From the IMG/VR virus record IMGVR_UViG_3300013121_000033, positions 32,001 through 96,000 of that record: 64,000 nucleotides of DNA. One strand, 5' to 3'. The notes beneath the pieces were generated by a model, which saw only the letters and a program-made list of their open reading frames with translations, did no database searches and was not told the DNA's origin. The number at the start of each line of letters is the position of its first letter. Within the stretch, counting starts at the first letter, position 1. The stretch comes from a virus (lineage: Duplodnaviria; Caudoviricetes). Positions 1 to 64,000 of this stretch are shown here, in pieces. A program made the translations under genes and the position numbers.

Positions 1-2
1 CC

Positions 3-644
3 GTCGCGACGATCGGCCGCGAGACCGGACTGAACGCACGCCAGGTGCAGCGCTGGACCGCCTGGCTCGCCGACGAGGGCCTGCTCGAGGTCGAGCGCCA
101 GGCCGGCGGCGACGACCGGATCCGGGCCGACCGGCGCCCGAACCGGTACACGATCGTCCCGCTCCGCCGCGGGGTGACATCTACGACACCCCGTGCTGAG
201 GAGGCCCCCGAACGGGCCCCGGACACCACCGTTGACCCCGAGAACACGGGGCCCGCCGACGGGGTGACACCTACGACACCCGGCACCCCCGAACGGGGTG
301 ACATCAGCGTCACCCCGCCGCCGTCCACGGGGTGTCATCCACGGCACGACGGGGTGACACTGAAGGCGCCACGGGGTGACACTGACGCCACCCAAACCGT
401 CATTGAACCGAACTACGAACCGCGTGGAACAAGTCCTTCGACAACTTCCAGCCGCGCGGCCACCCCGCCGGCGAAGGACCAGGACCTCGATCAGCGGCCG
501 GTAGAGCGAACGCGGGCACGAGACCTCGTCCGACGAGCACGACGCACCATCACCGCCGCCGAGAGCGTCGCCCCGGTCGCCGCCCACCTCGAAGCCGACC
601 ACGCCCTCGCCGCCGAGCTTGGCCTGATCGGAAGCGACGCCTGA
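3..644 (+). CDS. Phage replication initiator with N-terminal helix-turn-helix (5' partial, runs off window)
   Basis: Frame is open from position 3: VATIGRETGLNARQVQRWTAWLADEGLLEV...NRY, an HTH_36-like motif. Internal iteron repeats follow, as in lambda O-type initiators. Confidence 0.7.
   Translation, partial: VATIGRETGLNARQVQRWTAWLADEGLLEVERQAGGDDRIRADRRPNRYTIVPLRRGVTSTTPRAEEAPERAPDTTVDPENTGPADGVTPTTPGTPERGDISVTPPPSTGCHPRHDGVTLKAPRGDTDATQTVIEPNYEPRGTSPSTTSSRAATPPAKDQDLDQRPVERTRARDLVRRARRTITAAESVAPVAAHLEADHALAAELGLIGSDA
170..395. repeat. Iteron-like repeats (CGGGGTG(A/T)CA, six copies), putative replication origin
   Basis: Copies start at 170, 260, 294, 328, 350 and 372; the last three are 22 bp apart. 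Copies at 170 and 294 are inverted repeats (CGGGGTG...CACCCCG). Confidence 0.7.
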
Positions 645-1015
645 TGGCGACCGAACGCTGCCCGGCCTGCTCGAAGTCGGTCCGCTGGGGCCAGTGCACC
701 GACCCCGAGTGCGGCTGGACCGCCGGCGAGACCACGACCCCGCTCGTGAAGGGCACCGTCGACCGCGGCTACCGCCACGCCCGCAAGCCGATCCAGCCGC
801 CACGCGAGCCACGCCCGACGGGCCCGCCGACCGAACGCGAGCGTGCCATCGGCCTCCCCTGGCTCCAGCGGTGCCGCCAGACCCTCGCCGAGCACACGCC
901 ACCCGACCCGACCGTCGCCGACCGCCTGGCGCAGGTCGTCCGCACCACCGCATCCCCGAAGGCACGCCAGGTCGCCCTCGAGGTCGCCGCCCAGCTCGAG
1001 GAGGCCCGGCCATGA
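644..1015 (+). CDS. Hypothetical protein with N-terminal CxxC...CxxxxC zinc ribbon
   Basis: TGATG overlap with the upstream gene; high-GC3 codon usage. Confidence 0.65.
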   Translation: MATERCPACSKSVRWGQCTDPECGWTAGETTTPLVKGTVDRGYRHARKPIQPPREPRPTGPPTERERAIGLPWLQRCRQTLAEHTPPDPTVADRLAQVVRTTASPKARQVALEVAAQLEEARP

Positions 1016-1200
1016 CCGTGTCGGTCGAGTGGCACCCGTCCCCGTACGGGACCGGTCACGACGTGCCCCGCTACCGGTGCTCGTGCGGCGAGCTCCACAA
1101 CGGCGCCCAGGCCGCCAACCAGTGCCGCCACCCGGCCATGCCGAAATCGCATGAGCCGGACCTGCCCCAACTCGCCCTCGACCTCGGAGAACCCGCATGA
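1012..1200 (+). CDS. Small hypothetical protein
   Basis: ATGA overlaps at both ends; GAGGAG upstream; MTVSVEWHPS... Confidence 0.6.
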   Translation: MTVSVEWHPSPYGTGHDVPRYRCSCGELHNGAQAANQCRHPAMPKSHEPDLPQLALDLGEPA

Positions 1201-1457
1201 CCCGAGCCCTCGCCTTCATCGCCGGCGTGGTCATCACCGCGGTGACGTTCCTGGCCGGCCTCGCCGCCCTGGCGCTGTTCGCTCTCGCCGACCGGGACCT
1301 CGACCTCGACCCGGAGCAGTGCCCGTCAGTGCTCCACCCGATCGGCGGCTACACGGGCCCGCCGGTGCGCTGCCAGGACTTCGCCGACCACGACGGCCAA
1401 CACCGCCACGACAACGGCGACGGCATCGAGACCACCTGGGAGGACACCAATGCCTGA
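1197..1457 (+). CDS. Hypothetical protein with N-terminal hydrophobic segment
   Basis: ATGA coupling; GGAG SD; transmembrane-like N-terminus. Confidence 0.6.
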   Translation: MTRALAFIAGVVITAVTFLAGLAALALFALADRDLDLDPEQCPSVLHPIGGYTGPPVRCQDFADHDGQHRHDNGDGIETTWEDTNA

Positions 1458-1746
1458 CCTCGACCAGGCCCTCGCCACCATCGCCGGCGACGCCGCATCC
1501 ATGCTCGTCGACCTCAACGCCGACCTCGAGCGCACCCGCCGCCAGCGCAACGACGCCCTCGACGCCCTGGCCGACATCGCCGGGATCGTCCTCGACACCG
1601 ACGGCACCGCCCTCACCGTCGCGGCCGAGTGCCTCGATCAGTTCGACCTGTGCACTGGCCGCTACCCGACCGACCCGAACGAGTGGTGCTCGGTCTGCGT
1701 CGCCGAGGTCGCCTGGTACGCCATCACCACGGCGGCGAGCTCGTGA
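1450..1746 (+). CDS. Hypothetical protein
   Basis: GGAGGA SD; overlaps both neighbours. Confidence 0.6.
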   Translation: MPDLDQALATIAGDAASMLVDLNADLERTRRQRNDALDALADIAGIVLDTDGTALTVAAECLDQFDLCTGRYPTDPNEWCSVCVAEVAWYAITTAASS

Positions 1747-2396
1747 AGGCCATCACCGTCCGCCAGCCGTGGGCGCAACTCATCGCCGAGGGCGTCAAGA
1801 CGATCGAGTGGCGCACCCGGCCAACCAGCTACCGCGGCCCCATCCTGATCCACGCCGCGAAGGCGAAGATGCGCGTCGGTCACCTAGTGCCGTGGTACGA
1901 GGCCGGGTTCTCGTGCGAGGCGAACATGGGAGCAGACGGCTACTGGGGCGACGTGCGCTACCAGTGGGCGACGTTCCCACTCGGCGCGGTGGTGGCCGTC
2001 GCCAACCTCACCGACTGCCTCCCTGTCGGGAGCTTCCACCACGGCGACTGGGACCGCCTCGACCCGAACCCGCCGACCCGTGACGTCGACTACATCAACA
2101 CGAACGTGGAGGCGATCGCCGAAGGGCTGTGCGAATCGCCTGACGCTTCGCCGCTCGCGATCCACCACACACGCGTCAGTGACAAGGGATCGGTGCACTG
2201 GTCCGAACCGATCCCCGACCAGGTCGCCTACTCCGGCGGCTACGCGGTCCGCGGGAACTTCGGCTACCTGCTCTCCGACGTGCGGCGACTCGGTCGGCCG
2301 GTCCCGGCGAAAGGCGCGCTCGGCCTGTGGACGGCACCCGACGATGTCGTCGCTGCGGTCGTCGAGCAGATCGGAGAGTTGCCGTGTACCGCGTAA
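1743..2396 (+). CDS. ASCH domain protein
   Basis: MKAITVRQPWAQLIAEGVKTIEWR...YRGPILIHAAK...PVPAKGALGLW is the ASCH signature; GTG start overlaps the upstream stop. Confidence 0.85.
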   Translation: MKAITVRQPWAQLIAEGVKTIEWRTRPTSYRGPILIHAAKAKMRVGHLVPWYEAGFSCEANMGADGYWGDVRYQWATFPLGAVVAVANLTDCLPVGSFHHGDWDRLDPNPPTRDVDYINTNVEAIAEGLCESPDASPLAIHHTRVSDKGSVHWSEPIPDQVAYSGGYAVRGNFGYLLSDVRRLGRPVPAKGALGLWTAPDDVVAAVVEQIGELPCTA

Positions 2397-2605
2397 CCGA
2401 AGCGGTCATCGACCGGGGAGCGGAATCGTTCCGTGGTGTCGCCGACATCCGCGACGACGAAACCAAGGCGCGGCGTGCCGCCGACCGGATGGCCCGTCGA
2501 CCCGGTCACGCCACCGCGGTTGCTGCGTACGTCGTGCTCGACACCGACGGCCGCGAGGTCTACCGGGCGGCGGTCGCCTGCTCCACTGTCACACCCTCTT
2601 CGTAG
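2384..2605 (+). CDS. Small hypothetical protein
   Basis: GGAG SD before GTG; fills the operon gap. Confidence 0.5.
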   Translation: MYRVTEAVIDRGAESFRGVADIRDDETKARRAADRMARRPGHATAVAAYVVLDTDGREVYRAAVACSTVTPSS

Positions 2606-2615
2606 GATCGGAACC

Positions 2616-4022
2616 ATGGCATCGACAACGACATCCGTTCTCCCTACTCGTGAACCGACGGGGCTGCCGTCGTGGCCGGTGATCCTCGTCGAGGGTCCAT
2701 CGAAGTCGGGGCGGACGTGGACAGCGTTGACGTTGTCGACGTCGCCGCGGGTTGGTCGGACGTTCGTGTTCGAGTTCGCCGACGCTGGCGGGTCGGGTGA
2801 CGAGTACGCGGCGCTCGGCCGGTACGAGCTTGTCGTCCTCGACGGCGGCTGGGATGACTTCATCGCGAAGCTCCAAGCGGCGGCGGACATGCCGACGGAG
2901 AACGGGCGCCCGAACGTCATCGTGATCGACTCGGTGACCGCGTTGTGGGATGACCTCAAGTGGTGGGCGGAGTCGAGGGCGCGGCGGTCGCGACGCGGTC
3001 AGGCCGCGCTCGCTGCGGACCCGGACGCTGCGGTCGAGGTGTCGACGAACTATTGGAACGACGCCAAGTCGCGGTGGGGGCTGATGCTCCACATCCTGAA
3101 CCAGTTCGAGGGGATCGCTGTCGTGATCGCCCGAGCCGACGAGGTGACCGCGTTCGAGAACGGGCAACCGGTTGAGGGCAAGACGGTCTACCGGGTCGAC
3201 GCCGAGAAGAGCCTCACGGCGAACGTCACTGCGGTGGTGCGGGTCACGCCGAACCATGATCGTCTCCTGATGGCGGCGCGGTCGTCGCTGCTTGTCGTGC
3301 CGCCGTCGGGGTTGACGTTGCCGCCGGAGGGGACGCTCGATTTCCTCGTGTTCGACCTGCTGCTCGGGGGTCGCCCCAAGTTCGCGAAGCCGCGGCGTCT
3401 CTCGACTCGGATGCTGTCGTCGAGCGAGGCGAAGCCGTTGATGCTTCGCCGGTTGGTCGAGGGGCACGGCATCGACAAGGACATCGCACGCGACGCGGCT
3501 CACACCGTGTGGGTTGCCCGCAACCCTCGGAACGCGGACATCTCCGAAGAGTCGTTGCCGGACCTGATCGCGGAAGCGGTCCGGGTCGCGACAGCGCCAC
3601 CCCCCGGCGAGGCTGCCCCGGTCGGGTTGACCGACGACGAGGTGGCCGCGGCACAGGCGATGACGGTCGTCCCGTACAAGCTGCCCGAGTGGGTCGAACT
3701 CATCCAGGAGGCCCGCGGCGGCGACGAGGTGGCCGTGGCGCAAGTCCGGTCGGTCCTTCATGGGAACCCGTTGGCTGACGCCACGGACGAGGGCGGCGAG
3801 GCTCCCGAGGCCGACCCCGTCCCGGAAGCGGTCGGGCCGTCAGGTGAAGAGGCTGATTCCCCCCGGGCCTACGAGGAAGCCGCCGACGATGAGCACGACG
3901 CCACCGAGGATGTCTCGGTGGGCGAGGCGCATGATCCCGGCGACGACGAGGACGACAGCGATCAACCACAGGATGAGTCCCATGACGAGCCCAGTACCCC
4001 GAAGCGACGCCGGGGACACTGA
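2616..4022 (+). CDS. P-loop ATPase (AAA_24/Sak4-like recombination ATPase) with acidic C-terminal tail
   Basis: Walker A-like EGPSKSGRT, Walker B VIVIDS, LMLHILNQFEGIAVVIAR. Confidence 0.7.
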   Translation: MASTTTSVLPTREPTGLPSWPVILVEGPSKSGRTWTALTLSTSPRVGRTFVFEFADAGGSGDEYAALGRYELVVLDGGWDDFIAKLQAAADMPTENGRPNVIVIDSVTALWDDLKWWAESRARRSRRGQAALAADPDAAVEVSTNYWNDAKSRWGLMLHILNQFEGIAVVIARADEVTAFENGQPVEGKTVYRVDAEKSLTANVTAVVRVTPNHDRLLMAARSSLLVVPPSGLTLPPEGTLDFLVFDLLLGGRPKFAKPRRLSTRMLSSSEAKPLMLRRLVEGHGIDKDIARDAAHTVWVARNPRNADISEESLPDLIAEAVRVATAPPPGEAAPVGLTDDEVAAAQAMTVVPYKLPEWVELIQEARGGDEVAVAQVRSVLHGNPLADATDEGGEAPEADPVPEAVGPSGEEADSPRAYEEAADDEHDATEDVSVGEAHDPGDDEDDSDQPQDESHDEPSTPKRRRGH

Positions 4023-4923
4023 CCCTCGCTGCACGGTCGAGGGTTGCGACCGGGTCCCGCTCGAACGTGGTCACTGCCGTGGACACTTGTGGAGCGTTCT
4101 TGGAGTCAGGACGGATGGGGTAAGGGTGTGCGAAGTGGCCGACTGCGGGCGGCCAACGAAGTCGAGAGGGCTGTGTAGCGGGCACCACTATCGGTGGCAG
4201 AGGTGGGGGCGGGTGGCTGCTGATGTTCCGATAGTTGGGCGCGCGTGTCGACGTCCTGGCACCTGGCGTGCCCCGGTGGCCGACCGGTTGCTCGGGTACA
4301 TCGAGCGGTTGCCGTCGGGGTGCGCGACGATCGTCGAGGGGTGTGGGGTCACTGAACGGCAGACGTTCTCGCTGTCGTCGACGACGGGCGTGACGTTTCG
4401 TCGAGCCGTGTACCTCGTGTTCGTCGGCGACATCCCCGGGGGCTACTCGGTTGTGGCGACGTGTAGCACCGTTGGGTGTGTCGCCGCCGAGCATCTGGAA
4501 GCCGTCTCCGCTTCCGAAGTGGCAGCGAGAAGCAACCGTGCCAGGGCGGGGTTGAACAGGAAGTGGCACGAGAGCACGACCACACGACGGCCGGAGCGGA
4601 TCAAGCTGACTGAGCTTGCCGTTGCTGAGGCCCGGTTGCGGGCGGCGGCGGGGGAAACGACCCGGTCGTTGGCCGCCGAGTTCGGAGTTGACGCTGCGAC
4701 GATGTCGTTGGCGTTGCGGGGTCGGACGTGGGCGCATGTCGATGTTCCACCGCTTGAGGCGAGGACGTCGTCGCGGAAACTGTCTGACCGTCAGGTGGCT
4801 GAGGTCGTGGAACGACGCGCAGCAGGTGAGGCATTGCGTTCGCTCGCGGTCGAGTACGGGGTGTCAGCCGGGACGATTTCCTCGTGGACCAAACAAGACG
4901 GTGTTGACGTGACAACAACGTGA
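3973..4923 (+). CDS. HNH-type endonuclease-like protein with zinc fingers and C-terminal HTH repeats
   Basis: CxVxxCxR..RGxCxxHY fingers; degenerate HNH core (CSTVGCVAAEHLEAVS..N); two 'RSLAxExGV' HTH repeats. Start uncertain (3973 or 3982). Confidence 0.65.
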   Translation: MSPMTSPVPRSDAGDTDPRCTVEGCDRVPLERGHCRGHLWSVLGVRTDGVRVCEVADCGRPTKSRGLCSGHHYRWQRWGRVAADVPIVGRACRRPGTWRAPVADRLLGYIERLPSGCATIVEGCGVTERQTFSLSSTTGVTFRRAVYLVFVGDIPGGYSVVATCSTVGCVAAEHLEAVSASEVAARSNRARAGLNRKWHESTTTRRPERIKLTELAVAEARLRAAAGETTRSLAAEFGVDAATMSLALRGRTWAHVDVPPLEARTSSRKLSDRQVAEVVERRAAGEALRSLAVEYGVSAGTISSWTKQDGVDVTTT

Positions 4924-4932
4924 CGGTAGGGT
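4904..4932 (+). promoter_or_regulatory. Sigma70-type promoter TTGACG-17-TAGGGT, leaderless to GTG at 4939
   Basis: Canonical spacing; shares GTTGACGTGAC(A/C)ACAAC with the sites at 14669 and 44528. Confidence 0.7.
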
Positions 4933-4938
4933 GGGGGC

Positions 4939-5079
4939 GTGGACAACGACCCCGTCACCGTGGTGATCTGCCCGGAGTGTGAGCGGTGGGAGTCCGTCTC
5001 GCACGAGCGTCCCACGATCGAGTTCGCCCGAGCGTTTCTCGCCGCCAAGGGGATCACCGACCCGGAAGGACAGCCGTGA
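4939..5079 (+). CDS. Small hypothetical protein (MDNDPVTVVICPEC...)
   Basis: Starts 7 nt after the -10 element; GTGA overlap with the next gene; below the ORF-track size cutoff. Confidence 0.55.
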   Translation: MDNDPVTVVICPECERWESVSHERPTIEFARAFLAAKGITDPEGQP

Positions 5080-5648
5080 CCGCTCACCCGTTGATCGACG
5101 CTTACCACGCCATCTATGACGCAATCGACGCGGCGGCGGGGAACGACGACATCGTATGGTCGGGGTTCGAGGCGATCCGCCATCTGTGCGACGTGATGAG
5201 GGAGAAAGGTGTCGAGGTGCCTCGCCGGTTCGCTGGTGAGGGGCGACCGAAGGCCGACGCGATGAACACTGTCGAGGCAGGGTTGGTACAGCTTGGGGAG
5301 GCGGCGAGGGCGGCGAGCACGGCTTTCCAGTTCGGCGACGACACTGTCTCCCCGACGGAGGTCGGCCAGCGTGTCCGGCTCACCAGTTGGGCCAAGGGTA
5401 CGGATGTGAAGTCGTACATGGTCGGCATGACTGGTGTCGTCGTCCGGTTCACCCGCGCTGGGAACCCGGTGATTCGTTTCGACGAGCCGAACTACAACAA
5501 CCCGGCGGCCGCCGAGGTGACGGACACCTACGGGTGTGCTCGACGCGTCGACGACAACGACCGGTTGGTCCGTCCCGTCATGACCGAGTGTTGCGCTGGA
5601 CGTATCCGTCGCGGTGACCGCTGCGACGCTTGTGGAAAGGTGGCGTGA
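5076..5648 (+). CDS. Hypothetical protein
   Basis: AAGGA SD, GTG start, C-terminal CxxC. Confidence 0.6.
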   Translation: MTAHPLIDAYHAIYDAIDAAAGNDDIVWSGFEAIRHLCDVMREKGVEVPRRFAGEGRPKADAMNTVEAGLVQLGEAARAASTAFQFGDDTVSPTEVGQRVRLTSWAKGTDVKSYMVGMTGVVVRFTRAGNPVIRFDEPNYNNPAAAEVTDTYGCARRVDDNDRLVRPVMTECCAGRIRRGDRCDACGKVA

Positions 5649-5651
5649 ACG

Positions 5652-5951
5652 ATGAGTCTCCCTGATCTGCCTGATGGCTTCGAGTACATGCAGGCTGCGG
5701 CTCGGGCGCGGGGGCAGGGGCAGCGGGCGAGGGTGCATGTTGCTCGGCCGGTGCCGCAGTGGCCGGATGACCGGTGGCCGCCGTTGGTGCCGTTGTGCCG
5801 GACCCGGTCACGGCTTTCGACCATCGGGGCCGACTGGCTTGTTCACAAGTCGATCGACGACTTGTGTCCTGGTTGCGAGAAGCGGATGCCGGACGAGTCG
5901 TGGCGTGACGCTGTCGACGCGATCGCCAACTATCGAGAGGGAGGCCAGTGA
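5652..5951 (+). CDS. Hypothetical protein
   Basis: Tightly packed operon. Confidence 0.55.
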   Translation: MSLPDLPDGFEYMQAAARARGQGQRARVHVARPVPQWPDDRWPPLVPLCRTRSRLSTIGADWLVHKSIDDLCPGCEKRMPDESWRDAVDAIANYREGGQ

Positions 5952-6163
5952 TGGCAGGGAAGTGGGAACGGATCAGCGACGAGGCCGAAGAGGTCGCGGG
6001 GACGTTGATGCCGGAGTTGATCGACGCGTGTGCGAACGCTACCGACTCGGACCGGGACGCGAAGGCGGAGGCACGCGAGGACGCGGAGCGGGTGTGGCGT
6101 GAGGCGTGGGTGACGCTCGCGAAGATCGGCAAGGTCGCCGGGTGGGAGCGTCCCGATGTCTGA
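5948..6163 (+). CDS. Hypothetical protein
   Basis: GGAGG SD; overlap coupling. Confidence 0.6.
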   Translation: MMAGKWERISDEAEEVAGTLMPELIDACANATDSDRDAKAEAREDAERVWREAWVTLAKIGKVAGWERPDV

Positions 6164-6602
6164 TCTCGTGACTCCGGCTGATCTTGCTCGTGCGTTGGCG
6201 GCGTTGTCTCATCCGGCGCGTCTAGCGGTTGCCCGTGCCGCGGACCTGTTGGGCGACGGGATCGTTCAGGGACCGAACCGGCATGCCCGGAACCCGTGGG
6301 AGCGGTTGGGTGGCCGTCAGGTTGATTCGAGGGAGTGGCGGTGGGGTCCTGAGGGGCGTGTGGCGGCGAGGTCGTGGGACCCGCGCCAGTGGGGTGACCG
6401 GTCGTTGCCGCCGTGGCGTGTCCGTCTCCACAGCGGGTTCGGGTTCGTCGAACTCGACTTCGACTCTGAGGGCGAGGCGTTGACCGCGGTTCGGGAGATG
6501 CTGGCGTTTCGTGCGCTCGGGGTGGGTGGTGGCCGGAACCGGTGGGCTGACAGCGACATTGTTGCTCTGGGCGACTGGTTGTCGGATCGGGGGTTGGCGT
6601 GA
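6156..6602 (+). CDS. Hypothetical protein
   Basis: Operon packing. Confidence 0.55.
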   Translation: MSDLVTPADLARALAALSHPARLAVARAADLLGDGIVQGPNRHARNPWERLGGRQVDSREWRWGPEGRVAARSWDPRQWGDRSLPPWRVRLHSGFGFVELDFDSEGEALTAVREMLAFRALGVGGGRNRWADSDIVALGDWLSDRGLA

Positions 6603-6949
6603 CGCGTCGTCGTCTCACTGCCTCGACGAAGCCGTTGACCGAACGGCAGATGTTCGTGCTCAACGCGCTGGTCGAGATCAACGCCGATAACCTCCGGCGC
6701 CGCGAGCGCGGCGAGCGCGTCCGCGACGGCGCGTACGCTTTCCAGGTCGCCGACCGGCTCGTGGAGGCCGAGTTACAGTCCGACGGCCGCGTCGTCCGCG
6801 GGTATGCGAACGGCGCAGCGAACACCCTCGCGTCGCTCGCCCGGCGTGGCCTCGTGTCCGGCAACGACACCGGCGGCGTGTTCGTCCAATGCTTGTGGTC
6901 GATCACCGACGCCGGACGCGCGGCTCTCACCGATCGGGGGTTGGCGTGA
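6585..6949 (+). repeat. 18-bp direct repeat GATCGGGGGTTGGCGTGA (6585-6602 and 6932-6949) flanking one gene
   Basis: Exact match; both proteins end in DRGLA*. Confidence 0.85.
6599..6949 (+). CDS. Winged-helix-like DNA-binding protein
   Basis: LTERQMFVL...TLASLARRGLV...WSITDAGRAAL. Confidence 0.55.
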   Translation: MTRRRLTASTKPLTERQMFVLNALVEINADNLRRRERGERVRDGAYAFQVADRLVEAELQSDGRVVRGYANGAANTLASLARRGLVSGNDTGGVFVQCLWSITDAGRAALTDRGLA

Positions 6950-7254
6950 AGCTGACGTGCACGATCGACAAGTTCGAGTTCACATCGGACGGCCGCTACG
7001 GCCAGTGGGTCGAAGTGTTCCGTGCGGACGGCTCGGGGTTGAATTACACGAAGCCACCGAACCCGAGCTATCCGTGTGGCGACTTCCGGTTCTATCCGTC
7101 GGAGCGGGTTGCGGACGAGGAGGGCGATTCGCCGTGCGCGATTGTTCATGTCCGGTTGTGGTGTCCGACGGTCGAGATCGTGTCGTTTCCGTGGGTGGAG
7201 TACAGCGGCTATGCCCGTGAGCTTGCTGCGGTGCCTGTGATGGAGCGCGGTTGA
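6946..7254 (+). CDS. Hypothetical protein
   Basis: GTGA overlap. Confidence 0.55.
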   Translation: MKLTCTIDKFEFTSDGRYGQWVEVFRADGSGLNYTKPPNPSYPCGDFRFYPSERVADEEGDSPCAIVHVRLWCPTVEIVSFPWVEYSGYARELAAVPVMERG

Positions 7255-7430
7255 TGACCAGCGACGAAGCCATCGGGAGGGCCATCGAGTTCTTCAACTA
7301 CGCCGAGGCGAGCTACCAGGCGGACGACGACGACTCTGTCACGATCGCGGCCGCTCAGATCGGTCATGGCTACGCGACTCTCGCGATCGCCCTTCAAGCT
7401 CAGGAGCGCGCTGATGTTGTCGGAGGTTGA
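7254..7430 (+). CDS. Small hypothetical protein (MTSDEAIGRAIEFFNY...)
   Basis: TGATG overlap; GGAG SD. Confidence 0.5.
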   Translation: MTSDEAIGRAIEFFNYAEASYQADDDDSVTIAAAQIGHGYATLAIALQAQERADVVGG

Positions 7431-7581
7431 TCGGTTGCGGTGGAACGCGGCGGTGGGGCGTGGTGATGTGGTGGAGATCGACGCGTTGAGGGACGAGTTG
7501 TTGACCGTGGTCCATACGGGGATCATGAACGACGACCCGGATTATCGGGTTGCTGGGTGGGTACCGCCGCCGGACCGCTGA
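7414..7581 (+). CDS. Small hypothetical protein
   Basis: AGGAG SD before ATG at 7414. Confidence 0.5.
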   Translation: MLSEVDRLRWNAAVGRGDVVEIDALRDELLTVVHTGIMNDDPDYRVAGWVPPPDR

Positions 7582-7736
7582 GGTTTCTACCCGGATTTCA
7601 TACCGGATTTCATACCAGCGAGCGGATCGGATGTCACGAGGCTGGCGAGACGCCGGTGACCTCGGTGAACGTGAAGGGCACGCTCGATTCGTCGGCAGCC
7701 ACATAGAAGCCTGACACGGTGATGATCGAGTCGTAG

Positions 7737-8822
7737 TCACTGAACATGGGAACCTCGGATCGGAACGTCGGCTTGCGGGTCGCCGTGGGCGAGGACTCGG
7801 GCGTAGTGGGTGCCGCAGAGGCCCTTGGTGCGGGCGGGGCGGCCGCACCCGTCGACGGTGCAGGTGTCGCCGTTCGCTGTCCAGGGCCGGAGCGGGATGT
7901 CGGCTTGGACGTCGCCGTGTTTCCGCCACCGGTTGTAGTGGCCGTTGCACCAGCCTCGGGTCTTGACGGGATGGGTGCAGCCGGGGACTGAGCATTCCGC
8001 GGGCTCGTGGACGGGTCGTTCACCGATCGGAGTGTGGGCCTGCGGGTCGCCGTGTGTCTGCACCCGGTTGTAGTGGGCGGTGCACCAGCCCTTCGCGAGG
8101 ACGGGCCGGTCGCATCCCTCGACTGCGCAGGTGCGTTCGGAGCGGGGCACAACGACGGCGTCACCGACGTGAGCGAACCCGACGTGCCGGTAAGTGCGCC
8201 CCTGGACCATCTTCTGTGCGGCGGGCCACGAGATTCCGAGCCGGTCCTTGATCTGTTGCATCGTGGCGCGCCCGTGGGTGTAGTCGAGCCGGGCCGCTAG
8301 CACGTCCTCGTCGGTCACCTTCCGGGCGTGCCGGGAGGTGGTGACGCTGGGGTCGAGGTACGGCTTCACATAGCGGGCGAGGGTGGCGTGCCCTACGTTC
8401 AGCGACGCGGCGACGTCGTTGATCGTCTCGCCTGCGTTGACCCTCGCCGCCGCCTCCTGCGCCACCTCGTCGGTCATGACCCGTCGAGGGTTGTGGCGTC
8501 CCATGCGGGACGTGTCGGCTGCGTTGTCGGCGTCGGTCCCGAGGGCCAGGTGCTCGTGATCGAAGCACGCTCGGTTGCCACAGACGACATGGCGGACAAG
8601 TAGCGGCCCGGGGTCCTCGTGCGCAGCAGTCCAAGCGACCCGGTGAGCCCGCAACCCCGCCCAGCCCGTCGACCCGTACCCGGCCTGGTCGATCCGATCC
8701 GGCCAGATCAGACAGTCGTGCGGCCCCGAGCGGACCGCACGCGGTGTCGCCTCGGCGATGATCGCTACCGCGATGCCCTTGTCGATCGGCCGTGTTTCGA
8801 ACTTTAGACCGGTGCGTACCAT
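7737..8822 (-). CDS. HNH homing endonuclease with HTH and three C-terminal zinc-finger repeats
   Basis: CLIW...GYG...RAHRVAW...VRHVVCGNRACFDHEHLALGTDADNAAD; own TATACT -10 element 6 nt before the ATG. Confidence 0.85.
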   Translation of the reverse strand: MVRTGLKFETRPIDKGIAVAIIAEATPRAVRSGPHDCLIWPDRIDQAGYGSTGWAGLRAHRVAWTAAHEDPGPLLVRHVVCGNRACFDHEHLALGTDADNAADTSRMGRHNPRRVMTDEVAQEAAARVNAGETINDVAASLNVGHATLARYVKPYLDPSVTTSRHARKVTDEDVLAARLDYTHGRATMQQIKDRLGISWPAAQKMVQGRTYRHVGFAHVGDAVVVPRSERTCAVEGCDRPVLAKGWCTAHYNRVQTHGDPQAHTPIGERPVHEPAECSVPGCTHPVKTRGWCNGHYNRWRKHGDVQADIPLRPWTANGDTCTVDGCGRPARTKGLCGTHYARVLAHGDPQADVPIRGSHVQ

Positions 8823-8853
8823 GCGGGCAGTATAACCCGCATCTCAGTAACCG

Positions 8854-10317
8854 CTAGATCGTCTTGCGGATCATGGGCCGCTGGCCGGGCCGGTTTGGCT
8901 GGCCTCGGAGCCACTTATTGTGCATCGCGTTCGCAATGCGAGCGGCCTTCTCCTTGGTCATATGCCGCCGCTCCCTGAGGGCAGTGTAGACTGCCAACCA
9001 CTTAACACTTCGACAGGTCGCGGGGCTGCCGTGCAGGCATTTTTGGCGGCGGTTTTTGCGGCCGCGTTTGGATCGGGAGGGGCCGGGGGTGTCTGGTTTG
9101 CGGGGGTGTTGGATGTCGCCGATGACTTTGCCGGTGATGGCGGCGGTGACGGCGGGTTGGGTGGTGGGTTGGGTGTAGGCGGTGGTGATGTCGTTGGGGG
9201 TGTGCCAGCCGTGGCCGGGGATGGGGGCGAGGTGGAGGGTGGGGTTGCCGAGGGCGGCGGTGACGGCGGCGGTGGTGGGGTTGATCCATGCGGGGAGCAT
9301 GTTGGTGGCGCCGATGGCGTGGGCGCGGCGGCGGATGTGGGCTTCGACCTTGTCGCGGTGCTTGGCGCGTCCGATGGATTGGAGTGCTCGGCGGAGGTCG
9401 TCGCGGTTTCGGATGGGGTATGACCCGTCGGAGAGGGCGATGTTCTTGTCGGCGAGGGTGTCGCGTTCGGCTTGGGTGAAGGTGGCGGCGGTCATGCCGT
9501 GGCGGCGTTTGCGGCGGAGGGGGTGGGGACCGCAGACGGCGGTGACGCCGTCGTCGCGGGTGACGCGGGCGAGGCCGCACACCTTGCACCAGGGGCCGAG
9601 TTCGGAGGGGACGTGGGGGTGGGGGATGTCCTGGGCGTCGGCCATGGTGCCGTCGATGCCGAGGGCTTGGCGGAGGGGTTCGCCTTCTTCCTGTGCGGCT
9701 TCGGTGGTGTAGGTGTCGTCGAGGTCGGGTTCCATGTCGTCCATGTCCATGGCGCCCATGTCGTCGTCGTAGTCCGGGTGGTCGGCTTGGGTGAGGAGGT
9801 CGTCGATGTCGAACTTCGCGGCCGTCGGGTAGCCGTCGTCGAGGTCGAGGCCGGAACCGAGTTCGTAGACCGTCCAGTCGTCGCCGCGAACGAACGCGAC
9901 GGCGTCGAGCAGGATCGCGCCGTCGCCGACGGCTTCGGCGAGGTTCGCTGCCGGGAGGCCGTAGCCGACCGTGAGATGCGGGGTGAACGTCGGATACTTC
10001 TTGACGTCGTCGGGGAGCGGGGGGAGTTCCATGCGGGCACGGACGAACTCGGGGGCGTCGTCGAGGAACAGGACTTGCGCCGGGGGGGTGTCGTCCCCGA
10101 GTGGGCCGCTGTCGACGATCGTCGCGACGAACGGGTCGATCGACAGGGCGATGCGTTCCGCTGCGGCGTCGAGCGCGGCGGCGAGGTCGTCGTCGATGTC
10201 CTTGCCGTAGTAGCCGAGGGTGACGTGCTGCTGGTCGAACGGGTCGGCGCCGTCGACTTGGAGTTGCGACTCCTCCGACTCGGCGGGGATGAAGCAGATC
10301 ATCGCGGACTCGGCCAC
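8854..10317 (-). CDS. 2H phosphoesterase (2'-5' RNA ligase/Acb1-like) multi-module protein
   Basis: Two HxT motifs (QHVTLGY, PHLTVGY), then a DGSYPIRN...HIRRRA module and a C-terminal YTALR...KEKAARIAN module; GAGAGGA SD before GTG at 10317. Confidence 0.75.
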   Translation of the reverse strand: MAESAMICFIPAESEESQLQVDGADPFDQQHVTLGYYGKDIDDDLAAALDAAAERIALSIDPFVATIVDSGPLGDDTPPAQVLFLDDAPEFVRARMELPPLPDDVKKYPTFTPHLTVGYGLPAANLAEAVGDGAILLDAVAFVRGDDWTVYELGSGLDLDDGYPTAAKFDIDDLLTQADHPDYDDDMGAMDMDDMEPDLDDTYTTEAAQEEGEPLRQALGIDGTMADAQDIPHPHVPSELGPWCKVCGLARVTRDDGVTAVCGPHPLRRKRRHGMTAATFTQAERDTLADKNIALSDGSYPIRNRDDLRRALQSIGRAKHRDKVEAHIRRRAHAIGATNMLPAWINPTTAAVTAALGNPTLHLAPIPGHGWHTPNDITTAYTQPTTQPAVTAAITGKVIGDIQHPRKPDTPGPSRSKRGRKNRRQKCLHGSPATCRSVKWLAVYTALRERRHMTKEKAARIANAMHNKWLRGQPNRPGQRPMIRKTI

Positions 10318-10334
10318 GGTGGGTCCTCTCAAGG

Positions 10335-11264
10335 TCAGATGGGGAGCTTCGCGAGGGCTGCGAACACGCAACCGCAGGTGTCGAACCGGGTGATCCACCA
10401 GTCGGACTCGACTGTCTCGAACCGGTTCAAGCGGGGGTCCCAATACTGGGGTGCGCCCTCGACGTTCGGGGCGTTCACCTCGACACGGTGGGGGCCGCCG
10501 AACTCGACGATCGGGGACATCATGACCCACGCTGCGCCGTCCGGGGCTTCCATCCCGTCAGGGTCGTCGTCGGTGATCGGACCCCAGGTGCCCGGCGTCG
10601 CCGGATACCCGGACCCGGGGACGACGATGTGACCCGTGATCGTCATGAACCGGTTCCCCTGCCGGTACAGGACACCCTGGTTGTCGAGATCGACGATCAA
10701 CGGTTCCGGGACGTGGATCATCCCGAGGACACCCTTCGAGCACTCGTTCCAGTTCGCGATGAGCAACGCCATCGCGGTCGTCGCCTTCACCGGTGGCACC
10801 TCGGAGATCGGGACGGCGAGTTGCTGCAACGACGGGTTCCCCGTCTTGGCTCCCGTCCACAGTTCCCGCTCGACCTCGAACGCCAGCTTCGCGTCCAACG
10901 CGGCACGCGCCTCAGCGGTCCACACGTCCTCCTCGCCGGTGTCGATCGACCCCGACGGGCAACCGTGGAACGCTTCGGTGCGACCCGGCTTGAACTCGTA
11001 GACGTCGCCGTCGTCGCCCGGGGTGCGGTCAGCGAGGTCGCCGCCGCCCTCGCACGTCTCACGGGTGTCGACATCCATGCAGAGCGTCGAACGGGCGCTG
11101 ACACCGTTCTTCCACTCGGAGAACGTCAACGGCCGCTCCCGGGCGACCGCCTTCCCGTCGACGGTTTCGAACACGGTCATCGTCGCCGACAGTTCGTCGG
11201 CAGAGGTGAGCAGCGACACCTCCGGCCCCTTCGGGGTCATCGGACGGATCGGTTGGCCCATCAT
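10335..11264 (-). CDS. Second capsid-like protein (resembles the 'major capsid pentamer protein' of cluster-B-like actinophages)
   Basis: VERELWTG...MIHVP...T.TGHIVVPGSGYP...AWVM...FDTCGCVFA resembles that family as recalled; late-promoter motif upstream. Confidence 0.6.
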   Translation of the reverse strand: MMGQPIRPMTPKGPEVSLLTSADELSATMTVFETVDGKAVARERPLTFSEWKNGVSARSTLCMDVDTRETCEGGGDLADRTPGDDGDVYEFKPGRTEAFHGCPSGSIDTGEEDVWTAEARAALDAKLAFEVERELWTGAKTGNPSLQQLAVPISEVPPVKATTAMALLIANWNECSKGVLGMIHVPEPLIVDLDNQGVLYRQGNRFMTITGHIVVPGSGYPATPGTWGPITDDDPDGMEAPDGAAWVMMSPIVEFGGPHRVEVNAPNVEGAPQYWDPRLNRFETVESDWWITRFDTCGCVFAALAKLPI

Positions 11265-11297
11265 CTATCTCCCAACAAGGGTGGTCGCGACCGGCAC

Positions 11298-11319
11298 AGC
11301 GTAGGGTCTGGACGTGTCA
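11298..11319 (-). promoter_or_regulatory. Late-promoter motif TGACACGTCCA-N5-TACGCT
   Basis: One of seven copies, all upstream of head genes. Confidence 0.7.
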
Positions 11320-11886
11320 CAACCGCCGATCGAGCCCCGCCGGTACTCGTCGCTGCGGCGGTCCACGAAAGGACTGTCCCGAGCGAAACCCATCGACCGA
11401 GGGAAAGGCCCCAAAGGTAACCCGGATGCCACGAGAGCGTGGCAGCAACGGTCACGGACCCCGCTCGCGCCGAAAGCCGCCAAGACGGCAGACAGGGCGC
11501 AGGAACGGCGAGACGTCGTCGCCCGCGTGTTCCGCCAGCAAGGCGGCCGGTGCGCCCTCTGGTGGCACGAGACGCCGTGCAGAGGGCCGCTCGACGGCCA
11601 CGAAGTCGTCCGCCGCGGCCACTACCCCGACGGCCCCTACGACGACCAGGTCGTCGTCGTCGTCTGCCGCGGCCACCACGAGATAGATGACCGGCGGGTC
11701 GAGTCGGTGCGAGTCGGGCTCCGCGTCGAAGCAGGCATCTGGACACGATGGGGGTACCTCGCCGTCGCCGAGCAACGCCGCCGCCGCCGTTCCTACGCAC
11801 GAGGCGTCGATCCCGGGCCGCCTGTGTGGGACACCTGGCCGACCGACCCCCTCGACCCTGACCTCGCCCGCATGTGGCTCCCCTGA
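11314..11886 (+). CDS. HNH-like nuclease family protein (degenerate)
   Basis: RC...PC.GPLDGHEVVRR...VCRGHH; TAGGGT 6 nt before the GTG. Confidence 0.5.
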   Translation: MSQPPIEPRRYSSLRRSTKGLSRAKPIDRGKGPKGNPDATRAWQQRSRTPLAPKAAKTADRAQERRDVVARVFRQQGGRCALWWHETPCRGPLDGHEVVRRGHYPDGPYDDQVVVVVCRGHHEIDDRRVESVRVGLRVEAGIWTRWGYLAVAEQRRRRRSYARGVDPGPPVWDTWPTDPLDPDLARMWLP

Positions 11887-11915
11887 CCGTCACACCCATC
11901 CCATACGATCACCCC

Positions 11916-12419
11916 ATGGACAACGCCAGGCTCCCCGAACCGCTGTCGATCCCCCCATCGGACCTCGCCGCAGCCGTCGACACGATCGGAGAATGGGTCA
12001 CAGCAAGCGACCGCGACCGACTCGTCGAAGCCGACATCGCCATCGAGGAAACGATCCGAGCGCTCCGCCACCTCGCCGAGATCGTCACGAACGGCCTCGG
12101 TCAAGTCGTCGGCCGCACCGGGCGCATCAACACCGCGTGGGGGCCAAGGTGGCTGTCGCGCCGTCAAGGCAGCCAGATCACCGACTGGGACACCATCACC
12201 GCCGCCGCACGGCGGGCAGCGCTGTTCGATCCCGAAACCGGGGAACGCCGCGACGCCGAAGCGGCCGTCACCGAGTTCTCGACGCTCATCTCCCAAGTCG
12301 CGCCGCTCACCCCGTCCAGCCAGCCGCGCGTCGAAGGGCTCCGCAAGCTCGGCCTCGACAAAGCCGCCGTCGTCGAACGGGAACGAGTCGGCCCGTGGAA
12401 AGCAGACCCCGTCGGCTAA
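11916..12419 (+). CDS. Hypothetical protein
   Basis: TACGAT -10 element 6 nt before the ATG (leaderless); starts MDN. Confidence 0.6.
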   Translation: MDNARLPEPLSIPPSDLAAAVDTIGEWVTASDRDRLVEADIAIEETIRALRHLAEIVTNGLGQVVGRTGRINTAWGPRWLSRRQGSQITDWDTITAAARRAALFDPETGERRDAEAAVTEFSTLISQVAPLTPSSQPRVEGLRKLGLDKAAVVERERVGPWKADPVG

Positions 12420-12434
12420 CATCCCGACCGGGTG

Positions 12435-12675
12435 TGCGGTGCGCCCTCGGCCCCGATTGGGGCCGTCAAGCTCAACCAGGTCGGCCAATGGCCCAGGGGC
12501 GGCAGCCGCTTCACCGTGATGGGCTGCCGGTCGGCGATAGCCCTCACTTTCGTTCTGTCCGGTCTGCCGGGCGCTTTGTGCATGAAGATTGGCGAATCAA
12601 CCGCCAGTCTGGCAGACGGTGACGTTGGAGGAAGGCGCCCGCGTGAGGGCGTCTGGGGCCGCGACAGCGAGGTGC
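12435..12675 (+). ncRNA. Candidate structured non-coding RNA in a convergent intergenic gap
   Basis: About 260 bp non-coding with several stems (see finding); G-U pairs favour the + strand. Confidence 0.35.
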
Positions 12676-12678
12676 GCG

Positions 12679-13599
12679 TTAGCCGTGGACCTCGTAGTCG
12701 ACATCGGGCCGGTCGCCCTTCACCCGCACCCGGGCCGGATGCCAGAACTTCCCTTCGTACTTGCCGAACAGGAGGCCCCGGTTGTACTTCTCGCCGTAGT
12801 GGGCGAAGTGGCCTCTGGTCGGGGAGAACTCGCCGGTGCCTTCGCCGAGCGGGGTGCCCTTCGACCCTGCGCGCCGCGGGCCGGGCGGGTACACATGGAT
12901 CGTCTTCACGACGACCCCACCACCGGCGCGTTCGATGCGCCGCCGCTCGGCCCGCGGTCGGGCCGGTTCGGCGACGTCGACGTTCGACGCGTTCAGGAAG
13001 TTCAGGGTCCGCAGGAGGGTCAGCATCTCCATCGTGAAGTCGGCGCCGGTCGCCGAGTAGGAGGGGGACAGGTCGGCCCAGGAAAGGTCGGCCATCTCGC
13101 CGTCGTCGTAGACCGCGATGCGCCACAGGTACGCGGGGCCGAGCGTGGCGAGGTCGCGGTCCTCGGTGTCGGAGCGGCCGCCGACGTAGAGGTGGGCGGT
13201 GAGCCGCCAACGGACCCGGTCCCAGTCGATCGGGTCTGCGGTGTCCCAGCGGTCGGAGATCGAGGTGTCAGCGACGAGGACGTGGAGGACGAGGACGTTG
13301 CCGTAGGCGTTGACGAAGCTGACCGCCATTTCCTCGAACGGTGGGGCGATGCACGGGTGGTCGCCGTATAGGTCCACGGGGACGCCGTCGGGGATCGACT
13401 GGCGGATCGCGGTGGCGTCGATCACGACGGGGTCCCGACCGCGGACGAGGGAGTGGGCGAGGCGGGCAGCTTCGATGCCGGGGATCAGGGTGCCGTCCGT
13501 GGCGGTGAGCATCCGGCCCTTGACGTCGACCGGGCGGACCCGCCCGGCGCGCAGGTCAGCGATCACCTTTGCGATCGCCTCGGCGTTGGATGTGCTCAT
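12679..13599 (-). CDS. Hypothetical phage protein (C-terminal RGHF...FW motif)
   Basis: ATG at 13599 overlaps the upstream stop; good codon usage. Confidence 0.65.
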   Translation of the reverse strand: MSTSNAEAIAKVIADLRAGRVRPVDVKGRMLTATDGTLIPGIEAARLAHSLVRGRDPVVIDATAIRQSIPDGVPVDLYGDHPCIAPPFEEMAVSFVNAYGNVLVLHVLVADTSISDRWDTADPIDWDRVRWRLTAHLYVGGRSDTEDRDLATLGPAYLWRIAVYDDGEMADLSWADLSPSYSATGADFTMEMLTLLRTLNFLNASNVDVAEPARPRAERRRIERAGGGVVVKTIHVYPPGPRRAGSKGTPLGEGTGEFSPTRGHFAHYGEKYNRGLLFGKYEGKFWHPARVRVKGDRPDVDYEVHG

Positions 13600-14039
13600 C
13601 GTGGCATCCGTGCGTGGTCGGGGCACCGTGTGGGGGTCACGGTCCACCCGTGAGTCTCGAAGAAGTCGCGGGCCTCGTCGTCGGTGACCCGCTCGACGTT
13701 GTCGCCGTCGAGGCGGTCGCGTCGCCCGCAGTCGATGCAGTCGACGAACACGCCGTTCACTCCGAGGTTCACGGGCCGCCCTGCGACCTGGATGCCGAGG
13801 ACGTCGTTCGGGATGTATCGGGTGCCCCGTGGCGGCGGGGCGGGTTGGACGGTGACCTCGACATCGAAGATCGACCGCTCGTAGGTGGACCGGATCATGG
13901 CGGCCCACCGCTCCGCCTCGGCACGGTCGGCCCACGTCTTGGCCTTGTCGGGTGTCCGTGACTCGCCGACGCCGCTCACCTTGCTCTGGTAGGTGACGCG
14001 GCCGGTGCGCCGGTTGCGTTGCTGAACGATCCAACTCAC
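13596..14039 (-). CDS. Hypothetical protein with CxxC...CxxH zinc motif
   Basis: GTGA coupling. Confidence 0.6.
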   Translation of the reverse strand: MSWIVQQRNRRTGRVTYQSKVSGVGESRTPDKAKTWADRAEAERWAAMIRSTYERSIFDVEVTVQPAPPPRGTRYIPNDVLGIQVAGRPVNLGVNGVFVDCIDCGRRDRLDGDNVERVTDDEARDFFETHGWTVTPTRCPDHARMPR

Positions 14040-14323
14040 GATGCGCCTCGCAGCTTGGTGACTCGGTGGACGGTCTTGACGCGGTCGGGGTGGAACGACC
14101 GGAAGTGGACTGGTTCCCCGGCGCGGGCCTTGCCGAGGCAGGTGATCCACTCTGCGCCCGGCGGGGTGCGGACGTGCTCGACGAACCGGTAGCGGCCCGG
14201 GACCCCACGGATCGAGAGTTCGGTGCCAGAGACGACACGGCGGCCGTTCACGGTGATCTCGGCGGACCGTTCCCAGTCGGCGTCGACCAGGCCGACAGCG
14301 GTGGTCGTGCGGCGGCGGGTCAC
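14036..14323 (-). CDS. Small beta-rich (SH3-like) hypothetical protein
   Basis: GTELSIRG..GRYRFVEHV...EWI...FRSFHPDRVK. Confidence 0.55.
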   Translation of the reverse strand: MTRRRTTTAVGLVDADWERSAEITVNGRRVVSGTELSIRGVPGRYRFVEHVRTPPGAEWITCLGKARAGEPVHFRSFHPDRVKTVHRVTKLRGAS

Positions 14324-14649
14324 GCCGTCACCGTCCCGGTGACAGCGTCGCTCGTCCACTCGACCCACCCGTCGGTCGACCACTGAACGGTGACCCGGCG
14401 GTGCTCGCAGAACTCGGTGACGAGGTGCGGACGCCAGACCCGGTGGCGGGTGGTGCCGTCGGCGCAGTCGTGGACCTCTGTCAGGGTCCAGCCGTCAGCG
14501 GCGATCGCGTCGACTGCGACGAGTTGACCGAGGTCGCGGGCGACGGCGGAGAAGCAGGGGCCGTCGAAGTGTTGGGTGCCAGCGGCGTTCGAGCCGTAGA
14601 CCCGGTCCGTCGGCGGGTGGTAGTGGATGGTGGTGTCGTCGTTGTCCAT
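14320..14649 (-). CDS. Hypothetical protein
   Basis: Leaderless start 6 nt after TAGGGT; begins MDNDD. Confidence 0.6.
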   Translation of the reverse strand: MDNDDTTIHYHPPTDRVYGSNAAGTQHFDGPCFSAVARDLGQLVAVDAIAADGWTLTEVHDCADGTTRHRVWRPHLVTEFCEHRRVTVQWSTDGWVEWTSDAVTGTVTA

Positions 14650-14655
14650 GCCCAC

Positions 14656-14699
14656 ACCCTACCAGAGTGTTGACGTGACCACAACACCCGGTGTATGGT
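14656..14699. promoter_or_regulatory. Overlapping divergent promoters (+: TTGACG-18-TATGGT; -: TTGTGG-17-TAGGGT)
   Basis: Each -10 element lies 6 nt before an ATG; both -35 elements fall within GTTGACGTGACCACAAC. Confidence 0.7.
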
Positions 14700-14705
14700 G
14701 GGGCC

Positions 14706-15089
14706 ATGGACAACGACACCGAAACCACCGCCCCAACCGTTCCCGTCACCGTGACGGTCCTCCACACCAGCGACCTGTCCGCCTACATCCTCGCCGGACG
14801 CGGCGACCGGATCGACTACAGCGACGTCACCGACCGCGACGGCAACCCCGTCACCTGGACCGAGGTGTTCACCTTCCCCGCCAACATCGACCCCGGCGCC
14901 GACGGCGTCCTCACCCTCTGCGAAACGGCCTTCCAGGTGTTCAACATCGGCGAGACGGGCATCGCCGCCGACTACCGGGCGAAGGACCTGCGGTCCCTCT
15001 CGTGCGGCGACCGACTCCGGATCGCCTACCCCGACAGCGTCGACACCTACGAGGTCGCCAGCTTCGGGTTCGAACGGGTCACCGACTGA
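14706..15089 (+). CDS. YodL-like small protein
   Basis: FQVFN...YRAKDLRSLSCGD...YEVASFGFERV. Confidence 0.5.
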   Translation: MDNDTETTAPTVPVTVTVLHTSDLSAYILAGRGDRIDYSDVTDRDGNPVTWTEVFTFPANIDPGADGVLTLCETAFQVFNIGETGIAADYRAKDLRSLSCGDRLRIAYPDSVDTYEVASFGFERVTD

Positions 15090-15090
15090 C

Positions 15091-16068
15091 CTACTTCCGC
15101 TTGTCCGGATCGCCCATCAACTGACCGTCCCGACGTCGCCGCACCCGCGGCGACTCGGGAAGCGCCAAGATCGCGTCCGCCGCACGTCGAGCAGACCCGC
15201 CGTCCCGGTAGGCGTACACCTTCGCGACCATCGCCTCGCGCGCCGCCCGCACATCAAGCGGGTCCGACAACGCATACGCGACAGCAGGACCCAAGCCGCC
15301 CGGCTGATTCACCACCACCTGCCCGTTCGGCCAATCCCAGAACCGGCCGCCGTGCCACACCCGCCGCCGGTACTTCGGCGAGTTCAGGAACACGACCGGC
15401 CGCCCCGTCGCAGCGAACTCGGGAAGCATGCTCGTGTTGTCAGCGGCAAGCAGCGAAGCCTCCGACATCACCTCGTCGTAGGACACGGTCCGCACCCCGA
15501 GCGCCGCCCACTCGTCGAGCAGCCGCCCCTCCCACTTCGGGTGCTCATGCCCCACGACGTCACCGCCACCGGCACGAACCGAGTCGACGAACTCGCTCAT
15601 CGCCGCCCGATAGTGGAACCACGCCGACGACGCCTCCGAACACACCAGGTCAGCGTCCCAGTGGAACGTCACCGCCACCAGCCCCGGCGTCGGCTCGACC
15701 GGGTCCAGCAACCACCGGTCGAGCGCCGGACACCCGACCACCGCAACCTTCGCCTTCCGGTACGTCGCCTTCCATGCCTCCGCTACCTGCCGGTTCGGGG
15801 TGACGAACAAGGCGACATGCCCGAGCCCAGTCGCACCGGCGAACCCCCGCCGCATCGACGACCTGTCCCCCCCGTAGGTTTGACCGGCTCCGTGTTCCAG
15901 CATGACGAGAGCCCGTGACGGGAGACGGTCAGCGTCCGCCCACGACGCGACGATCGTGTAGTCCGCTTCCTTCGGGTCGTCGCAACGCACCGACTCGGGC
16001 AACGCGTCCCACACAGGCAGGATGTGGCGGGCGTAGTGGCGCAACGTCGCGAACCGGGCGATCTTCAT
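15091..16068 (-). CDS. GT-B glycosyltransferase / CDP-glycerol glycerophosphotransferase-like protein
   Basis: LEHG, VVGCPALD, HEHPK and ADNTSMLPEFAATGRPVVFLN motifs. Confidence 0.65.
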   Translation of the reverse strand: MKIARFATLRHYARHILPVWDALPESVRCDDPKEADYTIVASWADADRLPSRALVMLEHGAGQTYGGDRSSMRRGFAGATGLGHVALFVTPNRQVAEAWKATYRKAKVAVVGCPALDRWLLDPVEPTPGLVAVTFHWDADLVCSEASSAWFHYRAAMSEFVDSVRAGGGDVVGHEHPKWEGRLLDEWAALGVRTVSYDEVMSEASLLAADNTSMLPEFAATGRPVVFLNSPKYRRRVWHGGRFWDWPNGQVVVNQPGGLGPAVAYALSDPLDVRAAREAMVAKVYAYRDGGSARRAADAILALPESPRVRRRRDGQLMGDPDKRK

Positions 16069-16155
16069 GACCAGCGACCATACGCGACAGAGAGGGGCCG
16101 GGCCGTGAAGCCCGACCCCCCTCCGGTCAGGGGGTACTCGGTGAAGCCGCTGGGA

Positions 16156-18120
16156 TCAGGAGAAGTCGCAGTCGGCGGGCTCGACACCGTTGGCGCGGGC
16201 ACCGTTGGCGCACGCCGAGATGTCGATGGTCGCCGACGGCGAGCAGCCGGTCTTGGCGAGCGACAGCCACTCCTTCGAGAACCAGAGCTTCTTGTTCTGG
16301 CGGACCAGGTTGCCGTCGACCATCCAGCCCGTCGCCTGCTCGCCGGTCGCCGAGTACAGGTAGTCGGCGGGGGCGATGAGGCGGACCCGGTTCGTCGTCG
16401 GCAGCGCCGGGATCGAGTCGGCCGAGCCGCCCACCGTGGTGAGAGCGTCGAACGCACCCGACTTGAAGTCCCGGAGGAACTTCACCCGGACACCGGTCTG
16501 GTCCTCGATGTAGGCGACGAGTTCCGCCGCCCGACCGCGGGTCGTCTGGGCGAACACTCGACGGTTCTCGTCGTTGATGAGCCGCTTGATGTGACCCGGC
16601 TCCAACCAGAGGTCGTAGTCGCCCTCGTCCAGCCGCTCGCGGTACGTCAACTGCGGGAGCAGTTCGTTGACCGCGTCGATGAGGGCGACCAGGGCGCCGA
16701 CATCGGTGTAGGTCGCCGTGTACGGGTGGGCGGTGGCGTCGAACTTGGTCAGGAGGTACTGCTCACGCACCCGGGCACGCACGACGGCGAGCTTGTGCAT
16801 GAACTCCTCGACCCGCTCGGGCTGGCTGATCTCGGTCGAGTCATCGACTCGGGCCGAGGCGACCAGTTCCTCCGCCTTCACCGGGACGGCGTCGGCGCAG
16901 GTGATGTCGACCGTCGGCTTCCAGGTCGACGAGTCGTCGTCGTCGATGCCTTCCTGGTCGTCCTCGCCCCAGATCGCGACGCCGTCCTCGACCTCGTCGG
17001 ATGCGATCGCCGGGAAGTGCTGGAACCCGAGGCGACCGATCGGCCGCGACGGCAGCGAGTCCGCGAACGGCGAATCGACGATGCCGCACATCGGGATGTC
17101 CCGGAGGATGTCCAGCGGCTCGCAGATCGCGGCGGTCACGCCGGGGAGCGGCGCCAGACCGGCACGCTTCCGCTTGAACGCTGCGACCGTCTCGGCGATG
17201 AGGAGCGTCGCACGGTCCGGGCCGGTGTTGCGGTCCAGCACCTCGACCGGCATGTCGGCCGTGTCCTCGAACGGCTTGAGGGAGGCGATCACGCCGGAGA
17301 CGGCGCCGCCGCCGGGGCCGGGGCGGACGGACCGCACGGCCTCGATCATCTCGCCGATCTGGCCGTAGTTGACCTCCTCGCCCTGACGGACGACCGACTG
17401 GCCGCCCATGGCGACGAAGCTGGTGCGGGGCCGCTCGAACGCCGCGGCATCGGCGACCGGTCGACCGTCGGCGACGACGGCGGCGGTGACACCGGCCCCG
17501 GCCAACTCGCGGTCACCGGCTGCGTCGGCGGTGAATGCCTCGGCCTGGGCGACGGTGTCGGCCAGGGCGTCGGCGCTGGGCTCGTTGCTCTCGGGGGTCT
17601 GTGCCACCGTCGTCTCCTGCTCTGCGAGGGCACCCGCCGTGGGTGCCGTGGTGGAAGCATCCACCGTGGACGTGTCACCGCCCTGCACCGGGGCCTCGGC
17701 GGGTGCCTCGGCGACCGGAGTGGACGGGGCTTCTGCGACCTCGGCCGGGGCCTCGGTCACCTCGGTGGCCGCCTCCACCTCGGTGGGCGGCTCGGCCTCG
17801 GTCGCCTCCGCGGCGGCGTCGACCTCCGGCTCCACCTCGGCCTCGGCGACCGGCTCGACGAGGGCGACGTCCTCGACGATCTCGACGCTGCGCAGCTTGT
17901 TGATCGCTTCGGCGATCTCGTTGCGCTGCGCCTTGAGCGACTTCATCTGGTCGCTCCACTGCAACGTCCGCTTCTCGCCGTCGAGAGCAGCGATCGTCTC
18001 GGTCAGGCGGCCGTGCTCCGAGAGCAGGTCGTCGACGTCCATGGCGGTGAGGTCGAGAGCCTGGCCCTCGACCTCGGCGGCCTCCGTCGCGGCCTCGGCG
18101 TTCTCCGGGGTCTGGTCCAT
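16156..18120 (-). CDS. Major capsid protein (cluster-B-like 'hexamer' type) with long N-terminal propeptide
   Basis: GGAGGA SD; coiled-coil and acidic Ala/Glu-rich N-terminus; AAICEPLDILRDIP...DSLPSRPIGRLG...KPTVDITC core; late motif upstream. Confidence 0.75.
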   Translation of the reverse strand: MDQTPENAEAATEAAEVEGQALDLTAMDVDDLLSEHGRLTETIAALDGEKRTLQWSDQMKSLKAQRNEIAEAINKLRSVEIVEDVALVEPVAEAEVEPEVDAAAEATEAEPPTEVEAATEVTEAPAEVAEAPSTPVAEAPAEAPVQGGDTSTVDASTTAPTAGALAEQETTVAQTPESNEPSADALADTVAQAEAFTADAAGDRELAGAGVTAAVVADGRPVADAAAFERPRTSFVAMGGQSVVRQGEEVNYGQIGEMIEAVRSVRPGPGGGAVSGVIASLKPFEDTADMPVEVLDRNTGPDRATLLIAETVAAFKRKRAGLAPLPGVTAAICEPLDILRDIPMCGIVDSPFADSLPSRPIGRLGFQHFPAIASDEVEDGVAIWGEDDQEGIDDDDSSTWKPTVDITCADAVPVKAEELVASARVDDSTEISQPERVEEFMHKLAVVRARVREQYLLTKFDATAHPYTATYTDVGALVALIDAVNELLPQLTYRERLDEGDYDLWLEPGHIKRLINDENRRVFAQTTRGRAAELVAYIEDQTGVRVKFLRDFKSGAFDALTTVGGSADSIPALPTTNRVRLIAPADYLYSATGEQATGWMVDGNLVRQNKKLWFSKEWLSLAKTGCSPSATIDISACANGARANGVEPADCDFS

Positions 18121-18219
18121 GGGATCGGGTCCTCCGTCGTGGTCCTCGCCGCCCCCGGGGTGGGGGTTGCGACTGTTGACGTCAACCGGAGGATCGACCG
18201 CCGGTATCAGACGGTCGAC

Positions 18220-18241
18220 ATCATCGGACCTGGACGTGTCA
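18220..18241 (-). promoter_or_regulatory. Late-promoter motif TGACACGTCCA-N5-GATGAT
   Basis: Upstream of the major capsid gene. Confidence 0.65.
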
Positions 18242-18442
18242 CGACCGTGTAAACGGCGGGACCACGAGCGTGTCGCCATCGCGCACAACGTGACGCACCT
18301 GGCTTGAGTTCCGTGCGAGGAAGCGGTCCAAGTCCTCGTCGGAAGCGAACCGGCGGATGGCGCCGGTGAGGTTCATGATGCCGGGGCCGACGATGCGTTC
18401 GCTGCCGTCGCCGCGCTGACCGCCGCAGGATGCGCAGGCCAT
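18239..18442 (-). CDS. Small protein with MACASCGG N-terminus
   Basis: TGATG coupling; Cys-rich N-terminus. Confidence 0.6.
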   Translation of the reverse strand: MACASCGGQRGDGSERIVGPGIMNLTGAIRRFASDEDLDRFLARNSSQVRHVVRDGDTLVVPPFTRS

Positions 18443-18684
18443 CAGTCGGACGTCAACGTGACAGCGTCGGGGTCCTCGGGCGGCTCGGCGATCGACGCGC
18501 CGCCGCCCGGGTCCTCGTCCTCGATCTCGACAACGGGGACGTCGTTGACGCGCATCTCGGCCAGGGTCGACTCGATGCCGTCGACACGACGCTGGATCGC
18601 GTCGACACGTTCAGCGAGGTCGGCGGGCAGGTCCCCTTGCGCCTGGGCTCGTTCGACGGTGGCAGCAGCGTTCTCGACGTCCAT
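18442..18684 (-). CDS. Small acidic coiled-coil protein (scaffold-like)
   Basis: LAERVDAIQRRVDGIESTLAEM resembles the N-terminus of 34735-40113 and the protease C-terminus. Confidence 0.6.
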   Translation of the reverse strand: MDVENAAATVERAQAQGDLPADLAERVDAIQRRVDGIESTLAEMRVNDVPVVEIEDEDPGGGASIAEPPEDPDAVTLTSD

Positions 18685-18711
18685 GAGCGTCGAGGATAGA
18701 TGCCGGGAGTG

Positions 18712-19335
18712 TCAGCCCCGTGGGTTCGCTGCGATCTGCTTCGCCTGCCAGCGTGACGCTTCGTCAGCGGCGCGTTCCCACATCGGGTAGATCGGGTCGC
18801 TCTGATCCGGGCTCGGGCCGAACATCTTCGCTGCGAACGCCGACGGGGCGAGGGTCGAATCGGCGTTCGCCTGGAACGACGCGACGACCGCGGCCTGTGC
18901 GTCGGTGTCACCGTTGACGGCAGCCCCGACAACGGACTCGGTGAGCCCGGAGGGGAACACGACATCGGGGGGTGCGGTCAGCGACGCGATGACACCGACC
19001 TTGCGTTCGATCCGGTCCAGGTGCGCTTCGAGCACGTTGAGCGCCGCGGTGACTGCTTCGGTCGAGACGTACGGTTCCGGTTCGAGGTTCACGTCGACTT
19101 CGCCGTCGGCGTACACGGACGACAGGAGCTTGAACGGGACCGCTTGTGCCGGGTCCTGCGTCTCCAACCACACCTGTGTGTCGTCCTCGGGTGGGTCGGC
19201 GGAGTACGAGAGCAGCTTGCCGTCGGGGGTGACGGCTGCGACGTAGACGTCCTGAACGGCTTGAGCGTCGGCGGCTGTCGTAGCGACGTCCGTCAGGTCG
19301 TTGGGGTCCCCGGGGGCGGTGTCCTGCGGTTCCAC
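18712..19335 (-). CDS. Head-associated protein sharing its N-terminal domain with 19686-24131
   Basis: VYVAAVTPDGKLLSY...LEPEPY...VTAA; leaderless GTG after the late motif. Confidence 0.65.
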   Translation of the reverse strand: MEPQDTAPGDPNDLTDVATTAADAQAVQDVYVAAVTPDGKLLSYSADPPEDDTQVWLETQDPAQAVPFKLLSSVYADGEVDVNLEPEPYVSTEAVTAALNVLEAHLDRIERKVGVIASLTAPPDVVFPSGLTESVVGAAVNGDTDAQAAVVASFQANADSTLAPSAFAAKMFGPSPDQSDPIYPMWERAADEASRWQAKQIAANPRG

Positions 19336-19342
19336 AGCGGCA

Positions 19343-19364
19343 AGTATGTCGCGTGGGTGGGTCA
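19343..19364 (-). promoter_or_regulatory. Late-promoter motif TGACCCACCCA-N5-CATACT
   Basis: 7 nt before GTG at 19335. Confidence 0.7.
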
Positions 19365-19652
19365 GGAGGTCGCTTGGACGAGCGCTCGCCTGTCTCGGGC
19401 TTCGCGGATGCGCTTGAGGTCGTCCTCGGGGTGAGTGCCGGTCGGGTGCGTCCACGGGTTGAACCCGCCGTGGTCACCGTCACCGATCGCGAAGTACGCG
19501 GCGTTCGGGTCGACGGGCGGTTCGAATGTGGGGACGTTGACCTTGCCGGTGTCGTAGGCGTCGACCACGTCGTCCGCGGTGACGTTGCCTTGGATGTAGG
19601 CGTAGTAGAGCCGGTCCTCGCTGTTGTCGTCGTCCACGTCCACTCCCTTCAC
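19362..19652 (-). CDS. Small acidic protein downstream of the zeta-toxin-like giant protein (candidate immunity)
   Basis: Own promoter TTGACG(19684-19689)-18-TACATT(19660-19665), 7 nt before the GTG. Confidence 0.6.
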   Translation of the reverse strand: MKGVDVDDDNSEDRLYYAYIQGNVTADDVVDAYDTGKVNVPTFEPPVDPNAAYFAIGDGDHGGFNPWTHPTGTHPEDDLKRIREARDRRALVQATS

Positions 19653-19685
19653 ACCCACCAATGTAGGGATCACGTCAACAAGGCG

Positions 19686-22600
19686 TCAACCTGCGGGGGC
19701 GGCGGGACCGGCGACGGGTTCACCTGCCGGGACCACTTCCCATTCGGATGTCGTCCCGGAGAGGAACCCTGAGGGGATACCGCCACCGACGCCGATCTGA
19801 GCCCACGTCCCGTCGGGCTGCTTCACGAGGGGGACGCCGCGGCCGTCGACCCGTCGGATCGTTGTTCCTGCCTGCTCGGCGTCGAATCCGGAAGTGTCGC
19901 CGCGCTTGATCCGCTTCCGCTTCGGCGGAGTCGGCGTGGATGGCTTGTCGGACTGTGGGACTTCGGTGGTGAGCGGGCGGATGCCAGCCGGGCGGCTGCC
20001 GTCGCCTTCGACGTCGACACGCCAGTCGGCGTCGAAGGCGATGTCCTCGTCGGTGAACTCGGTGCCGGACGAATCGACCCATGTGCCGGTCGAGGTGCGG
20101 CGGAGTTGGTCGCCGACGCCGTCTGTTCGAGAGATGCGCGAGTCGGTGGGGAGCGCAGCGAGCGCGTCCGGGGTGTGCTTCGGGATCACAGTCGCGAGGC
20201 GTGCCCGGTTGTCGACCACGACTCCGTCGGTGAACAGCCCGTCGGCGAGCATCGCGTCGAAGTTGTCATCGACACTCGACGCAGCCCCGGGGAGTTGCGG
20301 TGCCGCGGTATCCCACGTTTGCGGCGGCACGAGGCGCCCACCGTCGGGGGTGGCGGCACCGCGTGCGTAGCGGTCGAGAGCGGATCGGCGTGAACCATCG
20401 AGCGTGATCCGGGCGTTGATCCCGACCCGTTCGTCGTAGCCGCGGTCGACGAGTTGTTGGACCTTCTTCTGGACGCCGCCGCGGGACACGAGGGTGCCGT
20501 CCAACGCGACGTTGTAGCCCTCGTCGATGAGCCGCTGCCACAGGGCCTTCGACAGGTACGACGACTCTTCGTGGGTGAGGCCGACCGTCTCCATCGGCTT
20601 GAGCCCTTCGACGTGCGGGTAGGCGCCGTGGTGGATCAGCGCTTCCTTCATGAGGTCGGGGTTGACGACGACGTGGGTGACACCGTCGGGGATGTCACCG
20701 GTGCCGGGCTCGAACATGACGAACCCGCGTTCGGCGGCCGGTCCACCCGGTTGCAGGGCGGTGGATTTCCCGGCGCCGGGGAGGCCCGCCATGATGACCG
20801 CACGACGTTCCTTCGGGACCTTCCCTTCGACCTGGCTGATGATGTCGTCGATGATCTGCTGGTGGAGGGCCTGGCGTTCCGGTGTCCATTCGTCGCCGTT
20901 GGGGCCGAGACGGTTCTCCAAGACGTGCGTGTCGAGCGGGCTGTCGGTGAGCGCGAGGTCGGAGAGGATCGCGGTGAGGGCCGCAGCGCGGTCGTAGGGC
21001 CGGTCGAACCCGGGGACGGACGCGACTGCTTCCTCGACCTGCGTGCGGAACCCTTGCGCCTCGGGGGTGAACCGCAACCCGACGTCGGCGTCGGGAAGGT
21101 TGACACCCTTGTCGATGGCTGCCTTGATCTTCTCGATGTCGCCGGGGTCGGCCTCGGGACCGGAGAACACTGAGGCGCCGGGGATGCCGACTTCGGCGGT
21201 GTACGCGTTCGCGAGAGCGAGGAGTTCGGTGATCGGCATGTCGATCCGTTGGATGTCCATGTCGGCTGCGCCGTCACCGTTCGCGAGGGCGTACGCAGCT
21301 TGGGCGGCCCACCGGTGGTGGCCGTCGACGACGTAGTCGTCGGACGACACGAAGATCGTGCCGCGCACAGCGTTCGGGTCGACTCCGATGTCCCGGTAGA
21401 TCGCTGCAACCTTGGCGCCGTCGAGTTCCGCTTGGGACGCCTTGAGCATCGACGGGTTGATCCGTTCGTCGGTGACCGTGACACCGGTCGAGCGGACGTA
21501 GTCGACGAACTGGTCGCCGACGTTCACCCACCCTTGGTCGTCGCGAGGGAGTGAGGCCGCCATGGTCCCGGGGAGCGGGTCCGGCGACGAGAACTGCGGC
21601 ATGTGGATGCGTTCGATCCCTTTGTTGTCCGCACAGAACAGGTTCGTGCCGGGTACGGACACGAGGCACAGGTCGTACTTGGGTGCGTCCGCTCCGGCGG
21701 CGACCGCTTCCTTCACCATCTCGTCGAGCTTGTCGACGAGAGTGGATACCTGGCGTTCGTGCGCGAGTTGGACATGCTGCTTCTGTGCGATGAGCGCGGC
21801 CGCTGTCTGGACGTCGGTGGTCTGGAACGGGTTCGCCTTGGTTCCGTCGCCAGCGGTCACCTGGTCGGCGAGGTCCGGGGTCAGATCAACCTTGGACAGG
21901 TCCGCCGTCGACCCCGAGGCTGCCGGGCTGGCGGCTTCGGGGTAGGAGACGACCTTGCCGGTGATGCCGTTGACGTTGATGGCGCTCGCTACGTTGCCGT
22001 GCTCGTCGCTGATCGTGCCGTCGTCGTTCAACGTGATCGTGTCGGCGAGGCCGTCAACCTTGAACTTCGTTCCGGCCGGGTACTTCGACGTGTCGATCTG
22101 ATGCTCGGTGTCGACCTCGGGGCGGTCCATGGCAGGAGAACTGACGGTGGGGAACCGTGACTTTGGGGGTTCACCCGCCGATGCTGCACGGTCAGCTTCG
22201 CGTTGTTGGCGGGCCGCTTCTTCCGCTGCGCGGCGGGCGGAGCGTTCTGCGCGGCGGGCGTCTCGGTCGGCAGCGACCTTCTCCCAGTCGGTGTTCCCGG
22301 TGTCCGGTTCCTGCGGCGCCCCATCGGGGAAGTACCCCCACTCCATGAGGTCATCGCCCGCGTACCGGACACTGTCGGCGGGAACCTGTTCGGACACGAC
22401 AACACCGGGGCCACCCGCGATGTTGGACGCGGCGTGCTGCTCTGCGTAGCTCCGGGAGAGCGTCACCCAATCGCCCTGGCCGAACGCCTTGCCCTGGTCG
22501 GCGACATCGGAAGGGACAGCCCGGTAGATCGTGACGGTCGCATCGGGGTTGCCGTCGACTGACCGGAGCGCGGCCATTGTCTCATCGACACCACCCGGGT

Positions 22601-24131
22601 TGGACGTGCCGTATCGCTCAGGGTGGTCCGCCCAATTGGCGGGCATCATCTCCGTGTCGTTGATGAGTTCCGCGGCGGACGGCCCGTACGTGGGGGTATG
22701 GCCGACTCCATGGCTGAACGCGTCGGGCGAGTCGGTGGAGTCGATGTTGAGGACGCTGCCGTCGGGGACCCGCCACTCGTGAGCGATCGGGTCTTTGAGG
22801 TCGACACCCATCGTTCCCGGCTTCGGTGACACCGTGACGATCCCAACGTTGTTGGGGTCGAGGTTTGCGAGGTCGTCGGCCTTCACGCCGGTGATGAACA
22901 TGTCGCGGGGACCGCCGCTGAATCCGCGTTGCATCGCGAACGTCTGGTAGAGGCCGAGCCGCTTCTGCGGATCATCGAACCGGCTGAGGTCGGAACCTTC
23001 GACAGCGACGAGGTTGTCGTAGAACGGGGCGGACCCTCCGTCGCCGGTCTTGGCGCGTTCGAACAGGTCGGCGGCGGTGATGTCTCCGCGGGCGACGGCG
23101 CGGGCTTCGAGAATCTGGTCGCGGATCAGGTCGGCGGTGGCACGGTCCGTGGTGAGACTGATCGCGTGGTCGGTGCCGCCACCGAGCCCCGACCCCGACC
23201 CGACACCGAGGTCGGCACGCGACTTGAGTGCCCCGTCGGCCTTCACCGCGGACAGGTTCGTGGTGACGTGGTACAGGGTGTCGGGGAGCGGGTCGAACCG
23301 GTCGGCCTGACCGTTCGAGATGTCATGAGCGACCGACTCCGCCTGCCACGGGGCGAGGCCGTAGTCGGACGTCAACTGCTCCTGACGGATGTCGCCCCGA
23401 GAGATCGCCTTCGCCGCTTCGACATTCCACGCCGGGGTGATGTCGGCGACACCGTCCACCTTCGGGGGAACCGGCAACGCAGCGTTGACCTGGGGGACGT
23501 CGGGGGCAACTTTGTCGGGAGTGTCGACTTCGGGGAGTTCGGGAAGGTCGTCCAACCACGACGAGAACTCGCGGTTCGCGAGGTCCCATGCGTTCTGGTC
23601 GTCACCCGGTTCCGACGGTCGTTCGCCGAGCACCTTCGCCGCCCACATGCCACGGTTCTCCCGAGAGTGGGGGCCTCGACCCCACCCGTCGGCCGCTTCC
23701 TTCAACTTCTTGTCGAACGACGCGAGGAGTTCGGTGCGGGCTGCGCCGTCCCCTTTGAGCAGCTTCCGGAGTAGGCCCTTGGACACGAACCCCTTGGGAG
23801 CGAACCTGCCGCTGTTCGGATCGTGCCAGTAGCCGAGTTCGTCGAGGCCGCCACCGATCCCGTCGCCCACCTCGTCCGCCGCCGACTTCACTTTCCGCTT
23901 CCCCGCGGCGGCGGTCACGCCCGGCTGGTACGGCTCCGGTTCGAGGTAGAGGTCAACTTTGTTGGCCCCGTAGTGGGCGATGACCTGTGCAAGTGGGACG
24001 GCTTCGCTATCCGGTTCGCCGTCCTCCCACACCATCGTGGTGTCGTCAGGGGTGCCGGATGCCCAAGATAGAAGCCTGCCGTCAGGGGTGTCGGCGACGA
24101 CGTAGACGGGCGCGGTGGCGGTGTCGGTCAC
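19686..24131 (-). CDS. Giant polyvalent protein 4: shared leader, two ADP-ribosyltransferase-like domains, ParB-like domain, zeta-toxin-like P-loop kinase
   Basis: TLYHVTT..ISLTTDR..HEWRV; VTIYRAVP..GDWVTLSRSYA..MEWGY; DDYVVDGHHRWAA; MAGLPGAGKST..NPDLMKE..HEESS..DGTL. Confidence 0.75.
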   Translation of the reverse strand: MTDTATAPVYVVADTPDGRLLSWASGTPDDTTMVWEDGEPDSEAVPLAQVIAHYGANKVDLYLEPEPYQPGVTAAAGKRKVKSAADEVGDGIGGGLDELGYWHDPNSGRFAPKGFVSKGLLRKLLKGDGAARTELLASFDKKLKEAADGWGRGPHSRENRGMWAAKVLGERPSEPGDDQNAWDLANREFSSWLDDLPELPEVDTPDKVAPDVPQVNAALPVPPKVDGVADITPAWNVEAAKAISRGDIRQEQLTSDYGLAPWQAESVAHDISNGQADRFDPLPDTLYHVTTNLSAVKADGALKSRADLGVGSGSGLGGGTDHAISLTTDRATADLIRDQILEARAVARGDITAADLFERAKTGDGGSAPFYDNLVAVEGSDLSRFDDPQKRLGLYQTFAMQRGFSGGPRDMFITGVKADDLANLDPNNVGIVTVSPKPGTMGVDLKDPIAHEWRVPDGSVLNIDSTDSPDAFSHGVGHTPTYGPSAAELINDTEMMPANWADHPERYGTSNPGGVDETMAALRSVDGNPDATVTIYRAVPSDVADQGKAFGQGDWVTLSRSYAEQHAASNIAGGPGVVVSEQVPADSVRYAGDDLMEWGYFPDGAPQEPDTGNTDWEKVAADRDARRAERSARRAAEEAARQQREADRAASAGEPPKSRFPTVSSPAMDRPEVDTEHQIDTSKYPAGTKFKVDGLADTITLNDDGTISDEHGNVASAINVNGITGKVVSYPEAASPAASGSTADLSKVDLTPDLADQVTAGDGTKANPFQTTDVQTAAALIAQKQHVQLAHERQVSTLVDKLDEMVKEAVAAGADAPKYDLCLVSVPGTNLFCADNKGIERIHMPQFSSPDPLPGTMAASLPRDDQGWVNVGDQFVDYVRSTGVTVTDERINPSMLKASQAELDGAKVAAIYRDIGVDPNAVRGTIFVSSDDYVVDGHHRWAAQAAYALANGDGAADMDIQRIDMPITELLALANAYTAEVGIPGASVFSGPEADPGDIEKIKAAIDKGVNLPDADVGLRFTPEAQGFRTQVEEAVASVPGFDRPYDRAAALTAILSDLALTDSPLDTHVLENRLGPNGDEWTPERQALHQQIIDDIISQVEGKVPKERRAVIMAGLPGAGKSTALQPGGPAAERGFVMFEPGTGDIPDGVTHVVVNPDLMKEALIHHGAYPHVEGLKPMETVGLTHEESSYLSKALWQRLIDEGYNVALDGTLVSRGGVQKKVQQLVDRGYDERVGINARITLDGSRRSALDRYARGAATPDGGRLVPPQTWDTAAPQLPGAASSVDDNFDAMLADGLFTDGVVVDNRARLATVIPKHTPDALAALPTDSRISRTDGVGDQLRRTSTGTWVDSSGTEFTDEDIAFDADWRVDVEGDGSRPAGIRPLTTEVPQSDKPSTPTPPKRKRIKRGDTSGFDAEQAGTTIRRVDGRGVPLVKQPDGTWAQIGVGGGIPSGFLSGTTSEWEVVPAGEPVAGPAAPAG

Positions 24132-24137
24132 CCGGCA

Positions 24138-24159
24138 AGTATGCGGGGTGGACTGGTCA
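24138..24159 (-). promoter_or_regulatory. Late-promoter motif TGACCAGTCCA-N5-CATACT
   Basis: 6 nt before GTG at 24131. Confidence 0.7.
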
Positions 24160-24429
24160 GCCGCGAGGTTCGGGGTCAGGAAGGTCGACGTCGGTGTCGG
24201 TCACGGTGAGGCCGACGTCACGAGCCGCGGCGGCGAACGCCGAGAACGCTGCGACGTCAGCTTCGGGAAGGTCCCAGTTGCCGGTGAGCCCGACGAACTC
24301 GTCGACCTGCAACCCGACCAGTTCCCCGGACTCCATCGCCGCCTCAACCTCGGACGCGACCACGTCGAACGGGGTGACCCCGTCGCGGGTCGCCGTGTAG
24401 GTGACCCCGTTGCTCAACGTGACCTTCAT
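24157..24429 (-). CDS. Small acidic protein (candidate immunity)
   Basis: ATGA overlap with giant gene 3; TCGACG-17-TACGGT embedded in the end of that gene. Confidence 0.6.
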   Translation of the reverse strand: MKVTLSNGVTYTATRDGVTPFDVVASEVEAAMESGELVGLQVDEFVGLTGNWDLPEADVAAFSAFAAAARDVGLTVTDTDVDLPDPEPRG

Positions 24430-27400
24430 GGCGCCACCGTACCCGCCGCGGCGCCTGCCGTCGATGCTGCCACGTCAGGAGTGGGCAGTGGGGCTACCGG
24501 GGTTGGGGTGCCGGGCAGGGGGGCGCCTTGGATGGGGGTGGTGTTGCCGTCGACACCTGCGGGGGTTGTCGGGGTGATCGTCGCCATGAGGCCCGCCGCG
24601 AAGGCTGCGAGCTTCGGGTCAGCGAGCCACGTTCGGGACTCACGATGACGGCGGTTCGACTTCGAGAACTGCTGCACCGCGGTCGTGAACACCTCGAAGT
24701 TTCCGCCGTCGCCGACGGACGGCTTGTAGAGGCGCCCCGAGTATTCGTCGGCGAACTCGTCTTTCCAGCCTTGCGGGTGGCGCCCGGACACCTGGCGGGT
24801 CCACCTGAACTTCTTGCGGTCCGGGTCGGCGGCGACACGGCGGATCAGGTGCCACGCTTCGGCGGCGGTGAGTCCTGCGAGGGTGTCCTCGAAGCTGTGA
24901 CCGAACTCGTGTGAGACGACGTCGACATACTTGGGCTGCTTCGTGACCGACGGGACGGACAGTTTGTGGGTGCGGCCCTCGTTCCAGTGGGTGCCGCCAC
25001 CGAGGCCGCGGGCGCCTTGGATCGCGAGGCGTTGCGGGACGCGACGGAAGATCGCCGACCACGACGTCGGGAAGATGCGGAGCCCTGCTTCGGCGGTGCG
25101 GCGCACGTCGTTGTTCCCGAGGCGGGCGAACGGCTTGTCCTCGGGGTACTTGCCGGAAGCGGCGAACACGGCGTGCGCGTCGACGCCCATCGGGATACCG
25201 AGCGCTTCCATCGTGTCGACCCACGCCCGGGTGATGTCGGGCACCTCGGAAGCCCCTTCGAGTTCCGCTGCGCGGCGGCGGCGGGCGATCGTCTTGAGGA
25301 TGTCGGCGCCGTTACCGTCCAGGATCACGGTTGTCGATTCGGTGCGCCGGTACACCTCACCGGTTCGTTCGCTGACCCCGGTCGTCGGATACGACCATGT
25401 CATCTTGACCTGGCCGCCCTTCGAGACGTGGATCGCTACCTTCGATGCAATCCCGCCGGTCGGGATGCGAGCACTTAGGCCATTCGGCTGCCCTGTGTCG
25501 GGGTCGAAGTACGCGTAGACCTCGTAACCGTCGTACGTTTTCCAGGTCGAGAAATCGTTGATGTCGGTGTTGCGGAGCCACCCCAGCCGTTCCGTCACGG
25601 CTGCAACGTCAGCGGGGTCTGTTTCGGGGGTTGGGTTGCCGACGCCGTTGAGGACGGTGTTGACGATCGCTGCTCGGATCGGGGTGGGGCTTTCATCGCC
25701 TTCGCCGTAGTCGGGGAACAGGGCGGTGAACCTGGCGTCCACCACAGCGGTGAGTGCCGCCCCGAATTCCTCGACCCGGTCGAGGTTCCGTACCGACGTC
25801 CGTTCATCCGGGGTGAGGTTGTCTGACTCGATGCGGTCCAACAGTTCACCGTCGCCTGGTTCCTGGCTTTCGGGTCGCGAGAACCACGACGCGTGATCGG
25901 CGGGGAGGCCGTCGAGGACTGTTTGGCGGGCGGCGGCGAGCGCCGCGACGCGTTCCTCCCACGGTCGGGTTTCGTCGAGCGCGACGGTGTAGTCGGGGTC
26001 GGGGATGACCCCGAGTTCGTCGGCGGTCGAGATGGACGTCCACAGGTCGGTTCCGCCGTCGCCGTTCGGTTCGGCGTAGACGATGTCGCGGGCGGGGAGG
26101 CTGACATCGCCGTCGGGGTCGGCGACGAAGTGGCCGCCCACCCACCGGGCGGCGACGGTGTCGTCGTTCGAGCCGCTGCGCAGATCACGGATCGTGTCCC
26201 GCGACCTGGTCATGAGCGCTTGGACAAGATTGTCCTCGCGTCCGCTGATCGTGGCGCCCCGCCCGGAACGGAGCGACAGGACAACCCGGTCGGCGTCGGC
26301 GGCTCCGGCTGCGGCGTCAGCGACCGCCAGGAGGCGTGAGACGCGGGGGTCGGTGACGGGGAGGACGATGTGGTCCTCGTCGGACACCGGGAGCGTCGAG
26401 TTCATGAACCCGTACGGGAACGGCGACCAGCCGACCGTGTGGTCGCGGACGTTGACGGACACGGTGAGCGGCTGCGCTCCGGGCGGCCAGGTTGTGACCC
26501 GCCACATGCCGGTCGGTTCCACGACGGGCTCCGAGGCCGACGACCCGTAGGCAGCCCGCCTGTGCCACACCCCGTCTAGGTCGACGACCGCTTCGTTGCC
26601 GTTGGCTGACCGGAGGGCGGTGCCTTCGGGGAGGAACTTGCGGGCCTCGGGGTCGGACGCGTCGAACATGACGGACGGCTTGCGGGTGATGGTCCGGAGG
26701 GCCGCCTTGATGCCAGAGCCGCGTTCGGCTTCGGTGACGAGGTCGAGGCCGTTTGCGATGTCGGGGATGAGGGCGTCGATGCGGGCGTCGATGTCGTCGG
26801 GCAACGGGACCCGAGCGGTCGTGTCGGCGTCGAGTGGAGGGTTGGCCCACAGGAACGTGGGGACGCCGTCGGTGTCGTTGAGGGTGCCGTGCACGTTGCC
26901 CCAATTGAGCGTGACGGGCTTGACTCCGTTGATCGGGGTGGTCGTGTAGATGGCGCGGCCGCCGACGGAACCGATCTCGTAGGCAGGCCACTGCACGTCA
27001 ACGTTGCCGACCGTGACACCGCCGCCTTGGGTGGCGTTCGCCGTCGTCGCGTTCGACCGGAGGAACGCAGCGACCGCTCGCTGCGGGTCGTCCGGCTGCG
27101 TGATGTCAGCCATCGCGTAACTCGTCGGACCGTCGAGGCGGCGCTTCACCGCCGCTGCGTCGACATCACGCCAGTAGCGAGCGACATCTGCCGGGTCGAG
27201 ATCACCGACCGCCGAGAACAACGCCTGCCGTGCGGCAGAAACATCTGTGAACGACGCCGCCGCAGACGGGGTCGGACCCTGCGGTTCCGGGTCTGGGGCT
27301 GCGCCGTCGGGTGCGGTGTCTGCGAACCGGGACCACTTCACCTTGAGCGCGGGTTGGTCGTCGCGGGGGATGCGCGCGTACGTGTCGTCCACGTACTCGA

Positions 27401-30400
27401 CGGGCACCGTCGAGCCTTGCGGGTAGCCGTGACGGTTCAGATAGTTGTCGGCGACGACAGCTTCGCCGGTGCCGCCCGCGTCGCGGATGCGGTCCCTGGT
27501 AGCTGCTCCCGCTCCCGTGGTTGTCCTGGTCGTGTTTGGAGTACGTGACGGCGCAGACACGACGCGGGTGCCGGGGCCGGGCTCGGCGTCGGAGAATCGA
27601 CCCCACTTCACCTTGAACCGTTCGCCGTTGTCGAGCGTCACCGTCGCGTAGGTGTCGTCCTGGTACTCGACAGCGACAGCGTCACCCTTCTGCACCCCGA
27701 GCCGGGACAAGTAGTTGTCGCGTGCGATCGCCAGAGTCGGGCCGTCAGAGGCACGAACCCGGTCCTTCACCGATGTCGGCAGGTCCACGGTCGGCGCGTC
27801 GAGCACATCTCCGGTCAGGGACTTTGCCCCGGCCCATGACGCCGACCCCAACAGGACTTCACGGCCGACGGGATCGCGTGCCACCTCGTACGGGGTCGGG
27901 TATCCGTCGGGTGCCTTCATGCGCACCATCTCGGCGATCGACTTGCCGTCGCCTACCGCCACGAGTTGACGGCCGAGTTCATTGTCCGGGTCGCGTTCGA
28001 GTAGCAGGTTTCCGATCTGGTGGCCGCTCGCGACGGACGCCCAGTCGAACCCGGCGTCCGCCCATGCCAGCGCTCCGGTCATCCTGGTGTGGCCGGGACG
28101 GGCCGGTTCGGACACCGCCGTCACACTGAGGCGTTGCACACCTTGAGCGGCGAGGCCGTCCTCGATGTGGGCGGCGAGGCGGGTCCCGACCCCTTTGCCG
28201 GTGTGGGCACCTTCGAGTTCCATGGACGCCAGGTGAGCGACCGGGGAGCCGTCCTCATCGAGTGAGAGACGGTAGGTGTAGATGCCGACCTTGTCGCCGT
28301 TGTGGGTGATCTCGCCGGTGACGTCGATGCTGTGATCCCGGGCCAGGCGCACCGACGGCGTCGCCGTGTATCCGTCGCCCAAGTCCGCGGTGAACACCGG
28401 GGCCAGCCGGTCCTTGACCGACGCATCCCACGTCGACCGGTCCGCCCCCGCTGCCGCAAGGACGTCGCCGAGGGGGCGTGCGGTGTCGGCGGTTTGGGCG
28501 TCGAGTGCTGCCCGTTCGATGAGGCCGCGGAGGACGCCGACGGAAACGGGCGAGTCGCTGGTGATCTCGGTGCCGTCCGCGGTGGACGCCCAACGCGCCC
28601 CAGCACGACCGCCGTACGAACCGAGCGTCTTGCCAGACGCGGTGAGGACCGTGAACTTTCCGGCACCGTCACGCCGAACGCGGGTCGCTTCGCCGGTCGC
28701 GGCTTCCCACGGGGTCGCGAGAGGCTGCATCCCTGTGTCGGTTCGCGGTGCAGGGGATTCGGCAGTGTCGGGGCGGATGTGGAGGACCGCCCAGAAGTGG
28801 ACGCTCTGTTCGTCTCCGGCTTCGGCGGTGAGAACTTCGCGGTGGGCGACGGCGACCTCATAGGGGGTCAGGTCGGTGTCGGTCAACGGTTCCCCCGCGA
28901 CGAGTTTGCGGGTCACCTCCGCCATTCGGTCGGCCATCACGTCGTCGCCGACGGAGCGGAGGTTCGACTCGATGTGGTTCAGGTCTTGTTTGCCCCCCGG
29001 TGCGAACCAGTCCGGGTTGAGGCCCCAGTCGAACCCGGCCTTCGCCCAGGTGTAAGCGCCGTTGAGGTCGCCGCCTCCCGCTGAGGACGTCGCGTTCATG
29101 ACGACTCGGTCGACCCCGGCGGACCGGTAGGCGTCGAGGGACGCGGCGAGGAACCGGGTGCCGATCCCGTTGCCCTGCTGGTCCTTGTCGAGGACGAACT
29201 GGTCGTGCACGACGACGGCTTCGCCGTAGTCGAAGTGCCGAGAGCGGACGTAACGAGTGAACGTACCGACCGTCTGACCTTCGACTTCGATGCGGCCACG
29301 AACGGTGGTGTTCCCTCCGATCGCGCCTGGCTCGATGTCGTCCACGACGGATCGTGTGTCGTCACCGAGGTCGTGCTCGAACAGGCTTCGGATGAACGCC
29401 GGGTCCTCCGACACGGTTAGTGCGTCGTCAGCCGGACCGTCCAACTTCGGGACGTCAGCCAACCGGCGGCCAGCCAGCGTTGGCGGTTCTGTAACCGCAG
29501 GAAGTTCCGCTCGGGCGGTCATCGCAGCGGCGTGCCGTTCAGGGAACGTGTTGAACGGAGCGGTTGGGACCCCGTCGATCGGCTCGGGCCACGCTTCGAT
29601 CGCGTCGATGATCTTCGGATCGCGGACGACGATCACTTCGTCCTTGTCTGCGCCGCCCTTTCCGAGTACCTGGTCGATGGGGAAGTCGCGGGTGGTATCG
29701 TTGCGCCCCCACTTCTTCGGTGACCCCGGGTTGTCACGATTCCGGTTCTTCTCTGCTGGCAGCGTTGACCACGACGTCAGCCCCGACGTAGCTGTGTCGC
29801 CTTTGCGCCCCGGGCTCCCATACCGGCCGGGGTCGTTCCCACCGAAGGGGTCTTTCGAGTCGGAGCCCCGGCTCAACGTCACCGTTTCGGGGGCGCGCTC
29901 CGCCCACAAGCGGTGCATCGTCTTGAGCCCCTGTACCTGCTCCGGCTGCGGGTCCTCGGACTTCATGACATCGGAGAGCAAGCGACGGGTCCAGGCGAAC
30001 AAACTGAACCGTTCGGCTTCGGCACCGGGCTCACCCCACGAGGCGTTCGGGTCGAACCCGGGAAGCAGTTTCGTGATGTCCTCGAAAGCGGCCAATTCCT
30101 CTGGGGTCAGGTCGTCCCGTGTCGGGGCCTTCATCGCCGCCTCAAGTGACCGGGCGGCGGCGGGGGTGTCGGCGGCAGGGGCGGTGAGGCGGTCGATGTT
30201 GCGGGCGTGCCAGTTCGCGAGTTCGCGTTGGGCGGCGTCCCACACGTTGCGGTCGTCGCCAGAACGGTCCGGGCGGGGGCCGAGGACCAGTTCGGACCAG
30301 CGGCCGCCGTTCTCCCGCCACAAGCCACGCCCGAAGTCGGGGTCGTCATGGGCGCGTTTGTCGAGCAACCCCAAGAACTCGGTGCGGGCCTTCCCGTCGC

Positions 30401-30713
30401 CCTTGAACAGAGCGCGGAGGATGCGGGCCGAGATGTAGCCCTTCGGTGCGAACTTCCCGGTGGACGGGTCATGCCAGAACCCGAGTTCGTCGAACCCGCC
30501 GACGCCTTCGCCGACGTCGCGGCGAACCCGACGCGCAGCAGCGGTCACGCCCGGGTCGCGGCGGCCGGGGCGAGCGGCGGCGATCTCCGTGTAGCTGTAG
30601 CCGTCGGCGAGGAGCGCGGCGCGCTGCTCTGCCCACAGTTCAAGGTCGACCGGGACGGTGTCGACGGGCGGCCCAAGGTTCGGTTCGGTGAGCGGGACAG
30701 CAGGCGTGGTCAC
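24426..30713 (-). CDS. Giant polyvalent protein 3: shared leader, ART-like domain, two GNAT domains, two SH3-like repeats, C-terminal zincin
   Basis: VTLSRG..GLTSWST..DEVIV; QQGNGIGTRF and HTGKGVGTRL acetyl-CoA motifs; HEFGH..EVFTT. Confidence 0.75.
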   Translation of the reverse strand: MTTPAVPLTEPNLGPPVDTVPVDLELWAEQRAALLADGYSYTEIAAARPGRRDPGVTAAARRVRRDVGEGVGGFDELGFWHDPSTGKFAPKGYISARILRALFKGDGKARTEFLGLLDKRAHDDPDFGRGLWRENGGRWSELVLGPRPDRSGDDRNVWDAAQRELANWHARNIDRLTAPAADTPAAARSLEAAMKAPTRDDLTPEELAAFEDITKLLPGFDPNASWGEPGAEAERFSLFAWTRRLLSDVMKSEDPQPEQVQGLKTMHRLWAERAPETVTLSRGSDSKDPFGGNDPGRYGSPGRKGDTATSGLTSWSTLPAEKNRNRDNPGSPKKWGRNDTTRDFPIDQVLGKGGADKDEVIVVRDPKIIDAIEAWPEPIDGVPTAPFNTFPERHAAAMTARAELPAVTEPPTLAGRRLADVPKLDGPADDALTVSEDPAFIRSLFEHDLGDDTRSVVDDIEPGAIGGNTTVRGRIEVEGQTVGTFTRYVRSRHFDYGEAVVVHDQFVLDKDQQGNGIGTRFLAASLDAYRSAGVDRVVMNATSSAGGGDLNGAYTWAKAGFDWGLNPDWFAPGGKQDLNHIESNLRSVGDDVMADRMAEVTRKLVAGEPLTDTDLTPYEVAVAHREVLTAEAGDEQSVHFWAVLHIRPDTAESPAPRTDTGMQPLATPWEAATGEATRVRRDGAGKFTVLTASGKTLGSYGGRAGARWASTADGTEITSDSPVSVGVLRGLIERAALDAQTADTARPLGDVLAAAGADRSTWDASVKDRLAPVFTADLGDGYTATPSVRLARDHSIDVTGEITHNGDKVGIYTYRLSLDEDGSPVAHLASMELEGAHTGKGVGTRLAAHIEDGLAAQGVQRLSVTAVSEPARPGHTRMTGALAWADAGFDWASVASGHQIGNLLLERDPDNELGRQLVAVGDGKSIAEMVRMKAPDGYPTPYEVARDPVGREVLLGSASWAGAKSLTGDVLDAPTVDLPTSVKDRVRASDGPTLAIARDNYLSRLGVQKGDAVAVEYQDDTYATVTLDNGERFKVKWGRFSDAEPGPGTRVVSAPSRTPNTTRTTTGAGAATRDRIRDAGGTGEAVVADNYLNRHGYPQGSTVPVEYVDDTYARIPRDDQPALKVKWSRFADTAPDGAAPDPEPQGPTPSAAASFTDVSAARQALFSAVGDLDPADVARYWRDVDAAAVKRRLDGPTSYAMADITQPDDPQRAVAAFLRSNATTANATQGGGVTVGNVDVQWPAYEIGSVGGRAIYTTTPINGVKPVTLNWGNVHGTLNDTDGVPTFLWANPPLDADTTARVPLPDDIDARIDALIPDIANGLDLVTEAERGSGIKAALRTITRKPSVMFDASDPEARKFLPEGTALRSANGNEAVVDLDGVWHRRAAYGSSASEPVVEPTGMWRVTTWPPGAQPLTVSVNVRDHTVGWSPFPYGFMNSTLPVSDEDHIVLPVTDPRVSRLLAVADAAAGAADADRVVLSLRSGRGATISGREDNLVQALMTRSRDTIRDLRSGSNDDTVAARWVGGHFVADPDGDVSLPARDIVYAEPNGDGGTDLWTSISTADELGVIPDPDYTVALDETRPWEERVAALAAARQTVLDGLPADHASWFSRPESQEPGDGELLDRIESDNLTPDERTSVRNLDRVEEFGAALTAVVDARFTALFPDYGEGDESPTPIRAAIVNTVLNGVGNPTPETDPADVAAVTERLGWLRNTDINDFSTWKTYDGYEVYAYFDPDTGQPNGLSARIPTGGIASKVAIHVSKGGQVKMTWSYPTTGVSERTGEVYRRTESTTVILDGNGADILKTIARRRRAAELEGASEVPDITRAWVDTMEALGIPMGVDAHAVFAASGKYPEDKPFARLGNNDVRRTAEAGLRIFPTSWSAIFRRVPQRLAIQGARGLGGGTHWNEGRTHKLSVPSVTKQPKYVDVVSHEFGHSFEDTLAGLTAAEAWHLIRRVAADPDRKKFRWTRQVSGRHPQGWKDEFADEYSGRLYKPSVGDGGNFEVFTTAVQQFSKSNRRHRESRTWLADPKLAAFAAGLMATITPTTPAGVDGNTTPIQGAPLPGTPTPVAPLPTPDVAASTAGAAAGTVAP

Positions 30714-33700
30714 GGTGCAACTCCGGGGGCTGCGGCGGGTGCGCCGGTGCCGATGATGTTGGTGTTCATCCAGTCGATGAGGGCTTGGGCTTCGGGACCG
30801 AAGTCGGACGTATCGCCGCCCAGGGCGGCGGCTGCGAACGCCTCAGCGAACCCTTCCTGCGCGTTCTCGTTCGAGTAGAACGAGATGAACCGGCGCTTCA
30901 TCCGCGACAGACGATCTCCCGAGCCGCCCCAGGCGTTCTCCCATTCCGATGTGTACGCGGCGTGGTAGCGGTCCCACAGCCGTTTCCATTCGTCGGCGAG
31001 CGGGGTGCCGACCCACCCCACGTCGGAGATCGAGTCGTGGACGTAGTGGCCGGTTTCATGGGTGAGGACAGCGCGGCGGTCCGGGGTTTCGCTGCCTCGT
31101 AACCATCCGACGGTGGTGACGTCGCCGATATCGAACCGGTCCCCGCGGACGTTCACGGCGATCGGGTCGCCGCCGATCTCGCGACGCGAGTTCAACCACA
31201 CCGTCCCCGAGCCCTGCTGATAGTTGGCGGTCGCCGGTTCGTGCTCGGGATCGCGCCGGTAGCTGACGATGAGTCGCGGCTGGTCGATCCCGAGTCGAGC
31301 GAAAGCTTGTTGGACTCGATCGTTCGCCATCGCTTCACGCCAGTCGGACTCGACATCTGCGATGACAGCCGGGTCGAGTTCGCTGTCGATGATCGGTGGG
31401 CTTTCACGCCACCGCCGTTCGCGGCTCTTCCCTTCGAACCGTTGCCGCCACTTCTCGAACTCGCGGGCGATCACATCGGGGTCGCGACGGTAGAACGCGA
31501 GCGCCAACTGTTCGGTATCGGTCAGCTTGTAGCCGCGGGCTTCGCGCCACAGTGCGGTACCGATCAGGCCGTCGCGGCCCGACAGAGCGTTGCGTTCCTC
31601 GGGGGTCATCGCTTCGATCTCGGCGAGGCGTTCCGGCGGGTGGCTGTCGAGGAGCGATTGGACACGGACGAGCGCGACGGACTGTGCATCCGACGCGGGG
31701 CGGCCGCGGTCGGCCCACAGGTCGGTGCCGTCGGCGACGAGCTTCGCGACGTCGGCTTTCTTGAGGCGCTTTGCGGCAGGCGTCGTGCGGGGCGGGACGG
31801 GTGGCGGGTCGGGACGGAGGTTGAGGACACCGTCCCACGCGCCGACCCCGGACTTCATGATGTCGGGATGGATGGTCGCGACTTCGTAGGGGGTGATGTC
31901 GGACGCGTCGAGTGGTTCCCCGGCGTCGAACTTTGCTCGCACCTGTTCGACCCGGTCCGCCATGGCGTCGTCGCCCGCGGCGCGGAGGTGACGTCCGATT
32001 TCGCCGAGCGACGAATGGTGGGTGGGGTCCCAGTCGAACCCGGCGCGCGCCCAGGTGTAGCCGCCGTTCGCGCCGAGGTTCGGGTCGGAGACGGCGTACA
32101 CGGTGACCTTGTCGACCCCGGCTGCGAGGTAGGCGTCGAGCGACGCGGCGAGGAACCGGGTGCCGATCCCTTGCCCCTGGTGGGCGGGGTCGATCGCCAG
32201 GTCGATCTGGTAGGCGGTCGCTGCGCCGTCGCTGTCGATGTAGAAGCTGCGGTCGAACTGGCCGACCTCGACACCGTCGCTGTCCTCGATCACCCCCGAG
32301 ACGACGAGTTGCCCGTTCGACAACGTCGCTTCGGTCACCTTCGACCGGACGCCGTCGCCGAGGTCGTGTTCGAGTAGCGACCTCGCCAACGTCTCGGCGT
32401 GCGCGGTGCGTTCGTGGCCGAGATCGACACCCTTGTAGTCGTTGAGACTGTCGACCGGGCCGACCGCTTGGGGGAGGACCGCCCGGAGGCGTGACTCGAT
32501 GGCGCGTTGTTCGTTCTCGGGGTTCGCCGGGGCTGTCTGGTTCGCGGCGGGTAGCCACTCGCGAACCCGGTTCCACCAGCGGTCACCGTCGTTGGTGCGG
32601 TAGCCGGGGTCGACTTTGGCGTTGGGGTCGGTCGCGGCGAGCGTGTAGGCGAGGAGCGCGTCGGCGGCCTGTTCGCCCCGGTGGCCTGGGTCGACTTCGA
32701 CCATGCGGATCGCGAGTTCGCCGTGGCCGGACGTGTAGTCGAGGTAGCCGATCGGGTCCCCGGTGACCGTGTCGTTCATCACGTAGGACGACAGGTAGTA
32801 GCCGTCGATCGAGTCGCCGCCCGACGAGACGACAGTGACCGCTCGCCCATTCGGCAGCTTGAACGCCGAGACGGGTTCCTCCCAACCGGTGACGGGGTGC
32901 GGGGGTTTCGTCGGCCACGGCTCACCGAACTTCGGGGTCGGCAGGTCGATGCGTTCGTCGGCGAACCCGGAGGGCGGCTCGGGCTTGACCAACGGGATAC
33001 GGTCGCGTAGCTCCCGTTCCAACGCCGGGTCGATGGGGGCGGACGGCGACTCGGGGGCGGCGGCGAGTTCGATGTCGCCGTACGCAGTGAACTCTGCGCC
33101 CTTCGGGTAGCCGCCCGGCTCGTCGCCGGTGAGATGCCCGAGGGACACCGCGCCCCGGGCGGAGACGGCTCCGTCGGCGGTGCGGGTGAAGCGTTGACCG
33201 ATGCGGTCCTCGAACTCGGCTCCGACCGGCAGGTCGGCGATGCGGTCCTGACCGAACTTGGAGCCGCCCGGGATCACGTCGCCGACGGGGCGGGGGGTGA
33301 CGGTGCGGGCGGCGTCGGGGACGGGGAGGCCGTGGCGGTCGGCCTGGTCGATCACCCACTGGTGGAGGGCTGGTTGGTGGTCGACGAGCCACTGCGGGTT
33401 GGTGTGCAGAAGCGCGTACGCTTCGGCGGTCATCTCGTCGGGATTGTCGTGGGACGGAATCCACGACGGCCCATCGGTCAGACGGTTGTAGGCGGCCTGC
33501 TTGTCCGCTGCCGGGAGCATGGCGTCGAGGACGTGCCCGGCTTCGTGGTACAGGGTTGCCCGGCGGGTTTCGGGGGGGCTCGACCAGTAGTCCGGGCTGA
33601 CCCGCAGGTAGACGTTTCCGTCGCGGTGCTCGTAACTTGCGTGGGCTCGTGCCCCGGGTTGAAGCCACCCGGGTGACCGCCCTGCGGCAACATCGGCCTG

Positions 33701-34234
33701 GTCGTATTGCCACGGGCGTGTCGTTTCCCAGTCGGCGATACCGAGGCGAGCGATGTCGGGGCGGAACACGTCGGCACGTTCTTGGTCCGCGGTGCGGGAC
33801 AGGGTGGGGGGGTGCCAGTTGCGGACCTCACGGAACCCGGCATCCCAAGCGTTGCGGTCGGGGCCTGCGATTGCGGGACGGTCCCCGAACGCTTCTACGG
33901 CCCACCGGGTGTCGTCGCGGAGCCCGGTGTCCCATCCGGGGGTGGAGCGGTAGTGGTCGTCGAGCAGCCTCCTGATCTCGGATCGGGCCTGGCCGTCGCC
34001 GCGGAGTAGGCGGCGGAGCAGGTTGAACGACACGAACCCGCGGGGCGCGAACTGGCCGTTGCCGGGGTCGTGCCAGTTCCCGAGTTCGTCGAGGCCGCCT
34101 TTCGCTTCGTCCTCGACGCGGCGGCGGACAGCGGCGGTGACAGGAGCGAGCAGGTCGATGACGTCGCTGAGCGGGACCCCGGCGGCGAGAAGAGCGGCCC
34201 TGCTAGCAGCGTAATCAGGGGCCGACGTCGACAC
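30710..34234 (-). CDS. Giant polyvalent protein 2: shared leader, zincin, two GNAT domains, C-terminal zincin
   Basis: HEAGH..EMTAE; VDPGHRGE; HQGQGIGTRF; HETGH..EGFAEAF; likely GTG start at 34234. Confidence 0.75.
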   Translation of the reverse strand: MSTSAPDYAASRAALLAAGVPLSDVIDLLAPVTAAVRRRVEDEAKGGLDELGNWHDPGNGQFAPRGFVSFNLLRRLLRGDGQARSEIRRLLDDHYRSTPGWDTGLRDDTRWAVEAFGDRPAIAGPDRNAWDAGFREVRNWHPPTLSRTADQERADVFRPDIARLGIADWETTRPWQYDQADVAAGRSPGWLQPGARAHASYEHRDGNVYLRVSPDYWSSPPETRRATLYHEAGHVLDAMLPAADKQAAYNRLTDGPSWIPSHDNPDEMTAEAYALLHTNPQWLVDHQPALHQWVIDQADRHGLPVPDAARTVTPRPVGDVIPGGSKFGQDRIADLPVGAEFEDRIGQRFTRTADGAVSARGAVSLGHLTGDEPGGYPKGAEFTAYGDIELAAAPESPSAPIDPALERELRDRIPLVKPEPPSGFADERIDLPTPKFGEPWPTKPPHPVTGWEEPVSAFKLPNGRAVTVVSSGGDSIDGYYLSSYVMNDTVTGDPIGYLDYTSGHGELAIRMVEVDPGHRGEQAADALLAYTLAATDPNAKVDPGYRTNDGDRWWNRVREWLPAANQTAPANPENEQRAIESRLRAVLPQAVGPVDSLNDYKGVDLGHERTAHAETLARSLLEHDLGDGVRSKVTEATLSNGQLVVSGVIEDSDGVEVGQFDRSFYIDSDGAATAYQIDLAIDPAHQGQGIGTRFLAASLDAYLAAGVDKVTVYAVSDPNLGANGGYTWARAGFDWDPTHHSSLGEIGRHLRAAGDDAMADRVEQVRAKFDAGEPLDASDITPYEVATIHPDIMKSGVGAWDGVLNLRPDPPPVPPRTTPAAKRLKKADVAKLVADGTDLWADRGRPASDAQSVALVRVQSLLDSHPPERLAEIEAMTPEERNALSGRDGLIGTALWREARGYKLTDTEQLALAFYRRDPDVIAREFEKWRQRFEGKSRERRWRESPPIIDSELDPAVIADVESDWREAMANDRVQQAFARLGIDQPRLIVSYRRDPEHEPATANYQQGSGTVWLNSRREIGGDPIAVNVRGDRFDIGDVTTVGWLRGSETPDRRAVLTHETGHYVHDSISDVGWVGTPLADEWKRLWDRYHAAYTSEWENAWGGSGDRLSRMKRRFISFYSNENAQEGFAEAFAAAALGGDTSDFGPEAQALIDWMNTNIIGTGAPAAAPGVAP

Positions 34235-34370
34235 TGTCGGTCCCGGTGTCGGCCTGCCGGTCGGCTTCGATCTGTTCGTAGATCGAGTCGGGCGGGTCGT
34301 CAGTCGTCGCTGTCCGAGCCCAGTCCAGGTAGGCAGCGTTGACGCGCCCGAGCAGTTCCGTCCGGTCCAT
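34215..34370 (-). CDS. 51-aa acidic protein (MDRTELLGRVNAAYLDW...)
   Basis: ATG 7 nt after the late-motif -10 element; below the ORF-track cutoff. Confidence 0.55.
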   Translation of the reverse strand: MDRTELLGRVNAAYLDWARTATTDDPPDSIYEQIEADRQADTGTDSVDVGP

Positions 34371-34377
34371 GCCGTCA

Positions 34378-34399
34378 AGTATGTCGGGTGGGTGTGTCA
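34378..34399 (-). promoter_or_regulatory. Late-promoter motif TGACACACCCA-N5-CATACT
   Basis: Same architecture as the other six copies. Confidence 0.7.
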
Positions 34400-34426
34400 G
34401 CGCCCGCCGTACATAGTTGATGATGG

Positions 34427-34738
34427 TCAGGTGGGGATGCGGGCCTCGCGCCAGGCGATCACCGTCGGGTACACGACGGGTTCGGTGTCGGTGATGACGC
34501 CCTTGTACTCGGACAGGTTGACCGGCAGGAACGTCTCCGGGTCGAACGGGTCGGCGTCGCGTGCGGTGAAGATCAGGGGATCGTCGGAGATGTCATCGAG
34601 GTACCGGCCGACGGGGTGACCGTCGGCGTCCTTGCCGATCTCGACGACCGGACGCTGGTCACCCCACTCTTCGTACATCTGCGTGTACTCGCCGTACTGC
34701 CAGGTGCCCTCAGGGTTGGTTGGGTCGAGCGGCCTCAT
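34427..34738 (-). CDS. Small acidic protein (candidate immunity)
   Basis: ATGA overlap with giant gene 1; same 24-bp junction as 24426-24449. Confidence 0.6.
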   Translation of the reverse strand: MRPLDPTNPEGTWQYGEYTQMYEEWGDQRPVVEIGKDADGHPVGRYLDDISDDPLIFTARDADPFDPETFLPVNLSEYKGVITDTEPVVYPTVIAWREARIPT

Positions 34739-37700
34739 GGCGCCACCGTACCCGCCGCTGCGGCGTCTCCCATCGCTGCGACGTCCACGGGGGCGTCCGG
34801 TGCGTCCGGTGCGCCACCTCCGATGCCGGGAAGCTGCGGGGTGAACGGTTGCGTTGTCGGCGTGGAAGGTTCAGCGATCGGGACGTCGACAGGTCGGACC
34901 GGGCGGATGTAGTCGAGGAAGTACGAGAACGCCTGCTCGGCTTCACGGCTGTACCCGCGGCGACGGTGGAACTTCGGGTGGGTGACCGTCGTGTAGAACT
35001 CGGCGATCAACTCGGCGCGGTTCGTTGCCGCATAGCGTGACACCTCAGCGATGACCGACTGGTTGTCGAGGACGTACTTGATGAACCGTTCACGTTCCCG
35101 GCGGCGGGTGTGTTCGAGTTTCCCGTCGATGACGTGGCCGAACTCGTGGCGGACGAGGCCGGTGACGGAACCGTCCGCCGAGAACGTCCACTTCCGTTTC
35201 GTCGCGTCGTCGAGGAACACTCCGTCGGGCACCATGCTTTTCGCGATGGGGCCGTCGGCGGGGTCGCCGATCTCGACGATCTCGTCGCCGACTTTCGTTC
35301 GGCTGCGTAGCAGTTCCGAGACGGCCGCCCACGCCGACGCGTCCGATTCGGCGCGTGACTTGTTGAACCCGATGACGGACGTACCGGTGACAACAAACGC
35401 GATCGTGTTCGGGTCGACGCCGTGAGAGAAGTAGCCGAACACGGGGGCGCCGAAGCTGTCGACCTGCGCGGCGAGCATCGGGCTGGACGCGACTGCTTCG
35501 GCCCATGACGCCATGGCGAGGTCGTGGTCTGCTGTCGCTTCGCTCCCGAAGCGGGCTCCGAACTTGTCGACCCAGAAGTCGGACAGCCCGGCCTTCTTGA
35601 ACTGTCCCGACCCGATCTGGTCGAGACTGTTCGCGGACTGCGCTGTCGGGAACGCTGCCCCGTCAGCGAACGCGTCGATGAGCCGCTTCCGAAGCTGGGC
35701 TTCGTCCATCCCAGCGTGGAGCAGGTTCCGCTGAGGCGGAGTCAGGTCGGAGGTGGCTTCGTGGCCGACGGCGATCTGGACGTCGGACCAGTTGAAGTCG
35801 GGGTGTTGAGCGAGAGCGGTGAGGACGGCAGTGGCGATCTTGTCGACGGCGGCGGTGTCGTCGGTGACGAGCCCGTTGCCCTTGATCTGGTCCGGTTCGG
35901 GGATCGCCGCGAGGATCGCCGAGGTGACGTCGGGTCGCTGTGCTGCAACGCGGTTGGTGCGGAGTTGGTCGGTGACGCGTTCGGCGAAGTCGATGAAGGC
36001 CCCGAGGCCGCCGACCTCGTAGCCGTTCTGGACTGCCATGAGGTCCGCGTCGGTGAACCCGTCGAGCGGCGGGAACGCTCCGATCGCAGACCCGAACTTG
36101 CGTGGTTGCGCCCCCATCGACTCTTGGAGCAGGTCGAGGTAGGCGATCGTGCTGCCGATCCGGTCAAGCGCGATCTGGTCGCCGCCGCGGGCGATGGCGA
36201 TGAGGTCGGGGAGGGTGGTTTCGAGGGTGCGGTTGAACTCGTCGAGTGCTGGACGGTTCCATCCGCCTTCGAGGCCGAGGGCGCGGGCTTCGGCGACGAG
36301 GTCCGCTGCCCGTTGGGTGGTGCGGCCGAATCGTTCGAGTCGCGCCGCTGTCGCCGCGTCGCTTTCCACGGTTCCGGTGCGGCGGAGGGCGTAGCGGATG
36401 GTGCCGACCTTCTTGCGGGCTTCGCCGATCTGGCCGAGAGTGACGTTCGGGTCGCCTGCCTGCCAGCGGGCTTCGAGGGTGCGGGCGACTGCCGTAGCAC
36501 GGTTCGCCCAATCTCCGGCGGCGAGGTCCGCTGCGGACATGTTGTAGGAGCGGACGTCGAGAACGGCTTGGAACTCGGAGGCCAGAACGTTGGGGTCGAG
36601 GATCAGCCCGGTGGGGTCGATGTCGGGGGCGTCGGGGATGGCGACGGGTTCGGTGACCCCTTCGTAGCCGTACTCTGCGAGACGTTCAGCGATCTGAGCG
36701 TCGAGTGCTTTGCGGGTCTTGGGGTCGAGGGTGTCGCGTTTCTCTGCGGCGTAGTTGAGCAGTGCGTTGACGGCGAGTGCTTTGCGTCGCTCGGAGGTGC
36801 CGGACTGGAAGTTCGAACCGCGGCCGTTGCGAGTGATTCGGGCTGCTGAGCCCCCCCACTCGAACGACTGCGAGTCGGTGCCCTTCATGATCTTGGCGTC
36901 CCAGATTCCGGTCTTGCGGTCGCGGCCGACGACGACATTCGAACCGCCCTTGTAGGAGCGGGTCACGGAGAGGCCGTCGGGGAGGAGGACGGTGACAGTC
37001 GACGACTCGGGGTTGAGGGTGTAGATGATCTCGGGTGACGCGTACCGGTCCGTCGAGTACGGGGCCGGTTCGCGCCATGCCGCGGTCGAGTCGTCGAACC
37101 CGGTGTAGTCCAGCGACGCCGTATCTGGCAACGGGTCCGGCCCGTTCGGCACGTCGACTGGTTCGTCGGGTTGTGACGGGGTGACCGCGAGGGTGGTGTC
37201 GGCGCCGACGAGGTCACGGAACGTGTCGTAGGGGATCAGGGTGCCGGACCCGGAACGGACGCCGTCGGATTCTGTCGTGTAGGTCGTCCCGGACGGCATC
37301 GTGACAGTCGATCCCAACGGGAAGTCGCGGAGGCCGTCCGGGGTCGACGGGCGCGTCTCGGGGACGTCCGGGTTGGGGGCGTCCGGTTCGGGGACCGGGG
37401 CGGCGAGGTTCGCTGCGGTCCATCCGTCCTGCCACGCCTTGAGAACGTCGATGTTGGACCCGACCTCCGGGTTGAGGACCAGGTTCTTGTCGAGGGCCGG
37501 GGCGTTCGTCTTGCCATCCCGGTATGCCTGCGCGCCGAGTTGGCGGGCCTCTTCGACCGTCGTGAACGGACGGTCCGGCACTTCCAGGGCCTCGGGGACG
37601 TCCGGGGTGGTGTCAGGGACGGAGTCGACGATCCACCGGTCGCCCCGAAGGCCCTGGCTGATCGCCCCCCACCCGTCGGCCGGGGGTGACCAGATGTCGC

Positions 37701-40113
37701 CTGAGCCAACCTCCAACTGGCCGGAGTCGCCGACACGGAACGTCGTGTTGGGCAGGTCGGTGTTGCGAAACGTCGCCCCCGGGGGAAGTTCACGCAGCTT
37801 CCACGGTGGGATCGAGTCGCCCGCGTTGAACTCGGTGGATGCGTCGGGGGTGACGGGTGCTGCCGGTGCGACGTTGCTCGCGTCGGGAGTGTTGACCGCT
37901 GTCAGGTTGGAGACGTCGTAGTTCGTCGGGTCCCACCACGCCTTGTCGTCGTCGTAGAGCGCCTGGACCTGGTCATGCAGGCTGTCGTCGAGAGTCGAGT
38001 AGACGTTGCCGTCCTTGACGAGGTACATGCGACGCTGCTTCGTGAGCCGCCCGTACTCGTCGATGTTCTGCCACTGGAACTCGTAGAACCCGTCCTCTTG
38101 GAAGTTCGGTCGGACAGCCCAACCGCGGACTGCGCCGGAGCCGCCGATGTCGACCGTCGCCCGTTGCGACACGACGCCCTTCGACACGAAGTCGCGGGAG
38201 AACCTGCCAGTCGACCAGTCGCCGCCGTCGATCTTCGCTAGGTACGTCTTGGCCGTCGGCGCCTTTTTCGTGAAGATCGTTGCGATCGGAGCGATCGGCT
38301 TCGGTTCCTCGGGGGCGGCAACGTCGATCCCCTCGGCAACCCCTTTCGCTTGCGCGTCGGTGACAGCAGCGGCGAGGGCGTCACGGATGAACCCGGTGTT
38401 CGACGATGGCCCCTCGGTCGGGTCCTCGGTGGGGTTGAGGGAGCCGTACTCGGAGATGCCGCGGCCTTCGTTCCGGATCGTCCAGTCGGCCGACGTCCTG
38501 AACGGTGTCGATGTCGAGTAGCCGACGTTGCGACGGTCGAGTTCGAGCGTGGCGTCGACTTCGATCTTCGTGGTGGTGCCGTCAGGCTCGGGGATGTCGA
38601 GTGTGTAGGTGTCGGTGCGGGACTCGATCCACCGGCCTGGCTGCGACCCGACCCGTTCCCGGTCTGTGCGCCCCTTCGCCACGCTCCACCCGAGCGGCGA
38701 TGACGGTGTCGCGTCGGGTTCGGGGATGCCCGGTTCGGTGGCGGGCATCTTGTTCTTCTCGGGGAGCCATTCCTGGACGCGCTCCCACCACTTTGCTCCG
38801 TCCTCGGTCAATACGCCGGGGTTGACCTTGAGGTCAGGGTTGTCGGCGATCGTTCGCGCCAGGAGCACGTCCCCGACTTGTTCACCGTGGAACCCTGGGT
38901 CGGCTTCGACCATCCGGATGAACAACTCGCCGTCGCGGCTGCTCGACGTGTAGTCGAGGTACCCCATCCGGTCACCTGACGCCGCGTCGTACATGGCGTA
39001 GGACGACAGGTAGTCGCCGTCGATCGAGTCACCGCCGACGCTGCGAATCTCGACCTCACGGCCGGAGGGAAGCAGGACCCGGCTTTCCGGTTCGCGGTAC
39101 CCGGTCACCGGGTGCGGCGCGGCGGTCGGCCAGTCCTGACCGAGCGTGACCTGTGGGCGGTCCGGCTTGGTGATCGTGGGAACGTCCGGTTCTGGCGAAG
39201 GCGCCGTCGCTTCGGGGACGTCGGGGGTGGGGGCTTCGGGGGGCGGGTCGATCGCCCAACCGTCGCCGTCACGGCGCGGGACGTTGTCGGTGAACCTGGC
39301 CCACGCCGCTTTGATCTCGCGGCCGTCGCCGGTCGTGACGAGCGCAGAACGGTCGTCGGAGTATCGGACGTGGACGATGTCGCCCTTTGCGATCCCGTAG
39401 CGGGCGAGGTACCCGTCGGCGACTTGTGCCGGTCCGCCCTGGTCGCCTGCTTCTTTCAAGCGGGTAGCGGTGAGCGCACCGACACCGACCTTCGTGGCAG
39501 TCGTGTTGCCACGTTGCTGTGGCCGGTCGATCCGAGCGTGGGTGTCGTCCGCTGCGAAGTCGGCGAACCTCCCCCACTTCACCCGGTACTCGGACCGGCG
39601 CCCTTCGGTGTCGAACACGTCAATGATGCCGTGTTGGTCGTCGCCGAACCGGACTCGAACCGCTTGGCCTTTTCCGATCCCGAGCCGGGACAAGTAGTTG
39701 TCGCGTGCGACGAGCCAGTCACCGTCCGGCTTGCCTTTGACGTGATCGACAGCGAACAGGGACCGCATCGCTTCCAACGCGAGCGCTTTCGCCGTCGACC
39801 ACCCTGGCTTTGCGAACTCTCCGGAACCGGGGTCATGCCAGTTCCCGATGTCGTCGAACCCGCCGAGGGTGCCGTCATCGGGGACAGCGCGGCGCACCTT
39901 CCGTGCTGCGGCGGTGACGCCGGGCTGTTGCGACGGTGACCCGACCGGAGGGTTCGGGTCCGGGTCGGTCGGGTGCATCGGCATGTCGACCTGCACGTCG
40001 GAGATGCGCGCCAGGATCATCTCGGCGAGGACCGCCTCGATCTGGTCGAGTTGTTCTTCGAGCGCGTCGACCGCGCCGATGAGATCGACGGTCGACTCGT
40101 TGTCGGCAGCCAT
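34735..40113 (-). CDS. Giant polyvalent protein 1: shared leader, two SH3-like repeats, GNAT, unknown domains, C-terminal zincin
   Basis: ATG at 40113 directly after the protease stop; IRMVEADPGFHGEQVG; HEFGH..RYAATNRAELIAE. Confidence 0.75.
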   Translation of the reverse strand: MAADNESTVDLIGAVDALEEQLDQIEAVLAEMILARISDVQVDMPMHPTDPDPNPPVGSPSQQPGVTAAARKVRRAVPDDGTLGGFDDIGNWHDPGSGEFAKPGWSTAKALALEAMRSLFAVDHVKGKPDGDWLVARDNYLSRLGIGKGQAVRVRFGDDQHGIIDVFDTEGRRSEYRVKWGRFADFAADDTHARIDRPQQRGNTTATKVGVGALTATRLKEAGDQGGPAQVADGYLARYGIAKGDIVHVRYSDDRSALVTTGDGREIKAAWARFTDNVPRRDGDGWAIDPPPEAPTPDVPEATAPSPEPDVPTITKPDRPQVTLGQDWPTAAPHPVTGYREPESRVLLPSGREVEIRSVGGDSIDGDYLSSYAMYDAASGDRMGYLDYTSSSRDGELFIRMVEADPGFHGEQVGDVLLARTIADNPDLKVNPGVLTEDGAKWWERVQEWLPEKNKMPATEPGIPEPDATPSSPLGWSVAKGRTDRERVGSQPGRWIESRTDTYTLDIPEPDGTTTKIEVDATLELDRRNVGYSTSTPFRTSADWTIRNEGRGISEYGSLNPTEDPTEGPSSNTGFIRDALAAAVTDAQAKGVAEGIDVAAPEEPKPIAPIATIFTKKAPTAKTYLAKIDGGDWSTGRFSRDFVSKGVVSQRATVDIGGSGAVRGWAVRPNFQEDGFYEFQWQNIDEYGRLTKQRRMYLVKDGNVYSTLDDSLHDQVQALYDDDKAWWDPTNYDVSNLTAVNTPDASNVAPAAPVTPDASTEFNAGDSIPPWKLRELPPGATFRNTDLPNTTFRVGDSGQLEVGSGDIWSPPADGWGAISQGLRGDRWIVDSVPDTTPDVPEALEVPDRPFTTVEEARQLGAQAYRDGKTNAPALDKNLVLNPEVGSNIDVLKAWQDGWTAANLAAPVPEPDAPNPDVPETRPSTPDGLRDFPLGSTVTMPSGTTYTTESDGVRSGSGTLIPYDTFRDLVGADTTLAVTPSQPDEPVDVPNGPDPLPDTASLDYTGFDDSTAAWREPAPYSTDRYASPEIIYTLNPESSTVTVLLPDGLSVTRSYKGGSNVVVGRDRKTGIWDAKIMKGTDSQSFEWGGSAARITRNGRGSNFQSGTSERRKALAVNALLNYAAEKRDTLDPKTRKALDAQIAERLAEYGYEGVTEPVAIPDAPDIDPTGLILDPNVLASEFQAVLDVRSYNMSAADLAAGDWANRATAVARTLEARWQAGDPNVTLGQIGEARKKVGTIRYALRRTGTVESDAATAARLERFGRTTQRAADLVAEARALGLEGGWNRPALDEFNRTLETTLPDLIAIARGGDQIALDRIGSTIAYLDLLQESMGAQPRKFGSAIGAFPPLDGFTDADLMAVQNGYEVGGLGAFIDFAERVTDQLRTNRVAAQRPDVTSAILAAIPEPDQIKGNGLVTDDTAAVDKIATAVLTALAQHPDFNWSDVQIAVGHEATSDLTPPQRNLLHAGMDEAQLRKRLIDAFADGAAFPTAQSANSLDQIGSGQFKKAGLSDFWVDKFGARFGSEATADHDLAMASWAEAVASSPMLAAQVDSFGAPVFGYFSHGVDPNTIAFVVTGTSVIGFNKSRAESDASAWAAVSELLRSRTKVGDEIVEIGDPADGPIAKSMVPDGVFLDDATKRKWTFSADGSVTGLVRHEFGHVIDGKLEHTRRRERERFIKYVLDNQSVIAEVSRYAATNRAELIAEFYTTVTHPKFHRRRGYSREAEQAFSYFLDYIRPVRPVDVPIAEPSTPTTQPFTPQLPGIGGGAPDAPDAPVDVAAMGDAAAAGTVAP

Positions 40114-40118
40114 GAAGG

Positions 40119-41072
40119 TCAGCCGAGCGGGAGGGCGGGCAGGTCGAACCCGAAGTCGTTGTCGGCGCTGTACGGGGTGACACCGGAACCGCCGCACGAC
40201 GGGCACCCTGCGCCGCCGCAGTCGTGGTGGCCGTAGACCTCCATGAAGAGGCTGTTGTCGAAGTCCTCGTCGGAGATGGCGACATCGGGGATGAGGTCAG
40301 CGACGAGGCTGGCCGTGACGGCTTCGAGCGCGGCGATCCGGTCGCCGAGTTCGGAAACGGGTGCGATGGGCTCCCACATGCTGTACCAGACCTCTTCGCC
40401 GGTGGTTGGGTCGAGTGCGGCGGTGACGGCGAACCGGTGGTCGAGCCGTTCCTTGCGCAGCAGCCGGGCGCCTGGACGGAACCCGGGGTTGTTCACCAAC
40501 TGTGCGCCGGTGAACTCGTGGTGGTTGAGCGACGGGATGTGCCGCCAGTCGCCTGACGTCGCACCGGACATCATCGAGATCGCATCCCACAGGGTGCGGC
40601 CCGGTTCGACAACCCCGAGAGCCATGAGGCCGACACCGGGGACGTCGTGGTAGCGGACGCGCATCTGCCGGAGCGCGGTGTCGGCGTTGTAGTGCTCGGC
40701 CGCTTCGACGGGGGACACGGACGGGTCGCGGACGACATGGGAGATCGCCCCTGCGATCGCCGCGGTTCGGATCGGTCGACCGTCGTCGCAGACCGTCTGG
40801 CCGACGTGGGAGAACTCGTAGTTCGTGACGGACTTTGGGGCGGGCCAGCAGCGGCCCGTGGGGGAACCTCCGAGAACGCATTCGCCCTCGGGTGCGACGA
40901 GGACCGCGACTCGGCCGGTGTCGGGGCCGTTGAGCTTGATCTGGATGAGGGCGCCGTCCTCGTCCCACCAGTCGGGAATCTCGTAGAACCAGTGGGCCGG
41001 GGGGAGGTGTGGGGCGGCCAGTGGAGCGTTGAGGTCCGGGACGGTCGAGGTGTCCAGCAGCACGTCGCTCAT
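40119..41072 (-). CDS. Capsid maturation protease (cluster-B-like actinophage type)
   Basis: PPAHWF..GRV..C..P.S..Y..G..AEHY..SGDWR..VNNPGF pattern; position after the portal. Confidence 0.7.
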   Translation of the reverse strand: MSDVLLDTSTVPDLNAPLAAPHLPPAHWFYEIPDWWDEDGALIQIKLNGPDTGRVAVLVAPEGECVLGGSPTGRCWPAPKSVTNYEFSHVGQTVCDDGRPIRTAAIAGAISHVVRDPSVSPVEAAEHYNADTALRQMRVRYHDVPGVGLMALGVVEPGRTLWDAISMMSGATSGDWRHIPSLNHHEFTGAQLVNNPGFRPGARLLRKERLDHRFAVTAALDPTTGEEVWYSMWEPIAPVSELGDRIAALEAVTASLVADLIPDVAISDEDFDNSLFMEVYGHHDCGGAGCPSCGGSGVTPYSADNDFGFDLPALPLG

Positions 41073-41079
41073 GGGTGAC

Positions 41080-41101
41080 ATCTTGACGGGTGGACGTGTC
41101 A
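41080..41101 (-). promoter_or_regulatory. Late-promoter motif TGACACGTCCA-N5-CAAGAT
   Basis: 7 nt before ATG at 41072. Confidence 0.7.
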
Positions 41102-41132
41102 TCTATCCGCCACAGCCCCCCATGTCAGGCAT

Positions 41133-42044
41133 CTATGTGGCGGTGACAGCTTTCTTGGCGAGGTAGCGGCGGTTCGCTTCGTTGGCGCAGGTTCGGCAGC
41201 GGCGTGCTGTGCCGTCGCGTTCGAGTTTGAGGTTGTCGCCGTCGAGGGGGTGTCCGTTGTTGCAGTGGGTCTTGCGGGCGTTCACGGCGGCCTTCGATTG
41301 TCCACGCAATCCGTTGTTTCGGTTCGTGGCTGGCACGGTGTGGAGCGGGTTTCCGCAGCAGGTGTTGTCGCAGAGGTGGTCGAGGGTGAGGCCGTCGGGG
41401 ACGGGGCCGTTGACGAGGGTCCAGGTGATCCGGTGGACCAGAGTCTCGCTACCTGTGTCGGGCGTGCCTGTGCTGATGCGGCCGTAGCCCTTCTCGTTGC
41501 GGTATCCCTGGTACTCCCAGCAGGACCAGAGGAACGCCCACGCCGGGGCGCCTGCGGGGAGAGCGAACTTGGCTGCCATCCGGACAGGAGTCGGCGTTCC
41601 GGGTGGCAGCCGGTTCGTCATGTCGAGCTTCGCGACCGACACGTCGCCGTGACGCTGCCATCGGGCGTAGTGCATGGGGCACAGCGGTTGCCCCTCGTTG
41701 TCGTGTCCGTTGGCCGGTCGTTCGCAAATAGCGCAAGGAACACCGAGCGGCCCGCGGCCAGGGGAGCGGCCTGCCAGCGGGTCACCGTGGCGCTGCCAAC
41801 GCAGATAGTGGCTCGCGCAGAACGGCGTCCCGTTACCGTTGCGCCGCTTCGCCAACGACTCGCACCCGTCCGCCGCACACATCGTCCCCTTCGGGAGGCG
41901 AGGCGAGCGGACTGCTATGGGTGCGGCCATGTCAGCGCCTCGGCGCTCACGTTCGGCGTGCGCGGGGCACAGCCACACCTCACGATCGGCCTTACTGCGG
42001 AACTTTCCAGGGCGTTGACACCACGGGCAGACCTTCACAGTCAA
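41133..42044 (-). CDS. HNH homing endonuclease with zinc fingers
   Basis: CWEY.G..KGYG..VHRITW..LDHLCDNTCCGNPLH..N..KTHCNNGH..CRTC. Confidence 0.9.
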   Translation of the reverse strand: MTVKVCPWCQRPGKFRSKADREVWLCPAHAERERRGADMAAPIAVRSPRLPKGTMCAADGCESLAKRRNGNGTPFCASHYLRWQRHGDPLAGRSPGRGPLGVPCAICERPANGHDNEGQPLCPMHYARWQRHGDVSVAKLDMTNRLPPGTPTPVRMAAKFALPAGAPAWAFLWSCWEYQGYRNEKGYGRISTGTPDTGSETLVHRITWTLVNGPVPDGLTLDHLCDNTCCGNPLHTVPATNRNNGLRGQSKAAVNARKTHCNNGHPLDGDNLKLERDGTARRCRTCANEANRRYLAKKAVTAT

Positions 42045-42068
42045 CGACCATAGCCGCGCTGCATCCTG

Positions 42069-44420
42069 CTAATCCACAACCCACCTAAGAAGCACAAGAC
42101 ACTTACAGCCGCCGTGGTCGTTAGGCATGTATGGGGCGATTTCGCTGTACTTCGTGAACTCGCGGCCGTGGAGGGCGACGTGGGGGGGGAACGGGACTTC
42201 GGGTTCGCCGAAGTAGCCGTGGTCCCATTGCATCGTGAACTTCCCGGGGAGAAGGGTCACGGTGTTGTGGCCGGTGAGGTGGCCGGTGTTGCCCTTCCAT
42301 TCGCCGCCGGTTGAGGGGCGGGGCTGGTTCGCTGCGTTCCGGACGAGGGCTCCGCCGACAGCGGTCTGTGCGCCACCGGCGACCATCATCGTGGAGCGGA
42401 CGATGTTCAACGGGGTTTTGATCCCCTTGAACGACCCCTTCGCGACGCGGGTGGTGAGCCAGTCGGCCATGGCGGCCGAGTGGTGCGCGGCGGCGTTCGC
42501 GGCGAGCAACGCTGCGACGGTACCGATGAGCGGCCCCCACTTGGCCCAGAACCCTTCGTGGGCGTCCGCGATGACCTGTTCGACCTGCGGCTGGTATTCG
42601 GCGACAACGTCAGCGATGACCCCGTCGACGCCGACCTGCTGGCGTTGCGCTGCGTCGGCTTCGGCCCACAGCATCTCGAACGACTTGGACCGTGCCGCTT
42701 CGCGTTCGACGCTGCCACGGGGGAAGGTGGTGACGAGACGGCGGGTCAGTTCAGCGGTGACCGCGGTCGTCATCGCCGCAGTGAGCGCGGTGAGAGCGGC
42801 TTCGGTGCGGAGGTCGTGCTTCGATGCGTCGTCGTAGACGGCGTTCGGGTCGTAGCCGAGGTCGTCGAGGGTGACCGCGGCGGTGACCGCTGGCATCGGT
42901 GGTTCCTGGATGTTCGTGTCGCCGTTCGGGGTGCCGGGGGTGCCGGTCGGCGACCCGAACCCGGGAGGGAGGCCAGAAGGTCCCGCCGGGAGCGCGGGCG
43001 GTTCCGACGCGGTCGCCTCGATCGCATCCGGGGCTGCGCCGCCGCCGGTGTCGGGGACGATGACCTGACCGTCCTCGTCGACCTCGACGTACGGCGCGCC
43101 CTTCGAACCGGTCGACAACTCCCAGAACTCGAACTCGGAGAGGCCGTCGGGGAGCGGCATGACGGGGATACCGAGTTCGCGGGCGACGTCCTCACGGGAG
43201 ATGACGCCCGCCTGCCACGCCGCCATGAGGTCGGCGAACATCGACGGCCGCTTGAGTAGGAACTGCATGTCCCACTGGACACGCACCTTGCGCGCGTCGT
43301 ACCCCCAGCCTTCCAAGTGCTCGTTCATGGCGCGAACCCGGTCCTGGAAGTACCAGCGGGTCAGTTCCTTCACGAGCGGGTTGAGCTTCGGTGCGAGGCC
43401 CTGCTTCACCTGGGATTCTTGGAGCAGGAACTCGTTCCAGTGGTTCGCTGCGCCCGGTCCTTGGGTGAGCAACTGCTCGGGGAAGTTCACGGCACGAGCG
43501 ATCGCGGCGGTCGCCTTGTCCTCGACTTCCAAGATCAACGGGTCGAGGTCACGTCCGATCTCGACGTACTGCGCGGGCTTCCCGATGTACGGGTACGGGA
43601 GTGTGGCCGCCGGGGAGTCGTCGTTGCGGTACGACTCCTTGCCGTGACGGAGGTAGTCGTCGACGATCTGGTCCATCGGTTCGAGGTCGTCCTCGCCGTC
43701 GGGGTCCGGCTTGAACGGGCGGGCACCCTTGCCGGTTTCGTCGCCGGGATCGAACGCCATCATGCCGTTGAGGACGAGGCGACCGTTGATCGTGCGGGTC
43801 TGCGAACGGACCGCGGCGCGGAGGCGGCGCAGGTCTGAGAGCGCCCGGCACACCGGCGAGTACGGCTTCCACTGTTCGTAGGGGTCGGGGAACCACGACA
43901 TGAACACGCGGCCGCGGAGCGGGGTGCGGCGCTGGCGGCCCCACAGGTCCGTCCAGGTGAACATCTCCTGGTCGGCGTTCCCGGAGAGGGTGACGTTGTA
44001 GCCGGTCTGCTGGTCGGCGATCAGCCAGCAGCGGCCGATGCTTTCCCGGGCGCGGACGTAGGTGAACATCAGGTCCGACTGGTCCTGCAACTGGCCGCGC
44101 CACCCGGCGATGATGACTTGGAGGACGGGGTCGTCGGAACGTTCCCAGCCGTCGGCTGAACCCTTCCCGGTGAACACCTCCGGGTACAGGGGACACAAGC
44201 TCGCCATGAAGGCGATGGTGTCGAGGTAGTAGCCGAGGACGCCGGGACCGTGCCGGTCGAAGTCCATGACTTGCCGTTGCCACTGGACGGGCTGGCCGCC
44301 AGATAGTTGCGAGCCGCGGGGTCGGGCCGCGACAGGGGCGAGGGCTGCTGTGACGCCCTCGATGGGGTCGCCGGAACGGCGGCGTTCGGGAGTCGTGGGC
44401 CTCCGGGGTTCCACGGCCAT
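42069..44420 (-). CDS. Portal protein fused to a C-terminal MuF/head-morphogenesis-like domain
   Basis: GAGAGG SD before ATG at 44420; portal-like core (PYSPV, RLVLNG, NHW); C-terminal W.H..H..LHG..P.DHGGCKC. Confidence 0.7.
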   Translation of the reverse strand: MAVEPRRPTTPERRRSGDPIEGVTAALAPVAARPRGSQLSGGQPVQWQRQVMDFDRHGPGVLGYYLDTIAFMASLCPLYPEVFTGKGSADGWERSDDPVLQVIIAGWRGQLQDQSDLMFTYVRARESIGRCWLIADQQTGYNVTLSGNADQEMFTWTDLWGRQRRTPLRGRVFMSWFPDPYEQWKPYSPVCRALSDLRRLRAAVRSQTRTINGRLVLNGMMAFDPGDETGKGARPFKPDPDGEDDLEPMDQIVDDYLRHGKESYRNDDSPAATLPYPYIGKPAQYVEIGRDLDPLILEVEDKATAAIARAVNFPEQLLTQGPGAANHWNEFLLQESQVKQGLAPKLNPLVKELTRWYFQDRVRAMNEHLEGWGYDARKVRVQWDMQFLLKRPSMFADLMAAWQAGVISREDVARELGIPVMPLPDGLSEFEFWELSTGSKGAPYVEVDEDGQVIVPDTGGGAAPDAIEATASEPPALPAGPSGLPPGFGSPTGTPGTPNGDTNIQEPPMPAVTAAVTLDDLGYDPNAVYDDASKHDLRTEAALTALTAAMTTAVTAELTRRLVTTFPRGSVEREAARSKSFEMLWAEADAAQRQQVGVDGVIADVVAEYQPQVEQVIADAHEGFWAKWGPLIGTVAALLAANAAAHHSAAMADWLTTRVAKGSFKGIKTPLNIVRSTMMVAGGAQTAVGGALVRNAANQPRPSTGGEWKGNTGHLTGHNTVTLLPGKFTMQWDHGYFGEPEVPFPPHVALHGREFTKYSEIAPYMPNDHGGCKCLVLLRWVVD

Positions 44421-44480
44421 CCTCTCTGCATCTATGTGGTTGGTGGCCGGGTCCGCTCCGGGCGCTTCTCGACCGGTGGC

Positions 44481-44502
44481 AGTCTGACTGGTGGACGTGT
44501 CA
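44481..44502 (-). promoter_or_regulatory. Late-promoter motif TGACACGTCCA-N5-CAGACT
   Basis: Upstream of the portal gene. Confidence 0.7.
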
Positions 44503-44528
44503 CCGGCGTGCACCCCACCCCCGCATCG

Positions 44529-44557
44529 TTGACGTGACCACAACGGGCGGGTAGGGT
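44529..44557 (+). promoter_or_regulatory. Promoter TTGACG-17-TAGGGT containing GTTGACGTGACCACAAC
   Basis: Same 17-mer as at 14669; upstream of the + strand operon. Confidence 0.7.
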
Positions 44558-44588
44558 TGCGGGGATCGTCAACGGCAAGGGTGAAGGC

Positions 44589-45872
44589 ATGCGCATCTTC
44601 GGGTTCCAGGTGTACGGGTTCAAGGGCATCCGTGCGGTCGAGGTCGAGTTGGACCCCGACGGAAACCTGGTGGTCGTCACCGGCAAGAACGGGGCGGGGA
44701 AGTCGAGTGTCCTCGATGGCCTGTGGGCGGCGTTGTCCGGGAAGGCGGTGCCGCAGCGGCCGATCCACGACGGGGAGAGCGAGGCGTCGGTGTCGCTCGA
44801 CCTGGGCGACTACATCGTGCACCGGAGGTTCACCCAGTCCGGAGCGAAGTTGACGGTCGAGGCGCGCGACGGTGCCCGCTACCGGCGGGCGCAGGAACTC
44901 CTCGACGGGTTCGTCGGGGCGTTGTCGTTCGATCCGCTCGGGTTCACGAACCTCAAGGCCCGCGACCAGGTCGCCGCATTGCTTGACGTCGTCGACTTGC
45001 CGTTCGACCCTGCGGCGCTCGACGACGAGTACCGGGAGACGTTCGAGCAGCGGACCGTCACGAACCGGATGGTGAAGGAACTGTCCGCGCAGGTCGACGC
45101 AATCCCGCTCGCCCCTGACGGCACCCCTGACGAAGAGGTCGCGGTCGCTGACCTGGCCCGCGAGTACGCCGCCGCGCAGGAAGCGATCGCTGAGCGGTCC
45201 AGGCGGACCGAAGCGGTGCTCGCAGCACGAGACGCCGAGTCGAGCGCTGCCGACGAAGTCGCCAGGTTGGAAGCGGCGTTGGAAGCTGCCCGTGCTGGCC
45301 TCGTGCAACGGACCGTGGATCGGGAGGGGGCGGAGGCCCTGTTGGCTGTGATGCCGTCGTCGGACGAGTTGATGGCTGCCCGTGACGACGTCCAGGCGCG
45401 ACTAGCGGAGGTCGATGAGGTCAACGCTGCGGTGCGGGCGAAGCGGCAGCGGGCCGAGCAGGTCGACAGGTTGACGTTGCTGGAAGCGACAGCGGAGGAG
45501 CAGAACGAACGGTTGGCGGCGATCCAACGTCAGCGGGAGGAAGGGATCGCTCAGGCGGCGATGCCTGTCCCTGGGCTCGGGTTCACCGAGGAAGGCGTCA
45601 CCTACAACGGGGTGCCGTACTCGCAGTGTTCGACCGCCGAGCAGATCAAGGTCGCGGTCGGGATCGCGATGGCGGCGAACCCGCGGCTGCGGGTGTTGCG
45701 CATCGCGGAGGGCGGCTTGCTCGACGCCGACACCCTCGCGGTCATCGAGTCGATGGCCGGGGAGAACGACTACCAGGTGTTCGTCGAGGTCGTGAACCTC
45801 CCCGGCGGCGACCTGGGCTGCCAGACCATCGAGATCGTCGACGGGCACCTCGCCACCGACGGGGAAGGGTGA
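44589..45872 (+). CDS. SMC/SbcC-like ABC ATPase with coiled coil
   Basis: GFKGI..TGKNGAGKSS Walker A, long coiled coil, CSTAEQ signature-like segment, LRIAEGGLLD. Confidence 0.85.
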   Translation: MRIFGFQVYGFKGIRAVEVELDPDGNLVVVTGKNGAGKSSVLDGLWAALSGKAVPQRPIHDGESEASVSLDLGDYIVHRRFTQSGAKLTVEARDGARYRRAQELLDGFVGALSFDPLGFTNLKARDQVAALLDVVDLPFDPAALDDEYRETFEQRTVTNRMVKELSAQVDAIPLAPDGTPDEEVAVADLAREYAAAQEAIAERSRRTEAVLAARDAESSAADEVARLEAALEAARAGLVQRTVDREGAEALLAVMPSSDELMAARDDVQARLAEVDEVNAAVRAKRQRAEQVDRLTLLEATAEEQNERLAAIQRQREEGIAQAAMPVPGLGFTEEGVTYNGVPYSQCSTAEQIKVAVGIAMAANPRLRVLRIAEGGLLDADTLAVIESMAGENDYQVFVEVVNLPGGDLGCQTIEIVDGHLATDGEG

Positions 45873-45874
45873 AC

Positions 45875-46312
45875 ATGAGCACCGATTTGGAATCGTTGGC
45901 GCGCAACGCCCGGCCGCGGCCGTGGACGTACGACGCGTCGTCGGGGATCGTGAAGGCGCAGGTCGGGACCGTCGCCGACTTCGGGCCGTCGAACCCTGAC
46001 GCCGAGTTCGTCCTCGCTCTCGTGAACGGCTACGAGGAAGGCGAGGGCGGCACCCCGGTCCCCGACACGGTCGCGGTTGATGTCGACCGTCCGTTGCTCA
46101 CCCCACTCGGTCGGATCAAGGACGGCGCCGAGTCCCGCCCGGAGACACCGGAGGACCGGATGAAGGTGTTCGCCGAGTTGTTGGCGTGGCTGCGGGCGAA
46201 CCTGACGGCGTCCGGGTCGCGGCCCGACTGGGGTGCGGCGTTCGCGAAGTGCCCCGACCACCTCGCCCAGGCGTTCAACGACACGCTCAACACGGGGAAC
46301 GGGCCGTTGTGA
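45875..46312 (+). CDS. Hypothetical protein
   Basis: Operon packing. Confidence 0.6.
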   Translation: MSTDLESLARNARPRPWTYDASSGIVKAQVGTVADFGPSNPDAEFVLALVNGYEEGEGGTPVPDTVAVDVDRPLLTPLGRIKDGAESRPETPEDRMKVFAELLAWLRANLTASGSRPDWGAAFAKCPDHLAQAFNDTLNTGNGPL

Positions 46313-46977
46313 CCGTGGAGCCGGGCAGCGAGTGGACCAGTAAGGCGTCGGGGACGAAGTACACGGTCACCGAAGTGACAGGCGAGCAGGTGGCGTGGCG
46401 GTCCGAGGACGGGCGTCTCGGGGTCGACACCATCGAGGCGTGGAGAGCGGACATGGTGAAAGGGTCGATCCTCGACGTGCAGTTCCCGTCGCGGGCGCCG
46501 TGGACTCCCGGCGAGGTCGCGAAGCTCGCCGAGTGGCAGAACTGCGGGTGGGTGCACCCGTTCACCTGCGGCGCATGCCGCGACACGCTCGGGACTGACG
46601 GGAACGAACGGAAGCTCGTCCCGACGGTCCGAGGGTGGGAGTGTCCGACGTGCGACTACACACAGAACTGGTGCCACCAGTTCATGCTCGACGGCCCCCC
46701 ACCGTCACCGTTCGGGACGCGACCGTCGAACGACATCGCTGTCGACCCGGCGGTCCTAGTGCTCGCACTGCGCGGCGCGACTGCGCTGAAAGTCGACCCG
46801 GACCTCATCGTCCTGTGCGCCACGACTGCCGCAACTCACGCCGCGGCGTGCGCTGCTGCCGGAGTGATCTCGAAGCTCGTCGAGGTGTTGACCGTCATCG
46901 CGGTGAGCGTCGAGGACCCCGTCGCAGCGAATGCGGCTCGAACCGTGGCCGACCAACTCGGCCTGTCTCATGGCTGA
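46309..46977 (+). CDS. Hypothetical protein with HPFTC..C..CPTCDYTQNW zinc motif
   Basis: GTGA coupling. Confidence 0.6.
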   Translation: MTVEPGSEWTSKASGTKYTVTEVTGEQVAWRSEDGRLGVDTIEAWRADMVKGSILDVQFPSRAPWTPGEVAKLAEWQNCGWVHPFTCGACRDTLGTDGNERKLVPTVRGWECPTCDYTQNWCHQFMLDGPPPSPFGTRPSNDIAVDPAVLVLALRGATALKVDPDLIVLCATTAATHAAACAAAGVISKLVEVLTVIAVSVEDPVAANAARTVADQLGLSHG

Positions 46978-47362
46978 CCTCGCCGAGCAGATGCTCGCTC
47001 ACGCTGTCGGCGACTACGTCGTGCAGTCGCACTGGATGGCGAACGGCAAGACGAGCGGCCACGTTCCAGCAGCGGCGCATGCCGCGACGTACACGCTGCC
47101 GTTCCTTCGGTTCACCCGGTCCCCTTGGCGGCTCGCGGTGATCGGCGGCACCCACTTCGTGATCGACCGGTGGCGGCTCGCCAGGTACGTCGTGTGGGCC
47201 AAGAACCAGGTGGCTCCGGCGGACCAGCGGTTCCCGCTCGACAGCACAACGACCGGCTACCCGGCCGAGACGCCACCGTGGCTCGCTGTGTGGCTGATGA
47301 TCGTCTGCGACAACGTCCTCCACGTCCTCGTCAACCGGGCGGCTTTGAAGGGAGTCAACTGA
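46970..47362 (+). CDS. DUF3307-like membrane protein
   Basis: HAVGDYVVQS..H..THFVID..DNVLH. Confidence 0.75.
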   Translation: MADLAEQMLAHAVGDYVVQSHWMANGKTSGHVPAAAHAATYTLPFLRFTRSPWRLAVIGGTHFVIDRWRLARYVVWAKNQVAPADQRFPLDSTTTGYPAETPPWLAVWLMIVCDNVLHVLVNRAALKGVN

Positions 47363-47706
47363 TGCATGTGACCAGATACGACCGGACGGCGGTCATGTCG
47401 TTGTCGTACGAGCCGGACCCGTCGATGGACGCCGTGTTCGCTTCGTCTCTCCCCAGCGTCGGGGCGTACGCGATGCCGCACAACGAGTGGGTGCTGGTCG
47501 GCCGACCCACCGAGATCACCGTCATGATCCTCCCCGGCGAGGGACGCATCGGTGAGGCAGTATTGCCGGGCAGCGAGGACGATGCCGGATGGCAACGCGA
47601 CCAGCGTGAGGTTGCCCTGTCGCTCGCTACTGCCGTGACAACCACGGGTGAGGATGCGTTGGTCGTGGCCGAGCAGTTCTACCAGTGGATCGAGCGGGGG
47701 GACTGA
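47362..47706 (+). CDS. Hypothetical protein
   Basis: GGAG SD; TGATG overlap. Confidence 0.55.
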   Translation: MHVTRYDRTAVMSLSYEPDPSMDAVFASSLPSVGAYAMPHNEWVLVGRPTEITVMILPGEGRIGEAVLPGSEDDAGWQRDQREVALSLATAVTTTGEDALVVAEQFYQWIERGD

Positions 47707-47707
47707 G

Positions 47708-48307
47708 ATGGCTTTCCGCCGCCGCCGCTCCCCGGCGCCACCTTCGTTGTTCGACAAGGCCCTCGACTTGGTCGATGGCATGGAATCGGTGCCGGTGGTG
47801 AACGTCGCTGACGCTCCGATCTCGGAGTTGCGCCGCCTGTTCGTCGACGGGACCCCATCGACAGCGGATATGGCAGCGTTGCTGGTCAGGTTGGAACGTG
47901 TGGAGGCATCGAGCCGGGCGTTGCAGGCGTCCCGTACCGGTGTCCGCAGCACCGACCCTGACACGGCCGCTGACGCCGCCGCCGCGGTCCGGAAGCGGGA
48001 AGGGACGAACCTGGCAGCGTTCCGGGCGGGGACCCACAAGCACCGGCTGCTCGCGACGTACGCCCGGCTCGCTGACCAGTACGGGGGGTCCGAGTTCGGG
48101 GTGTCAGACGATGTCGTCGCACGGGAAGCCGGGTTGCATCGGCCGGGGGTGTGCTGGTGGAAGCGGTCGAGCGAACTCCGCCAGGTCGGCTACATCGAGG
48201 CCACCGGCGCAGTCGCGGTCGACCCGGACTCGGGGAAGGAACGGGAGCGCTGCCGGATCACCGACGCCGGACGCGCGTACCTCGCGGCGTTGGGGCCGGT
48301 CGAGTGA
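47708..48307 (+). CDS. Winged-helix DNA-binding protein
   Basis: R.TDPDT..AA..WKRSSELRQVGYIE..ITDAGR. Confidence 0.6.
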   Translation: MAFRRRRSPAPPSLFDKALDLVDGMESVPVVNVADAPISELRRLFVDGTPSTADMAALLVRLERVEASSRALQASRTGVRSTDPDTAADAAAAVRKREGTNLAAFRAGTHKHRLLATYARLADQYGGSEFGVSDDVVAREAGLHRPGVCWWKRSSELRQVGYIEATGAVAVDPDSGKERERCRITDAGRAYLAALGPVE

Positions 48308-48516
48308 CGGCGCCGCTGCGCGTCGGCGACGTCCTGTACGGGTTCTGCGGCGGCTCGTTCGGGTCGGACTTCGCGAAGAGCTACGACGACAAGCGGGTCG
48401 AGGCGATCGGCGCCGACTGGGTCGTGGCTCGCGACACCGACGGGGAACCGCTGTTCTACAAGGGCGACCCCGACGACCTGACCCGCCACCGAACCCCGGA
48501 GGACACTGATGGATGA
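48304..48516 (+). CDS. Small hypothetical protein
   Basis: LRVGDVLYGFCGGSFG..KRVEAIGADWVVAR. Confidence 0.6.
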   Translation: MTAPLRVGDVLYGFCGGSFGSDFAKSYDDKRVEAIGADWVVARDTDGEPLFYKGDPDDLTRHRTPEDTDG

Positions 48517-48874
48517 CGAGCCGTGCGGCCGGTGGGTTGTGACCCGCTTCCTGGAAGGCGCTCAGGCGGAGACACGGTGGTGTGACCGCCGGGATGGGCC
48601 GTGCCCGTTCCCGAACACGCCGCCGGTCGACCCGGACGGCCCTCTGTGTGGGGCGTCACCGACGAAACGGCTGCGGGTCACATACAGCGACGACACCGTT
48701 CAACGGTCCCTGGATCGGTTCCAACGGCTCGTGTCGGAACGGTTGATGCTCACCGGCGACGACCACGCTTACGAGGAAACCCTCCGGGGTTTGGCTGCGG
48801 TCGGGTTGATCGCCGACGACATCTTCATCGCACGCTCGGCGCTGGAAGCGTGCGGCGCTGATGGCGGCGAATGA
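48509..48874 (+). CDS. Hypothetical protein
   Basis: GGAGGA SD. Confidence 0.55.
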   Translation: MDDEPCGRWVVTRFLEGAQAETRWCDRRDGPCPFPNTPPVDPDGPLCGASPTKRLRVTYSDDTVQRSLDRFQRLVSERLMLTGDDHAYEETLRGLAAVGLIADDIFIARSALEACGADGGE

Positions 48875-49326
48875 GTCACGTCCTGGTTGTCGGCCCGTGG
48901 GACAACGAGACGCGCCGCCCGGTCTGGATGATGGAGCATCCTGATACCTGCCAGGTTGGCGAGTGTCGGGTGTCGGTGTTGTTGGCCCGGTTCGAGTTGG
49001 ACGCGTTTCATGGTGGCGAACCGGTCCGGGAGTGGGGAGCGCTGGCGTCTGATTGGCCTGCTGGGGTGTCGTCGGTGCCGGGTCGTTACCGGGTTCGGGC
49101 GTCTGGTGACTTCATCGAGGTCGACACCAGGTCTGCGTCGGCGGACTGGGCTGAGGTTGACGGGATGTGGCATCGCGTCGACTGGGATTCCCGTAGCGGC
49201 GAGGCCGTGTTGGTGTGCTCGGGCCTGATCGTTCCGAAGGCCCCGGCTGATGTGTTCGACTACCGGTGGTCGCCGCCCGGTGCCGTCTGTCCGACGTCGG
49301 GGTGTCAACGCCCCGTGGAACCGTAG
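48871..49326 (+). CDS. Hypothetical protein
   Basis: ATGA overlap. Confidence 0.55.
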   Translation: MSHVLVVGPWDNETRRPVWMMEHPDTCQVGECRVSVLLARFELDAFHGGEPVREWGALASDWPAGVSSVPGRYRVRASGDFIEVDTRSASADWAEVDGMWHRVDWDSRSGEAVLVCSGLIVPKAPADVFDYRWSPPGAVCPTSGCQRPVEP

Positions 49327-49335
49327 GAGGGGATT

Positions 49336-49893
49336 GTGGGTTGGAGTATCGGGTTCGATCAGCGGTGGCGCCGCGACGTCGGGTACGGGGTCCCGGCGAC
49401 GTGTGACTATCCGGGGTGCGAACGGTCGATCGACCGTGGCCTCGCGTTCGTGTGTGGCGGCCGCCCGTACGGCGGCGCGTTCGGGTGCGGCTTGTTCTTC
49501 TGCTCGGACCATCAGTTCGGCGTCGAGTTCCCCCTCGGTGACCTCACCCCGAGCGAGGTCGAACCCGACGGCCTGGTAAGCGTCGACGACGACGGCAACC
49601 CGGTCATCTATGTCGGGCAGGTGTGTGAACGGTGCGCCGACTTCCTTCAAGCTGGCGGCGACCTCGAACCGTTCACCCCGTCACTGGACACCGTCGAGTG
49701 GATGGCGTTCAAGCTGCTCCACCCGTCGTGGCAAGAGTGGCGCGACGGGCACGCCGACGAGGTGTCAGCGATGCGCCAGTCGATCATCGACCGGCTGCCG
49801 TTGATGCCTCCCGACGCGATCTCCCGGATCGTCGCCGAGTTCGAGTTCGACGACATCAACGCCGACGACACCCGGCGTCTCTTGCGCCTCTAG
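49336..49893 (+). CDS. Cys-rich hypothetical phage protein
   Basis: MGWSIG..RDVGYGVPATCDYPGC..IDRGL..CG..GCGLFFC. Confidence 0.65.
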   Translation: MGWSIGFDQRWRRDVGYGVPATCDYPGCERSIDRGLAFVCGGRPYGGAFGCGLFFCSDHQFGVEFPLGDLTPSEVEPDGLVSVDDDGNPVIYVGQVCERCADFLQAGGDLEPFTPSLDTVEWMAFKLLHPSWQEWRDGHADEVSAMRQSIIDRLPLMPPDAISRIVAEFEFDDINADDTRRLLRL

Positions 49894-52800
49894 AACAGGG
49901 ACGGCTGGGCGTCGTCCACTGGCCGCCGTCGTTCCTGCACTCCTGCGTACTGGGGGCCTCCGCGGTAGCCGCGTTCGATCCGCTGGCGGATCAACGGCAG
50001 GTAGTCGCCGGTCTTTTCGACTGCGACCACGTTGAACCCTTCGAGGATCGCAGCCTCGATCGTGGTGCCGGACCCGGCGAACGGCTCAAGGATCACGCCC
50101 GGTCGGGATTCAAGGGGCGTCCCGCAGACACGACACCGCCGCAGTGCGGACAGATGACCGGCTTCCGCGGCTTCGGCAGCCTGTCGTGCTCGCGCTTCGG
50201 GAGCACTTCCAGATTCTCCGGCCGGTTGTCCGCCTTGTCGCCGTTCTTGTGGTGCACGACCTCGTCGGCGGTCAGCATCCGACCCAAGTGCTCCGCCATG
50301 ACCATCCGATGCACCAACACCATCCCGGTCTTCGACGCCATCGGGTGCTCCGGTCGATACACGGCCAGGTAGCCCCGTGGCGTCACGGTTGGCGTGGTCT
50401 TGCGTCGGGAGAGACCCGCCGCCTTTGCGGCACACGCCCGCGAGCAGAACCGTGTCGTCTTCGCTCGCGGCGAGAATGTCGTCCCGCACTTCTCGCACGC
50501 TCGCTCGGGGATTGGCGTGCGGCCCCGCATCGCCTCCGCCGCGCACGTCGGTGAGCAGAACTTCTGACGCGCCCTCCTCGTCGTCGTTCCGCACACGGGA
50601 CACGGGGAGCGGGGAATCACCCGGCTCGCCGCCCGGCACGCGTCGGAGCAATACGTCGCCTCCGCCCGCTTGACTGTCGTCCCGCACAGGGGGCACGTCG
50701 TCAAGGGGTGCTTCCGTGCTCGCCCGGCGGCCTTGTTCCTGCACCGCACCGAACAGACGATCTGTTCCGGTCTGTTGGGTGTGAACGGTTCTTGGCATTC
50801 TCTGCACAGCTTCACGATCAGGCAGCGTAGAACACGCGGGGCAGTGCCATGTGGACGGCGGGGTCACCAACCTGCACAGCCAGCGCATCAACGCGAGCGG
50901 TTTCACCGTCGGATGCCGGGTCCCGTCCTCCCCGACCGGTCGTTCCGACGACGGCGCCTTCGCGACGTACATGAACGCCGGATCGGGTAGCTCCACCTCG
51001 AACGTCGGGAAGAACCGCGACGCCCCGCCCGTGTCGCTGTACTCCGCTCCCGTTCTTCGCATACCGAACCCTTTGCCGCCGTCACGAGTCCATGACGACT
51101 CCTCGGTCCCGCGCCGCTCACTCCCAGGTCGACCGGACACGTCCCCGGACTGTTCGTCGAGCGCGGCGACCGGACACCCCGGCTCGCACTCCCACTCCGG
51201 CACATGCCGCCAACGGTTCCATTCGCTGGCTCCCGACTCAGCGCTCGTCTTGCCACCTTCGTAGCCGACCTTGCCTGGGGTCTTGACGGTGCGGGTGCCG
51301 ACCTGTCGGCACCCCTCGGAATGGGAGAACGTGAAGTAGTCGGACCACCCGGGCGGGATCAACTCAGCCGGGATCGCAACTCCGCGTTCTCCGCCCGGAG
51401 CCGTTCCACCTCGATCAGCAACATCGCGTACTGTCGCTCGATCTCCCGATGACCCACCGAATGCGCCGCCCTCGGGACCACAGTCAGGTTCTCCGGGCGG
51501 TTGTCCGCCTTCTCCCCATTCTCGTGGTGCACCACCTCGTTCGTCGTCAGCGGCCGTCCCAGCTTCGCTGCTGCTACCGCCCGGTGCTCCGCCACGTACC
51601 GCTGTGTCGGCTTGACCATCTGCCTGACGAGCGCTTGCGTCGCCTCGGGGAGCAGGTCGATCATCACGAACCGGTAGCCCCCGCTGTTCGTGTAGGTCCC
51701 GCCCTTCCACTGCGACGATCGTTCCTTCACGTACCGGCCCGTCGCTGCCGCCGACATCTTCGCCCGCGCCTCCGTGGTGTGTGCCTTCCCCAGCCGGTTC
51801 CGGTTCCTTGCGTTCGCTGCCTGTCGGCATCGAGCCGAGCAGTACCGGCGACGACCGTTTCGCACCCACCCCGGAGTCACCTCGAACGGCTCGTTGCACT
51901 GACGACAGTTGATCGTCACCCACTCCGTCTTGCGGACCCCCTTCCGCGAAGCCCCCGTGCACGCCATCGAGCAAAACTTCCGTCTCGCCAGGTCCGACGG
52001 CATCCCCCAAATCGGCTCGCCGCAGTGGGCGCAAGGCTTCGAGATTGCCGTAGTAGGCAACGATCGCATCTTCGACTTCGGCGGGGAGGTCATCGCGGAG
52101 AGCGTAGTAGTCATACCGCAGATGCGACATCACGAAGTTGGCGGGCCACCGGCCCTCGGTGGTCGTGCCGACCGCTTTCGATCCGCCGTCGAACCCCGAC
52201 CCGGCGTTCTGCCTGCCCGCGTACACGGCCCCGTTAGCCGATTCCTTCGGGTCGATCTCACGGGCTGGTCGCCCACCGGCCTCCGTCGGAGCGACCCGTG
52301 TGCCGTCGATGTTGAGTGCGCCGGTGCCGTGTTCGAGCACGTTCGCGGCGAGGGTGCCTGACAGCGGCTTGCGGGCGAGAAGGATGGGCTCATGAGCGGG
52401 CTTCAACGCCGTCCCCCATGACGACCACCGCTCGGCAAGGTCCGAGGTAGGGACCCGCTCGACGCGCTCGCCAACCCATCGTTCACCGTCGCCCTGGTAG
52501 CCAAAATCACCACGGGTGATGGCGACAACCTCGTCGCCCCGCTCCATCGCTTCATCGAACGGCGTGACGTCGAGCCCCATCGCCACCTTGATCCTCGGCC
52601 ACAGCCCCGGCTCGGGCAGGCTGATCCCGTCCTCCCAGTTCCGCACGTTCCCGTCCGACCGACCATCGAAGATCGCCCGCTCAAACTCGGCACGCGATAA
52701 CCCCAGTTCCTCGCGACGCGCCCGCATGAACACGACCGCCTCCCGCGCCGCTAGTGCACCACCCGCACGCTTCGCGATCGCCTTCCCAACATTCATGGAC

Positions 52801-54156
52801 TTCGGGAAGCCTGAGTTGCCGGTGATGAACACCTTGCCGTTGCGGCGAGCAACAAACGCGCCCGAGGGTACGCCGATGCACCACACCTCACCCGTGTAGC
52901 TCTCCCACATCGCAGCGTCCAGGTGCCTGTGCTGTAGCTCAGTCGTGGCCGTCTGGCGGGCGTACACAGCGCCACCCGAGCGACCGGTGGCCGGGTCTCG
53001 CATCCCGACCTTCCCGGCCCGCCCGGTGAGGGCTAGCAAGGTCTGGAACCACACGAGGTCGTCCTCGTGCTTCTGGAAGAACTGCCATGCCCCGAGCGCC
53101 CCTCGCTTCCGTTGCTGGTGGCCGTCGCCGAGTAGCGCCGCTTCGAGCAACGCCTCCTTCTCCGCTGCCGTCATCCGCCACAGCAGTTCGTACGTGGGCC
53201 GCTTGCCGGGGAGGTCCGCCCGCACGCGGTTCGCTAGGTCGCCGGAGAAGAACCACGTCGTTTCGACGTACTCACGGTCGCGGTAGGTGCGGGTCCGGTC
53301 GTATCGCTTGTGGGTGCCGAGACGATCCATGAGAGCAGCAATCTGCGCCACCTTGTCAGAGTTGACACTCGACTGGTAAATCCGCACGCCGGTGCCAGAC
53401 AGATCGAACCCGCCTTCGGTCCATACCCAGCCGAGCAGCGCTGCGTAGTCGGTACCGCCGATGCCGGGGCCGTCGTGTAGCCCCGCGACTGGCAACCGGA
53501 GGCGGCGGGCCGGGCGCAGGTCGGCAGCTTCAGCGACGGTCCACACGTTGTCGTACCACTCGCGGCGAACCCCGTTGGTCATCCGCCGTTGGGAGCGCTG
53601 GTGCCAGACACGGTGGTTCGGGGTGAGCATCTGATCGGTGTCGGCATTGCGGAGCACGGTCATGGGACCGTCCCACGGTGCCCGGTAGGTGCGATCGACT
53701 GCGGCGAGAGTTACCGCTCCCGTCGCTGGGTCCCACTGTGCGACGAGGTCGCCTTCCACAAGGTCGATGCCAGAACGCCAACCCGTCGGGGTCAGCACCT
53801 CGACATCGTCGGTGAGGCACCCGTAGACCCAGTGGATCGAGTCTCTGATCTCGAACCCGGCGTCCTCAACCCCCGAAGCCAACCGGTGATAGCAGCGGGT
53901 CGCGCCGAACGCGACCAGGTGGCCGCCCGGTTTCAGCACACGGAAGCATTCCGCAGCCCACTCGCGGCACCACTCCTCGAACCGGCGCGGCGACTCGAAC
54001 GCATCCCAACTCGAACCCATGAAGCCGCCGCCCGGGAAGGCATAAGGCGGGTCCGTCACGAACTGCGTCGATCGAGCAGTCAGGGAGGGTGGGGAGGATG
54101 TCCTCGACGCGGCCGTGGTGGATCGCGACGCGGTCGTCGGTGTACCAGATGGTCAC
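49890..54156 (-). CDS. Beta-class DNA methyltransferase with an intein, two in-frame insertions and an apparent 1-nt frameshift near the 5' end
   Basis: DAV/VTDPPY, RVLKPGG, GFPKS, LKPAHEPI.LARKP, GRWPAN, HPTVKP, ILEPFAGSGTT; the first 32 codons (54156-54061) are in another frame. Confidence 0.85.
50093..50815 (-). CDS. HNH endonuclease nested out of frame in the methyltransferase
   Basis: Repeated CxxC..CSxxC fingers; VLVHRMVMAEHLGR.L..EVVHHKNGDKADNRPENL. Confidence 0.85.
   Translation of the reverse strand: MKLCRECQEPFTPNRPEQIVCSVRCRNKAAGRARKHPLTTCPLCGTTVKRAEATYCSDACRAASRVIPRSPCPVCGTTTRRARQKFCSPTCAAEAMRGRTPIPERACEKCGTTFSPRAKTTRFCSRACAAKAAGLSRRKTTPTVTPRGYLAVYRPEHPMASKTGMVLVHRMVMAEHLGRMLTADEVVHHKNGDKADNRPENLEVLPKREHDRLPKPRKPVICPHCGGVVSAGRPLNPDRA
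51359..52114 (-). CDS. Second HNH endonuclease nested out of frame in the methyltransferase
   Basis: CxxC/CSxxC fingers; NUMOD3-like GKAHTTEARAKMS; WKGG; EHR..LGRPL..EVVHHENGEKADNRPENL. Start may be a downstream ATG. Confidence 0.85.
   Translation of the reverse strand: MTTTLSAMTSPPKSKMRSLPTTAISKPCAHCGEPIWGMPSDLARRKFCSMACTGASRKGVRKTEWVTINCRQCNEPFEVTPGWVRNGRRRYCSARCRQAANARNRNRLGKAHTTEARAKMSAAATGRYVKERSSQWKGGTYTNSGGYRFVMIDLLPEATQALVRQMVKPTQRYVAEHRAVAAAKLGRPLTTNEVVHHENGEKADNRPENLTVVPRAAHSVGHREIERQYAMLLIEVERLRAENAELRSRLS
52815..53819 (-). mobile_element. Intein (335 aa) with LAGLIDADG-type endonuclease domain
   Basis: YG|CLTDDVEVLT..TPNHRV..LLGWVWTEG..LLGDG..VWCIGVP..RRNGKVFITGN|SGFPKS. Confidence 0.9.
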
Positions 54157-54181
54157 AGGTGGGGGAGCGTAGGCGAAGGGG

Positions 54182-54601
54182 TTACGCGGTGATGTGGTTG
54201 AGGGCGGCGGTGGCGGTCTGGCCGAGGAGTTCGTAGACGGGGTCGGGGTAGTCGGCGGCGTGGCGGTCGTGGTAGTCGGCGAGGGCGTCGATGAACTTGT
54301 TGGGTTGGCGGGTGCGGGCGGTGATCGCGACGGCTTCGGTGACGAACACGAGGTCGGCGAGGTCGGTGATCTCGTGTTCGCTGGTGGCGCCGTCCAGGGC
54401 TGCGGCGGCCCGGTGGAGGATCGCGGTTTCGAGGAGTTCGTGGAGGCTCGTGAAGTGGACGTAGACCGCTCCGGCGGTGAACCCGGCGGTGCGGGCGATG
54501 TCCTGGACGCGTGTCCGGTAGCCCTTCTCTGCGAACAGGTCCGCTGTTGCGGTGATGAGGCGTTCACGGGTGGAGAGTTCGATGTCGATGACGTTGCTCA
54601 T
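54182..54601 (-). CDS. TetR-family HTH protein
   Basis: TRERLITATADLFAEKGY..VQDIARTAGFTAGAVYVHF; upstream TTGACC-18-AAGAAT. Confidence 0.8.
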   Translation of the reverse strand: MSNVIDIELSTRERLITATADLFAEKGYRTRVQDIARTAGFTAGAVYVHFTSLHELLETAILHRAAAALDGATSEHEITDLADLVFVTEAVAITARTRQPNKFIDALADYHDRHAADYPDPVYELLGQTATAALNHITA

Positions 54602-54649
54602 GGTGAACATTCTTGTTCGGATGGGGGTGGTGGGTCAACGGGGCTGCCG

Positions 54650-54988
54650 TCAGCCCGCACCCCGCTCGTACTCGGTCATGGCAGGTCGCGGATGACCAGC
54701 GGCGACGACGTTCAAGTTCGCCGAATCGGTACGGGGGACGCCCTCGACGCGGCCACGGTGCACCGCCCACCCGTCCGGGTCGATCCCGGCGCCGACATGA
54801 ACCGCCCAGTCCCGGGGCCGTGGTTCCTGCGACGCCCGCCGCGATCTCGGCGTCAACGCTGCGTACCGGTAGTTCCCGACCGTGTCCGTCCCGGTCCGGT
54901 CATTCCAGATGACCAGCAGCGCCGTCACCCCACCCCACGCCGACCGCGGGTTCCCACCCGGGTGCAGTTCAACCTCCACGACGATCAC
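54650..54988 (-). CDS. Hypothetical protein
   Basis: GTGA coupling to the Dam-like gene; VEVELHPGG..WND.TGT..GNY. Confidence 0.5.
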   Translation of the reverse strand: MIVVEVELHPGGNPRSAWGGVTALLVIWNDRTGTDTVGNYRYAALTPRSRRASQEPRPRDWAVHVGAGIDPDGWAVHRGRVEGVPRTDSANLNVVAAGHPRPAMTEYERGAG

Positions 54989-55671
54989 AGCAGCGTCCCA
55001 GGTTCGTTGGTCCACCACACTTCGCTGTAAGAACGATGGCCCCCGTCGTTCATTGCGAACTGTCCGTTCCACGGCATCCAATCGGCTCCCTTCTGCTCGC
55101 ACACGATGACTTGCCCGCGTCGGGTCATCGACCATGACGCAAGGGCCTGGAAGTTGATGTTCGTATTGTCGTAGCGGTAGCGACCTCCCCGAGTCCGGTC
55201 CGGGCGTCCGGCTTGGTATTGATAAGGCGGGTCGATAAACCAGGTAGCTTCGATGTCGGGAGCGTCGGCGTAGTCGCCATGACGTACGTCGAAGTGGCGG
55301 CACTCGTCCACGACAGCGGCGATGCGTTGCACCATTGGCGTGAACCGCTGCGCCATCCGTTCCGTGACTTGGAACTCGGACGGAGTGTCGCGAGTTGTTC
55401 GGCCGGAAGCAAACGCTACAAGCAGGTCGTCGCAAGACGCTCCAACCGTGGGAGGTTTCATTGCTCGAATTGCGTGGGCAGGGGTAGCAAGCAGGCGATG
55501 CCACAGTTCTACGACTCGTTCGTCGCGTTCTACCAGGATCACTGTCGGTGAGCGACGGTGAAGCACCGCGTACGCGGCGGACCCGGCAAAGGGTTCCACG
55601 ACTGCCGCACAGCGCGGGGCGGGATAGCGGCGAGCAGCTAGAAACTTGGAGCCGTAATACTTGAACATCAC
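54985..55671 (-). CDS. Dam-like (D12/alpha class) DNA adenine methyltransferase, compact
   Basis: YYGSK, VEPFAGSA, FIDPPY. Confidence 0.85.
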   Translation of the reverse strand: MMFKYYGSKFLAARRYPAPRCAAVVEPFAGSAAYAVLHRRSPTVILVERDERVVELWHRLLATPAHAIRAMKPPTVGASCDDLLVAFASGRTTRDTPSEFQVTERMAQRFTPMVQRIAAVVDECRHFDVRHGDYADAPDIEATWFIDPPYQYQAGRPDRTRGGRYRYDNTNINFQALASWSMTRRGQVIVCEQKGADWMPWNGQFAMNDGGHRSYSEVWWTNEPGTLL

Positions 55672-56516
55672 AACATCGCCGTCTGTTCAGGGGGCGGTTC
55701 CTGAGCAGCGAACAACGACACGGTCGTGTTGTCGAGCCGGGCCGCGGCCATCTCCGCGTACCGTTCGGACTTCTCGATCCCCACGGCCCGCACACCCGCC
55801 GCTTTCGCTGCTACGAGCGTGGTGCCCGATCCGGCGAACGGGTCGAGCACGGCAGACGGAGCGGTCGTTTCGATCGCACGCGCCGGTAGACCGACAGGGA
55901 ACGGAGCCGGGTGCGGGTTGCCCCTTTCCTGCGGCACCGACCAGACGTCGCCGACGCCGGACGCGCCTTTCGACTTGAGCCGCCACGATTCTTCCGCGAC
56001 GACGATGATCACCTCGTAGGTCGGGACGTAGTGAGTCGGCGCGAAGTTGATCCCTCCCGCCCGCGCCCAGATGATCTCCTGACGGACCGGGAGTGCATCG
56101 GGGATGAGGCATCGCGGGTGCCAGAGAGTGCGTTGCGGGCGCGGCTTGTGGTTGTAGAAGATCGCACCGTTGGCGGTGAGGCAGCCCCACATCGCTGTGA
56201 CACAGGCGCGCTGCCACTCCTCGTACTCCCCCATCGGCATAGCGTCGTCGTGGTCGTCGTAGCCGTGAGCGAGTCCGTCAGCGTGATCGAGCCGCTTCCA
56301 CTTATGGTGTCCGCCTGACCCTTTCACCCCACCCCACTTCCCCATCTTCATGTCGGGGTACTTTCGGGTGTCGGCGAACCCGCCTCCCGTGCTTGTCCCG
56401 AGGTTGTACGGCGGGGAGGTGAACACGAGGTCGAACCGCTCGTCGAGTTGCGGCATGACTTCGAGGCAGTCGCCGACGTAGATCGTGACGTTGTCGGCGT
56501 TGTAGTAGGGGGTCAC
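55668..56516 (-). CDS. Beta-class N4-C/N6-A DNA methyltransferase
   Basis: GDCL..FTSPPYN..HPAPFP..VLDPFAGSGTT. Confidence 0.9.
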   Translation of the reverse strand: MTPYYNADNVTIYVGDCLEVMPQLDERFDLVFTSPPYNLGTSTGGGFADTRKYPDMKMGKWGGVKGSGGHHKWKRLDHADGLAHGYDDHDDAMPMGEYEEWQRACVTAMWGCLTANGAIFYNHKPRPQRTLWHPRCLIPDALPVRQEIIWARAGGINFAPTHYVPTYEVIIVVAEESWRLKSKGASGVGDVWSVPQERGNPHPAPFPVGLPARAIETTAPSAVLDPFAGSGTTLVAAKAAGVRAVGIEKSERYAEMAAARLDNTTVSLFAAQEPPPEQTAML

Positions 56517-56965
56517 GACGCCTCGGTGGGGTGGGCGGTGCCGACCGGTTGGCCGTAGCGGTTCAGCCGGTCGTTGACGTACCGGCGGAACTCTTCGAGG
56601 ACCGGGAGCATCCGTTCTTGGAGATGCGGGGGTGCGATCTCGTAGGCGTGTTCGCAACGGGCCAGGTCGCCTGCATCGTGCGGGCAGTTCCAGTCGCACT
56701 CGTCGCCGCGCCACCACCACGCCCCTTCGGTTTCGGTCCAACCTGGGGAGCGGGGCCGGTCGAGGACCCCGACCGCGTGACAGACGAGCGCATCCGACGA
56801 CACACCCCGGTTGGTGGTGGCGAGCCAGGCGTGGATGAAGTCCCGTTCGGCGCGGAACAGGTCGGCGTCGGCCCCGCGGGGAGCCCGGTCGAGGGTGCGG
56901 GCGATCGTGGTGAGACGCCCGGCGAGGAGCGCTGACGATTCTTTGGTGAGCGTGGAGAAAGCCAT
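56513..56965 (-). CDS. Hypothetical protein
   Basis: TGATG coupling; CPHDAGDLARC. Confidence 0.55.
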   Translation of the reverse strand: MAFSTLTKESSALLAGRLTTIARTLDRAPRGADADLFRAERDFIHAWLATTNRGVSSDALVCHAVGVLDRPRSPGWTETEGAWWWRGDECDWNCPHDAGDLARCEHAYEIAPPHLQERMLPVLEEFRRYVNDRLNRYGQPVGTAHPTEAS

Positions 56966-58716
56966 CAGAACAGAGACGGTGCGGGAGTGGTGCCCGCTTG
57001 GAGGATGGTGAGGGTCGAGAAGTTCGACGCGGCGTGTTTCTGCTCGAACGGGACGACGATCTTGCCGGTCCCGTCGCAGGTGTCGCACAGGCCGAGTGGT
57101 TTCATCACGCCGACGAACCCGGTGGCTTTGCAGTCGGGGCAGTTCACCTTGCGGTCCGGTTGGGGTCTGACGTTCGCCCGGTAGTGGAACTCGTCGACCT
57201 TGCGGGCGCCGAGTGTTTCGGCGTGCCGGGCGACCATGTCGGGCTGCCACCACTTCCGCCCCGAGTTCACCTGCGCCATCGACTTGTAGAGGACGTAGCC
57301 CTCCGGTCGGGCGACTTGGAGCGCCCCGGCCAGCATGCGGAGCATGAGGTCATGGCGGTCGTCTCGGGAGGTGACGACGTGCACTCCGTAGCGGGCGTCG
57401 ACCTCGGCGGTGGGGGTGCCGTTGCAGTTCCCCGTGAAGTAGACGTAGCCGTTCCGCCTGGCGAGCCAGGTGTGGTTTGGGACGGTGACGCACCACACAG
57501 CGCAGGTCTGCTCGGTTACTTGGGCCGGTTTCCTGGACATGCGGATGTGTGTTCGGTTTCGAAGATTGACGGTGTGGCCGAGGTGCGGGTGGTGTGATGT
57601 CGAGGTCGCAATCCCTGCGAGGGTGCACGCGTACTGGAACGCTTCGGCCATCGGTTCGAGCCGTTGCGTCAGCCGCCGAGTCCCGATCGGTGACCGAGTG
57701 CCGTCGGCGGCGAGCGACGTCCCGATGAAGAGTTCAAGCTGGTCAGAGGTGAGCGAGTCAATGAAAGCTCGGGAGACGACCTTGTGGGGGGCGTGGCGGA
57801 GCAGTTCACGTCCCACGTCGGCGGAGAAGATGAACAGAGTGTTCCGTCCTTCGGTCCTGACCCGCCACCGGAGAACGCCGTCGGTCGTGCCGCTCAGGCG
57901 AGGGAACCGTTCGACCGGCGGGCCGTACAGCTTTTCGAAGCACTGGTAGATGCGTTCGCAGTTGTTGGGATTGACAGCGTGCGACTGTGTGATCTTCCCG
58001 TAGGCGCCGGAACCGACCGCTCCCGATCGTCCGCCGTCGATGTGGCCTTCGGTCCAGAACCAGGCGACGAGTTCCACGAGAGCGTCGTCATGCACAGTTT
58101 CGGTCGGCTGGTTCGCATGCCTGGCGCAAAGTTGCACACGGTGACCAGTGCCAAACGTCGTGCTCGTCGCCCACGTTCGGCGCCCCTGGTAGTCGACCAC
58201 AGGCCAACGGTGGTCGTGGGTCGTGAGCGACGAGTGCGACTTGCCGCTGATCTCCACCATCTGCCGTGGTTCGGCCGGGAGGACGTGGACGTGTTGGACA
58301 GGCTGCCACTCGCCAAGCCCTGACTCGTGGTTCAAGGTGTAGACCTCGTCGCCAACCTGGCATTCAGCCCATGTCCTCCATCCGGCCCTCGTCATGATCT
58401 CGGTGTCAAGCGAGACGCATTTGTATGGAGGGTCGACGACCACGGCGTCGAACCGGCCGAGCAGGTGGGCGGGAGGTGCGGCAGCGTCGACCGAATAGCC
58501 GATTGGAGAGATGTCCGGGTTGAGGTCGCAGGCTGTCAGGTGAGTCGGGGTCCACACCGTCCAGAAGCCACCGGCCTCACCGTAGGTGAGGTCGATGATC
58601 GTCATGTCGTCGTTGAGGTAGCGGCCGTGGCGGGCGATGTCCGCGATCAGCACAGCGTTCGATGACCAGTCGCCGATCGCGAGTAACGGCCACCTGAACA
58701 GAGAGAGGTCAGGCAC
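56965..58716 (-). CDS. Putative DNA methyltransferase with an intein and a CxxCxxxG zinc-finger insert
   Basis: IIDLTYGEAGGFW (SAM-binding), FDAVVVDPPY, CPDCKATG..CDTCDGTG. Confidence 0.75.
   Translation of the reverse strand: MPDLSLFRWPLLAIGDWSSNAVLIADIARHGRYLNDDMTIIDLTYGEAGGFWTVWTPTHLTACDLNPDISPIGYSVDAAAPPAHLLGRFDAVVVDPPYKCVSLDTEIMTRAGWRTWAECQVGDEVYTLNHESGLGEWQPVQHVHVLPAEPRQMVEISGKSHSSLTTHDHRWPVVDYQGRRTWATSTTFGTGHRVQLCARHANQPTETVHDDALVELVAWFWTEGHIDGGRSGAVGSGAYGKITQSHAVNPNNCERIYQCFEKLYGPPVERFPRLSGTTDGVLRWRVRTEGRNTLFIFSADVGRELLRHAPHKVVSRAFIDSLTSDQLELFIGTSLAADGTRSPIGTRRLTQRLEPMAEAFQYACTLAGIATSTSHHPHLGHTVNLRNRTHIRMSRKPAQVTEQTCAVWCVTVPNHTWLARRNGYVYFTGNCNGTPTAEVDARYGVHVVTSRDDRHDLMLRMLAGALQVARPEGYVLYKSMAQVNSGRKWWQPDMVARHAETLGARKVDEFHYRANVRPQPDRKVNCPDCKATGFVGVMKPLGLCDTCDGTGKIVVPFEQKHAASNFSTLTILQAGTTPAPSLF
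57427..58419 (-). mobile_element. Intein (331 aa) with LAGLIDADG-type domain
   Basis: DPPYK|CVSLDTEIMT..THDHRW..LVAWFWTEG..LAADG..VWCVTVP..RRNGYVYFTGN|C. Confidence 0.9.
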
Positions 58717-58732
58717 GAACGGGGGGGGAGGG

Positions 58733-59056
58733 TCAGTCGGCGGTGAGCGTGACGCCGAGGTCAGCGACGGTCGACGCGACCGCTTCCCGCACCTCGGCGA
58801 GAGCCGCTTCGTCGATGTAGCAACGGGCGTCGCGGCCCGACGCGTAGAACCACTGCTCGATCTGCTCGAAGAACCAGCCGGGCGACCTGCCGACCCGGAA
58901 CGCGACAGCGGGGAAGTCGCCCCGGTAGCGCTCACGCCACATCGCGATCGTGCCCCGCGCGATCTGTTCGTCCGTCGCCCTGTTCCGGATGATCGTCGCG
59001 ATCTCGTACTCGCCGACCGGGGTCAACGTCGCTGCTGATGTCGTTGTTCGTGCCAT
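58733..59056 (-). CDS. AlpA/excisionase-like HTH protein
   Basis: PVGEYEIA..TIAMWRER..DFP..W..IEQW; leaderless after TTGACG(59087-59092)-18-TATCCT(59063-59068). Confidence 0.6.
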   Translation of the reverse strand: MARTTTSAATLTPVGEYEIATIIRNRATDEQIARGTIAMWRERYRGDFPAVAFRVGRSPGWFFEQIEQWFYASGRDARCYIDEAALAEVREAVASTVADLGVTLTAD

Positions 59057-59078
59057 CACAACAGGATACGGGGCTTGT

Positions 59079-59378
59079 TCACGTTGCGTCAACGTCGGCG
59101 AGAAGTGATGCCGGGAGGCCGTCGGGGAACACGCCGGTCGGGTTGATCCACGGATGCCGCCACGAACGGACATCGGGGACGGGCCGGTGACGGTGGCGTT
59201 CCGGGAACCGGCCAAGAACCGACGGGTCGAGGTTGTCTGCGGCCACCCGGTTCGCGTACGCGACACGGTGACCGCCACAGATGCCGCAGCGGGCGTCGAG
59301 CCGCCACCCGAACAGCACCTTCGTCCAGGTGACCACAACCCACGGTTGCGTCGACCACGACGTCTGGAACGACTTCAC
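59079..59378 (-). CDS. Hypothetical protein
   Basis: GTGA coupling to whiB; CGIC. Confidence 0.45.
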   Translation of the reverse strand: MKSFQTSWSTQPWVVVTWTKVLFGWRLDARCGICGGHRVAYANRVAADNLDPSVLGRFPERHRHRPVPDVRSWRHPWINPTGVFPDGLPASLLADVDAT

Positions 59379-59692
59379 CGGCACCCCATCTCGGCAAGAT
59401 AGTCGGCGAGGGTGACCTCGCCGTTCGCGATGCGGTGACGGGCGACTCGACGGTCCCGGGCGCTGGTCCCCGCCCACACCCCCCAGTCCTCCCCGTTCAT
59501 CGCAGCGGTCAGGCACGGGCACTTGTAGGGGCAGCGGCGGCACAGGTCGCGGCACTCCGACGGCACCCACGTCTCTGAGGCACGAGGTGGGACGTCGACG
59601 TCTGGTGACTCGATCACCGGGTAGAACAGGTGGGTCAACCCGGCGCAAGGCGGCGGGGCGCCGTCGACATCGACGACCCGGTCCAGGTTCAC
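59375..59692 (-). CDS. whiB: WhiB-family transcription factor
   Basis: C..LF..LCRRCP..C..WGVWAGTS..RR. Confidence 0.85.
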   Translation of the reverse strand: MNLDRVVDVDGAPPPCAGLTHLFYPVIESPDVDVPPRASETWVPSECRDLCRRCPYKCPCLTAAMNGEDWGVWAGTSARDRRVARHRIANGEVTLADYLAEMGCR

Positions 59693-59925
59693 GACTCGTC
59701 CCGAGCAGCGGCGACGGCGACGGCGGGCAGGTGAGCGGTGACTCCGAGCCCGTCGAGTGCAGCGACGAGCAACCCGCCCAGATTCACGACGTCGTCGGCG
59801 GTGAACTCTGCGGCGACGACAGCCGCGTACGGGTCGGCCGCGGCGAGAGCCGTGACCAGGGCACGAACAGGGGGCGACCACCCGTCGGGGAACCGGGTGC
59901 CGTAGTGGGGGACCGGGCAGTCCAC
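59689..59925 (-). CDS. Small hypothetical protein
   Basis: Operon packing. Confidence 0.45.
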   Translation of the reverse strand: MDCPVPHYGTRFPDGWSPPVRALVTALAAADPYAAVVAAEFTADDVVNLGGLLVAALDGLGVTAHLPAVAVAAARDES

Positions 59926-59927
59926 GG

Positions 59928-60326
59928 TCAGAACCCGTGAACGATCGGCCCGGCACCCTCCATGAACAACGTCATGCCGAGGGTGGGGAACTCGCGGGGT
60001 CGAAGCAACCAGACCCGCATCTTCGGGGCGCCAGGACAGATCGCCATAGCCATCGCGGACTCGGCGAGACGGTCGAGCATCGACTGCTGCGCGTCGGTCG
60101 GTTTGGACGCTCGGTCGTCGGTCTTGAGTTCGATCGCTGCCATCCCGCGTGACGGGTGCGAACAGAACAGGTCGGGCCAACCGCGTGCGTCGTCGTCGCC
60201 GATCAGGTGTTGGACGCCGGTCCGCGTGTTGCGGACCACGCGTCGGCTGTCGTGGAAGTGCACGACAGTCCAACCGCAGCGGCGGGCGAACGTCATCACC
60301 TGCTGCTGGAAGTCCTTTTCCAGCAC
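59928..60326 (-). CDS. VRR-NUC (PD-(D/E)XK) nuclease
   Basis: EKDFQ..GWPDL..IELK..PTDAQ. Confidence 0.8.
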   Translation of the reverse strand: MLEKDFQQQVMTFARRCGWTVVHFHDSRRVVRNTRTGVQHLIGDDDARGWPDLFCSHPSRGMAAIELKTDDRASKPTDAQQSMLDRLAESAMAMAICPGAPKMRVWLLRPREFPTLGMTLFMEGAGPIVHGF

Positions 60327-60336
60327 GGCGACCCGG

Positions 60337-60642
60337 CTACTCGGCGACCCAGGAGTTGCTGCGGCTGTCCCAGCCGATGACCTGCCCCGGTTCGGCGGCG
60401 CCAATCGCCTTCGCGAGGTTCATGACTGCGAGGTCAGCGAACGTCGCATCCGGGAACATGGGAGACAGCTTGAACGTGGGGTGCCGTTCGCCCGGGGTGA
60501 GCGGAGCGTCGGACAGTGAGCAGGCGACGACATCCCCCTCACCGTCGTACCGCTTCGTGAACATCGTCGCGATACGGTCGGCGGCCACAAGCGTCATGCC
60601 CTTGTCCTCGCCGTCAGCGAGCCACTTCTCCACGAACACCAC
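60337..60642 (-). CDS. Hypothetical protein
   Basis: AAGGGG upstream; first gene of the leftward operon. Confidence 0.5.
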   Translation of the reverse strand: MVFVEKWLADGEDKGMTLVAADRIATMFTKRYDGEGDVVACSLSDAPLTPGERHPTFKLSPMFPDATFADLAVMNLAKAIGAAEPGQVIGWDSRSNSWVAE

Positions 60643-60805
60643 GGTTTCCGGACCCCTTGTCGATCTGCCCCTTTCGGGGGCGTTGCCGATGATCCCGGTC
60701 CCCGCGGTGGCGGACCTCGAACGACGCCAACATACATGAGCGACACCTTGGGTTGGTGAACCTCCACCATCTATGTCGGGGGGGTCGGTATCATCACGCG
60801 CCGAG

Positions 60806-61129
60806 ATGGCGGCCGCGCCGACAGTGCCACTGAACCCACTGCTCACCTACTGGGCCAAGCGCAACCCCCCGCACCAGCAATCGAACTGCGTGTGCACGCA
60901 GGGCGGCGTGTGCGGATCGTTGGAGGCGCTGGCAGACCGGTTGGGGGTGTCGCGCTCGACGATGATCCGCCGACGCGCCCAGGGCACCCTGACACTCACC
61001 GAAGCCGAAGCATGGTGTGGGCGACTCCGGGTCCTCCCGACCGTGATCTGGCCGAAGTGGTATCAGGTTCCCGTCACCGCAGCGTTGACCGGCAACCAGC
61101 AACGGTGGAACGGGCGGTTGTTCGCATGA
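60806..61129 (+). CDS. HTH DNA-binding protein
   Basis: SLEALADRLGVSRSTM..LTLTEAEAWC..P..IWP. Confidence 0.6.
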   Translation: MAAAPTVPLNPLLTYWAKRNPPHQQSNCVCTQGGVCGSLEALADRLGVSRSTMIRRRAQGTLTLTEAEAWCGRLRVLPTVIWPKWYQVPVTAALTGNQQRWNGRLFA

Positions 61130-61794
61130 GCGACCCGTGGGCCATCCGCATCATCGACCACGACGACGCCGTCGACCCCGAGCAGCTACTCGCGAACCCG
61201 CGGAACTGGCACATCCACCCGCGGAACCAGCAGAAGGCGATGGAGGACATCCTCGCCGGGATCGGATGGGTGTCCCGAGTGATCGTCAACCGGCGAACCG
61301 ACTTCGTCGTCGACGGCCACATGCGAGTCACGCTCGCCATCAGCGCTGGACAGAACGTCCCCGTCGACTACGTCGAGTTGTCCGACGAGGAAGAGGCGGC
61401 GATCCTCGCGACATTCGACACGATCCCGATGCTCGCGGTGGTCGACCCCGCCATGTTCGCTCGGACGATGGAGGACGTGCCGCCCCTCTCCGAGTCCGTC
61501 GCGTCAGCGATCGAGACAGCGATGAAGAACCCTCGGAAGTTGAAAGACGGAGACGGCGGGGGGGAACCGGACCGCGAACGCGACGACACCCGCACCGCCG
61601 ACGGCGTCCCCGACGTCGACCGCGAATCGTTCACGTTCGGCTACATCCACTGGGGTTCGACCCATGTGTCGTGCTCGGGTGAAGCGATCAAACAACTCGA
61701 CCGCTGGTACGCGTCCTACAAGGCTGAACACAACGGGCACGACCAGGGGTTCGCCGAGTGGATGGTCGAAACACTCAGTGAGATTCTGGGCTGA
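61126..61794 (+). CDS. ParB/sulfiredoxin-like protein
   Basis: LLANPRNW.IH..GW...IVN....VVDGHMR. Confidence 0.8.
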   Translation: MSDPWAIRIIDHDDAVDPEQLLANPRNWHIHPRNQQKAMEDILAGIGWVSRVIVNRRTDFVVDGHMRVTLAISAGQNVPVDYVELSDEEEAAILATFDTIPMLAVVDPAMFARTMEDVPPLSESVASAIETAMKNPRKLKDGDGGGEPDRERDDTRTADGVPDVDRESFTFGYIHWGSTHVSCSGEAIKQLDRWYASYKAEHNGHDQGFAEWMVETLSEILG

Positions 61795-62513
61795 TGGCAC
61801 GACGCCCCATTGACCTCGAAGCGGTCGGCCGCATCCGCAACGGGCTGCCGCCATACCCGAACGAGTTCGACTTCTACGAGCGGCGCCGCAAGGCGGCCGA
61901 GTTCCGCACGGCCCGCATCCCCTACGAGCAGATCGGCCTCCTGCTCGCCGCCGACCCGAAGATCAACTCGCGTGGCGTCGCGTTCAACGCCGGGTACGGG
62001 TGGCGCCAATACCGGAAGGGTGACCCGCCGCCGTCCCCCGCGAAGCTGATCGCTGGCGTCGAGCGTGACATCGACAAGGCGATGACCGAAGCCCGTGTGC
62101 GGGCGATGGAGAACAGCGACCGGTTGCTCGCCGAAGAGATCGCGACGATCGACGCTGTCACACAGGCGATGTGGTCGGAGATGGCAGCGGGGTCGCACTG
62201 GCACGGGTTCCGCATCCTCCAAGGCGTCGAACTCCGAGCGAAACTCGAAGGGCTACTCACCGCGCAGGGGGTCAACCCTGCGCTTGCCGCCGCAGCCGAA
62301 GCGATCGAAGCGTCGTCACCGAAGGCGTTGGAAGGACCGCAGCCGACATGGGAAGTCCCCGGGTTCACCGCTGACGTCGTCGCAGTCCTCTCCCAGTCCG
62401 GGCTTATCACCGACGACCAGGCAGACGCAGCGCTCCGAGCGATCGGACCCGCCAACGTTCCCGTCGACGCCAACGTGATCGACGTCGATAGCGACGAACC
62501 TGTCGAGGCGTGA
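61794..62513 (+). CDS. Putative terminase small subunit
   Basis: ERRRKAAEFR...YEQI HTH..RAKLEGL; directly upstream of the large subunit. Confidence 0.6.
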   Translation: MARRPIDLEAVGRIRNGLPPYPNEFDFYERRRKAAEFRTARIPYEQIGLLLAADPKINSRGVAFNAGYGWRQYRKGDPPPSPAKLIAGVERDIDKAMTEARVRAMENSDRLLAEEIATIDAVTQAMWSEMAAGSHWHGFRILQGVELRAKLEGLLTAQGVNPALAAAAEAIEASSPKALEGPQPTWEVPGFTADVVAVLSQSGLITDDQADAALRAIGPANVPVDANVIDVDSDEPVEA

Positions 62514-64000
62514 CCGACACCCTCGACGGGGCCGCAGACGACGCTGCCGACGAAGCCGAAGCCCTCGCCGCAGCGACCAGGCCATCACGCCAAGCCGTCG
62601 GCCCCCCGTGCTGGCTCCCTAACGGGAAACTGCGTATGCGGTATGTGCCGCACACGCTTAAACCGCACGCACAGCAAACCGCATTCCTAGCAACCACATG
62701 CTCTGAACTTTTCTTTGGCGGCAGCGGTGGCGGTGGCAAAAGCGCCGCCTTGCTTATGGCGGCTCTCCAATTTGCAGACGTTCCCGGTTACAACGCGCTC
62801 ATTATTCGCCGCAACTTGACCGACTTGACGATGCCGGGTGCGCTCATTTCGATGAGTCACGACTGGCTAGGCGAGCGGCCTGACTGCTCGTACAACGGCA
62901 ACGACCGCAAGTGGACGTTCCGTGGTGGCGGCACGCTCACGTTCGGGTACATGGCGCACCCGTCCCATGTGGGACGCTACCGCGGAACCGAGTACCACTT
63001 CATCGGGTGGGATGAGCTTGGTGAAATCCCGTGGGAGGACGCCTACACGTTCCTGTTCTCCCGGCGCCGCCGCCCCGGTGGACTCTCCCGAGAGGACATC
63101 ATCTCGTTGTACGGGCAGGCGCCCGACGGGACAACACTGCTCGATGTCCCGCTTCGCACAAGGGCGGCGTCGAACCCGGGCGGTCCCGGCATGGACTGGG
63201 TGAAGGCCCGGTTCGTTGAACCCCTCACTCGGCTCGCGCCGTTCATCCGGTCGTCGTACCGTGACAATCCGGGCATCATCGACGAGGAATACGAGGAATC
63301 GCTTGCGCAACTCACCGAGGTCGAGCGTCGCCGCATGGGTGACGGCGACTGGGAGGTGCAGGAGATTCCTGGCGCCGTGTGGCGGCTCAAGGACATCTAC
63401 CGCGACGACTTCCCGTACTGGCGGAAGGGTGTGCGGGTCGAACCGGAGCCGTGGGAATGGGTCGACGGCGACGGCGGTGCGTGCATGTCGCGGTTCGATA
63501 CCGTCATCGTCGGGGTCGACCCGTCCGTCGGTGAGGGCGCCGGGGACGAGTGCGGCATCGTGGCCGTGGGACGCGAGTCCAAGTCAGGGCGGGTCGTCGT
63601 GTTGGAGGACTCGTCGGTTGCGGCGCATCCCGACGTGTGGGGCAAGGAAGTCGTGTTGCTCGCCGACCGGCTCGGGGCGTCCCGGATCGTGTTGGAGAAG
63701 AACAACGGCGGCGAAGAGAACCGCATCGTGATTCGTGCCGCGGCGGACCTGTTGGAACTCCCGATGCCGACGGTGAAGTTGATCTCGGCGCAGGGGTCGA
63801 AGGCGTGGCGGGCGAACTCGGTGGTGCAGGGGTACCGGCGGCTGAGCCGACCCCATGACACTGGCGAACCAGTCGAGGCAGCGGCGACGCCGGAAGAACC
63901 GGATGACAAGCCTCCTGCGACAGCGGCGGCGGAAGCGGGGAAGGTGCCGGACCCGTTGATCGTCCACTCGTACGCGGTGCGCGGCGGCCGCCTGGAAGCG
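62510..64000 (+). CDS. terL: Terminase large subunit (3' partial; missing from the ORF track)
   Basis: Manual translation from GTG at 62510: PHAQQ..FFGGSGGGGKS (Walker A), FIGWDEL (Walker B), ASNPGG, DNP, GVDPS..DECGIV..EKNNGG nuclease motifs. Confidence 0.92.
   Translation, partial: MTDTLDGAADDAADEAEALAAATRPSRQAVGPPCWLPNGKLRMRYVPHTLKPHAQQTAFLATTCSELFFGGSGGGGKSAALLMAALQFADVPGYNALIIRRNLTDLTMPGALISMSHDWLGERPDCSYNGNDRKWTFRGGGTLTFGYMAHPSHVGRYRGTEYHFIGWDELGEIPWEDAYTFLFSRRRRPGGLSREDIISLYGQAPDGTTLLDVPLRTRAASNPGGPGMDWVKARFVEPLTRLAPFIRSSYRDNPGIIDEEYEESLAQLTEVERRRMGDGDWEVQEIPGAVWRLKDIYRDDFPYWRKGVRVEPEPWEWVDGDGGACMSRFDTVIVGVDPSVGEGAGDECGIVAVGRESKSGRVVVLEDSSVAAHPDVWGKEVVLLADRLGASRIVLEKNNGGEENRIVIRAAADLLELPMPTVKLISAQGSKAWRANSVVQGYRRLSRPHDTGEPVEAAATPEEPDDKPPATAAAEAGKVPDPLIVHSYAVRGGRLEA

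Follow-up and report, generated by a model that had tools for sequence, protein, structure and literature searches.

VTAA as a probable substrate motif of the prohead protease in a 225-kb tailed phage

Described protease systems and the phage locus

In bacteriophage T4, the protease gp21 (MEROPS S77) acts at L/I-x-E sites, and internal proteins carry capsid-targeting leaders. In herpesviruses, the assemblin/pUL26 protease-scaffold precursor (MEROPS S21) has a release (R) and a maturation (M) site. Assemblin cuts after Ala and before Ser or Thr, as at the R site YLQA-T and the M site VQA-S of pseudorabies virus (PMC4498786). The jumbo-phage prohead proteases phiKZ gp175 and SPN3US gp245 have the motifs S/A/G-x-E and A-x-E (PMC5694885, PMC10052503, PMC7411985). 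The protease family of the phage described here is shared by actinobacteriophages, namely the Mycobacterium KayaCho/Julie1 group, Microbacterium Gina, Gordonia Evaa and Tsukamurella TPA2, in which tblastn matches (28-34% identity) fall under genes for a "capsid maturation protease". The searchable papers on these phages describe no cleavage motif, and one states that the point at which the delta domain is cleaved from actinobacteriophage capsid proteins cannot be predicted (bioRxiv 10.1101/2022.09.09.507160). Polyvalent proteins, found in phages and conjugative elements, have been proposed to be packaged, injected and possibly proteolytically processed (Iyer et al. 2017, PMC5512222), the processing mainly by their internal peptidase domains.

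We analyzed a 64,000-nt window from a 225-kb, high-GC (68%) genome of a tailed phage with a probable actinobacterial host. The head module in this window holds 12 copies of the tetrapeptide VTAA, which is probably one version of the substrate code of the phage's own prohead protease (40119-41102). If VTAA marks the cuts of this enzyme, sequence alone is enough to tell which head proteins are processed. As in T4, a single protease would then serve the capsid protein, the scaffold, itself and internal proteins, with predicted N-terminal leaders that end at the motif. T4, however, cuts after Glu, whereas the conserved residue here is Ala and no Glu is involved, and the leaders of this phage are longer (30-100 residues) and sit on proteins of 1,200-2,100 residues. 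The likeness to phiKZ and SPN3US is a short motif on many head, inner-body or ejection proteins of a jumbo phage, usable to predict head proteins; but those motifs end in Glu where this phage has Ala, and the phage is unrelated to them, its portal and capsid being of actinobacteriophage type.

The protease and the VTAA sites of the head module

All 12 copies lie on the minus strand, as do all features below, and each is in frame with a long ORF; every VTAA position listed in a preliminary description of this DNA proved correct. The head-module proteins (10,979 residues) contain 12 copies where 0.88 are expected from composition (Poisson, 2e-10), and within-protein shuffling reached 12 in 0/5,000 trials. 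Ranked by enrichment, VTAA is the first tetrapeptide of the module, with AVTA second and GVTA third. The genome outside the head module has 16 copies in 55,802 residues and is 3.8-fold poorer (Fisher, 9e-4); when the preceding residue is included, [GA]VTAA is found 11 times in the head module and 5 times in the rest of the genome, an 11-fold difference (5e-6). Counting head against non-head ORFs, relative to composition, had been suggested as a check, and it revealed this head-module enrichment. The extended form is [G/A/P]-V-T-A-A-[L/V/I/A], placed in Pro/Gly-rich linkers and at domain junctions. The earlier statement that the motif occurs in almost every head protein is true of all the large proteins, portal through capsid, but not of the small ORFs or of three proteins encoded downstream of the capsid gene (309, 306 and 325 aa).

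The prohead (capsid maturation) protease (327 aa; 40119..41102) comprises a protease domain (residues 1-225) and a C-terminal tail of ~100 aa, and its family counts about 2,900 cluster representatives. A Pfam search with it found no family: in matching neither S21 nor S77 it differs from assemblin, to which it has no detectable sequence similarity, and from T4 gp21. The best structural match of its AF2 model (pLDDT 90) is T4 gp21 (5jbl, Z 6.6, 125 residues, rmsd 3.6), and the proteases of VZV (5.0), HCMV (4.2) and KSHV (3.2) complete the four best; these Z-scores are modest, all below 8, with unrelated chains at 2.8 or less. The top Foldseek matches are weak and are likewise herpesvirus proteases. 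The model suggests that the enzyme is a serine protease whose fold is of the T4-gp21/herpesvirus-assemblin type. His122 (40737..40739) and Ser183 (40554..40556, within SGDWR), whose codons were checked, are invariant in a 75-sequence alignment and are the predicted catalytic histidine and serine. Unlike in assemblin, a Ser-His-His triad is not evident, the family alignment containing one invariant His only.

The VTAA that ends the protease domain (residues 226-229; 40416..40427) is a predicted self-release site, located as in assemblin at the C-terminal end of the domain and followed by a tail. It is kept as [F/Y]A-[V/I]TA-[A/S] in the closest homologues. In the family at large, the 45 aa that follow the anchor QLVNNPGFRP, with which the conserved blocks of the protease domain end, contain [VIMLKRH][TVAIM]A[ASC] in 52 of 59 members; control windows contain it in 20% of cases, and the consensus reads F-A-[V/M/I/R/K]-[V/T/A]-A-[S/A]. 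In many family members the protease forms the N-terminal part of a giant protein, from which it would need a release site. Such fusions to large internal proteins resemble pUL26. A VTAS in the tail (residues 262-265; 40308..40319) is a weak candidate for a second self site, because it is not conserved in a five-sequence alignment.

The major capsid protein precursor (654 aa; 16156..18120; phrog_777, major head protein) has three parts: a coiled-coil N-terminal one, whose PDB matches are designed helical bundles only, a middle one and, C-terminally, a shell domain of ~324 aa. In cultured phages its counterparts bear the annotation "major capsid hexamer protein", and the precursors of the actinobacteriophages are of similar length (630-672 aa). 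Site 1 (residues 211-214; 17479..17490) lies inside a variable, gap-rich region; site 2 (residues 328-331; 17128..17139) lies where the conserved shell domain begins (…AICxPLDI…), preceded by a segment of varying length. Both sites are kept in 34 homologues, at 33-56% identity, as [V/H/R/M]-[T/V]-A-[A/S/G] with the Ala almost invariant. At site 1 the third position is Ala in 33/34, the fourth is G/S/A in 32/34, and the residue before the motif is A/P/G/S in 34/34. At site 2 the Ala is present in 35/35 sequences, followed by A (34) or S (1), and the preceding residue is A/G/P in 35/35. Beyond site 2, 323-324 residues remain, in agreement with the ~323 originally estimated.

The portal (783 aa; 42069..44420; phrog_776, E 5.6e-26 over the core) starts at an ATG at 44420 that is preceded by GAGAGG and agrees with the start of the orthologue in the related phage L005, whose protease is 52% identical. 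For its C-terminal 268 aa, 27 of 30 matches in an atlas feature search, which finds language-model look-alikes, were Phage_Mu_F clusters, a lead toward a MuF-like domain. Portal site 1 (residues 23-26; 44343..44354) aligns with QTAA in L005; site 2 (42876..42887), in frame in the Pro/Gly-rich linker that joins the core to the MuF-like domain, is aligned and identical there (PPPPPA-VTAA). The protein encoded just upstream of the capsid gene (207 or 247 aa; 18712..19335) matched no family in Pfam or phrog searches; its position suggests a scaffold role, and it has orthologues in L005 (381 aa) and L009 (177 aa). Its VTAA (residues 95-98; 19042..19053) aligns with VTAA in the former and VVAA in the latter. 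The 2H-phosphoesterase (LigT-like) protein (487 aa; 8854..10317; Pfam 2_5_RNA_ligase2, E 3e-8), with a C-terminal DUF7218, has two in-frame copies, at residues 352-355 (9253..9264) and 390-393 (9139..9150). In the relative L008, its homologue is encoded directly upstream of the capsid gene and carries KVAS at residue 342 and RIAA at residue 367, in the same part of the protein, in columns that are not alignable.

Each of the four giant proteins carries the motif 30-100 residues from its N-terminus, within residues 32-97. Giant 1 (1792 aa; 34735..40113, with a possible start at 40206) gave no domain in a Pfam search; its N-terminal region is common to the other giants and to giants of related phages, and its VTAA (residues 66-69; 39907..39918) lies 26 aa upstream of a conserved WHDPGxGxF..GWS domain. 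Giant 2 (1174-1222 aa; 30710..34234) contains GNAT acetyltransferase domains (Pfam Acetyltransf_1, E 1.9e-10), with VTAA at residues 32-35 of the short form or 80-83 of the long form (34130..34141). Giant 3 (2095 aa; 24426..30713) also contains a GNAT domain (Acetyltransf_1, E 1.2e-9) and has VTAA at residues 56-59 (30537..30548). Giant 4 (1481 aa; 19686..24131) contains a Zeta-toxin-like kinase domain (Pfam Zeta_toxin, E 1.3e-15), and LEPEPYQPG stands before its VTAA (residues 72-75; 23907..23918). Among giants with a recognizable W[HRN]DPxxGxF..GW domain, the motif occurs within 40 residues upstream in 7 of 8, where 4.6% is expected (P 4e-9); the canonical site is absent from two giants of relatives, one in L007 and the third giant of L018. 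These proteins resemble polyvalent proteins in being multi-domain, in their late/head gene region, in their GNAT and Zeta-toxin-type domains and in their MuF association. They differ in that each has an N-terminal leader ending in the prohead protease's motif, and in that the prohead protease itself is fused to a giant in relatives of this phage.

Variation of the motif among related phages

Capsid site 2 begins with V/I in 23 sequences and with H/R in 11; on the capsid tree, at least 2-3 switches between these classes are required. Site 1 has V in all rows of the V/I class, and H, M or G in the ten H/R-class rows aligned there. Judging from this alignment, the two capsid sites switched class together. 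The same comparison across genes indicates that, within one phage, the variable first residue shifts together across sites and proteins. L003 has HVAS/RVAA in its capsid protein and RVAG in a giant leader; L018 has KTAA/RVAS as protease self sites and RTAA 14 residues before the conserved domain in two giants; L009 has VTAG/VTAA in the capsid protein and VTAG in a giant. In L005, the capsid and scaffold-like proteins, the giant leader, the end of the protease and the junction in the portal carry VTAA, ITAA or VTAS.

The actinobacteriophages have the same class of motif in the same places, with Leu for Val at the first position. In KayaCho and Gina, LTAA stands directly before the conserved GWCAPSE block at the shell domain, LVAS follows the protease domain at the end of the protease, and the portals have LTAA/LVAA at residues 21 and 47. 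Unlike the VTAA phage, these actinobacteriophages have genomes of 53-71 kb and lack arrays of giants. Relatives at a greater distance show no enrichment of any single tetrapeptide. Across these alignments the selected unit appears wider and more degenerate than VTAA itself: a small residue, V/I (H/R/K/M in other lineages), T/V, an invariant Ala, A/S/G and a hydrophobic residue.

Probable cleavage code, alternatives and predicted processing

How should such a widely placed motif be read? The preliminary description had proposed a prohead-protease code with non-Glu specificity. That proposal is supported by the conserved position of the sites, the concerted change of their first residue, the copy after the protease domain, and the protease fold with its invariant His and Ser, from which we infer cleavage. 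A quite different possibility is that the motif is a docking or targeting tag for the scaffold, portal or capsid interior, or is cut by another protease, either of the host or of the phage, such as an M78-like peptidase. Binding by a common partner would account just as well for the enrichment, conservation and co-variation, the genome does encode an M78-like peptidase elsewhere, and in staphylococcal phage 80alpha the capsid and scaffold proteins are trimmed by a host protease. We nevertheless regard this as unlikely, because the motif is most conserved directly after the protease domain (~2,900 protease clusters), including protease-giant fusions, which is a self-release arrangement; because scissile bonds typically have such a sequence, an invariant small Ala and then A/S/G, which also fits the assemblin rule; and because capsid site 2 is exactly where a delta or scaffold domain normally comes off.

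Chance combined with shared ancestry, without a common function, is less probable still. The proteome is rich in Ala (12% of residues), Val and Thr, and VTAA is favored outside the head module too, at ~3-fold above composition (16 copies against roughly 5). The giants are paralogous in their N-terminal regions, where their four sites align, and LEPEPY occurs in both the 207-aa protein and giant 4, so that related N-terminal regions hold 5 of the 12 sites and the number of independent sites is ~9. Nine, however, is still far above the 0.88 expected; sites of unrelated proteins are kept in 33-56%-identity homologues while their flanks diverge; and the first residue co-changes between sites and between proteins. 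Capsid-site conservation, enrichment, concerted change and giant-leader placement already disfavor this reading. Least credible, to the point of being nearly negligible, is a DNA-level signal, a 12-nt minus-strand word GTC ACC GCC GCN serving as a binding, methylation or recombination site with the peptide as by-product. GTC-ACC-GCC does recur at 7 of the 12 sites, as the most frequent codons there, but these are simply the ones that a 68% GC genome prefers. Every position has synonymous variants, every site is in one reading frame of coding sequence, relatives retain the peptide pattern with other residues and codons, and the other five frames of the whole window yield only 9 VTAA translations. 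Codons do vary, as originally claimed, but less than was implied: Val is GTC in 9 sites and GTG in 3, Thr is ACC in 11 and ACA in 1, the third position is GCC in 9 plus three other Ala codons, and the fourth uses four different Ala codons.

For the prohead-protease code, the recognized unit would be roughly [G/A/P]-[V/I]-[T/V]-Ala-[Ala/Ser/Gly]-[hydrophobic]. By analogy, the cleavage rule is most likely that of herpesvirus assemblin, Ala followed by a small residue, as opposed to the Glu rule of T4 and phiKZ. Both place a hydrophobic residue two before the Ala (V-T-A|A compared with V/L-x-A|S), although this residue is basic in some phage lineages. The scissile bond is probably that between the invariant Ala and the next small residue, V-T-A|A, inside the tetrapeptide; the preliminary description had placed the cut at capsid site 2 after VTAA. 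The predicted substrates also set this phage apart from assemblin, since the portal, the giant enzyme-bearing proteins and the capsid protein itself are among them. The searchable literature contains no experimental N-termini for this phage or any phage with its protease family.

Inside the assembled prohead, the protease would shed its own C-terminal tail of ~100 residues and strip the scaffold-like N-terminal 213 and/or 330 residues from the capsid protein, leaving a shell subunit of ~324 residues. It would also cut the 207-aa scaffold-like protein, trim the portal N-terminus and split the portal core from the MuF-like domain, and cut the linker of the 2H-phosphoesterase protein. From each of the four giants it would remove the 30-100-residue leader, which may direct these proteins to the head. 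If VTAA is the prohead-protease code, the tagged proteins are predicted to be head-internal or head-associated, and the giants may be packaged and ejected.

VTAA sites in the head module

The window covers bases 32001-96000 of a single contig of 225,159 bp (GC 68%), in which ORFs and family searches place the head module on the minus strand, from 44420 to 8854. Its genes encode, in order, the portal (phrog_776), an HNH endonuclease (41133-42044; Pfam HNH_3, phrog_826), the prohead protease (327 aa, 40119-41102), four giant proteins (giants 1-4, of 1792, 1174, 2095 and 1481 aa, within 19686-40113), a 207-aa scaffold-like protein directly upstream of the capsid gene, and the major capsid protein (654 aa, 16156-18120; phrog_777); a 2H-phosphoesterase protein (8854-10317) follows farther down. 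The protease gene comes after that of the portal and before that of the major capsid protein, and a related phage (locus L005; 210-kb contig, protease 52% identical) has the same gene order. The HNH gene is an insertion between portal and protease; L005 has no gene at that place. Portal and protease are nearest, at identities of only 23-34%, to those of cultured phages of Mycobacterium, Microbacterium, Gordonia, Streptomyces and Tsukamurella. The host is therefore probably an actinobacterium, and the phage appears to be a distant, much bigger relative of known actinobacteriophages.

The preliminary description had proposed Val-Thr-Ala-Ala (VTAA) as a prohead-protease cleavage code, and all twelve of its sites are present and in frame with head-module genes: in the portal (44343-44354, 42876-42887), the protease (40416-40427), giants 1-4 (39907-39918, 34130-34141, 30537-30548, 23907-23918), the scaffold-like protein (19042-19053), the capsid protein (17479-17490, 17128-17139) and, twice, the 2H protein. 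These 12 copies in 10,979 residues compare with 0.88 expected from composition, and 0 of 5,000 within-protein shuffles reached that number. VTAA heads the list of over-represented tetrapeptides in the module, with AVTA and GVTA next. The check proposed for this claim, a count in head versus non-head ORFs, agrees: the remaining proteome contains 16 copies in 55,802 residues, 3.8-fold poorer than the head module. Since VTAA is still ∼3-fold above composition there, a P value calculated from composition makes the case look too strong. The longer form [G/A]VTAA occurs 11 times in the head module and 5 times in the rest, an 11-fold difference (P = 5e-6). The residue after VTAA is L, V, I or A at every site, and Pro/Gly-rich sequence precedes most sites. 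As noted earlier, the codons differ at each position, with GTC-ACC-GCC dominant, as codon bias would predict; this variation led us to reject a DNA word as the explanation. The four giant sites align with one another within a common N-terminal region, and LEPEPY is common to the 207-aa protein and giant 4, so we estimate that about nine of the twelve sites are independent.

In six relatives, whose head modules are partial, an exact-tetrapeptide count returned no single enriched tetrapeptide, only Pro/Thr repeats; these samples are small and the code is degenerate in those relatives. PHROG and Pfam annotation of the non-head proteins with [G/A]VTAA gave no virion link. Locus L012 (genome positions 137981-140116, outside the window) encodes a 711-aa protein that matches no family and has G-VTAA at residue 51; its motif is styled like the leaders of the giants, and it may be one more protein packaged into the head, from a gene outside the module.

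Conservation and co-variation of the motif

We aligned the capsid protein with 34 metagenomic homologues (33-56% identity), and the alignment retains the two sites. Site 1 (17479-17490, residues 211-214) lies in a variable, gap-rich stretch, where the third-position Ala is nevertheless found in 33/34 sequences, the fourth position is G, S or A in 32/34, and A, P, G or S precedes the motif in all. Site 2 (17128-17139, residues 328-331) marks the start of the conserved shell domain, with Ala in 35/35 sequences and then A (34) or S (1); A, G or P always precedes the motif, and the upstream segment varies in length by up to ∼50 residues. The capsid-family pattern is [A/G/P]-[V/H/R/M/I]-[T/V]-A-[A/S/G]-hydrophobic. 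The L005 capsid precursor (P0003, L005 19114-21036) has a ∼35-residue insertion before the shell domain, with extra VTAS and ITAS copies. Searches with the capsid sequence reached little else: tblastn matched no close relative among phage genomes, IMG/VR pattern scans found one locus when run with the alignment and none when run with the protein alone, and a sequence-profile search of the PDB matched only designed helical bundles.

The first residue of the motif varies in concert between unrelated proteins. At capsid site 2 it is V or I in 23 sequences and H or R in 11, and a maximum-likelihood tree of the shell domain requires at least two to three switches between these classes. At capsid site 1 it is V in every row of the V/I class, and H, M or G in the ten rows of the H/R class that align there. 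The same correspondence extends to other head proteins of related phages. Locus L003 has HVAS and RVAA in the capsid protein and RVAG in a giant leader, 14 residues before the conserved W-x-D-P-G-x-G-x-F...G-W-S domain; its protease is not in the locus. L018, whose capsid gene is not in the locus, has a protease-giant fusion with self sites KTAA and RVAS, and RTAA in two adjacent giants, again 14 residues before the domain. L009, with no protease in the locus, has VTAG and VTAA in the capsid protein and VTAG in a giant leader. In L005, VTAA, ITAA or VTAS stands at the junction of portal core and C-domain, at the protease end, at residue 53 of the giant, at the aligned site of the scaffold-like protein and in the capsid protein. 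Such co-variation is hard to explain by the structure or ancestry of each protein alone; a trans-acting reader common to these unrelated proteins would be expected to produce such concerted change.

The code can also be followed into cultured phages. In the actinobacteriophages KayaCho and Gina, the shell domain has LTAA immediately in front of its conserved beginning, the protease domain is followed by LVAS, and LTAA or LVAA lies near the portal N-terminus. Because these phages carry the motif at the same places, the code appears to be general for the protease family. According to a structural survey, there is no way to predict where the delta domain is cleaved off actinobacteriophage capsid proteins (bioRxiv 10.1101/2022.09.09.507160); if our reading is right, the boundary between delta domain and shell could be placed from sequence.

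A protease of probable assemblin fold class

Neither the window protease nor any of 75 family members matched a Pfam model, even at E≤1, the window protease has no sequence membership in the curated Peptidase_S21, S77, S78 and related models, and protease profiles found no meaningful match in the PDB by sequence. Because Pfam and PDB sequence searches both came back empty, we regard the protease as a separate sequence family inside the assemblin fold class, the class being assigned from the predicted structure described below. A profile of residues 1-229 retrieved 2,909 cluster representatives, and tblastn matches fall on cultured-actinobacteriophage genes annotated 'capsid maturation protease'. 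In many representatives the protease domain is fused N-terminally to proteins of 850-3,200 residues (P0040-P0071), and in some to the C-terminus of the portal; these protease-giant and portal-protease fusions recall the herpesvirus protease-scaffold fusion. Only His122, Gly163, Ser183 and Val203 are invariant in 75 diverse members. His122 and Ser183, the sole invariant polar residues, are the predicted catalytic pair, and the order His then Ser fits assemblin-fold proteases.

An AlphaFold (AF2) model of the protease domain, built on the 75-sequence alignment, has pLDDT 90, against 32 for an unusable whole-protein model based on 5 sequences. The best four matches of the domain model among 48,161 solved chains were T4 gp21 (Z 6.6, 125 aa, rmsd 3.6) and the proteases of VZV (5.0), HCMV (4.2) and KSHV (3.2), while the next, unrelated chains reached Z 2.8 or lower. 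Foldseek against the PDB gave no significant match (best E 0.2), with herpesvirus proteases at the head of the list. The model thus supports the T4 gp21/herpesvirus-protease class, at Z-scores that are modest and amount to support for the fold class, not proof.

The protease itself carries a site. Its VTAA (residues 226-229) comes right after the last conserved block (QLVNNPGFRP) and is kept family-wide, closest homologues included, the layout expected of a self-release site. The pattern [VIMLKRH][TVAIM]A[ASC] directly follows this block in 52/59 members, compared with 20% of control windows; A-[S/A/C] in 52/52 of these matches follows from the construction of the search pattern. The consensus at the protease end is F-A-[V/M/I/R/K]-[V/T/A]-A-[S/A]. 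Beyond the site, the tail (40119-40200) contains a Cys-rich C-G-G-x-G-C-x-x-C-G-G-S-G block and then D-F-G-F-D-L-P-A-L, both conserved in 2/4 aligned homologues (P0036, P0038); these elements could be a zinc knuckle and a capsid-binding tail.

Two kinds of code offer themselves for comparison. In T4, phiKZ and SPN3US, one prohead protease processes many head proteins at a short motif, always after Glu. The giants resemble those systems in their N-terminal leaders ending at the motif, for which a targeting role is predicted. The motif itself differs: the T4 and phiKZ codes (L/I-x-E, S/A/G-x-E) have Glu directly before the cut, and neither the 12 sites nor the conserved sites that correspond to them show a conserved Glu. 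Herpesvirus assemblin cuts after Ala and before Ser or Thr, as at YLQA-T (release) and VQA-S (maturation) in pseudorabies virus (PMC4498786). This rule (hydrophobic-x-Ala | Ser) is matched by the invariant Ala and the small residue after it, and by the predicted self-release site at the C-terminus of the protease domain, so that the VTAA code appears to fit the assemblin rule and to fail the Glu rule. Since herpesvirus assemblin is of the same fold class, the scissile bond most likely lies between the invariant Ala and the following A, S or G, as V-T-A|A. Conservation, co-variation, fold and the Ala rule support the original proposal of a prohead-protease code with non-Glu specificity, with three amendments: the motif is wider, the cut would probably fall inside the tetrapeptide, and the first residue is lineage-specific. 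Lesser points against it are the modest structural Z-scores, the raised background of VTAA and a few non-canonical sites in relatives.

Predicted processing and candidate packaged proteins

Cleavage at the motif is predicted from comparison of sequence and fold. Cleavage would free a protease domain of ∼228 residues and would remove the coiled-coil N-terminal part and the middle part of the capsid precursor, leaving a shell subunit of ∼324 residues; the shell size proposed earlier is retained, while the cut probably lies within VTAA and not after it. The portal core would be separated from its MuF-like domain (an assignment that is an atlas lead), the four giants would lose leaders of 30-100 residues, and the 2H phosphoesterase would be cut twice within its linker.

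The giants share the position of the motif, at residues 32-97 of each. Among giants across phages with a recognisable N-terminal domain, 7/8 have it ≤40 residues upstream of that domain, against an expected rate of 4.6% from the rest of the same proteins. A search with the N-terminal region of a giant matched only itself and the L005 giant. By Pfam, giants 2 and 3 have GNAT domains and giant 4 a Zeta_toxin (kinase-like) domain, with no recognised domain in giant 1; giants of related phages (L002, L008, L018) have Zeta_toxin, UvrD helicase and Topoisom_I domains. Several unrelated effector-type domains are thus found among giant polypeptides encoded in phage late genes, which fits packaged 'polyvalent' proteins, a concept introduced by Iyer et al. 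2017 (PMC5512222); here the domains are GNAT and Zeta-toxin, and in relatives helicase and topoisomerase. The 2H (LigT-like) phosphoesterase, fused to DUF7218 (8854-10317), has its two motif copies in the linker. The L008 homologue (8213-9658), whose gene immediately precedes that of the capsid protein, shows KVAS and RIAA in the corresponding part. If packaged in the head, this protein is a candidate injected nucleotide-signal or RNA-repair enzyme.

In the searchable literature, neither a cleavage motif nor an N-terminal sequence is reported for a phage carrying this protease; papers on cluster J and cluster O mycobacteriophages concern HK97-type proteases. An Ala-then-small code is accordingly a prediction for a family of ∼2,900 sequence clusters with no Pfam model and no specificity described in that literature. 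If true, it would yield a sequence-only list of head-internal proteins, including the four giants and the 2H phosphoesterase as candidate injected counter-defence factors, and would tie capsid maturation in phages and herpesviruses together by one more functional link. The data allow a broader reading that we put at slightly short of an even chance: that the protease family of actinobacteriophages and uncultured jumbo relatives keeps a herpesvirus-type Ala|small-residue specificity, with the first residue tuned by lineage (V/I/L or K/R/H), and that a portable leader with the code is a general ticket for loading giant polyvalent enzymes (GNAT, Zeta-kinase, helicase, topoisomerase) and the 2H phosphoesterase into the head for injection. 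Packaged effectors and mature termini would then be readable from sequence across thousands of phages.

The C-terminal tails of giants 1-3 are alike and Ala/Pro-rich, ending ...AAAAGTVAP (34735-34800), ...AAAPGVAP (30710-30760) and ...AAAGTVAP (24426-24480), with ...GPAAPAG in giant 4; they may be a second shared signal. In L002, an ITAG site and the conserved N-terminal domain (612-876) lie in frame upstream of the called start of a 2754-aa giant, which was therefore probably called too short. An OrfB_IS605/Cas12f-like TnpB gene (L003 19161-19907) lies near the head module of another relative.

Follow-up and report, generated by a model that had tools for sequence, protein, structure and literature searches.

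The window analysed here comprises 64,000 nt (positions 32,001 to 96,000) of a 225-kb record from an uncultured high-GC phage, and all genes of the window described below lie on its minus strand. Between the portal and capsid genes, four large open reading frames (34735-40206, 30710-34378, 24426-30713 and 19686-24131) encode giant proteins of 1792, 1174, 2095 and 1481 aa, the number and lengths given by the initial annotation. The first two lengths correspond to starts at 40113 (ATG) and 34234, and the same starts are seen in the database representatives P0015 and P0008. Giant 1 (34735..40113) begins with a coiled-coil pro-region, followed by VTAA, a leader, two SH3-like 'ADNYLSRxG' repeats and a GNAT domain, and continues through long stretches without an assigned family to a C-terminal HEFGH domain and an Ala/Pro tail ending in GTVAP. 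Giant 2 (30710..34234) is composed of the leader and a four-helix domain, an HEAGH domain, two GNATs, a C-terminal HETGH domain and a tail ending in PGVAP. Giant 3 (24426..30713) begins in the last 4 nt of the giant 2 gene and carries the leader and four-helix domain, a possible ART-like region, two GNATs, two SH3-like repeats, a C-terminal HEFGH domain and a tail ending in GTVAP. In giant 4 (19686..24131), a globular pro-domain and VTAA precede the leader and four-helix domain, after which come ART-like leads, a DGHHR (ParB-like) region, a zeta-toxin kinase domain and an Ala/Pro tail. The tail previously described is present in all four proteins, three of which end in G(T)VAP. Small acidic genes accompany the giants. 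One of 103 aa (34427..34738), whose start overlaps the stop of giant 1, encodes a candidate neutraliser or chaperone with no family match and no homologue within the loci fetched; one of 90 aa (24157..24429) overlaps the stop of giant 3; and another of 103 aa (19362..19673) lies directly downstream of giant 4. The span originally assigned to the array does contain the four giants, but its start at 19362 takes in this last, separate gene.

The surrounding genes belong to a head module. The portal protein (42069..44420; phrog_776, E 5.6e-26) carries VTAA near its N-terminus and again between its core and its conserved C-terminal domain. Extension of the portal ORF to 45308 was rejected as an over-extension, since alignments with the homologues from loci L011 and L012 begin at ORF residue ~300, which puts the true start near 44420. 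An HNH endonuclease gene (41133..42044; phrog_826, E 1.4e-38; Pfam HNH_3) is inserted in the module, and the gene for a 327-aa head protein, a candidate maturation protease (40119..41102), lies next to giant 1. On the other side of the array is a cargo-less fifth paralogue of the N-terminal module (18712..19335, with 19335 as the candidate start), which contains a pro-domain, VTAA, a coiled coil and a degenerate helical domain, without WHDP. It matches giant 4 residues 9-192 (E 1e-17) and the relative P0010 (E 2e-42), and adjoins the capsid gene at the position of a scaffolding gene. An 80-aa coiled-coil protein (18442..18684) weakly resembles the giant 1 pro-region (E 0.002 in a small database) and has a weak DUF7310 coiled-coil match. 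The 710-aa major capsid protein (16156..18288; phrog_777) is homologous to Gordonia phage capsid proteins and has a long N-terminal extension; VTAA occupies residues 384-387 (nt 17128-17139), immediately ahead of the conserved core. The giants were said to occupy a head module, and they do lie between the portal (phrog_776) and major capsid (phrog_777) genes, as do their relatives in L005 and L011. Of the protease and capsid genes named as flanks, the capsid gene is borne out by phrog_777, but the 327-aa gene can be called protease-like only on weak evidence. The MuF domain (PF04233) was found nowhere in the record at E<=0.1, giants included, which agrees with the MuF independence claimed for the giants; the caveat is that homologues of the portal C-terminal domain, and only these homologues, weakly match the end of that profile (E 0.05 and 0.14).

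The common N-terminal signal was readily recovered. VTAA, a basic patch and GG(F/L)D(D/E)(I/L)G-x-WHDPxxGxFA(P/K)xG are present in all four giants, the leaders match one another in pairwise BLAST (E 1e-6 to 1e-29), and a six-frame search of the 225-kb record found exactly four leader copies. The proposed paralogy is upheld, with the giants alike at the N-terminus and mosaic elsewhere. The leader of giant 1 (39799..39918, checked by translation) consists of VTAA, the basic patch and WHDPGSGEFAKPGW. In giants 2, 3 and 4 a shared domain of ~80 aa follows, as had been described, and its predicted structure is a four-helix bundle with pLDDT above 90; the resulting address modules occupy 33791..34141 (giant 2, VTAA through the end of the helical domain), 30180..30548 (giant 3) and 23547..23918 (giant 4). 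When the giant 4 module was modelled, the WHDP segment was extended and of low confidence, with this four-helix bundle after it. Such an extended, low-confidence segment is as expected for a docking peptide. The suggestion of a common targeting tag holds as regards a shared signal, but not as regards a bare peptide: the signal is a module of ~110 aa akin to the protein that this phage encodes at the scaffold position.

A profile of the module, searched against 1.84 billion representatives, identified 74 protein clusters at E<=1e-3, or 26 if the threshold is E<=1e-10. Of the 74, almost all measure 700-3600 aa and have the module close to the N-terminus. The profile search proposed with the initial annotation yielded a rare family with variable C-termini, located between portal and capsid genes where the context is readable. 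At the start of each giant the order is an optional pro-region, xTAA, the basic patch, the linear motif G-x-W(H/N)DPxxGxF-x-x-G, and then a small folded domain, which is a four-helix bundle or an SH3-like repeat. No match covering the leader was found in Pfam, PHROG, NCBIfam, PDB or GenBank phages, in keeping with the remark that no description of this leader was known, and the module is absent from the cultured phages among 50,697 GenBank records. In readable contexts, module genes form arrays between the portal and major capsid genes. Three consecutive leader proteins are encoded directly upstream of the phrog_777 capsid gene in L005; the order in L011 is terminase, portal homologue, leader protein, small gene and a 1986-aa GNAT protein; and L012 has a portal homologue with leader proteins nearby. 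Arrays were also found in L006 (two leader proteins) and L008 (three). L006, L007 and L010 are short contigs without recognisable head genes. The C-terminal content is mosaic and differs among relatives, and such variation is typical of effectors.

The xTAA element looks like a processing site. TA[A/G] occurs 9-40 aa upstream of the module motif in 33 of 43 clusters, as compared to 3.8% of control windows, although the count does not represent 43 independent events because the clusters are related to each other. The remaining 10 have variants of the VVAA or VAAA type. A further 15 clusters begin no more than 40 aa from the motif, some exactly after the site. What precedes xTAA varies in both length and kind: some proteins have a coiled coil there, others a globular pro-domain or an entire protease-like domain. 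In the capsid protein, VTAA384 aligns with HTAA of the L005 capsid protein, just before AICxPLDI of the conserved core, and its position aligns with LVAS|GGYCAPL in phage GMA2; the first capsid VTAA (residue 267) is not conserved in L005. The portal VTAA between the core and C-terminal domain is kept in L012. The 327-aa protein has FAVTAA at residue 226, after its protease-like domain, where Gordonia phage GMA2 orf12, its homologue, has AVTAA. The whole record contains 29 copies of VTAA, 13 in head-module proteins and 16 outside, and the residues of VTAA are common in the Ala-rich proteome of this phage. The claim that a protease exposes the tag nonetheless gains comparative support from the linkage of xTAA to the module, the 15 clusters starting near the motif, the capsid and portal alignments, and six fusions to the protease-like domain.

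In those six clusters, homologues of the 327-aa protein (35-47% identity, E 1e-34 to 1e-57) are fused directly before the module. The protein itself contains H99, H122, an SGDWR motif and a C-terminal Cys-rich knuckle, and seven homologues retain H99, H122 and S183. Profile searches of Pfam, NCBIfam and PDB returned nothing for it, and its AF2 model, at pLDDT 36, gives no usable fold. Its Atlas neighbours include Peptidase_S77, Mu-like_Pro and S78 clusters, which at scores of 0.87 and TM 0.37-0.40 serve as leads only. The maturation protease that would cut at xTAA is most likely the adjacent 327-aa protein, although this assignment is weak. Against it stands a genuine S78 prohead protease encoded elsewhere in the record, albeit in a 30-kb end of different composition with portal and capsid genes of its own.

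The enzymatic content of the giants was confirmed in part. Five GNATs had been counted, and Pfam identifies two each in giants 2 and 3 (PF00583 and relatives; 41.5 and 38.9 bits, respectively, against a curated cut-off of 20.7), with the fifth, in giant 1 (319-496), recognised by 52% identity to giant 2 residues 449-621. The four HExxH motifs described as zincins are all present, but no Pfam zincin family matches the giants; the relative P0007 matches Peptidase_Mx at E 2.8e-4, below the family cut-off. None of the three proposed ADP-ribosyltransferase-like domains is confirmed by Pfam, which returned no match to the excised regions even at E<=1. One region (giant 4, 470-625) has weak leads, namely a match to phrog_2579 and ART-clan Atlas neighbours at a score of 0.77. 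For the ParB-like domain, a match to phrog_2859, a family without assigned function, was obtained, and the DGHHR motif is seen by eye only. At least two distinct effector or enzymatic domains per polypeptide were found in giants 2 and 3 (two GNATs each) and giant 4 (Zeta_toxin plus the phrog_2579 and phrog_2859 regions). Over most of giant 1, and over large stretches of giant 3, no enzyme family can be recognised.

The zeta-toxin-like domain of giant 4 is a P-loop kinase domain (20256..20813; PF06414, E 1.3e-15; 1GVN, E 0.005) whose assignment holds at 57.8 bits against a cut-off of 22.3. Its Walker A motif is intact, and the sequence GLPGAGKS is invariant in six homologues. The 103-aa acidic protein encoded directly downstream (19362..19673) is a candidate antitoxin or immunity partner, with no detectable similarity to epsilon or any family. 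The relatives P0013 and P0021, which bear a zeta domain, likewise have a homologous gene of ~100 aa directly after them (E 1e-12 to 1e-14), and by eye one seems to come after P0027 too. A model of the complex between the zeta domain and the 103-aa protein scored 0.81 as compared to 0.09 for the best control. Of 80 solved complexes 58 reached the 0.81 mark, as did 2 of the 110 pairs that were mismatched. Part of the score may reflect the epsilon/zeta complexes that have already been solved. Three runs share at least 58% of contacts, and the partner has pLDDT of at least 71. The modelling supports binding of the 103-aa protein to the zeta domain, and a dedicated predicted neutraliser in turn suggests an active toxin.

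On balance, we consider it probable that the giants are paralogous, scaffold-related and protease-trimmed cargo of the capsid interior, that is, effectors of the polyvalent or ejection type in a high-GC phage of an actinobacterial host. The shared module probably serves to bring them into the capsid, from which they would be delivered together with the DNA, and we infer that they are packaged, cleaved and injected. The module, kin to the scaffold-position protein, would draw cargo into the assembling procapsid, where the head maturation protease would cut it at xTAA, as it would the capsid protein, the portal and itself. Mature cargo would keep the basic-patch/WHDP end, exit with the DNA and act on the next host, and the small acidic protein encoded downstream would keep the zeta-toxin domain inactive in the producing cell. 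A bolder form of this proposal, in which the xTAA-basic-W(H/N)DPxxGxF module is an unrecognised, portable, scaffold-derived capsid address read by an xTAA-cutting head protease of new specificity, allowing arbitrary enzymes and toxins to be loaded across a whole lineage of actinobacterial phages, each toxin with its neutraliser, is judged somewhat less likely than not.

A first rival explanation concerns cleavage. The leader might be one uncleaved binding element, either a conserved helix or a segment binding DNA or the portal, with VTAA recurring by compositional chance; the giants could then still be packaged, with nothing exposed by a protease. The abundance of the constituent residues, the 16 of 29 copies outside the head module, the unconserved capsid site at residue 267 and the failure of the 327-aa protein to match any protease family speak for such an element. 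We nevertheless regard it as unlikely, since the sequence before xTAA ranges from coiled coil to globular to protease-like and is missing from 15 clusters that start at or just after the site, and in homologues the sites of the capsid, portal and protease-like proteins keep their positions at domain junctions.

Two further readings dispute the role of the giants as delivered effectors. They could be late-expressed toxin-immunity or host-takeover proteins that act in the producing cell, or be released upon lysis against competitors, with the N-terminus as an oligomerisation, regulatory or export module. Although the small downstream neutraliser-like genes do recall polymorphic toxin-immunity cassettes, the giant genes sit within the portal-to-capsid block and are translationally coupled in places, the same placement recurs in unrelated contigs, six clusters are fused to the protease-like head protein, and the module is paralogous to the scaffold-position protein; we hold this reading to be quite improbable. 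That last relationship could also point to giants that are mainly structural, forming an internal core or scaffold, or an inner-body-like element organising pressure or DNA in a large capsid, with enzyme-like domains secondary or inactive. The lack of recognisable enzyme families over most of giant 1 and much of giant 3 is in line with this. The intact catalytic signatures (the zeta Walker A motif and GNAT matches above Pfam cut-offs), the dedicated predicted neutraliser and the mosaic C-termini that vary from relative to relative make a mainly structural role very unlikely, and leave capsid-internal effector cargo as the preferred interpretation.

The first minutes of an infection, with host takeover, anti-defence and killing, are decided by the proteins that a phage packages and injects. 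To our knowledge, almost nothing is known about such proteins in phages of Actinobacteria beyond MuF fusions. What is gained here is an address module that can be searched for (74 clusters), a candidate rule for the protease site common to the capsid protein, portal, protease-like protein and cargo, and a candidate conserved pairing of toxin and neutraliser. If the proposal is true, packaged effectors would be predictable from sequence in this lineage, and the tag would be usable for loading chosen proteins into capsids.

The closest parallel in content is provided by the phage polyvalent proteins (Iyer, Burroughs, Anand, de Souza and Aravind 2017, PMC5512222), which are giant multidomain proteins of portal-terminase phages predicted to be packaged and injected. 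They likewise combine GNAT, ART, ParB-like and zincin metallopeptidase domains, of which the ART, ParB-like and zincin domains are putative here. Whereas MuF or another known head domain anchors the phage versions described there, the giants lack MuF or any catalogued N-terminal domain and instead carry an uncatalogued module of ~110 aa, and they form an array in which four paralogues are joined by a fifth without cargo. In T4, IPI-III and Alt bear an N-terminal capsid targeting sequence that takes these non-structural proteins into the prohead core and is removed by the gp21 prohead protease, which follows one site rule for internal proteins and the capsid protein (PMC3012670, PMC9026906). 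An N-terminal address for non-structural proteins and a protease site in common with the capsid protein are features likewise predicted here. In T4 the tag, a stretch of about 10 residues ending in (L/I)xE, is itself cut off, and no such tag was found in the four leaders; the candidate site here is xTAA, with no sequence similarity, and the WHDP module, which follows xTAA, would stay on the mature cargo, unlike the T4 tag. Ejection-protein propeptides are also cut by the prohead protease in the large-genome phages SPN3US, phiKZ and 201phi2-1 (PMC5694885, PMC7411985, PMC10052503). Many head-internal proteins, some paralogous, one protease, a short motif and host entry would be common to both systems, but the lineage (a phrog_777 capsid, distantly related to Gordonia siphophages) and the motif differ, and the cargo, mostly of unknown function in those phages, is recognisably enzymatic here. 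As in epsilon/zeta systems (PezAT, PDB 1GVN), a zeta-type P-loop kinase (PF06414) is encoded beside a small acidic protein with predicted binding; however, the toxin here is the C-terminal domain of a 1481-aa head-module protein, and the small gene comes after the toxin rather than before it. The P1 proteins DarB and DdrB are very large, head-packaged anti-restriction proteins that are incorporated in order, proteolytically processed and active at entry (PMC5512222; PMC12810830). The giants would similarly be very large, head-incorporated and processed enzymes acting at entry, yet there is no sequence relationship, and P1 relies on the dedicated incorporation proteins DarA and Hdf, not on a tag common to its cargo. 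Phage head cargo that combines several enzymes and bears an address removed by a protease is of a general kind already known (PMC5512222; T4 and SPN3US literature). With the principle established in T4, phiKZ-like phages, P1 and the polyvalent protein literature, the gain is a new instance and a variant of the mechanism rather than a new category.

The N-terminal leader described in the initial annotation is present in all four giants, where VTAA and a basic patch are followed by GG(F/L)D(D/E)(I/L)G-x-WHDPxxGxFA(P/K)xG. Pairwise comparison of the four leaders gave E-values of 1e-6 to 1e-29, and a six-frame search of the whole record (225,159 bp, ∼68% G+C, with the window at bases 32001-96000) returned exactly four copies. 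The further ∼80-aa domain that had been noted continues from the leader in giants 2, 3, and 4. Ala/Pro tails close all four proteins, three of which end in G(T)VAP. All five GNAT domains were recovered, four by Pfam and the fifth by 52% identity to a Pfam-positive paralogue, and the zeta-toxin domain, whose Walker A motif is invariant, scored 57.8 bits (cut-off 22.3). The four HExxH motifs read as zincins are present, but no peptidase family matches them, and the three ADP-ribosyltransferase-like assignments returned weak leads. Nothing useful came from Pfam searches with ten unassigned regions excised from the giants, and the zeta toxin was the only match when the four giants were searched by sequence against the PDB.

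The giants lie within a head module carried on the minus strand. The portal gene (42069-44420) is followed by an HNH endonuclease gene (41133-42044), the gene for the protease-like 327-aa protein (40119-41102), giant 1 (1792 aa, 34735-40113) with a 103-aa acidic gene (34427-34738), giant 2 (1174 aa, 30710-34234), giant 3 (2095 aa, 24426-30713) with a 90-aa acidic gene (24157-24429), and giant 4 (1481 aa, 19686-24131). Another 103-aa acidic gene separates giant 4 from two small genes in the scaffold position (18442-19335), and the 710-aa major capsid protein (16156-18288) comes next. Several of the junctions overlap by 4 nt, suggesting that genes of the module are translationally coupled. HNH endonuclease genes break up the module at 41133-42044 and at 7737-8822 (minus strand), the latter also containing HTH and zinc-finger motifs.

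The leader belongs to a real but rare family. A profile built from seven leaders, run as had been proposed alongside the initial annotation against 1.84 billion cluster representatives, yielded 74 matching proteins at E ≤ 1e-3, of which 26 also passed E ≤ 1e-10. Almost all span 700-3600 aa and carry the module near the N-terminus, followed by unrelated C-terminal content that includes zeta toxin, DUF3626, and GNAT domains; an HExxH motif is C-terminal in 20 of 64 large members. The module is not covered by any model in Pfam, PHROG, or NCBIfam. Among 50,697 GenBank phages there was no match to 10 kb of the window by megablast or to the leader by tblastn (E up to 1), and only the query itself came back from a word-indexed protein search in "longer" mode. 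No relative, and thus no prophage copy and no host assignment, emerged when 185,579 species genomes were scanned with the four leaders of the window; as one pattern only was used, this is weak evidence of absence.

Where the surroundings of relatives could be read, they were head loci, as had been predicted; three contigs are too short to tell. On one viral contig (L005), three consecutive leader proteins lie directly upstream of a phrog_777 capsid gene whose product is 44% identical to the capsid protein of the window. Another (L011) has the order terminase, portal homologue, leader protein, 104-aa gene, and 1986-aa GNAT protein, and also carries WhiB, ERF, and SSB, which together are typical of actinophages. 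L012 has a portal homologue with two leader proteins nearby, and arrays of two and three leader proteins occur in L006 and L008, respectively. Cultured relatives of the capsid protein are limited to those of Gordonia phages GMA2 and Sixama (21% identity).

In an AlphaFold model based on a 33-sequence alignment, the WHDP segment is extended and of low confidence, as would be expected for a docking peptide, and is followed by a four-helix bundle of 80 aa with pLDDT >90. No structural relative of the module was found by Foldseek against the PDB and BFVD (none below E 0.5), by VIA wide (best Z 5.0, generic for helical bundles), or by shape search of the Atlas (TM 0.42 or less). In a second class, made up of giant 1 together with P0006 and P0007 of L005, SH3-like "ADNxLSRxG...W.RF.D" repeats take the place of the helix bundle. 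Further variants occur among the relatives. The subfamily of P0012, P0019, P0020, P0026, and P0030 lacks WHDP and has GGGRFAKKG in its place; a second VTAA lies ∼30 residues before the C-terminal end, with a basic helix after it, which suggests that the C-terminal extension is cleavable too. In P0044 and P0072 other effector domains precede the leader, which is internal (residues 1509 and 891), and the N-termini open instead with PRDGDGDGFVYD, a motif that may serve as another address peptide.

A fifth paralogue of the address module, matching giant 4 at E 1e-17, is encoded by the gene adjoining the capsid gene (18712-19335). It has the pro-domain, VTAA, and a coiled coil, together with a helical domain that is degenerate, but neither WHDP nor cargo. 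Because this paralogue adjoins the capsid gene, and because the 80-aa coiled-coil gene beside it bears a weak likeness to the pro-region of giant 1, the address module looks scaffold-derived. Such an origin would suggest that the cargo co-assembles with the procapsid core.

The position of the xTAA motif points to processing at the start of the module. Of the 43 family representatives in which W(H/N)DP is preceded by 40 aa or more, 33 have TA[A/G] 9-40 residues before it, as compared to 3.8% of control windows from the same proteins, and the ten exceptions have VVAA, VAAA, or similar. A further 15 representatives start within 40 aa of W(H/N)DP, some of them exactly at the site ("MPRRPNLPD..." as compared to "...VTAA/PRRPRVD...", the slash marking the candidate cut). 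What lies upstream of xTAA is interchangeable: a coiled coil in giant 1, a globular pro-domain in giant 4, and in six clusters a whole copy of the 327-aa protein (35-47% identity, E 1e-34 to 1e-57). The motif also recurs in other head proteins. In the capsid protein, a VTAA at residue 384 lies immediately before the conserved core and aligns with HTAA in L005 and LVAS/GG in GMA2; a cut here would give a 326-aa mature protein. The portal has VTAA in the linker between its core and C-terminal domain, a site conserved in L012, and in the 327-aa protein VTAA follows the conserved domain, as it does in the GMA2 homologue orf12. In total, 13 of the 29 VTAA motifs of the record fall in head proteins, which make up ∼15% of coding capacity. 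Judged by sequence comparison, such a distribution is what a maturation-protease site would be expected to show.

Within the head module of GMA2 (L014, KR063281), orf10 and orf13 have RTAAGAKKYGVPIG in common near their N-termini, an xTAA-plus-basic arrangement like that of the leaders in the window; orf9, orf10, and orf16 are annotated as putative structural proteins in the GenBank record. A 558-aa protein (8854-10530, minus strand) combines a 2H phosphoesterase (2'-5' RNA ligase/LigT-like) domain with DUF7218 and has two VTAA sites, at residues 423 and 461. Its domain also turns up in the leader proteins P0046, P0057, and P0065, after the protease-like domain and ahead of the leader, and because of this recurrence the 558-aa protein may be further head cargo.

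By position, the 327-aa protein is the candidate maturation protease. Two His residues and an SGDWR motif are conserved in it, and its ESM Atlas neighbours include S77, Mu-like, and S78 protease clusters, at scores that serve as leads only. Pfam (E ≤ 1), NCBIfam, and PDB profile searches assigned it to no protease family, and an AF2 model from seven sequences was unusable (pLDDT 36). The record does encode a genuine S78 protease at 4.4 kb, outside the window (Peptidase_S78, E 5e-42), within a second complete, small HK97-type module at ∼1,300-16,000 (L013 covers 2941-6396) that comprises a terminase-sized gene, a phrog_12 portal, Peptidase_S78, a phrog_10 capsid protein, and a tape-measure-sized gene. 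This protease was set aside as the processing enzyme because it sits in a compositionally distinct 30-kb end with its own head-tail genes. The first ∼30 kb of the record has a GC content of 0.71-0.72 and a tetranucleotide correlation with the rest of 0.93-0.94, as compared to 0.98-0.99 for all other 15-kb segments. This stretch probably represents a different element or a chimeric join whose boundary lies near window position 1-2000.

The giants are not MuF fusions, as none contains PF04233. The initial annotation had called the system MuF-independent, which holds for the giants but less clearly for the portal, whose homologues weakly match the end of the MuF profile in their C-terminal domain (PF04233, E 0.05 in L012 and 0.14 in L011); the copy in the window has no PF04233 match. 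This conserved domain of ∼270 aa (42069-42884, minus strand) follows a Pro-rich linker and ends PFPPHxALxG..F...DHxxCxC, with a weak likeness to the end of the MuF profile. A 1079-aa portal reading frame (42069-45308, minus strand) proved to be over-called. Its first ∼295 residues are not a real domain but Arg-rich junk opposite a real plus-strand gene (44589-45872; phrog_1499, E 3.5e-83), and the portal start is near 44420.

Small genes homologous to the 103-aa acidic gene downstream of giant 4 come after the zeta-bearing proteins P0013 and P0021 (E 1e-12 to 1e-14), and by eye the small gene after P0027 is similar too. Modeled as a complex, the zeta domain and the 103-aa protein scored 0.81, as compared to 0.09 for the best control, although part of this score may be memory because epsilon/zeta complexes have already been solved. 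Solved complexes attained that mark in 58 of 80 cases and mismatched pairs in 2 of 110. Three runs had at least 58% of contacts in common, with a partner pLDDT of at least 71. The modeling supports binding of the 103-aa protein by the zeta domain. Translational coupling also links the small acidic genes at 34427-34738 and 24157-24429 to the stops of giants 1 and 3. For neither gene was a homologue or family detected, and both may encode neutralisers or chaperones for the C-terminal HExxH domains.

Taken together, the initial observation was confirmed and its interpretation partly supported. The interest lies mainly in an address tag and a protease code that can both be tested, in a poorly studied phage lineage. 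Phage-packaged multi-enzyme "polyvalent" proteins with GNAT, ART, ParB, and zincin domains have already been described (PMC5512222), the T4 internal proteins and Alt are the classical case of N-terminal capsid targeting with removal by a protease (PMC3012670, PMC9026906), and ejection proteins processed by a protease are known from SPN3US and giant phages of the phiKZ type (PMC5694885, PMC7411985, PMC10052503). Unlike these systems, the phage studied here has an array of paralogues that share an uncatalogued, scaffold-protein-related module of ∼110 aa placed after a candidate cleavage site, with xTAA as the candidate site rule and a toxin domain that has its own dedicated candidate neutraliser.

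Follow-up and report, generated by a model that had tools for sequence, protein, structure and literature searches.

How can one gene be interrupted three times and still be read as a single frame? This question is raised by a methylase gene in a 225-kb, high-GC virus, found in a window of 64,000 nucleotides (IMGVR_UViG_3300013121_000033:32001-96000). An initial annotation of this DNA, made from the sequence itself, described a methyltransferase invaded by an intein and by two further in-frame insertions, each hiding an HNH gene. The gene does contain three selfish elements, a LAGLIDADG intein and two hidden-HNH cassettes (Table 1), and the answers for the intein and the cassettes appear to differ.

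Table 1. Features of the methylase locus, in order along the minus strand; positions are counted from the first nucleotide of the window
Feature	Position	Strand	Basis or remark
TACGCT, 9 nt before methyltransferase GTG 54156	54166..54171	-	
Methyltransferase N-terminus, GTG start, VTIWYTDDRVAIHHGRVEDILPTLPDCSIDAV, in a frame different from the rest of the gene	54061..54156	-	Homologous to ShiLan MTPYYQDDEVTLYHGDC...SVDAV
N-extein with motif IV (DPPY 54053..54042), opening the 1389-codon ORF	53820..54059	-	PF01555 E 3.4e-18, residues 1-79; alignment
Intein, 335 aa (Cys1 ... TPNH ... two LAGLIDADG-like motifs ... ITGN-S)	52815..53819	-	Similarity to published inteins
XRE/C-protein-like helix-turn-helix domain, in frame inside the C-extein	52539..52760	-	PF13560 E 0.0015, under the curated cutoff
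Insert 2, 801 nt, 267 codons, between RWPANFVMSH and SEGC	51321..52121	-	Alignment with insert-free relatives
Insert 2 N-terminal host-frame module LRYDYYALRDDLPAEVEDAIVAYYG	52041..52121	-	Host frame, not HNH frame, conserved over first 54 nt
HNH2 ORF, +1 frame, 251 aa	51359..52114	-	PF13392 E 8.7e-10
TACGCT, 7 nt before HNH2 ATG 52093	52101..52106	-	
Insert 2 C-terminal host-frame module …IPPGWSDYFTFSH	51321..51383	-	IPxGWxxxF conserved in nine loci
Insert 1, 753 nt, 251 codons, between motif X HPTVKPLALMRWLCRLVTPP and motif I PGVILEPFAGSGTT	50103..50855	-	Alignment with relatives
Insert 1 host-frame CxxC (STWHCPACST), 5' of HNH1 start	50826..50855	-	CxxC opens 12/12 occupied sites among representatives
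TACGCT, -10-like hexamer, 8 nt before HNH1 GTG	50824..50829	-	
HNH1 ORF, +1 frame, GTG start, 240 aa	50093..50815	-	PF13392 E 2.7e-14
Insert 1 host-frame CxxCG ALRRCRVCGTPLESR, overlapping the variable HNH1 tail	50103..50147	-	Host frame conserved, HNH tail not
C-terminal methyltransferase segment (motifs I-III) and stop codon	49890..50102	-	PF01555 profile positions 183-219; AF2 pLDDT 95

The methylase and its intein

The open methylase frame reported at the outset is present: it runs for 1389 codons (54059..49890, minus strand), matches PF01555 in Pfam (E 3.4e-18) and encodes a member of the ShiLan gp65/Dorothy gp75 family, to all appearance a beta-class N6/N4 DNA methyltransferase. Both ends of the PF01555 profile are matched, and motif IV (DPPY), motif X and motif I are all present, in that order along the gene. 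Motif X and motifs I-III superpose, across the 251 residues of insert 1, on CcrM (6pbd; Z 7.1, rmsd 2.1, 34% identity) and on M.BceJIV (8urk; rmsd 1.5). The helix-turn-helix domain of the C-extein is modelled by AF2 with a pLDDT of 89-98 and resembles C.AhdI (1y7y; Z 9.1, rmsd 2.0 over 65 residues).

The start at 54156, which had been assigned to this open frame, lies in another one. A single surplus base, 54060, stands between the conserved N-terminus (VTIWYTDD...SIDAV, 54156..54061) and VTDPPY, which begins at 54059. This 1-nt insertion, two codons before DPPY in the sequence as assembled, means that the copy may not make active enzyme; it may be dead or mis-assembled. It is possible, though we think it improbable, that the methyltransferase is indeed dead or dying here, in which case the open frames of the inserts would be relics of past selection and the cassettes passengers. 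The surplus base puts the conserved 32 N-terminal codons off-frame from DPPY onward and no alternative start restores them, but all 1389 downstream codons are intact, including the intein blocks, both HNH ORFs and motifs IV, X and I, and a one-base assembly error is equally possible. A dying gene is compatible with the nature of the cassettes described below and bears only on their present function.

The intein is readily recognised. It shares 72% identity with the published intein of ShiLan gp65 and 62% with that of BlueCrab gp67, both at the same YG-SGFPKS site (hyphens mark junctions throughout), which reads YGSGFPKS in insert-free homologues, and it gives profile matches to the AceL NrdHF intein 6zgq (E 5.5e-5) and PI-MtuI (E 0.012). 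An N-terminal Cys (CLTDD...), block B TPNH and a terminal Asn followed by Ser are all in place, and the element is polymorphic for presence among homologues. Its penultimate residue is Gly, not His.

Two inserts with HNH genes in a shifted frame

The boundaries first proposed for the other two inserts proved exact. Alignment with insert-free relatives restores the flanking motifs, reading continuously through LVTPP-GxxLDPF at the site of insert 1 and through RWPxNxxxSH-(A/S)EGC at that of insert 2. Occupancy is sporadic at both. The site of insert 1 is empty, with only 10-19 residues, in 99 of 111 representative relatives and occupied in the remaining 12; that of insert 2 is empty in P0002 (67% identity) and occupied in at least 16 other methylases.

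The claim that each insert hides a complete HNH gene, co-oriented with the methylase but out of its frame, holds. Both genes are of the HNH_3 type and occupy the +1 frame, and in both the catalytic HH..N..DN..NL..H pattern and the zinc-finger cysteines are conserved. HNH1 is 49-53% identical to the hidden HNHs found at the same site in four other loci (L006, L010, L012 and L090), and its TGA stop overlaps the motif I G-V-I codons. HNH2 shares 43-61% identity with eight orthologues, among which the zinc-finger Cys and HNH residues are all invariant; conservation of the HNH frame in the orthologues begins near Met16 (ATG 52069), Met8 being the ATG at 52093.

The start signals vary. An AGGAGG-type Shine-Dalgarno sequence lies 4-7 nt before the HNH start in L078, L086, L006, L010 and ShiLan, and a TANNNT box 6-8 nt before it in both inserts here and in L012 and L066. 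Orthologous inserts do not share the TACGCT hexamer seen at this locus (TATGCC in L140, read by hand from the translations), which weakens the idea that it is a promoter.

In the methylase frame the inserts had been described as junk. The description does not fit their first and last 10-25 codons, which are conserved in that frame; the centres are disordered in AF2 models. Dual-frame BLOSUM profiles of both inserts show the host frame to be more conserved at the two ends and the HNH frame more conserved in the centre. The ends of insert 1, read in the host frame, contain a putative split zinc ribbon (CPAC...CRVCG). The CxxC...CxxCG pair is found in the insert itself, in L006, L010, L012 and L090, and at all 12 occupied sites among the 111 representatives. 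Two mini-inserts in frame but devoid of HNH, in P0002 (~100 aa) and P0135 (~50 aa), keep the ribbon together with in-frame shadows of the HNH motif. At insert 2 the final 11 codons are a degenerate copy of the flanking GRWPANFVMSH, and the last 38 nt lie past the HNH2 stop. In the AF2 model of insert 1, pLDDT falls from 70 at the start to ~30 in the centre and rises to 58-82 at the end; in insert 2 the N-terminal module is modelled as a strand and a helix (72-93) and the C-terminal module as strands (92), around a centre of ~30, although the depth of the alignment may account for part of the confidence at the ends of the inserts.

Selection on the host frame and the splicing alternatives

Both inserts, at 753 and 801 nt, are multiples of three and contain no host-frame stop. 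The least probable explanation is that this is chance in a high-GC genome, the methylase having merely been broken by two free-standing HNH genes. Relative to the HNH ORFs, the methylase is read in the (p3,p1,p2) frame, the least stop-prone one in GC-rich genes, and the same relative frame of coding-like ORFs in this genome is open in 12-13% of windows of 251 or 267 codons. That figure is nevertheless low, the joint probability of two open inserts, both in-frame lengths included, is well below 1%, and the same arrangement recurs at a GC content of 0.42-0.51 (L088, L066, L225 and L147).

Stop-freedom is due to selection and not to GC content. Resampling of synonymous codons leaves the host frame open with a probability of 0.038 for insert 1 and 0.033 for insert 2, and permutation of codons within each ORF with a probability of 0.038 and 0.002, respectively. 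In seven of ten related embedded HNH ORFs, a set which includes loci chosen for their open frame, the permutation P is below 0.02, while the third frame holds 6-22 stops. HNH codons ending in T are absent where they would create a host-frame stop (0/99) and present elsewhere (34/390; Fisher P 3.4e-4). The unbiased counts come from DNA-level searches independent of gene calls. Methylase-frame stops were sought in homologous inserts at both sites, and all 13 inserts are open: the host frame is continuous in six of six loci where an HNH directly precedes motif I and in seven of seven with an HNH2-type HNH after GRWPxN, the latter seven at a GC content of 0.46-0.70. Among 153 other HNH relatives that frame is open in only eight, five of which are further methylase inserts.

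Could the inserts instead be removed before or after translation? Phage group I introns often carry HNH ORFs, and the junction codons repeat here (CAT...CAT and CCG...CCG), as might suit a degenerate group I intron or an intron of unknown kind. Such removal from the mRNA is nonetheless very improbable. No Rfam family matches the region 49700-54400 even at E ≤ 10, although the absence of a match is not proof, and each insert has hardly any sequence outside the HNH ORF to house a ribozyme core, only 7-52 nt on the 5' side and 0-38 nt on the 3' side. Lengths in multiples of three, avoidance of host-frame stops and ends conserved as protein would all be needless if the RNA were spliced, and the in-frame minis exist.

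The two HNH inserts were also considered as inteins and rejected: their ends (L...H-S and S...R-P) are without splicing residues, and AF2 yields short end modules and a disordered centre. Excision by a new intein-like mechanism seems less credible still than an intron. A Ser does stand first in insert 1 and directly after insert 2, but a C-terminal Asn is missing from both (…ESR-P, …FSH-S), orthologues are without a conserved nucleophile after the insert (…FVAFGGC, …HCATDEC), no Pfam intein family is matched in the 1389-aa protein, both inserts included, and the modelled modules with their disordered centre are not a compact fold. The initial annotation was correct in seeing neither intein ends nor intron structure. 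Its proposal of overprinting rather than splicing is supported by stop avoidance and by the lack of such signatures, yet it is incomplete, as the cassettes also carry host-frame end modules.

Relation to known elements and a proposed mechanism

The precedent cited in the initial annotation is real. An in-frame insert in the methylase gp65 of a mycobacteriophage has been published as a hidden HNH, or ShiLan domain (Gosselin 2023 PMC9957025; Arsenault 2025 PMC11855218), and both inserts here belong to this kind, at two other sites. Like it, they occur sporadically at conserved sites, contain no host-frame stop, enclose a complete out-of-frame zinc-finger HNH on the same strand and show no intron or intein signature; ShiLan gp65 also shares the methylase family and the intein site. 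The flanking target is duplicated in degenerate form over 11 codons, at the 3' end in insert 2 and at the 5' end in ShiLan. Neither insert is the ShiLan domain proper: the site after WGTALKP is empty, WGTALKPAHEPILLARKPL is uninterrupted, and the HNHs are 31-40% identical over part of their length. The HNH frame is +1 here, whereas in ShiLan the host frame is shifted the other way. New are the conservation of the insert ends in the host frame and the two insertion sites; the split zinc ribbon bracketing insert 1 in the host frame is not described in PMC9957025 or PMC11855218. Pacc40 gp60 (Arsenault 2025 PMC11855218) likewise has an out-of-frame HNH-like ORF in an in-frame insert of an intein-bearing phage methylase, but is a helicase-methylase fusion of another methylase family with a more AP2/HNH-like endonuclease.

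Parallels can also be drawn with other homing elements. Inteins too occupy conserved motifs and leave an in-frame remnant once the endonuclease is lost, mini-inteins being comparable to the minis of P0002 and P0135; by contrast, the hidden-HNH inserts have no Hint fold or splicing residues and are apparently retained in the mature protein. Free-standing HNH genes that split phage genes, and group I introns that carry HNH ORFs, similarly target a conserved coding site, but no ribozyme was detected here and the uninterrupted host frame is maintained by selection. Two inserts and an intein in one gene had been called unusual; the count stands, but the word overstates the case because methylases of this family are commonly invaded more than once (P0012, P0019/L140 and L099). 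The methylase of the closest relative, P0002, is called in its contig as two genes on either side of a PF01844 HNH, and ShiLan has motif I in an ORF of its own (gp65 and the ORF at L001:4655-4954). These gene structures indicate that split, non-read-through arrangements also occur in the family.

We consider it probable that the gene carries an intein and two non-splicing hidden-HNH cassettes which are read through as clasped loops, the HNH being made separately and homing into insert-free alleles. Each cassette would consist of a short 5' host-frame module, a +1-frame HNH_3 ORF with zinc-ribbon DNA-binding repeats and a short 3' host-frame module. A ribosome translating the methylase would pass straight through, and the centre would become a stop-free, Gly/Arg/Asp/Ala-rich disordered loop of ~180-205 residues. 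The end modules, in insert 1 the split zinc ribbon and in insert 2 a strand and helix at the start with beta-strands at the end, would fold together and hold the loop ends close, so that the methylase fold could close around the loop and the enzyme might continue to function. The HNH would arise by internal initiation, here possibly from short-leader or leaderless transcripts set by the -10-like TACGCT box, and in relatives often with the help of a Shine-Dalgarno site contained in the host frame. It would then cut the conserved methylase motifs of alleles that lack the insert, and repair would copy the cassette in.

It seems to us an evenly balanced proposition that hidden-HNH cassettes with their own host-frame clasp represent a third general niche for homing genes in conserved coding sites, beside introns and inteins. 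They would form several site-specific families at different motifs of one methylase superfamily, one variant lying even within an intein, and would use +1 overprinting under dual-frame selection, and the clasp may outlive its endonuclease as a mini-insert.

Architecture of the interrupted methylase gene

The virus record containing the window is 225,159 bp in length with a GC content of 68%, and the methylase belongs to the same family as ShiLan gp65 and BlueCrab gp67, with 52–54% identity in the alignment. Megablast against phage records returned a sole match of 115 nt, in cluster E/F mycobacteriophage methylases. The initial annotation had given the gene a span of 49890–54156, and the 1389-codon ORF within it is confirmed, but the end at 54156 crosses, unremarked, a shift of frame at 54060. 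Because of one extra base there (GAC GCA GTT C GTG ACG GAC; 54057–54063), two codons before DPPY, the conserved methylase N-terminus (GTG 54156...SIDAV, 54156..54061) is out of frame with VTDPPY (from 54059) and with the long ORF. The extra base reflects either a mistake in the assembly or a recent mutation that inactivated the gene. For programmed +1 frameshifting at GTT-C-GTG, which was also weighed, the site shows none of the known slippery or hungry-codon contexts.

Features of the methylase gene (window coordinates)
Feature	Position	Strand and frame	Description
Methylase ORF, 1389 codons	54059..49890	minus	PF01555 (N6_N4_Mtase) at the N-terminal 79 and last 85 residues (Pfam)
Intein, 335 aa	53819..52815	minus	YG/SGFPKS site, as in ShiLan gp65 and BlueCrab gp67; 72% and 62% identical to theirs
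XRE/controller-protein-like helix-turn-helix domain	52539–52760	in-frame	Between SKAIAKRAGG and WGTALKP; AF2 pLDDT 89–98
Insert 2, 801 nt	52121..51321	minus	Between RWPANFVMSH and SEGC
HNH2, HNH_3 ORF, 251 aa	52114..51359	minus, +1 frame	Inside insert 2; E 8.7e-10
Insert 1, 753 nt	50855..50103	minus	Between HPTVKPLALMRWLCRLVTPP (motif X) and PGVILEPFAGSGTT (motif I)
HNH1, HNH_3 ORF, 240 aa	50815..50093	minus, +1 frame	Inside insert 1; E 2.7e-14
TACGCT box	9 nt before methylase GTG 54156		
TACGCT box	7 nt before ATG 52093 of HNH2		
TACGCT box	8 nt before HNH1 GTG		

Homologues lacking the intein read continuously through YGSGFPKS. Used as a single query, the intein gave only LAGLIDADG_3 in Pfam, at E 0.083, and no useful match by phmmer against the PDB; a profile of four inteins was therefore needed, and this matched the solved inteins 6zgq (E 5.5e-5) and PI-MtuI (E 0.012). 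Beyond the intein, the helix-turn-helix domain matches the restriction-modification controller C.AhdI with a Z of 9.1. It is absent from ShiLan and BlueCrab, and some representatives (P0004, P0131 and P0069) appear to carry one. Upstream of the methylase and on the same strand lie a TetR-like N-terminal ORF (54182–54610), whose end is 26 nt from the start of the methylase, and a second, Dam-like methyltransferase (FAGSAAY ... DPPY; 54985–55671).

Homing endonuclease genes are thought to persist inside essential or conserved genes only if they are removed by an intron or an intein. The two inserts, for which the coordinates of the initial annotation proved exact, each have a length divisible by three and each hold, as it had described, a complete HNH gene on the same strand in a shifted frame. 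Only about 7–52 nt (5') and 0–38 nt (3') lie beyond the conserved HNH coding region, and the TGA stop of HNH1 overlaps the G-V-I codons of methylase motif I. The inserts had also been described as lacking intein ends or obvious intron structure. In line with this, an Rfam scan of 49700–54400 at E<=10 gave no intron family, only three sub-threshold matches unrelated to introns, and intein residues are absent from the insert ends (L...H/S in insert 2, S...R/P in insert 1).

Maintenance of the host frame and recurrence of the inserts

The methylase codon within the inserts corresponds to [p3, p1, p2] of the HNH codons, which among the alternative frames of GC-rich genes is the one least prone to stops, and the openness of the host frame was therefore tested against this effect. 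In coding-like ORFs of the virus genome this frame carries 1.03% stops per codon, and comparable genome windows are open in 13% (251 codons) and 12% (267 codons) of cases. Resampling synonymous codons by genome usage gave a probability of an open frame of 0.038 for insert 1 and 0.033 for insert 2, and permuting them within each HNH ORF gave 0.038 and 0.002, respectively. The third frame contains seven stops in insert 1 and twelve in insert 2. HNH codons preceding a codon that starts with AA, AG or GA never end in T (0/99), as against 34/390 elsewhere (Fisher P 3.4e-4), so the signal falls at the positions where a T would create a host-frame stop.

Relatives were sought at the DNA level with HNH alignments, independently of gene calls and thus without bias as to continuity of the host frame. 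The initial annotation had envisaged frequent stops in homologous inserts as evidence against overprinting, but the methylase frame is unbroken in all six loci with an HNH directly before motif I and, with the HNH2-family alignment, in all seven with an HNH directly after GRWPxN, the latter spanning GC contents of 0.46–0.70. The same frame is open in only 8 of 153 other HNH relatives, and of those eight, five are again methylases of PF01555 that contain a hidden HNH at some other site. Together these data show quantitatively that selection maintains the open host frame, in low-GC genomes too. Within this methylase superfamily, additional hidden-HNH sites lie before ALKP, bracketed by CxC...CxxCG (loci L170 and L276), between GTGxxNID and GRWP (L153) and after YGSGF (L086).

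Insert 1-type cassettes occupy the same junction of motif X and motif I in other methylases (loci L006, L010, L012, L066, with a GC content of 0.51, and L090), their HNHs being 49–53% identical. A full HMMER search with the C-extein, the part of the methylase after the intein, returned 17,402 matches. Amongst the 111 representatives in which both motifs could be identified, motif X and motif I are 10–19 residues apart in 99 and separated by inserts in 12. Insert 2-type inserts occur at the same site in nine representative clusters, eight with orthologous +1-frame HNHs of 233–268 aa confirmed in the DNA; HNH2 is 42–60% identical to its orthologues, against 33–50% for the flanking methylase, and so is no less conserved than the latter. 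Intact relatives carrying a single insert type include P0003 and P0020 (insert 2) and P0047 and P0062 (insert 1). In P0002, the closest relative (67% identical), the insert 2 site is empty, NFVLSH running directly into AEGCVQVG. Both elements thus occupy specific sites and have a patchy distribution, the pattern to be expected of homing elements.

Related arrangements were also encountered. On the P0002 contig the methylase is called as genes of 148 and 476 aa around a PF01844 HNH gene, split at about the ShiLan site. Locus L137 (P0012) combines an insert 2-type cassette with a second intein within motif X (NNHP/CLHPDS...SHN/TKKPLALMEWL). In L140 (1075–1968) and L175 an intein at YG/SGFPKS lacks a LAGLIDADG domain and contains a 297-aa HNH ORF in another frame, so that the intein endonuclease itself is overprinted. 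In L099, from Kribbella, a ShiLan-type insert with a broken HNH frame is accompanied by a second in-frame insert.

Host-frame modules at the insert ends

The inserts had been read as junk in the host frame, but this does not hold at their ends, which are conserved in that frame in both types. All 12 occupied sites of insert 1 type encode CxxC a few residues after LVTPP and CxxCG some ten residues before VLDPF, represented in the window by CPAC and CRVCG. The HNH ORF starts downstream of the 5' CxxC, and its tail, which is not conserved, overlaps the 3' CxxCG; in dual-frame profiles, conservation of the host frame exceeds that of the HNH frame at both ends, with the reverse in the centre. In insert 2-type elements only the host frame is conserved over the first ~54 nt (h-x-x-x-W-Y-x-L-R-x-D-x-P-x-E...YYG) and over the last ~57 nt (R-L-E-V...IPxGWxxxF). 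Insert 2 closes with an 11-codon copy, 67% identical, of the 11 codons that precede it; Arsenault et al. (PMC11855218) describe the mirror-image situation for the ShiLan domain, at its opposite end. In the shortened inserts, or minis, of P0002 (about 100 aa) and P0135 (about 50 aa) the HNH is gone whilst the CxxC...CxxCG ribbon is kept in frame alongside shadows of HNH-coding sequence, so these are deletion derivatives, parallel to mini-inteins.

An AF2 model of the C-extein (P0001 numbering; 83-sequence alignment) predicts a strand and a helix at the start of insert 2 (residues 232–258, pLDDT 72–93) and strands at its end (478–498, pLDDT 92), with a pLDDT of about 30 in the centre (292–474). 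In insert 1 the CPAC end reaches a pLDDT of 70, residues 665–869 about 30 and residues 871–904 58–82. The insert centres contain 16–23% Gly and merely 5–8% ILMFWY. Motif X and motifs I–III superpose across the 251-residue insert on CcrM (6pbd; Z 7.1, rmsd 2.1, 85 residues, 34% identity) and on M.BceJIV (8urk; rmsd 1.5); since both superpositions span insert 1, the model places it in a loop of the methylase fold. How a methylase might tolerate some 250 extra residues would have a concrete and testable explanation in these host-frame end modules, of which the split zinc ribbon is one.

Expression of the hidden HNH genes and relation to the ShiLan domain

Strong Shine-Dalgarno sites embedded in the host frame, 4–7 nt before the start codon, are frequent in relatives (L078, L086, L006 and L010). 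In ShiLan, GGAGG stands 4 nt ahead of the second in-frame GTG of the hidden HNH (codon 28), which directly precedes the first zinc finger (L001:3480–3500); PMC11855218 reports no detectable ribosome-binding site. Other loci have a TANNNT box 6–8 nt before the start (TAGAAT in L012, TATCAT in L066), and in the window TACGCT, present only 12 times on both strands of the 225-kb genome, precedes three starts. For HNH2, ATG 52069 is a candidate start besides ATG 52093; the HNH1 GTG is at 50815. A fourth box, outside the window (position 111113 of the virus genome, minus strand), is found 6 nt ahead of the ATG start of an ORF of 143 codons that comes directly after an upstream stop. In this virus TACGCT may serve leaderless genes as a -10 element, and the boxes are suggestive of leaderless or short-leader transcripts, a promoter reading that is only tentative because orthologous inserts do not conserve the box. 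A scan with the sigma-70 consensus found no promoter within the methylase gene, the boxes matching the -10 only. Translational coupling for the motif I fragment is seen in potential form as GTGA (HNH1 stop and host-frame GTG) and as TTGA in L010, but is rejected as a general feature because L006, L012 and L090 have no stop-start overlap. Over the 750–800 nt involved, a bypass by the ribosome from one CAT or CCG junction codon to its repeat was judged implausible.

The precedent named in the initial annotation exists: the ShiLan domain was published in 2023 (PMC9957025), and its hidden HNH, with a second case in Pacc40, in 2025 (PMC11855218). The window inserts belong to this recently described kind and are not a separate category. 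Unlike in ShiLan, the ShiLan-domain site (after WGTALKP) is uninterrupted in the window methylase, and HNH1 and HNH2 are only 31–40% identical to the ShiLan hidden HNH. PMC11855218 proposed the non-splicing alternative from one insertion site, without statistics or a structural rationale, and was the only paper retrieved by a full-text search for hidden or out-of-frame HNH in those phrases. In neither publication were the two insert sites, the stop-avoidance statistics or the embedded Shine-Dalgarno sites found, nor the recurrence at the same sites in genomes of differing GC content, the minis without HNH or the end modules in the host frame, above all the split zinc ribbon.

ShiLan gp65 stops before motif X, and a separate short downstream ORF (annotated gp67; L001:4655–4954) encodes VKPLTLMRWLVRLVTPPNGVVLDPFAGSGTT..., that is, motifs X and I–III. 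These mycobacteriophage methylases are split genes, and the downstream ORF may account for the short 'methylase'-annotated ORFs (Dorothy_76 and homologues) whose annotation rationale was called not evident in PMC9957025.

The finding is real, and the non-splicing, overprinted interpretation first put forward for both inserts is supported at the sequence level by stop avoidance, the lack of a detectable intron or intein signature and in-frame recurrence at the same sites. Gene callers annotate each of these genes as one long 'methyltransferase' and overlook the endonucleases. With this locus and its relatives, the known site-specific families of hidden HNH grow by at least two.
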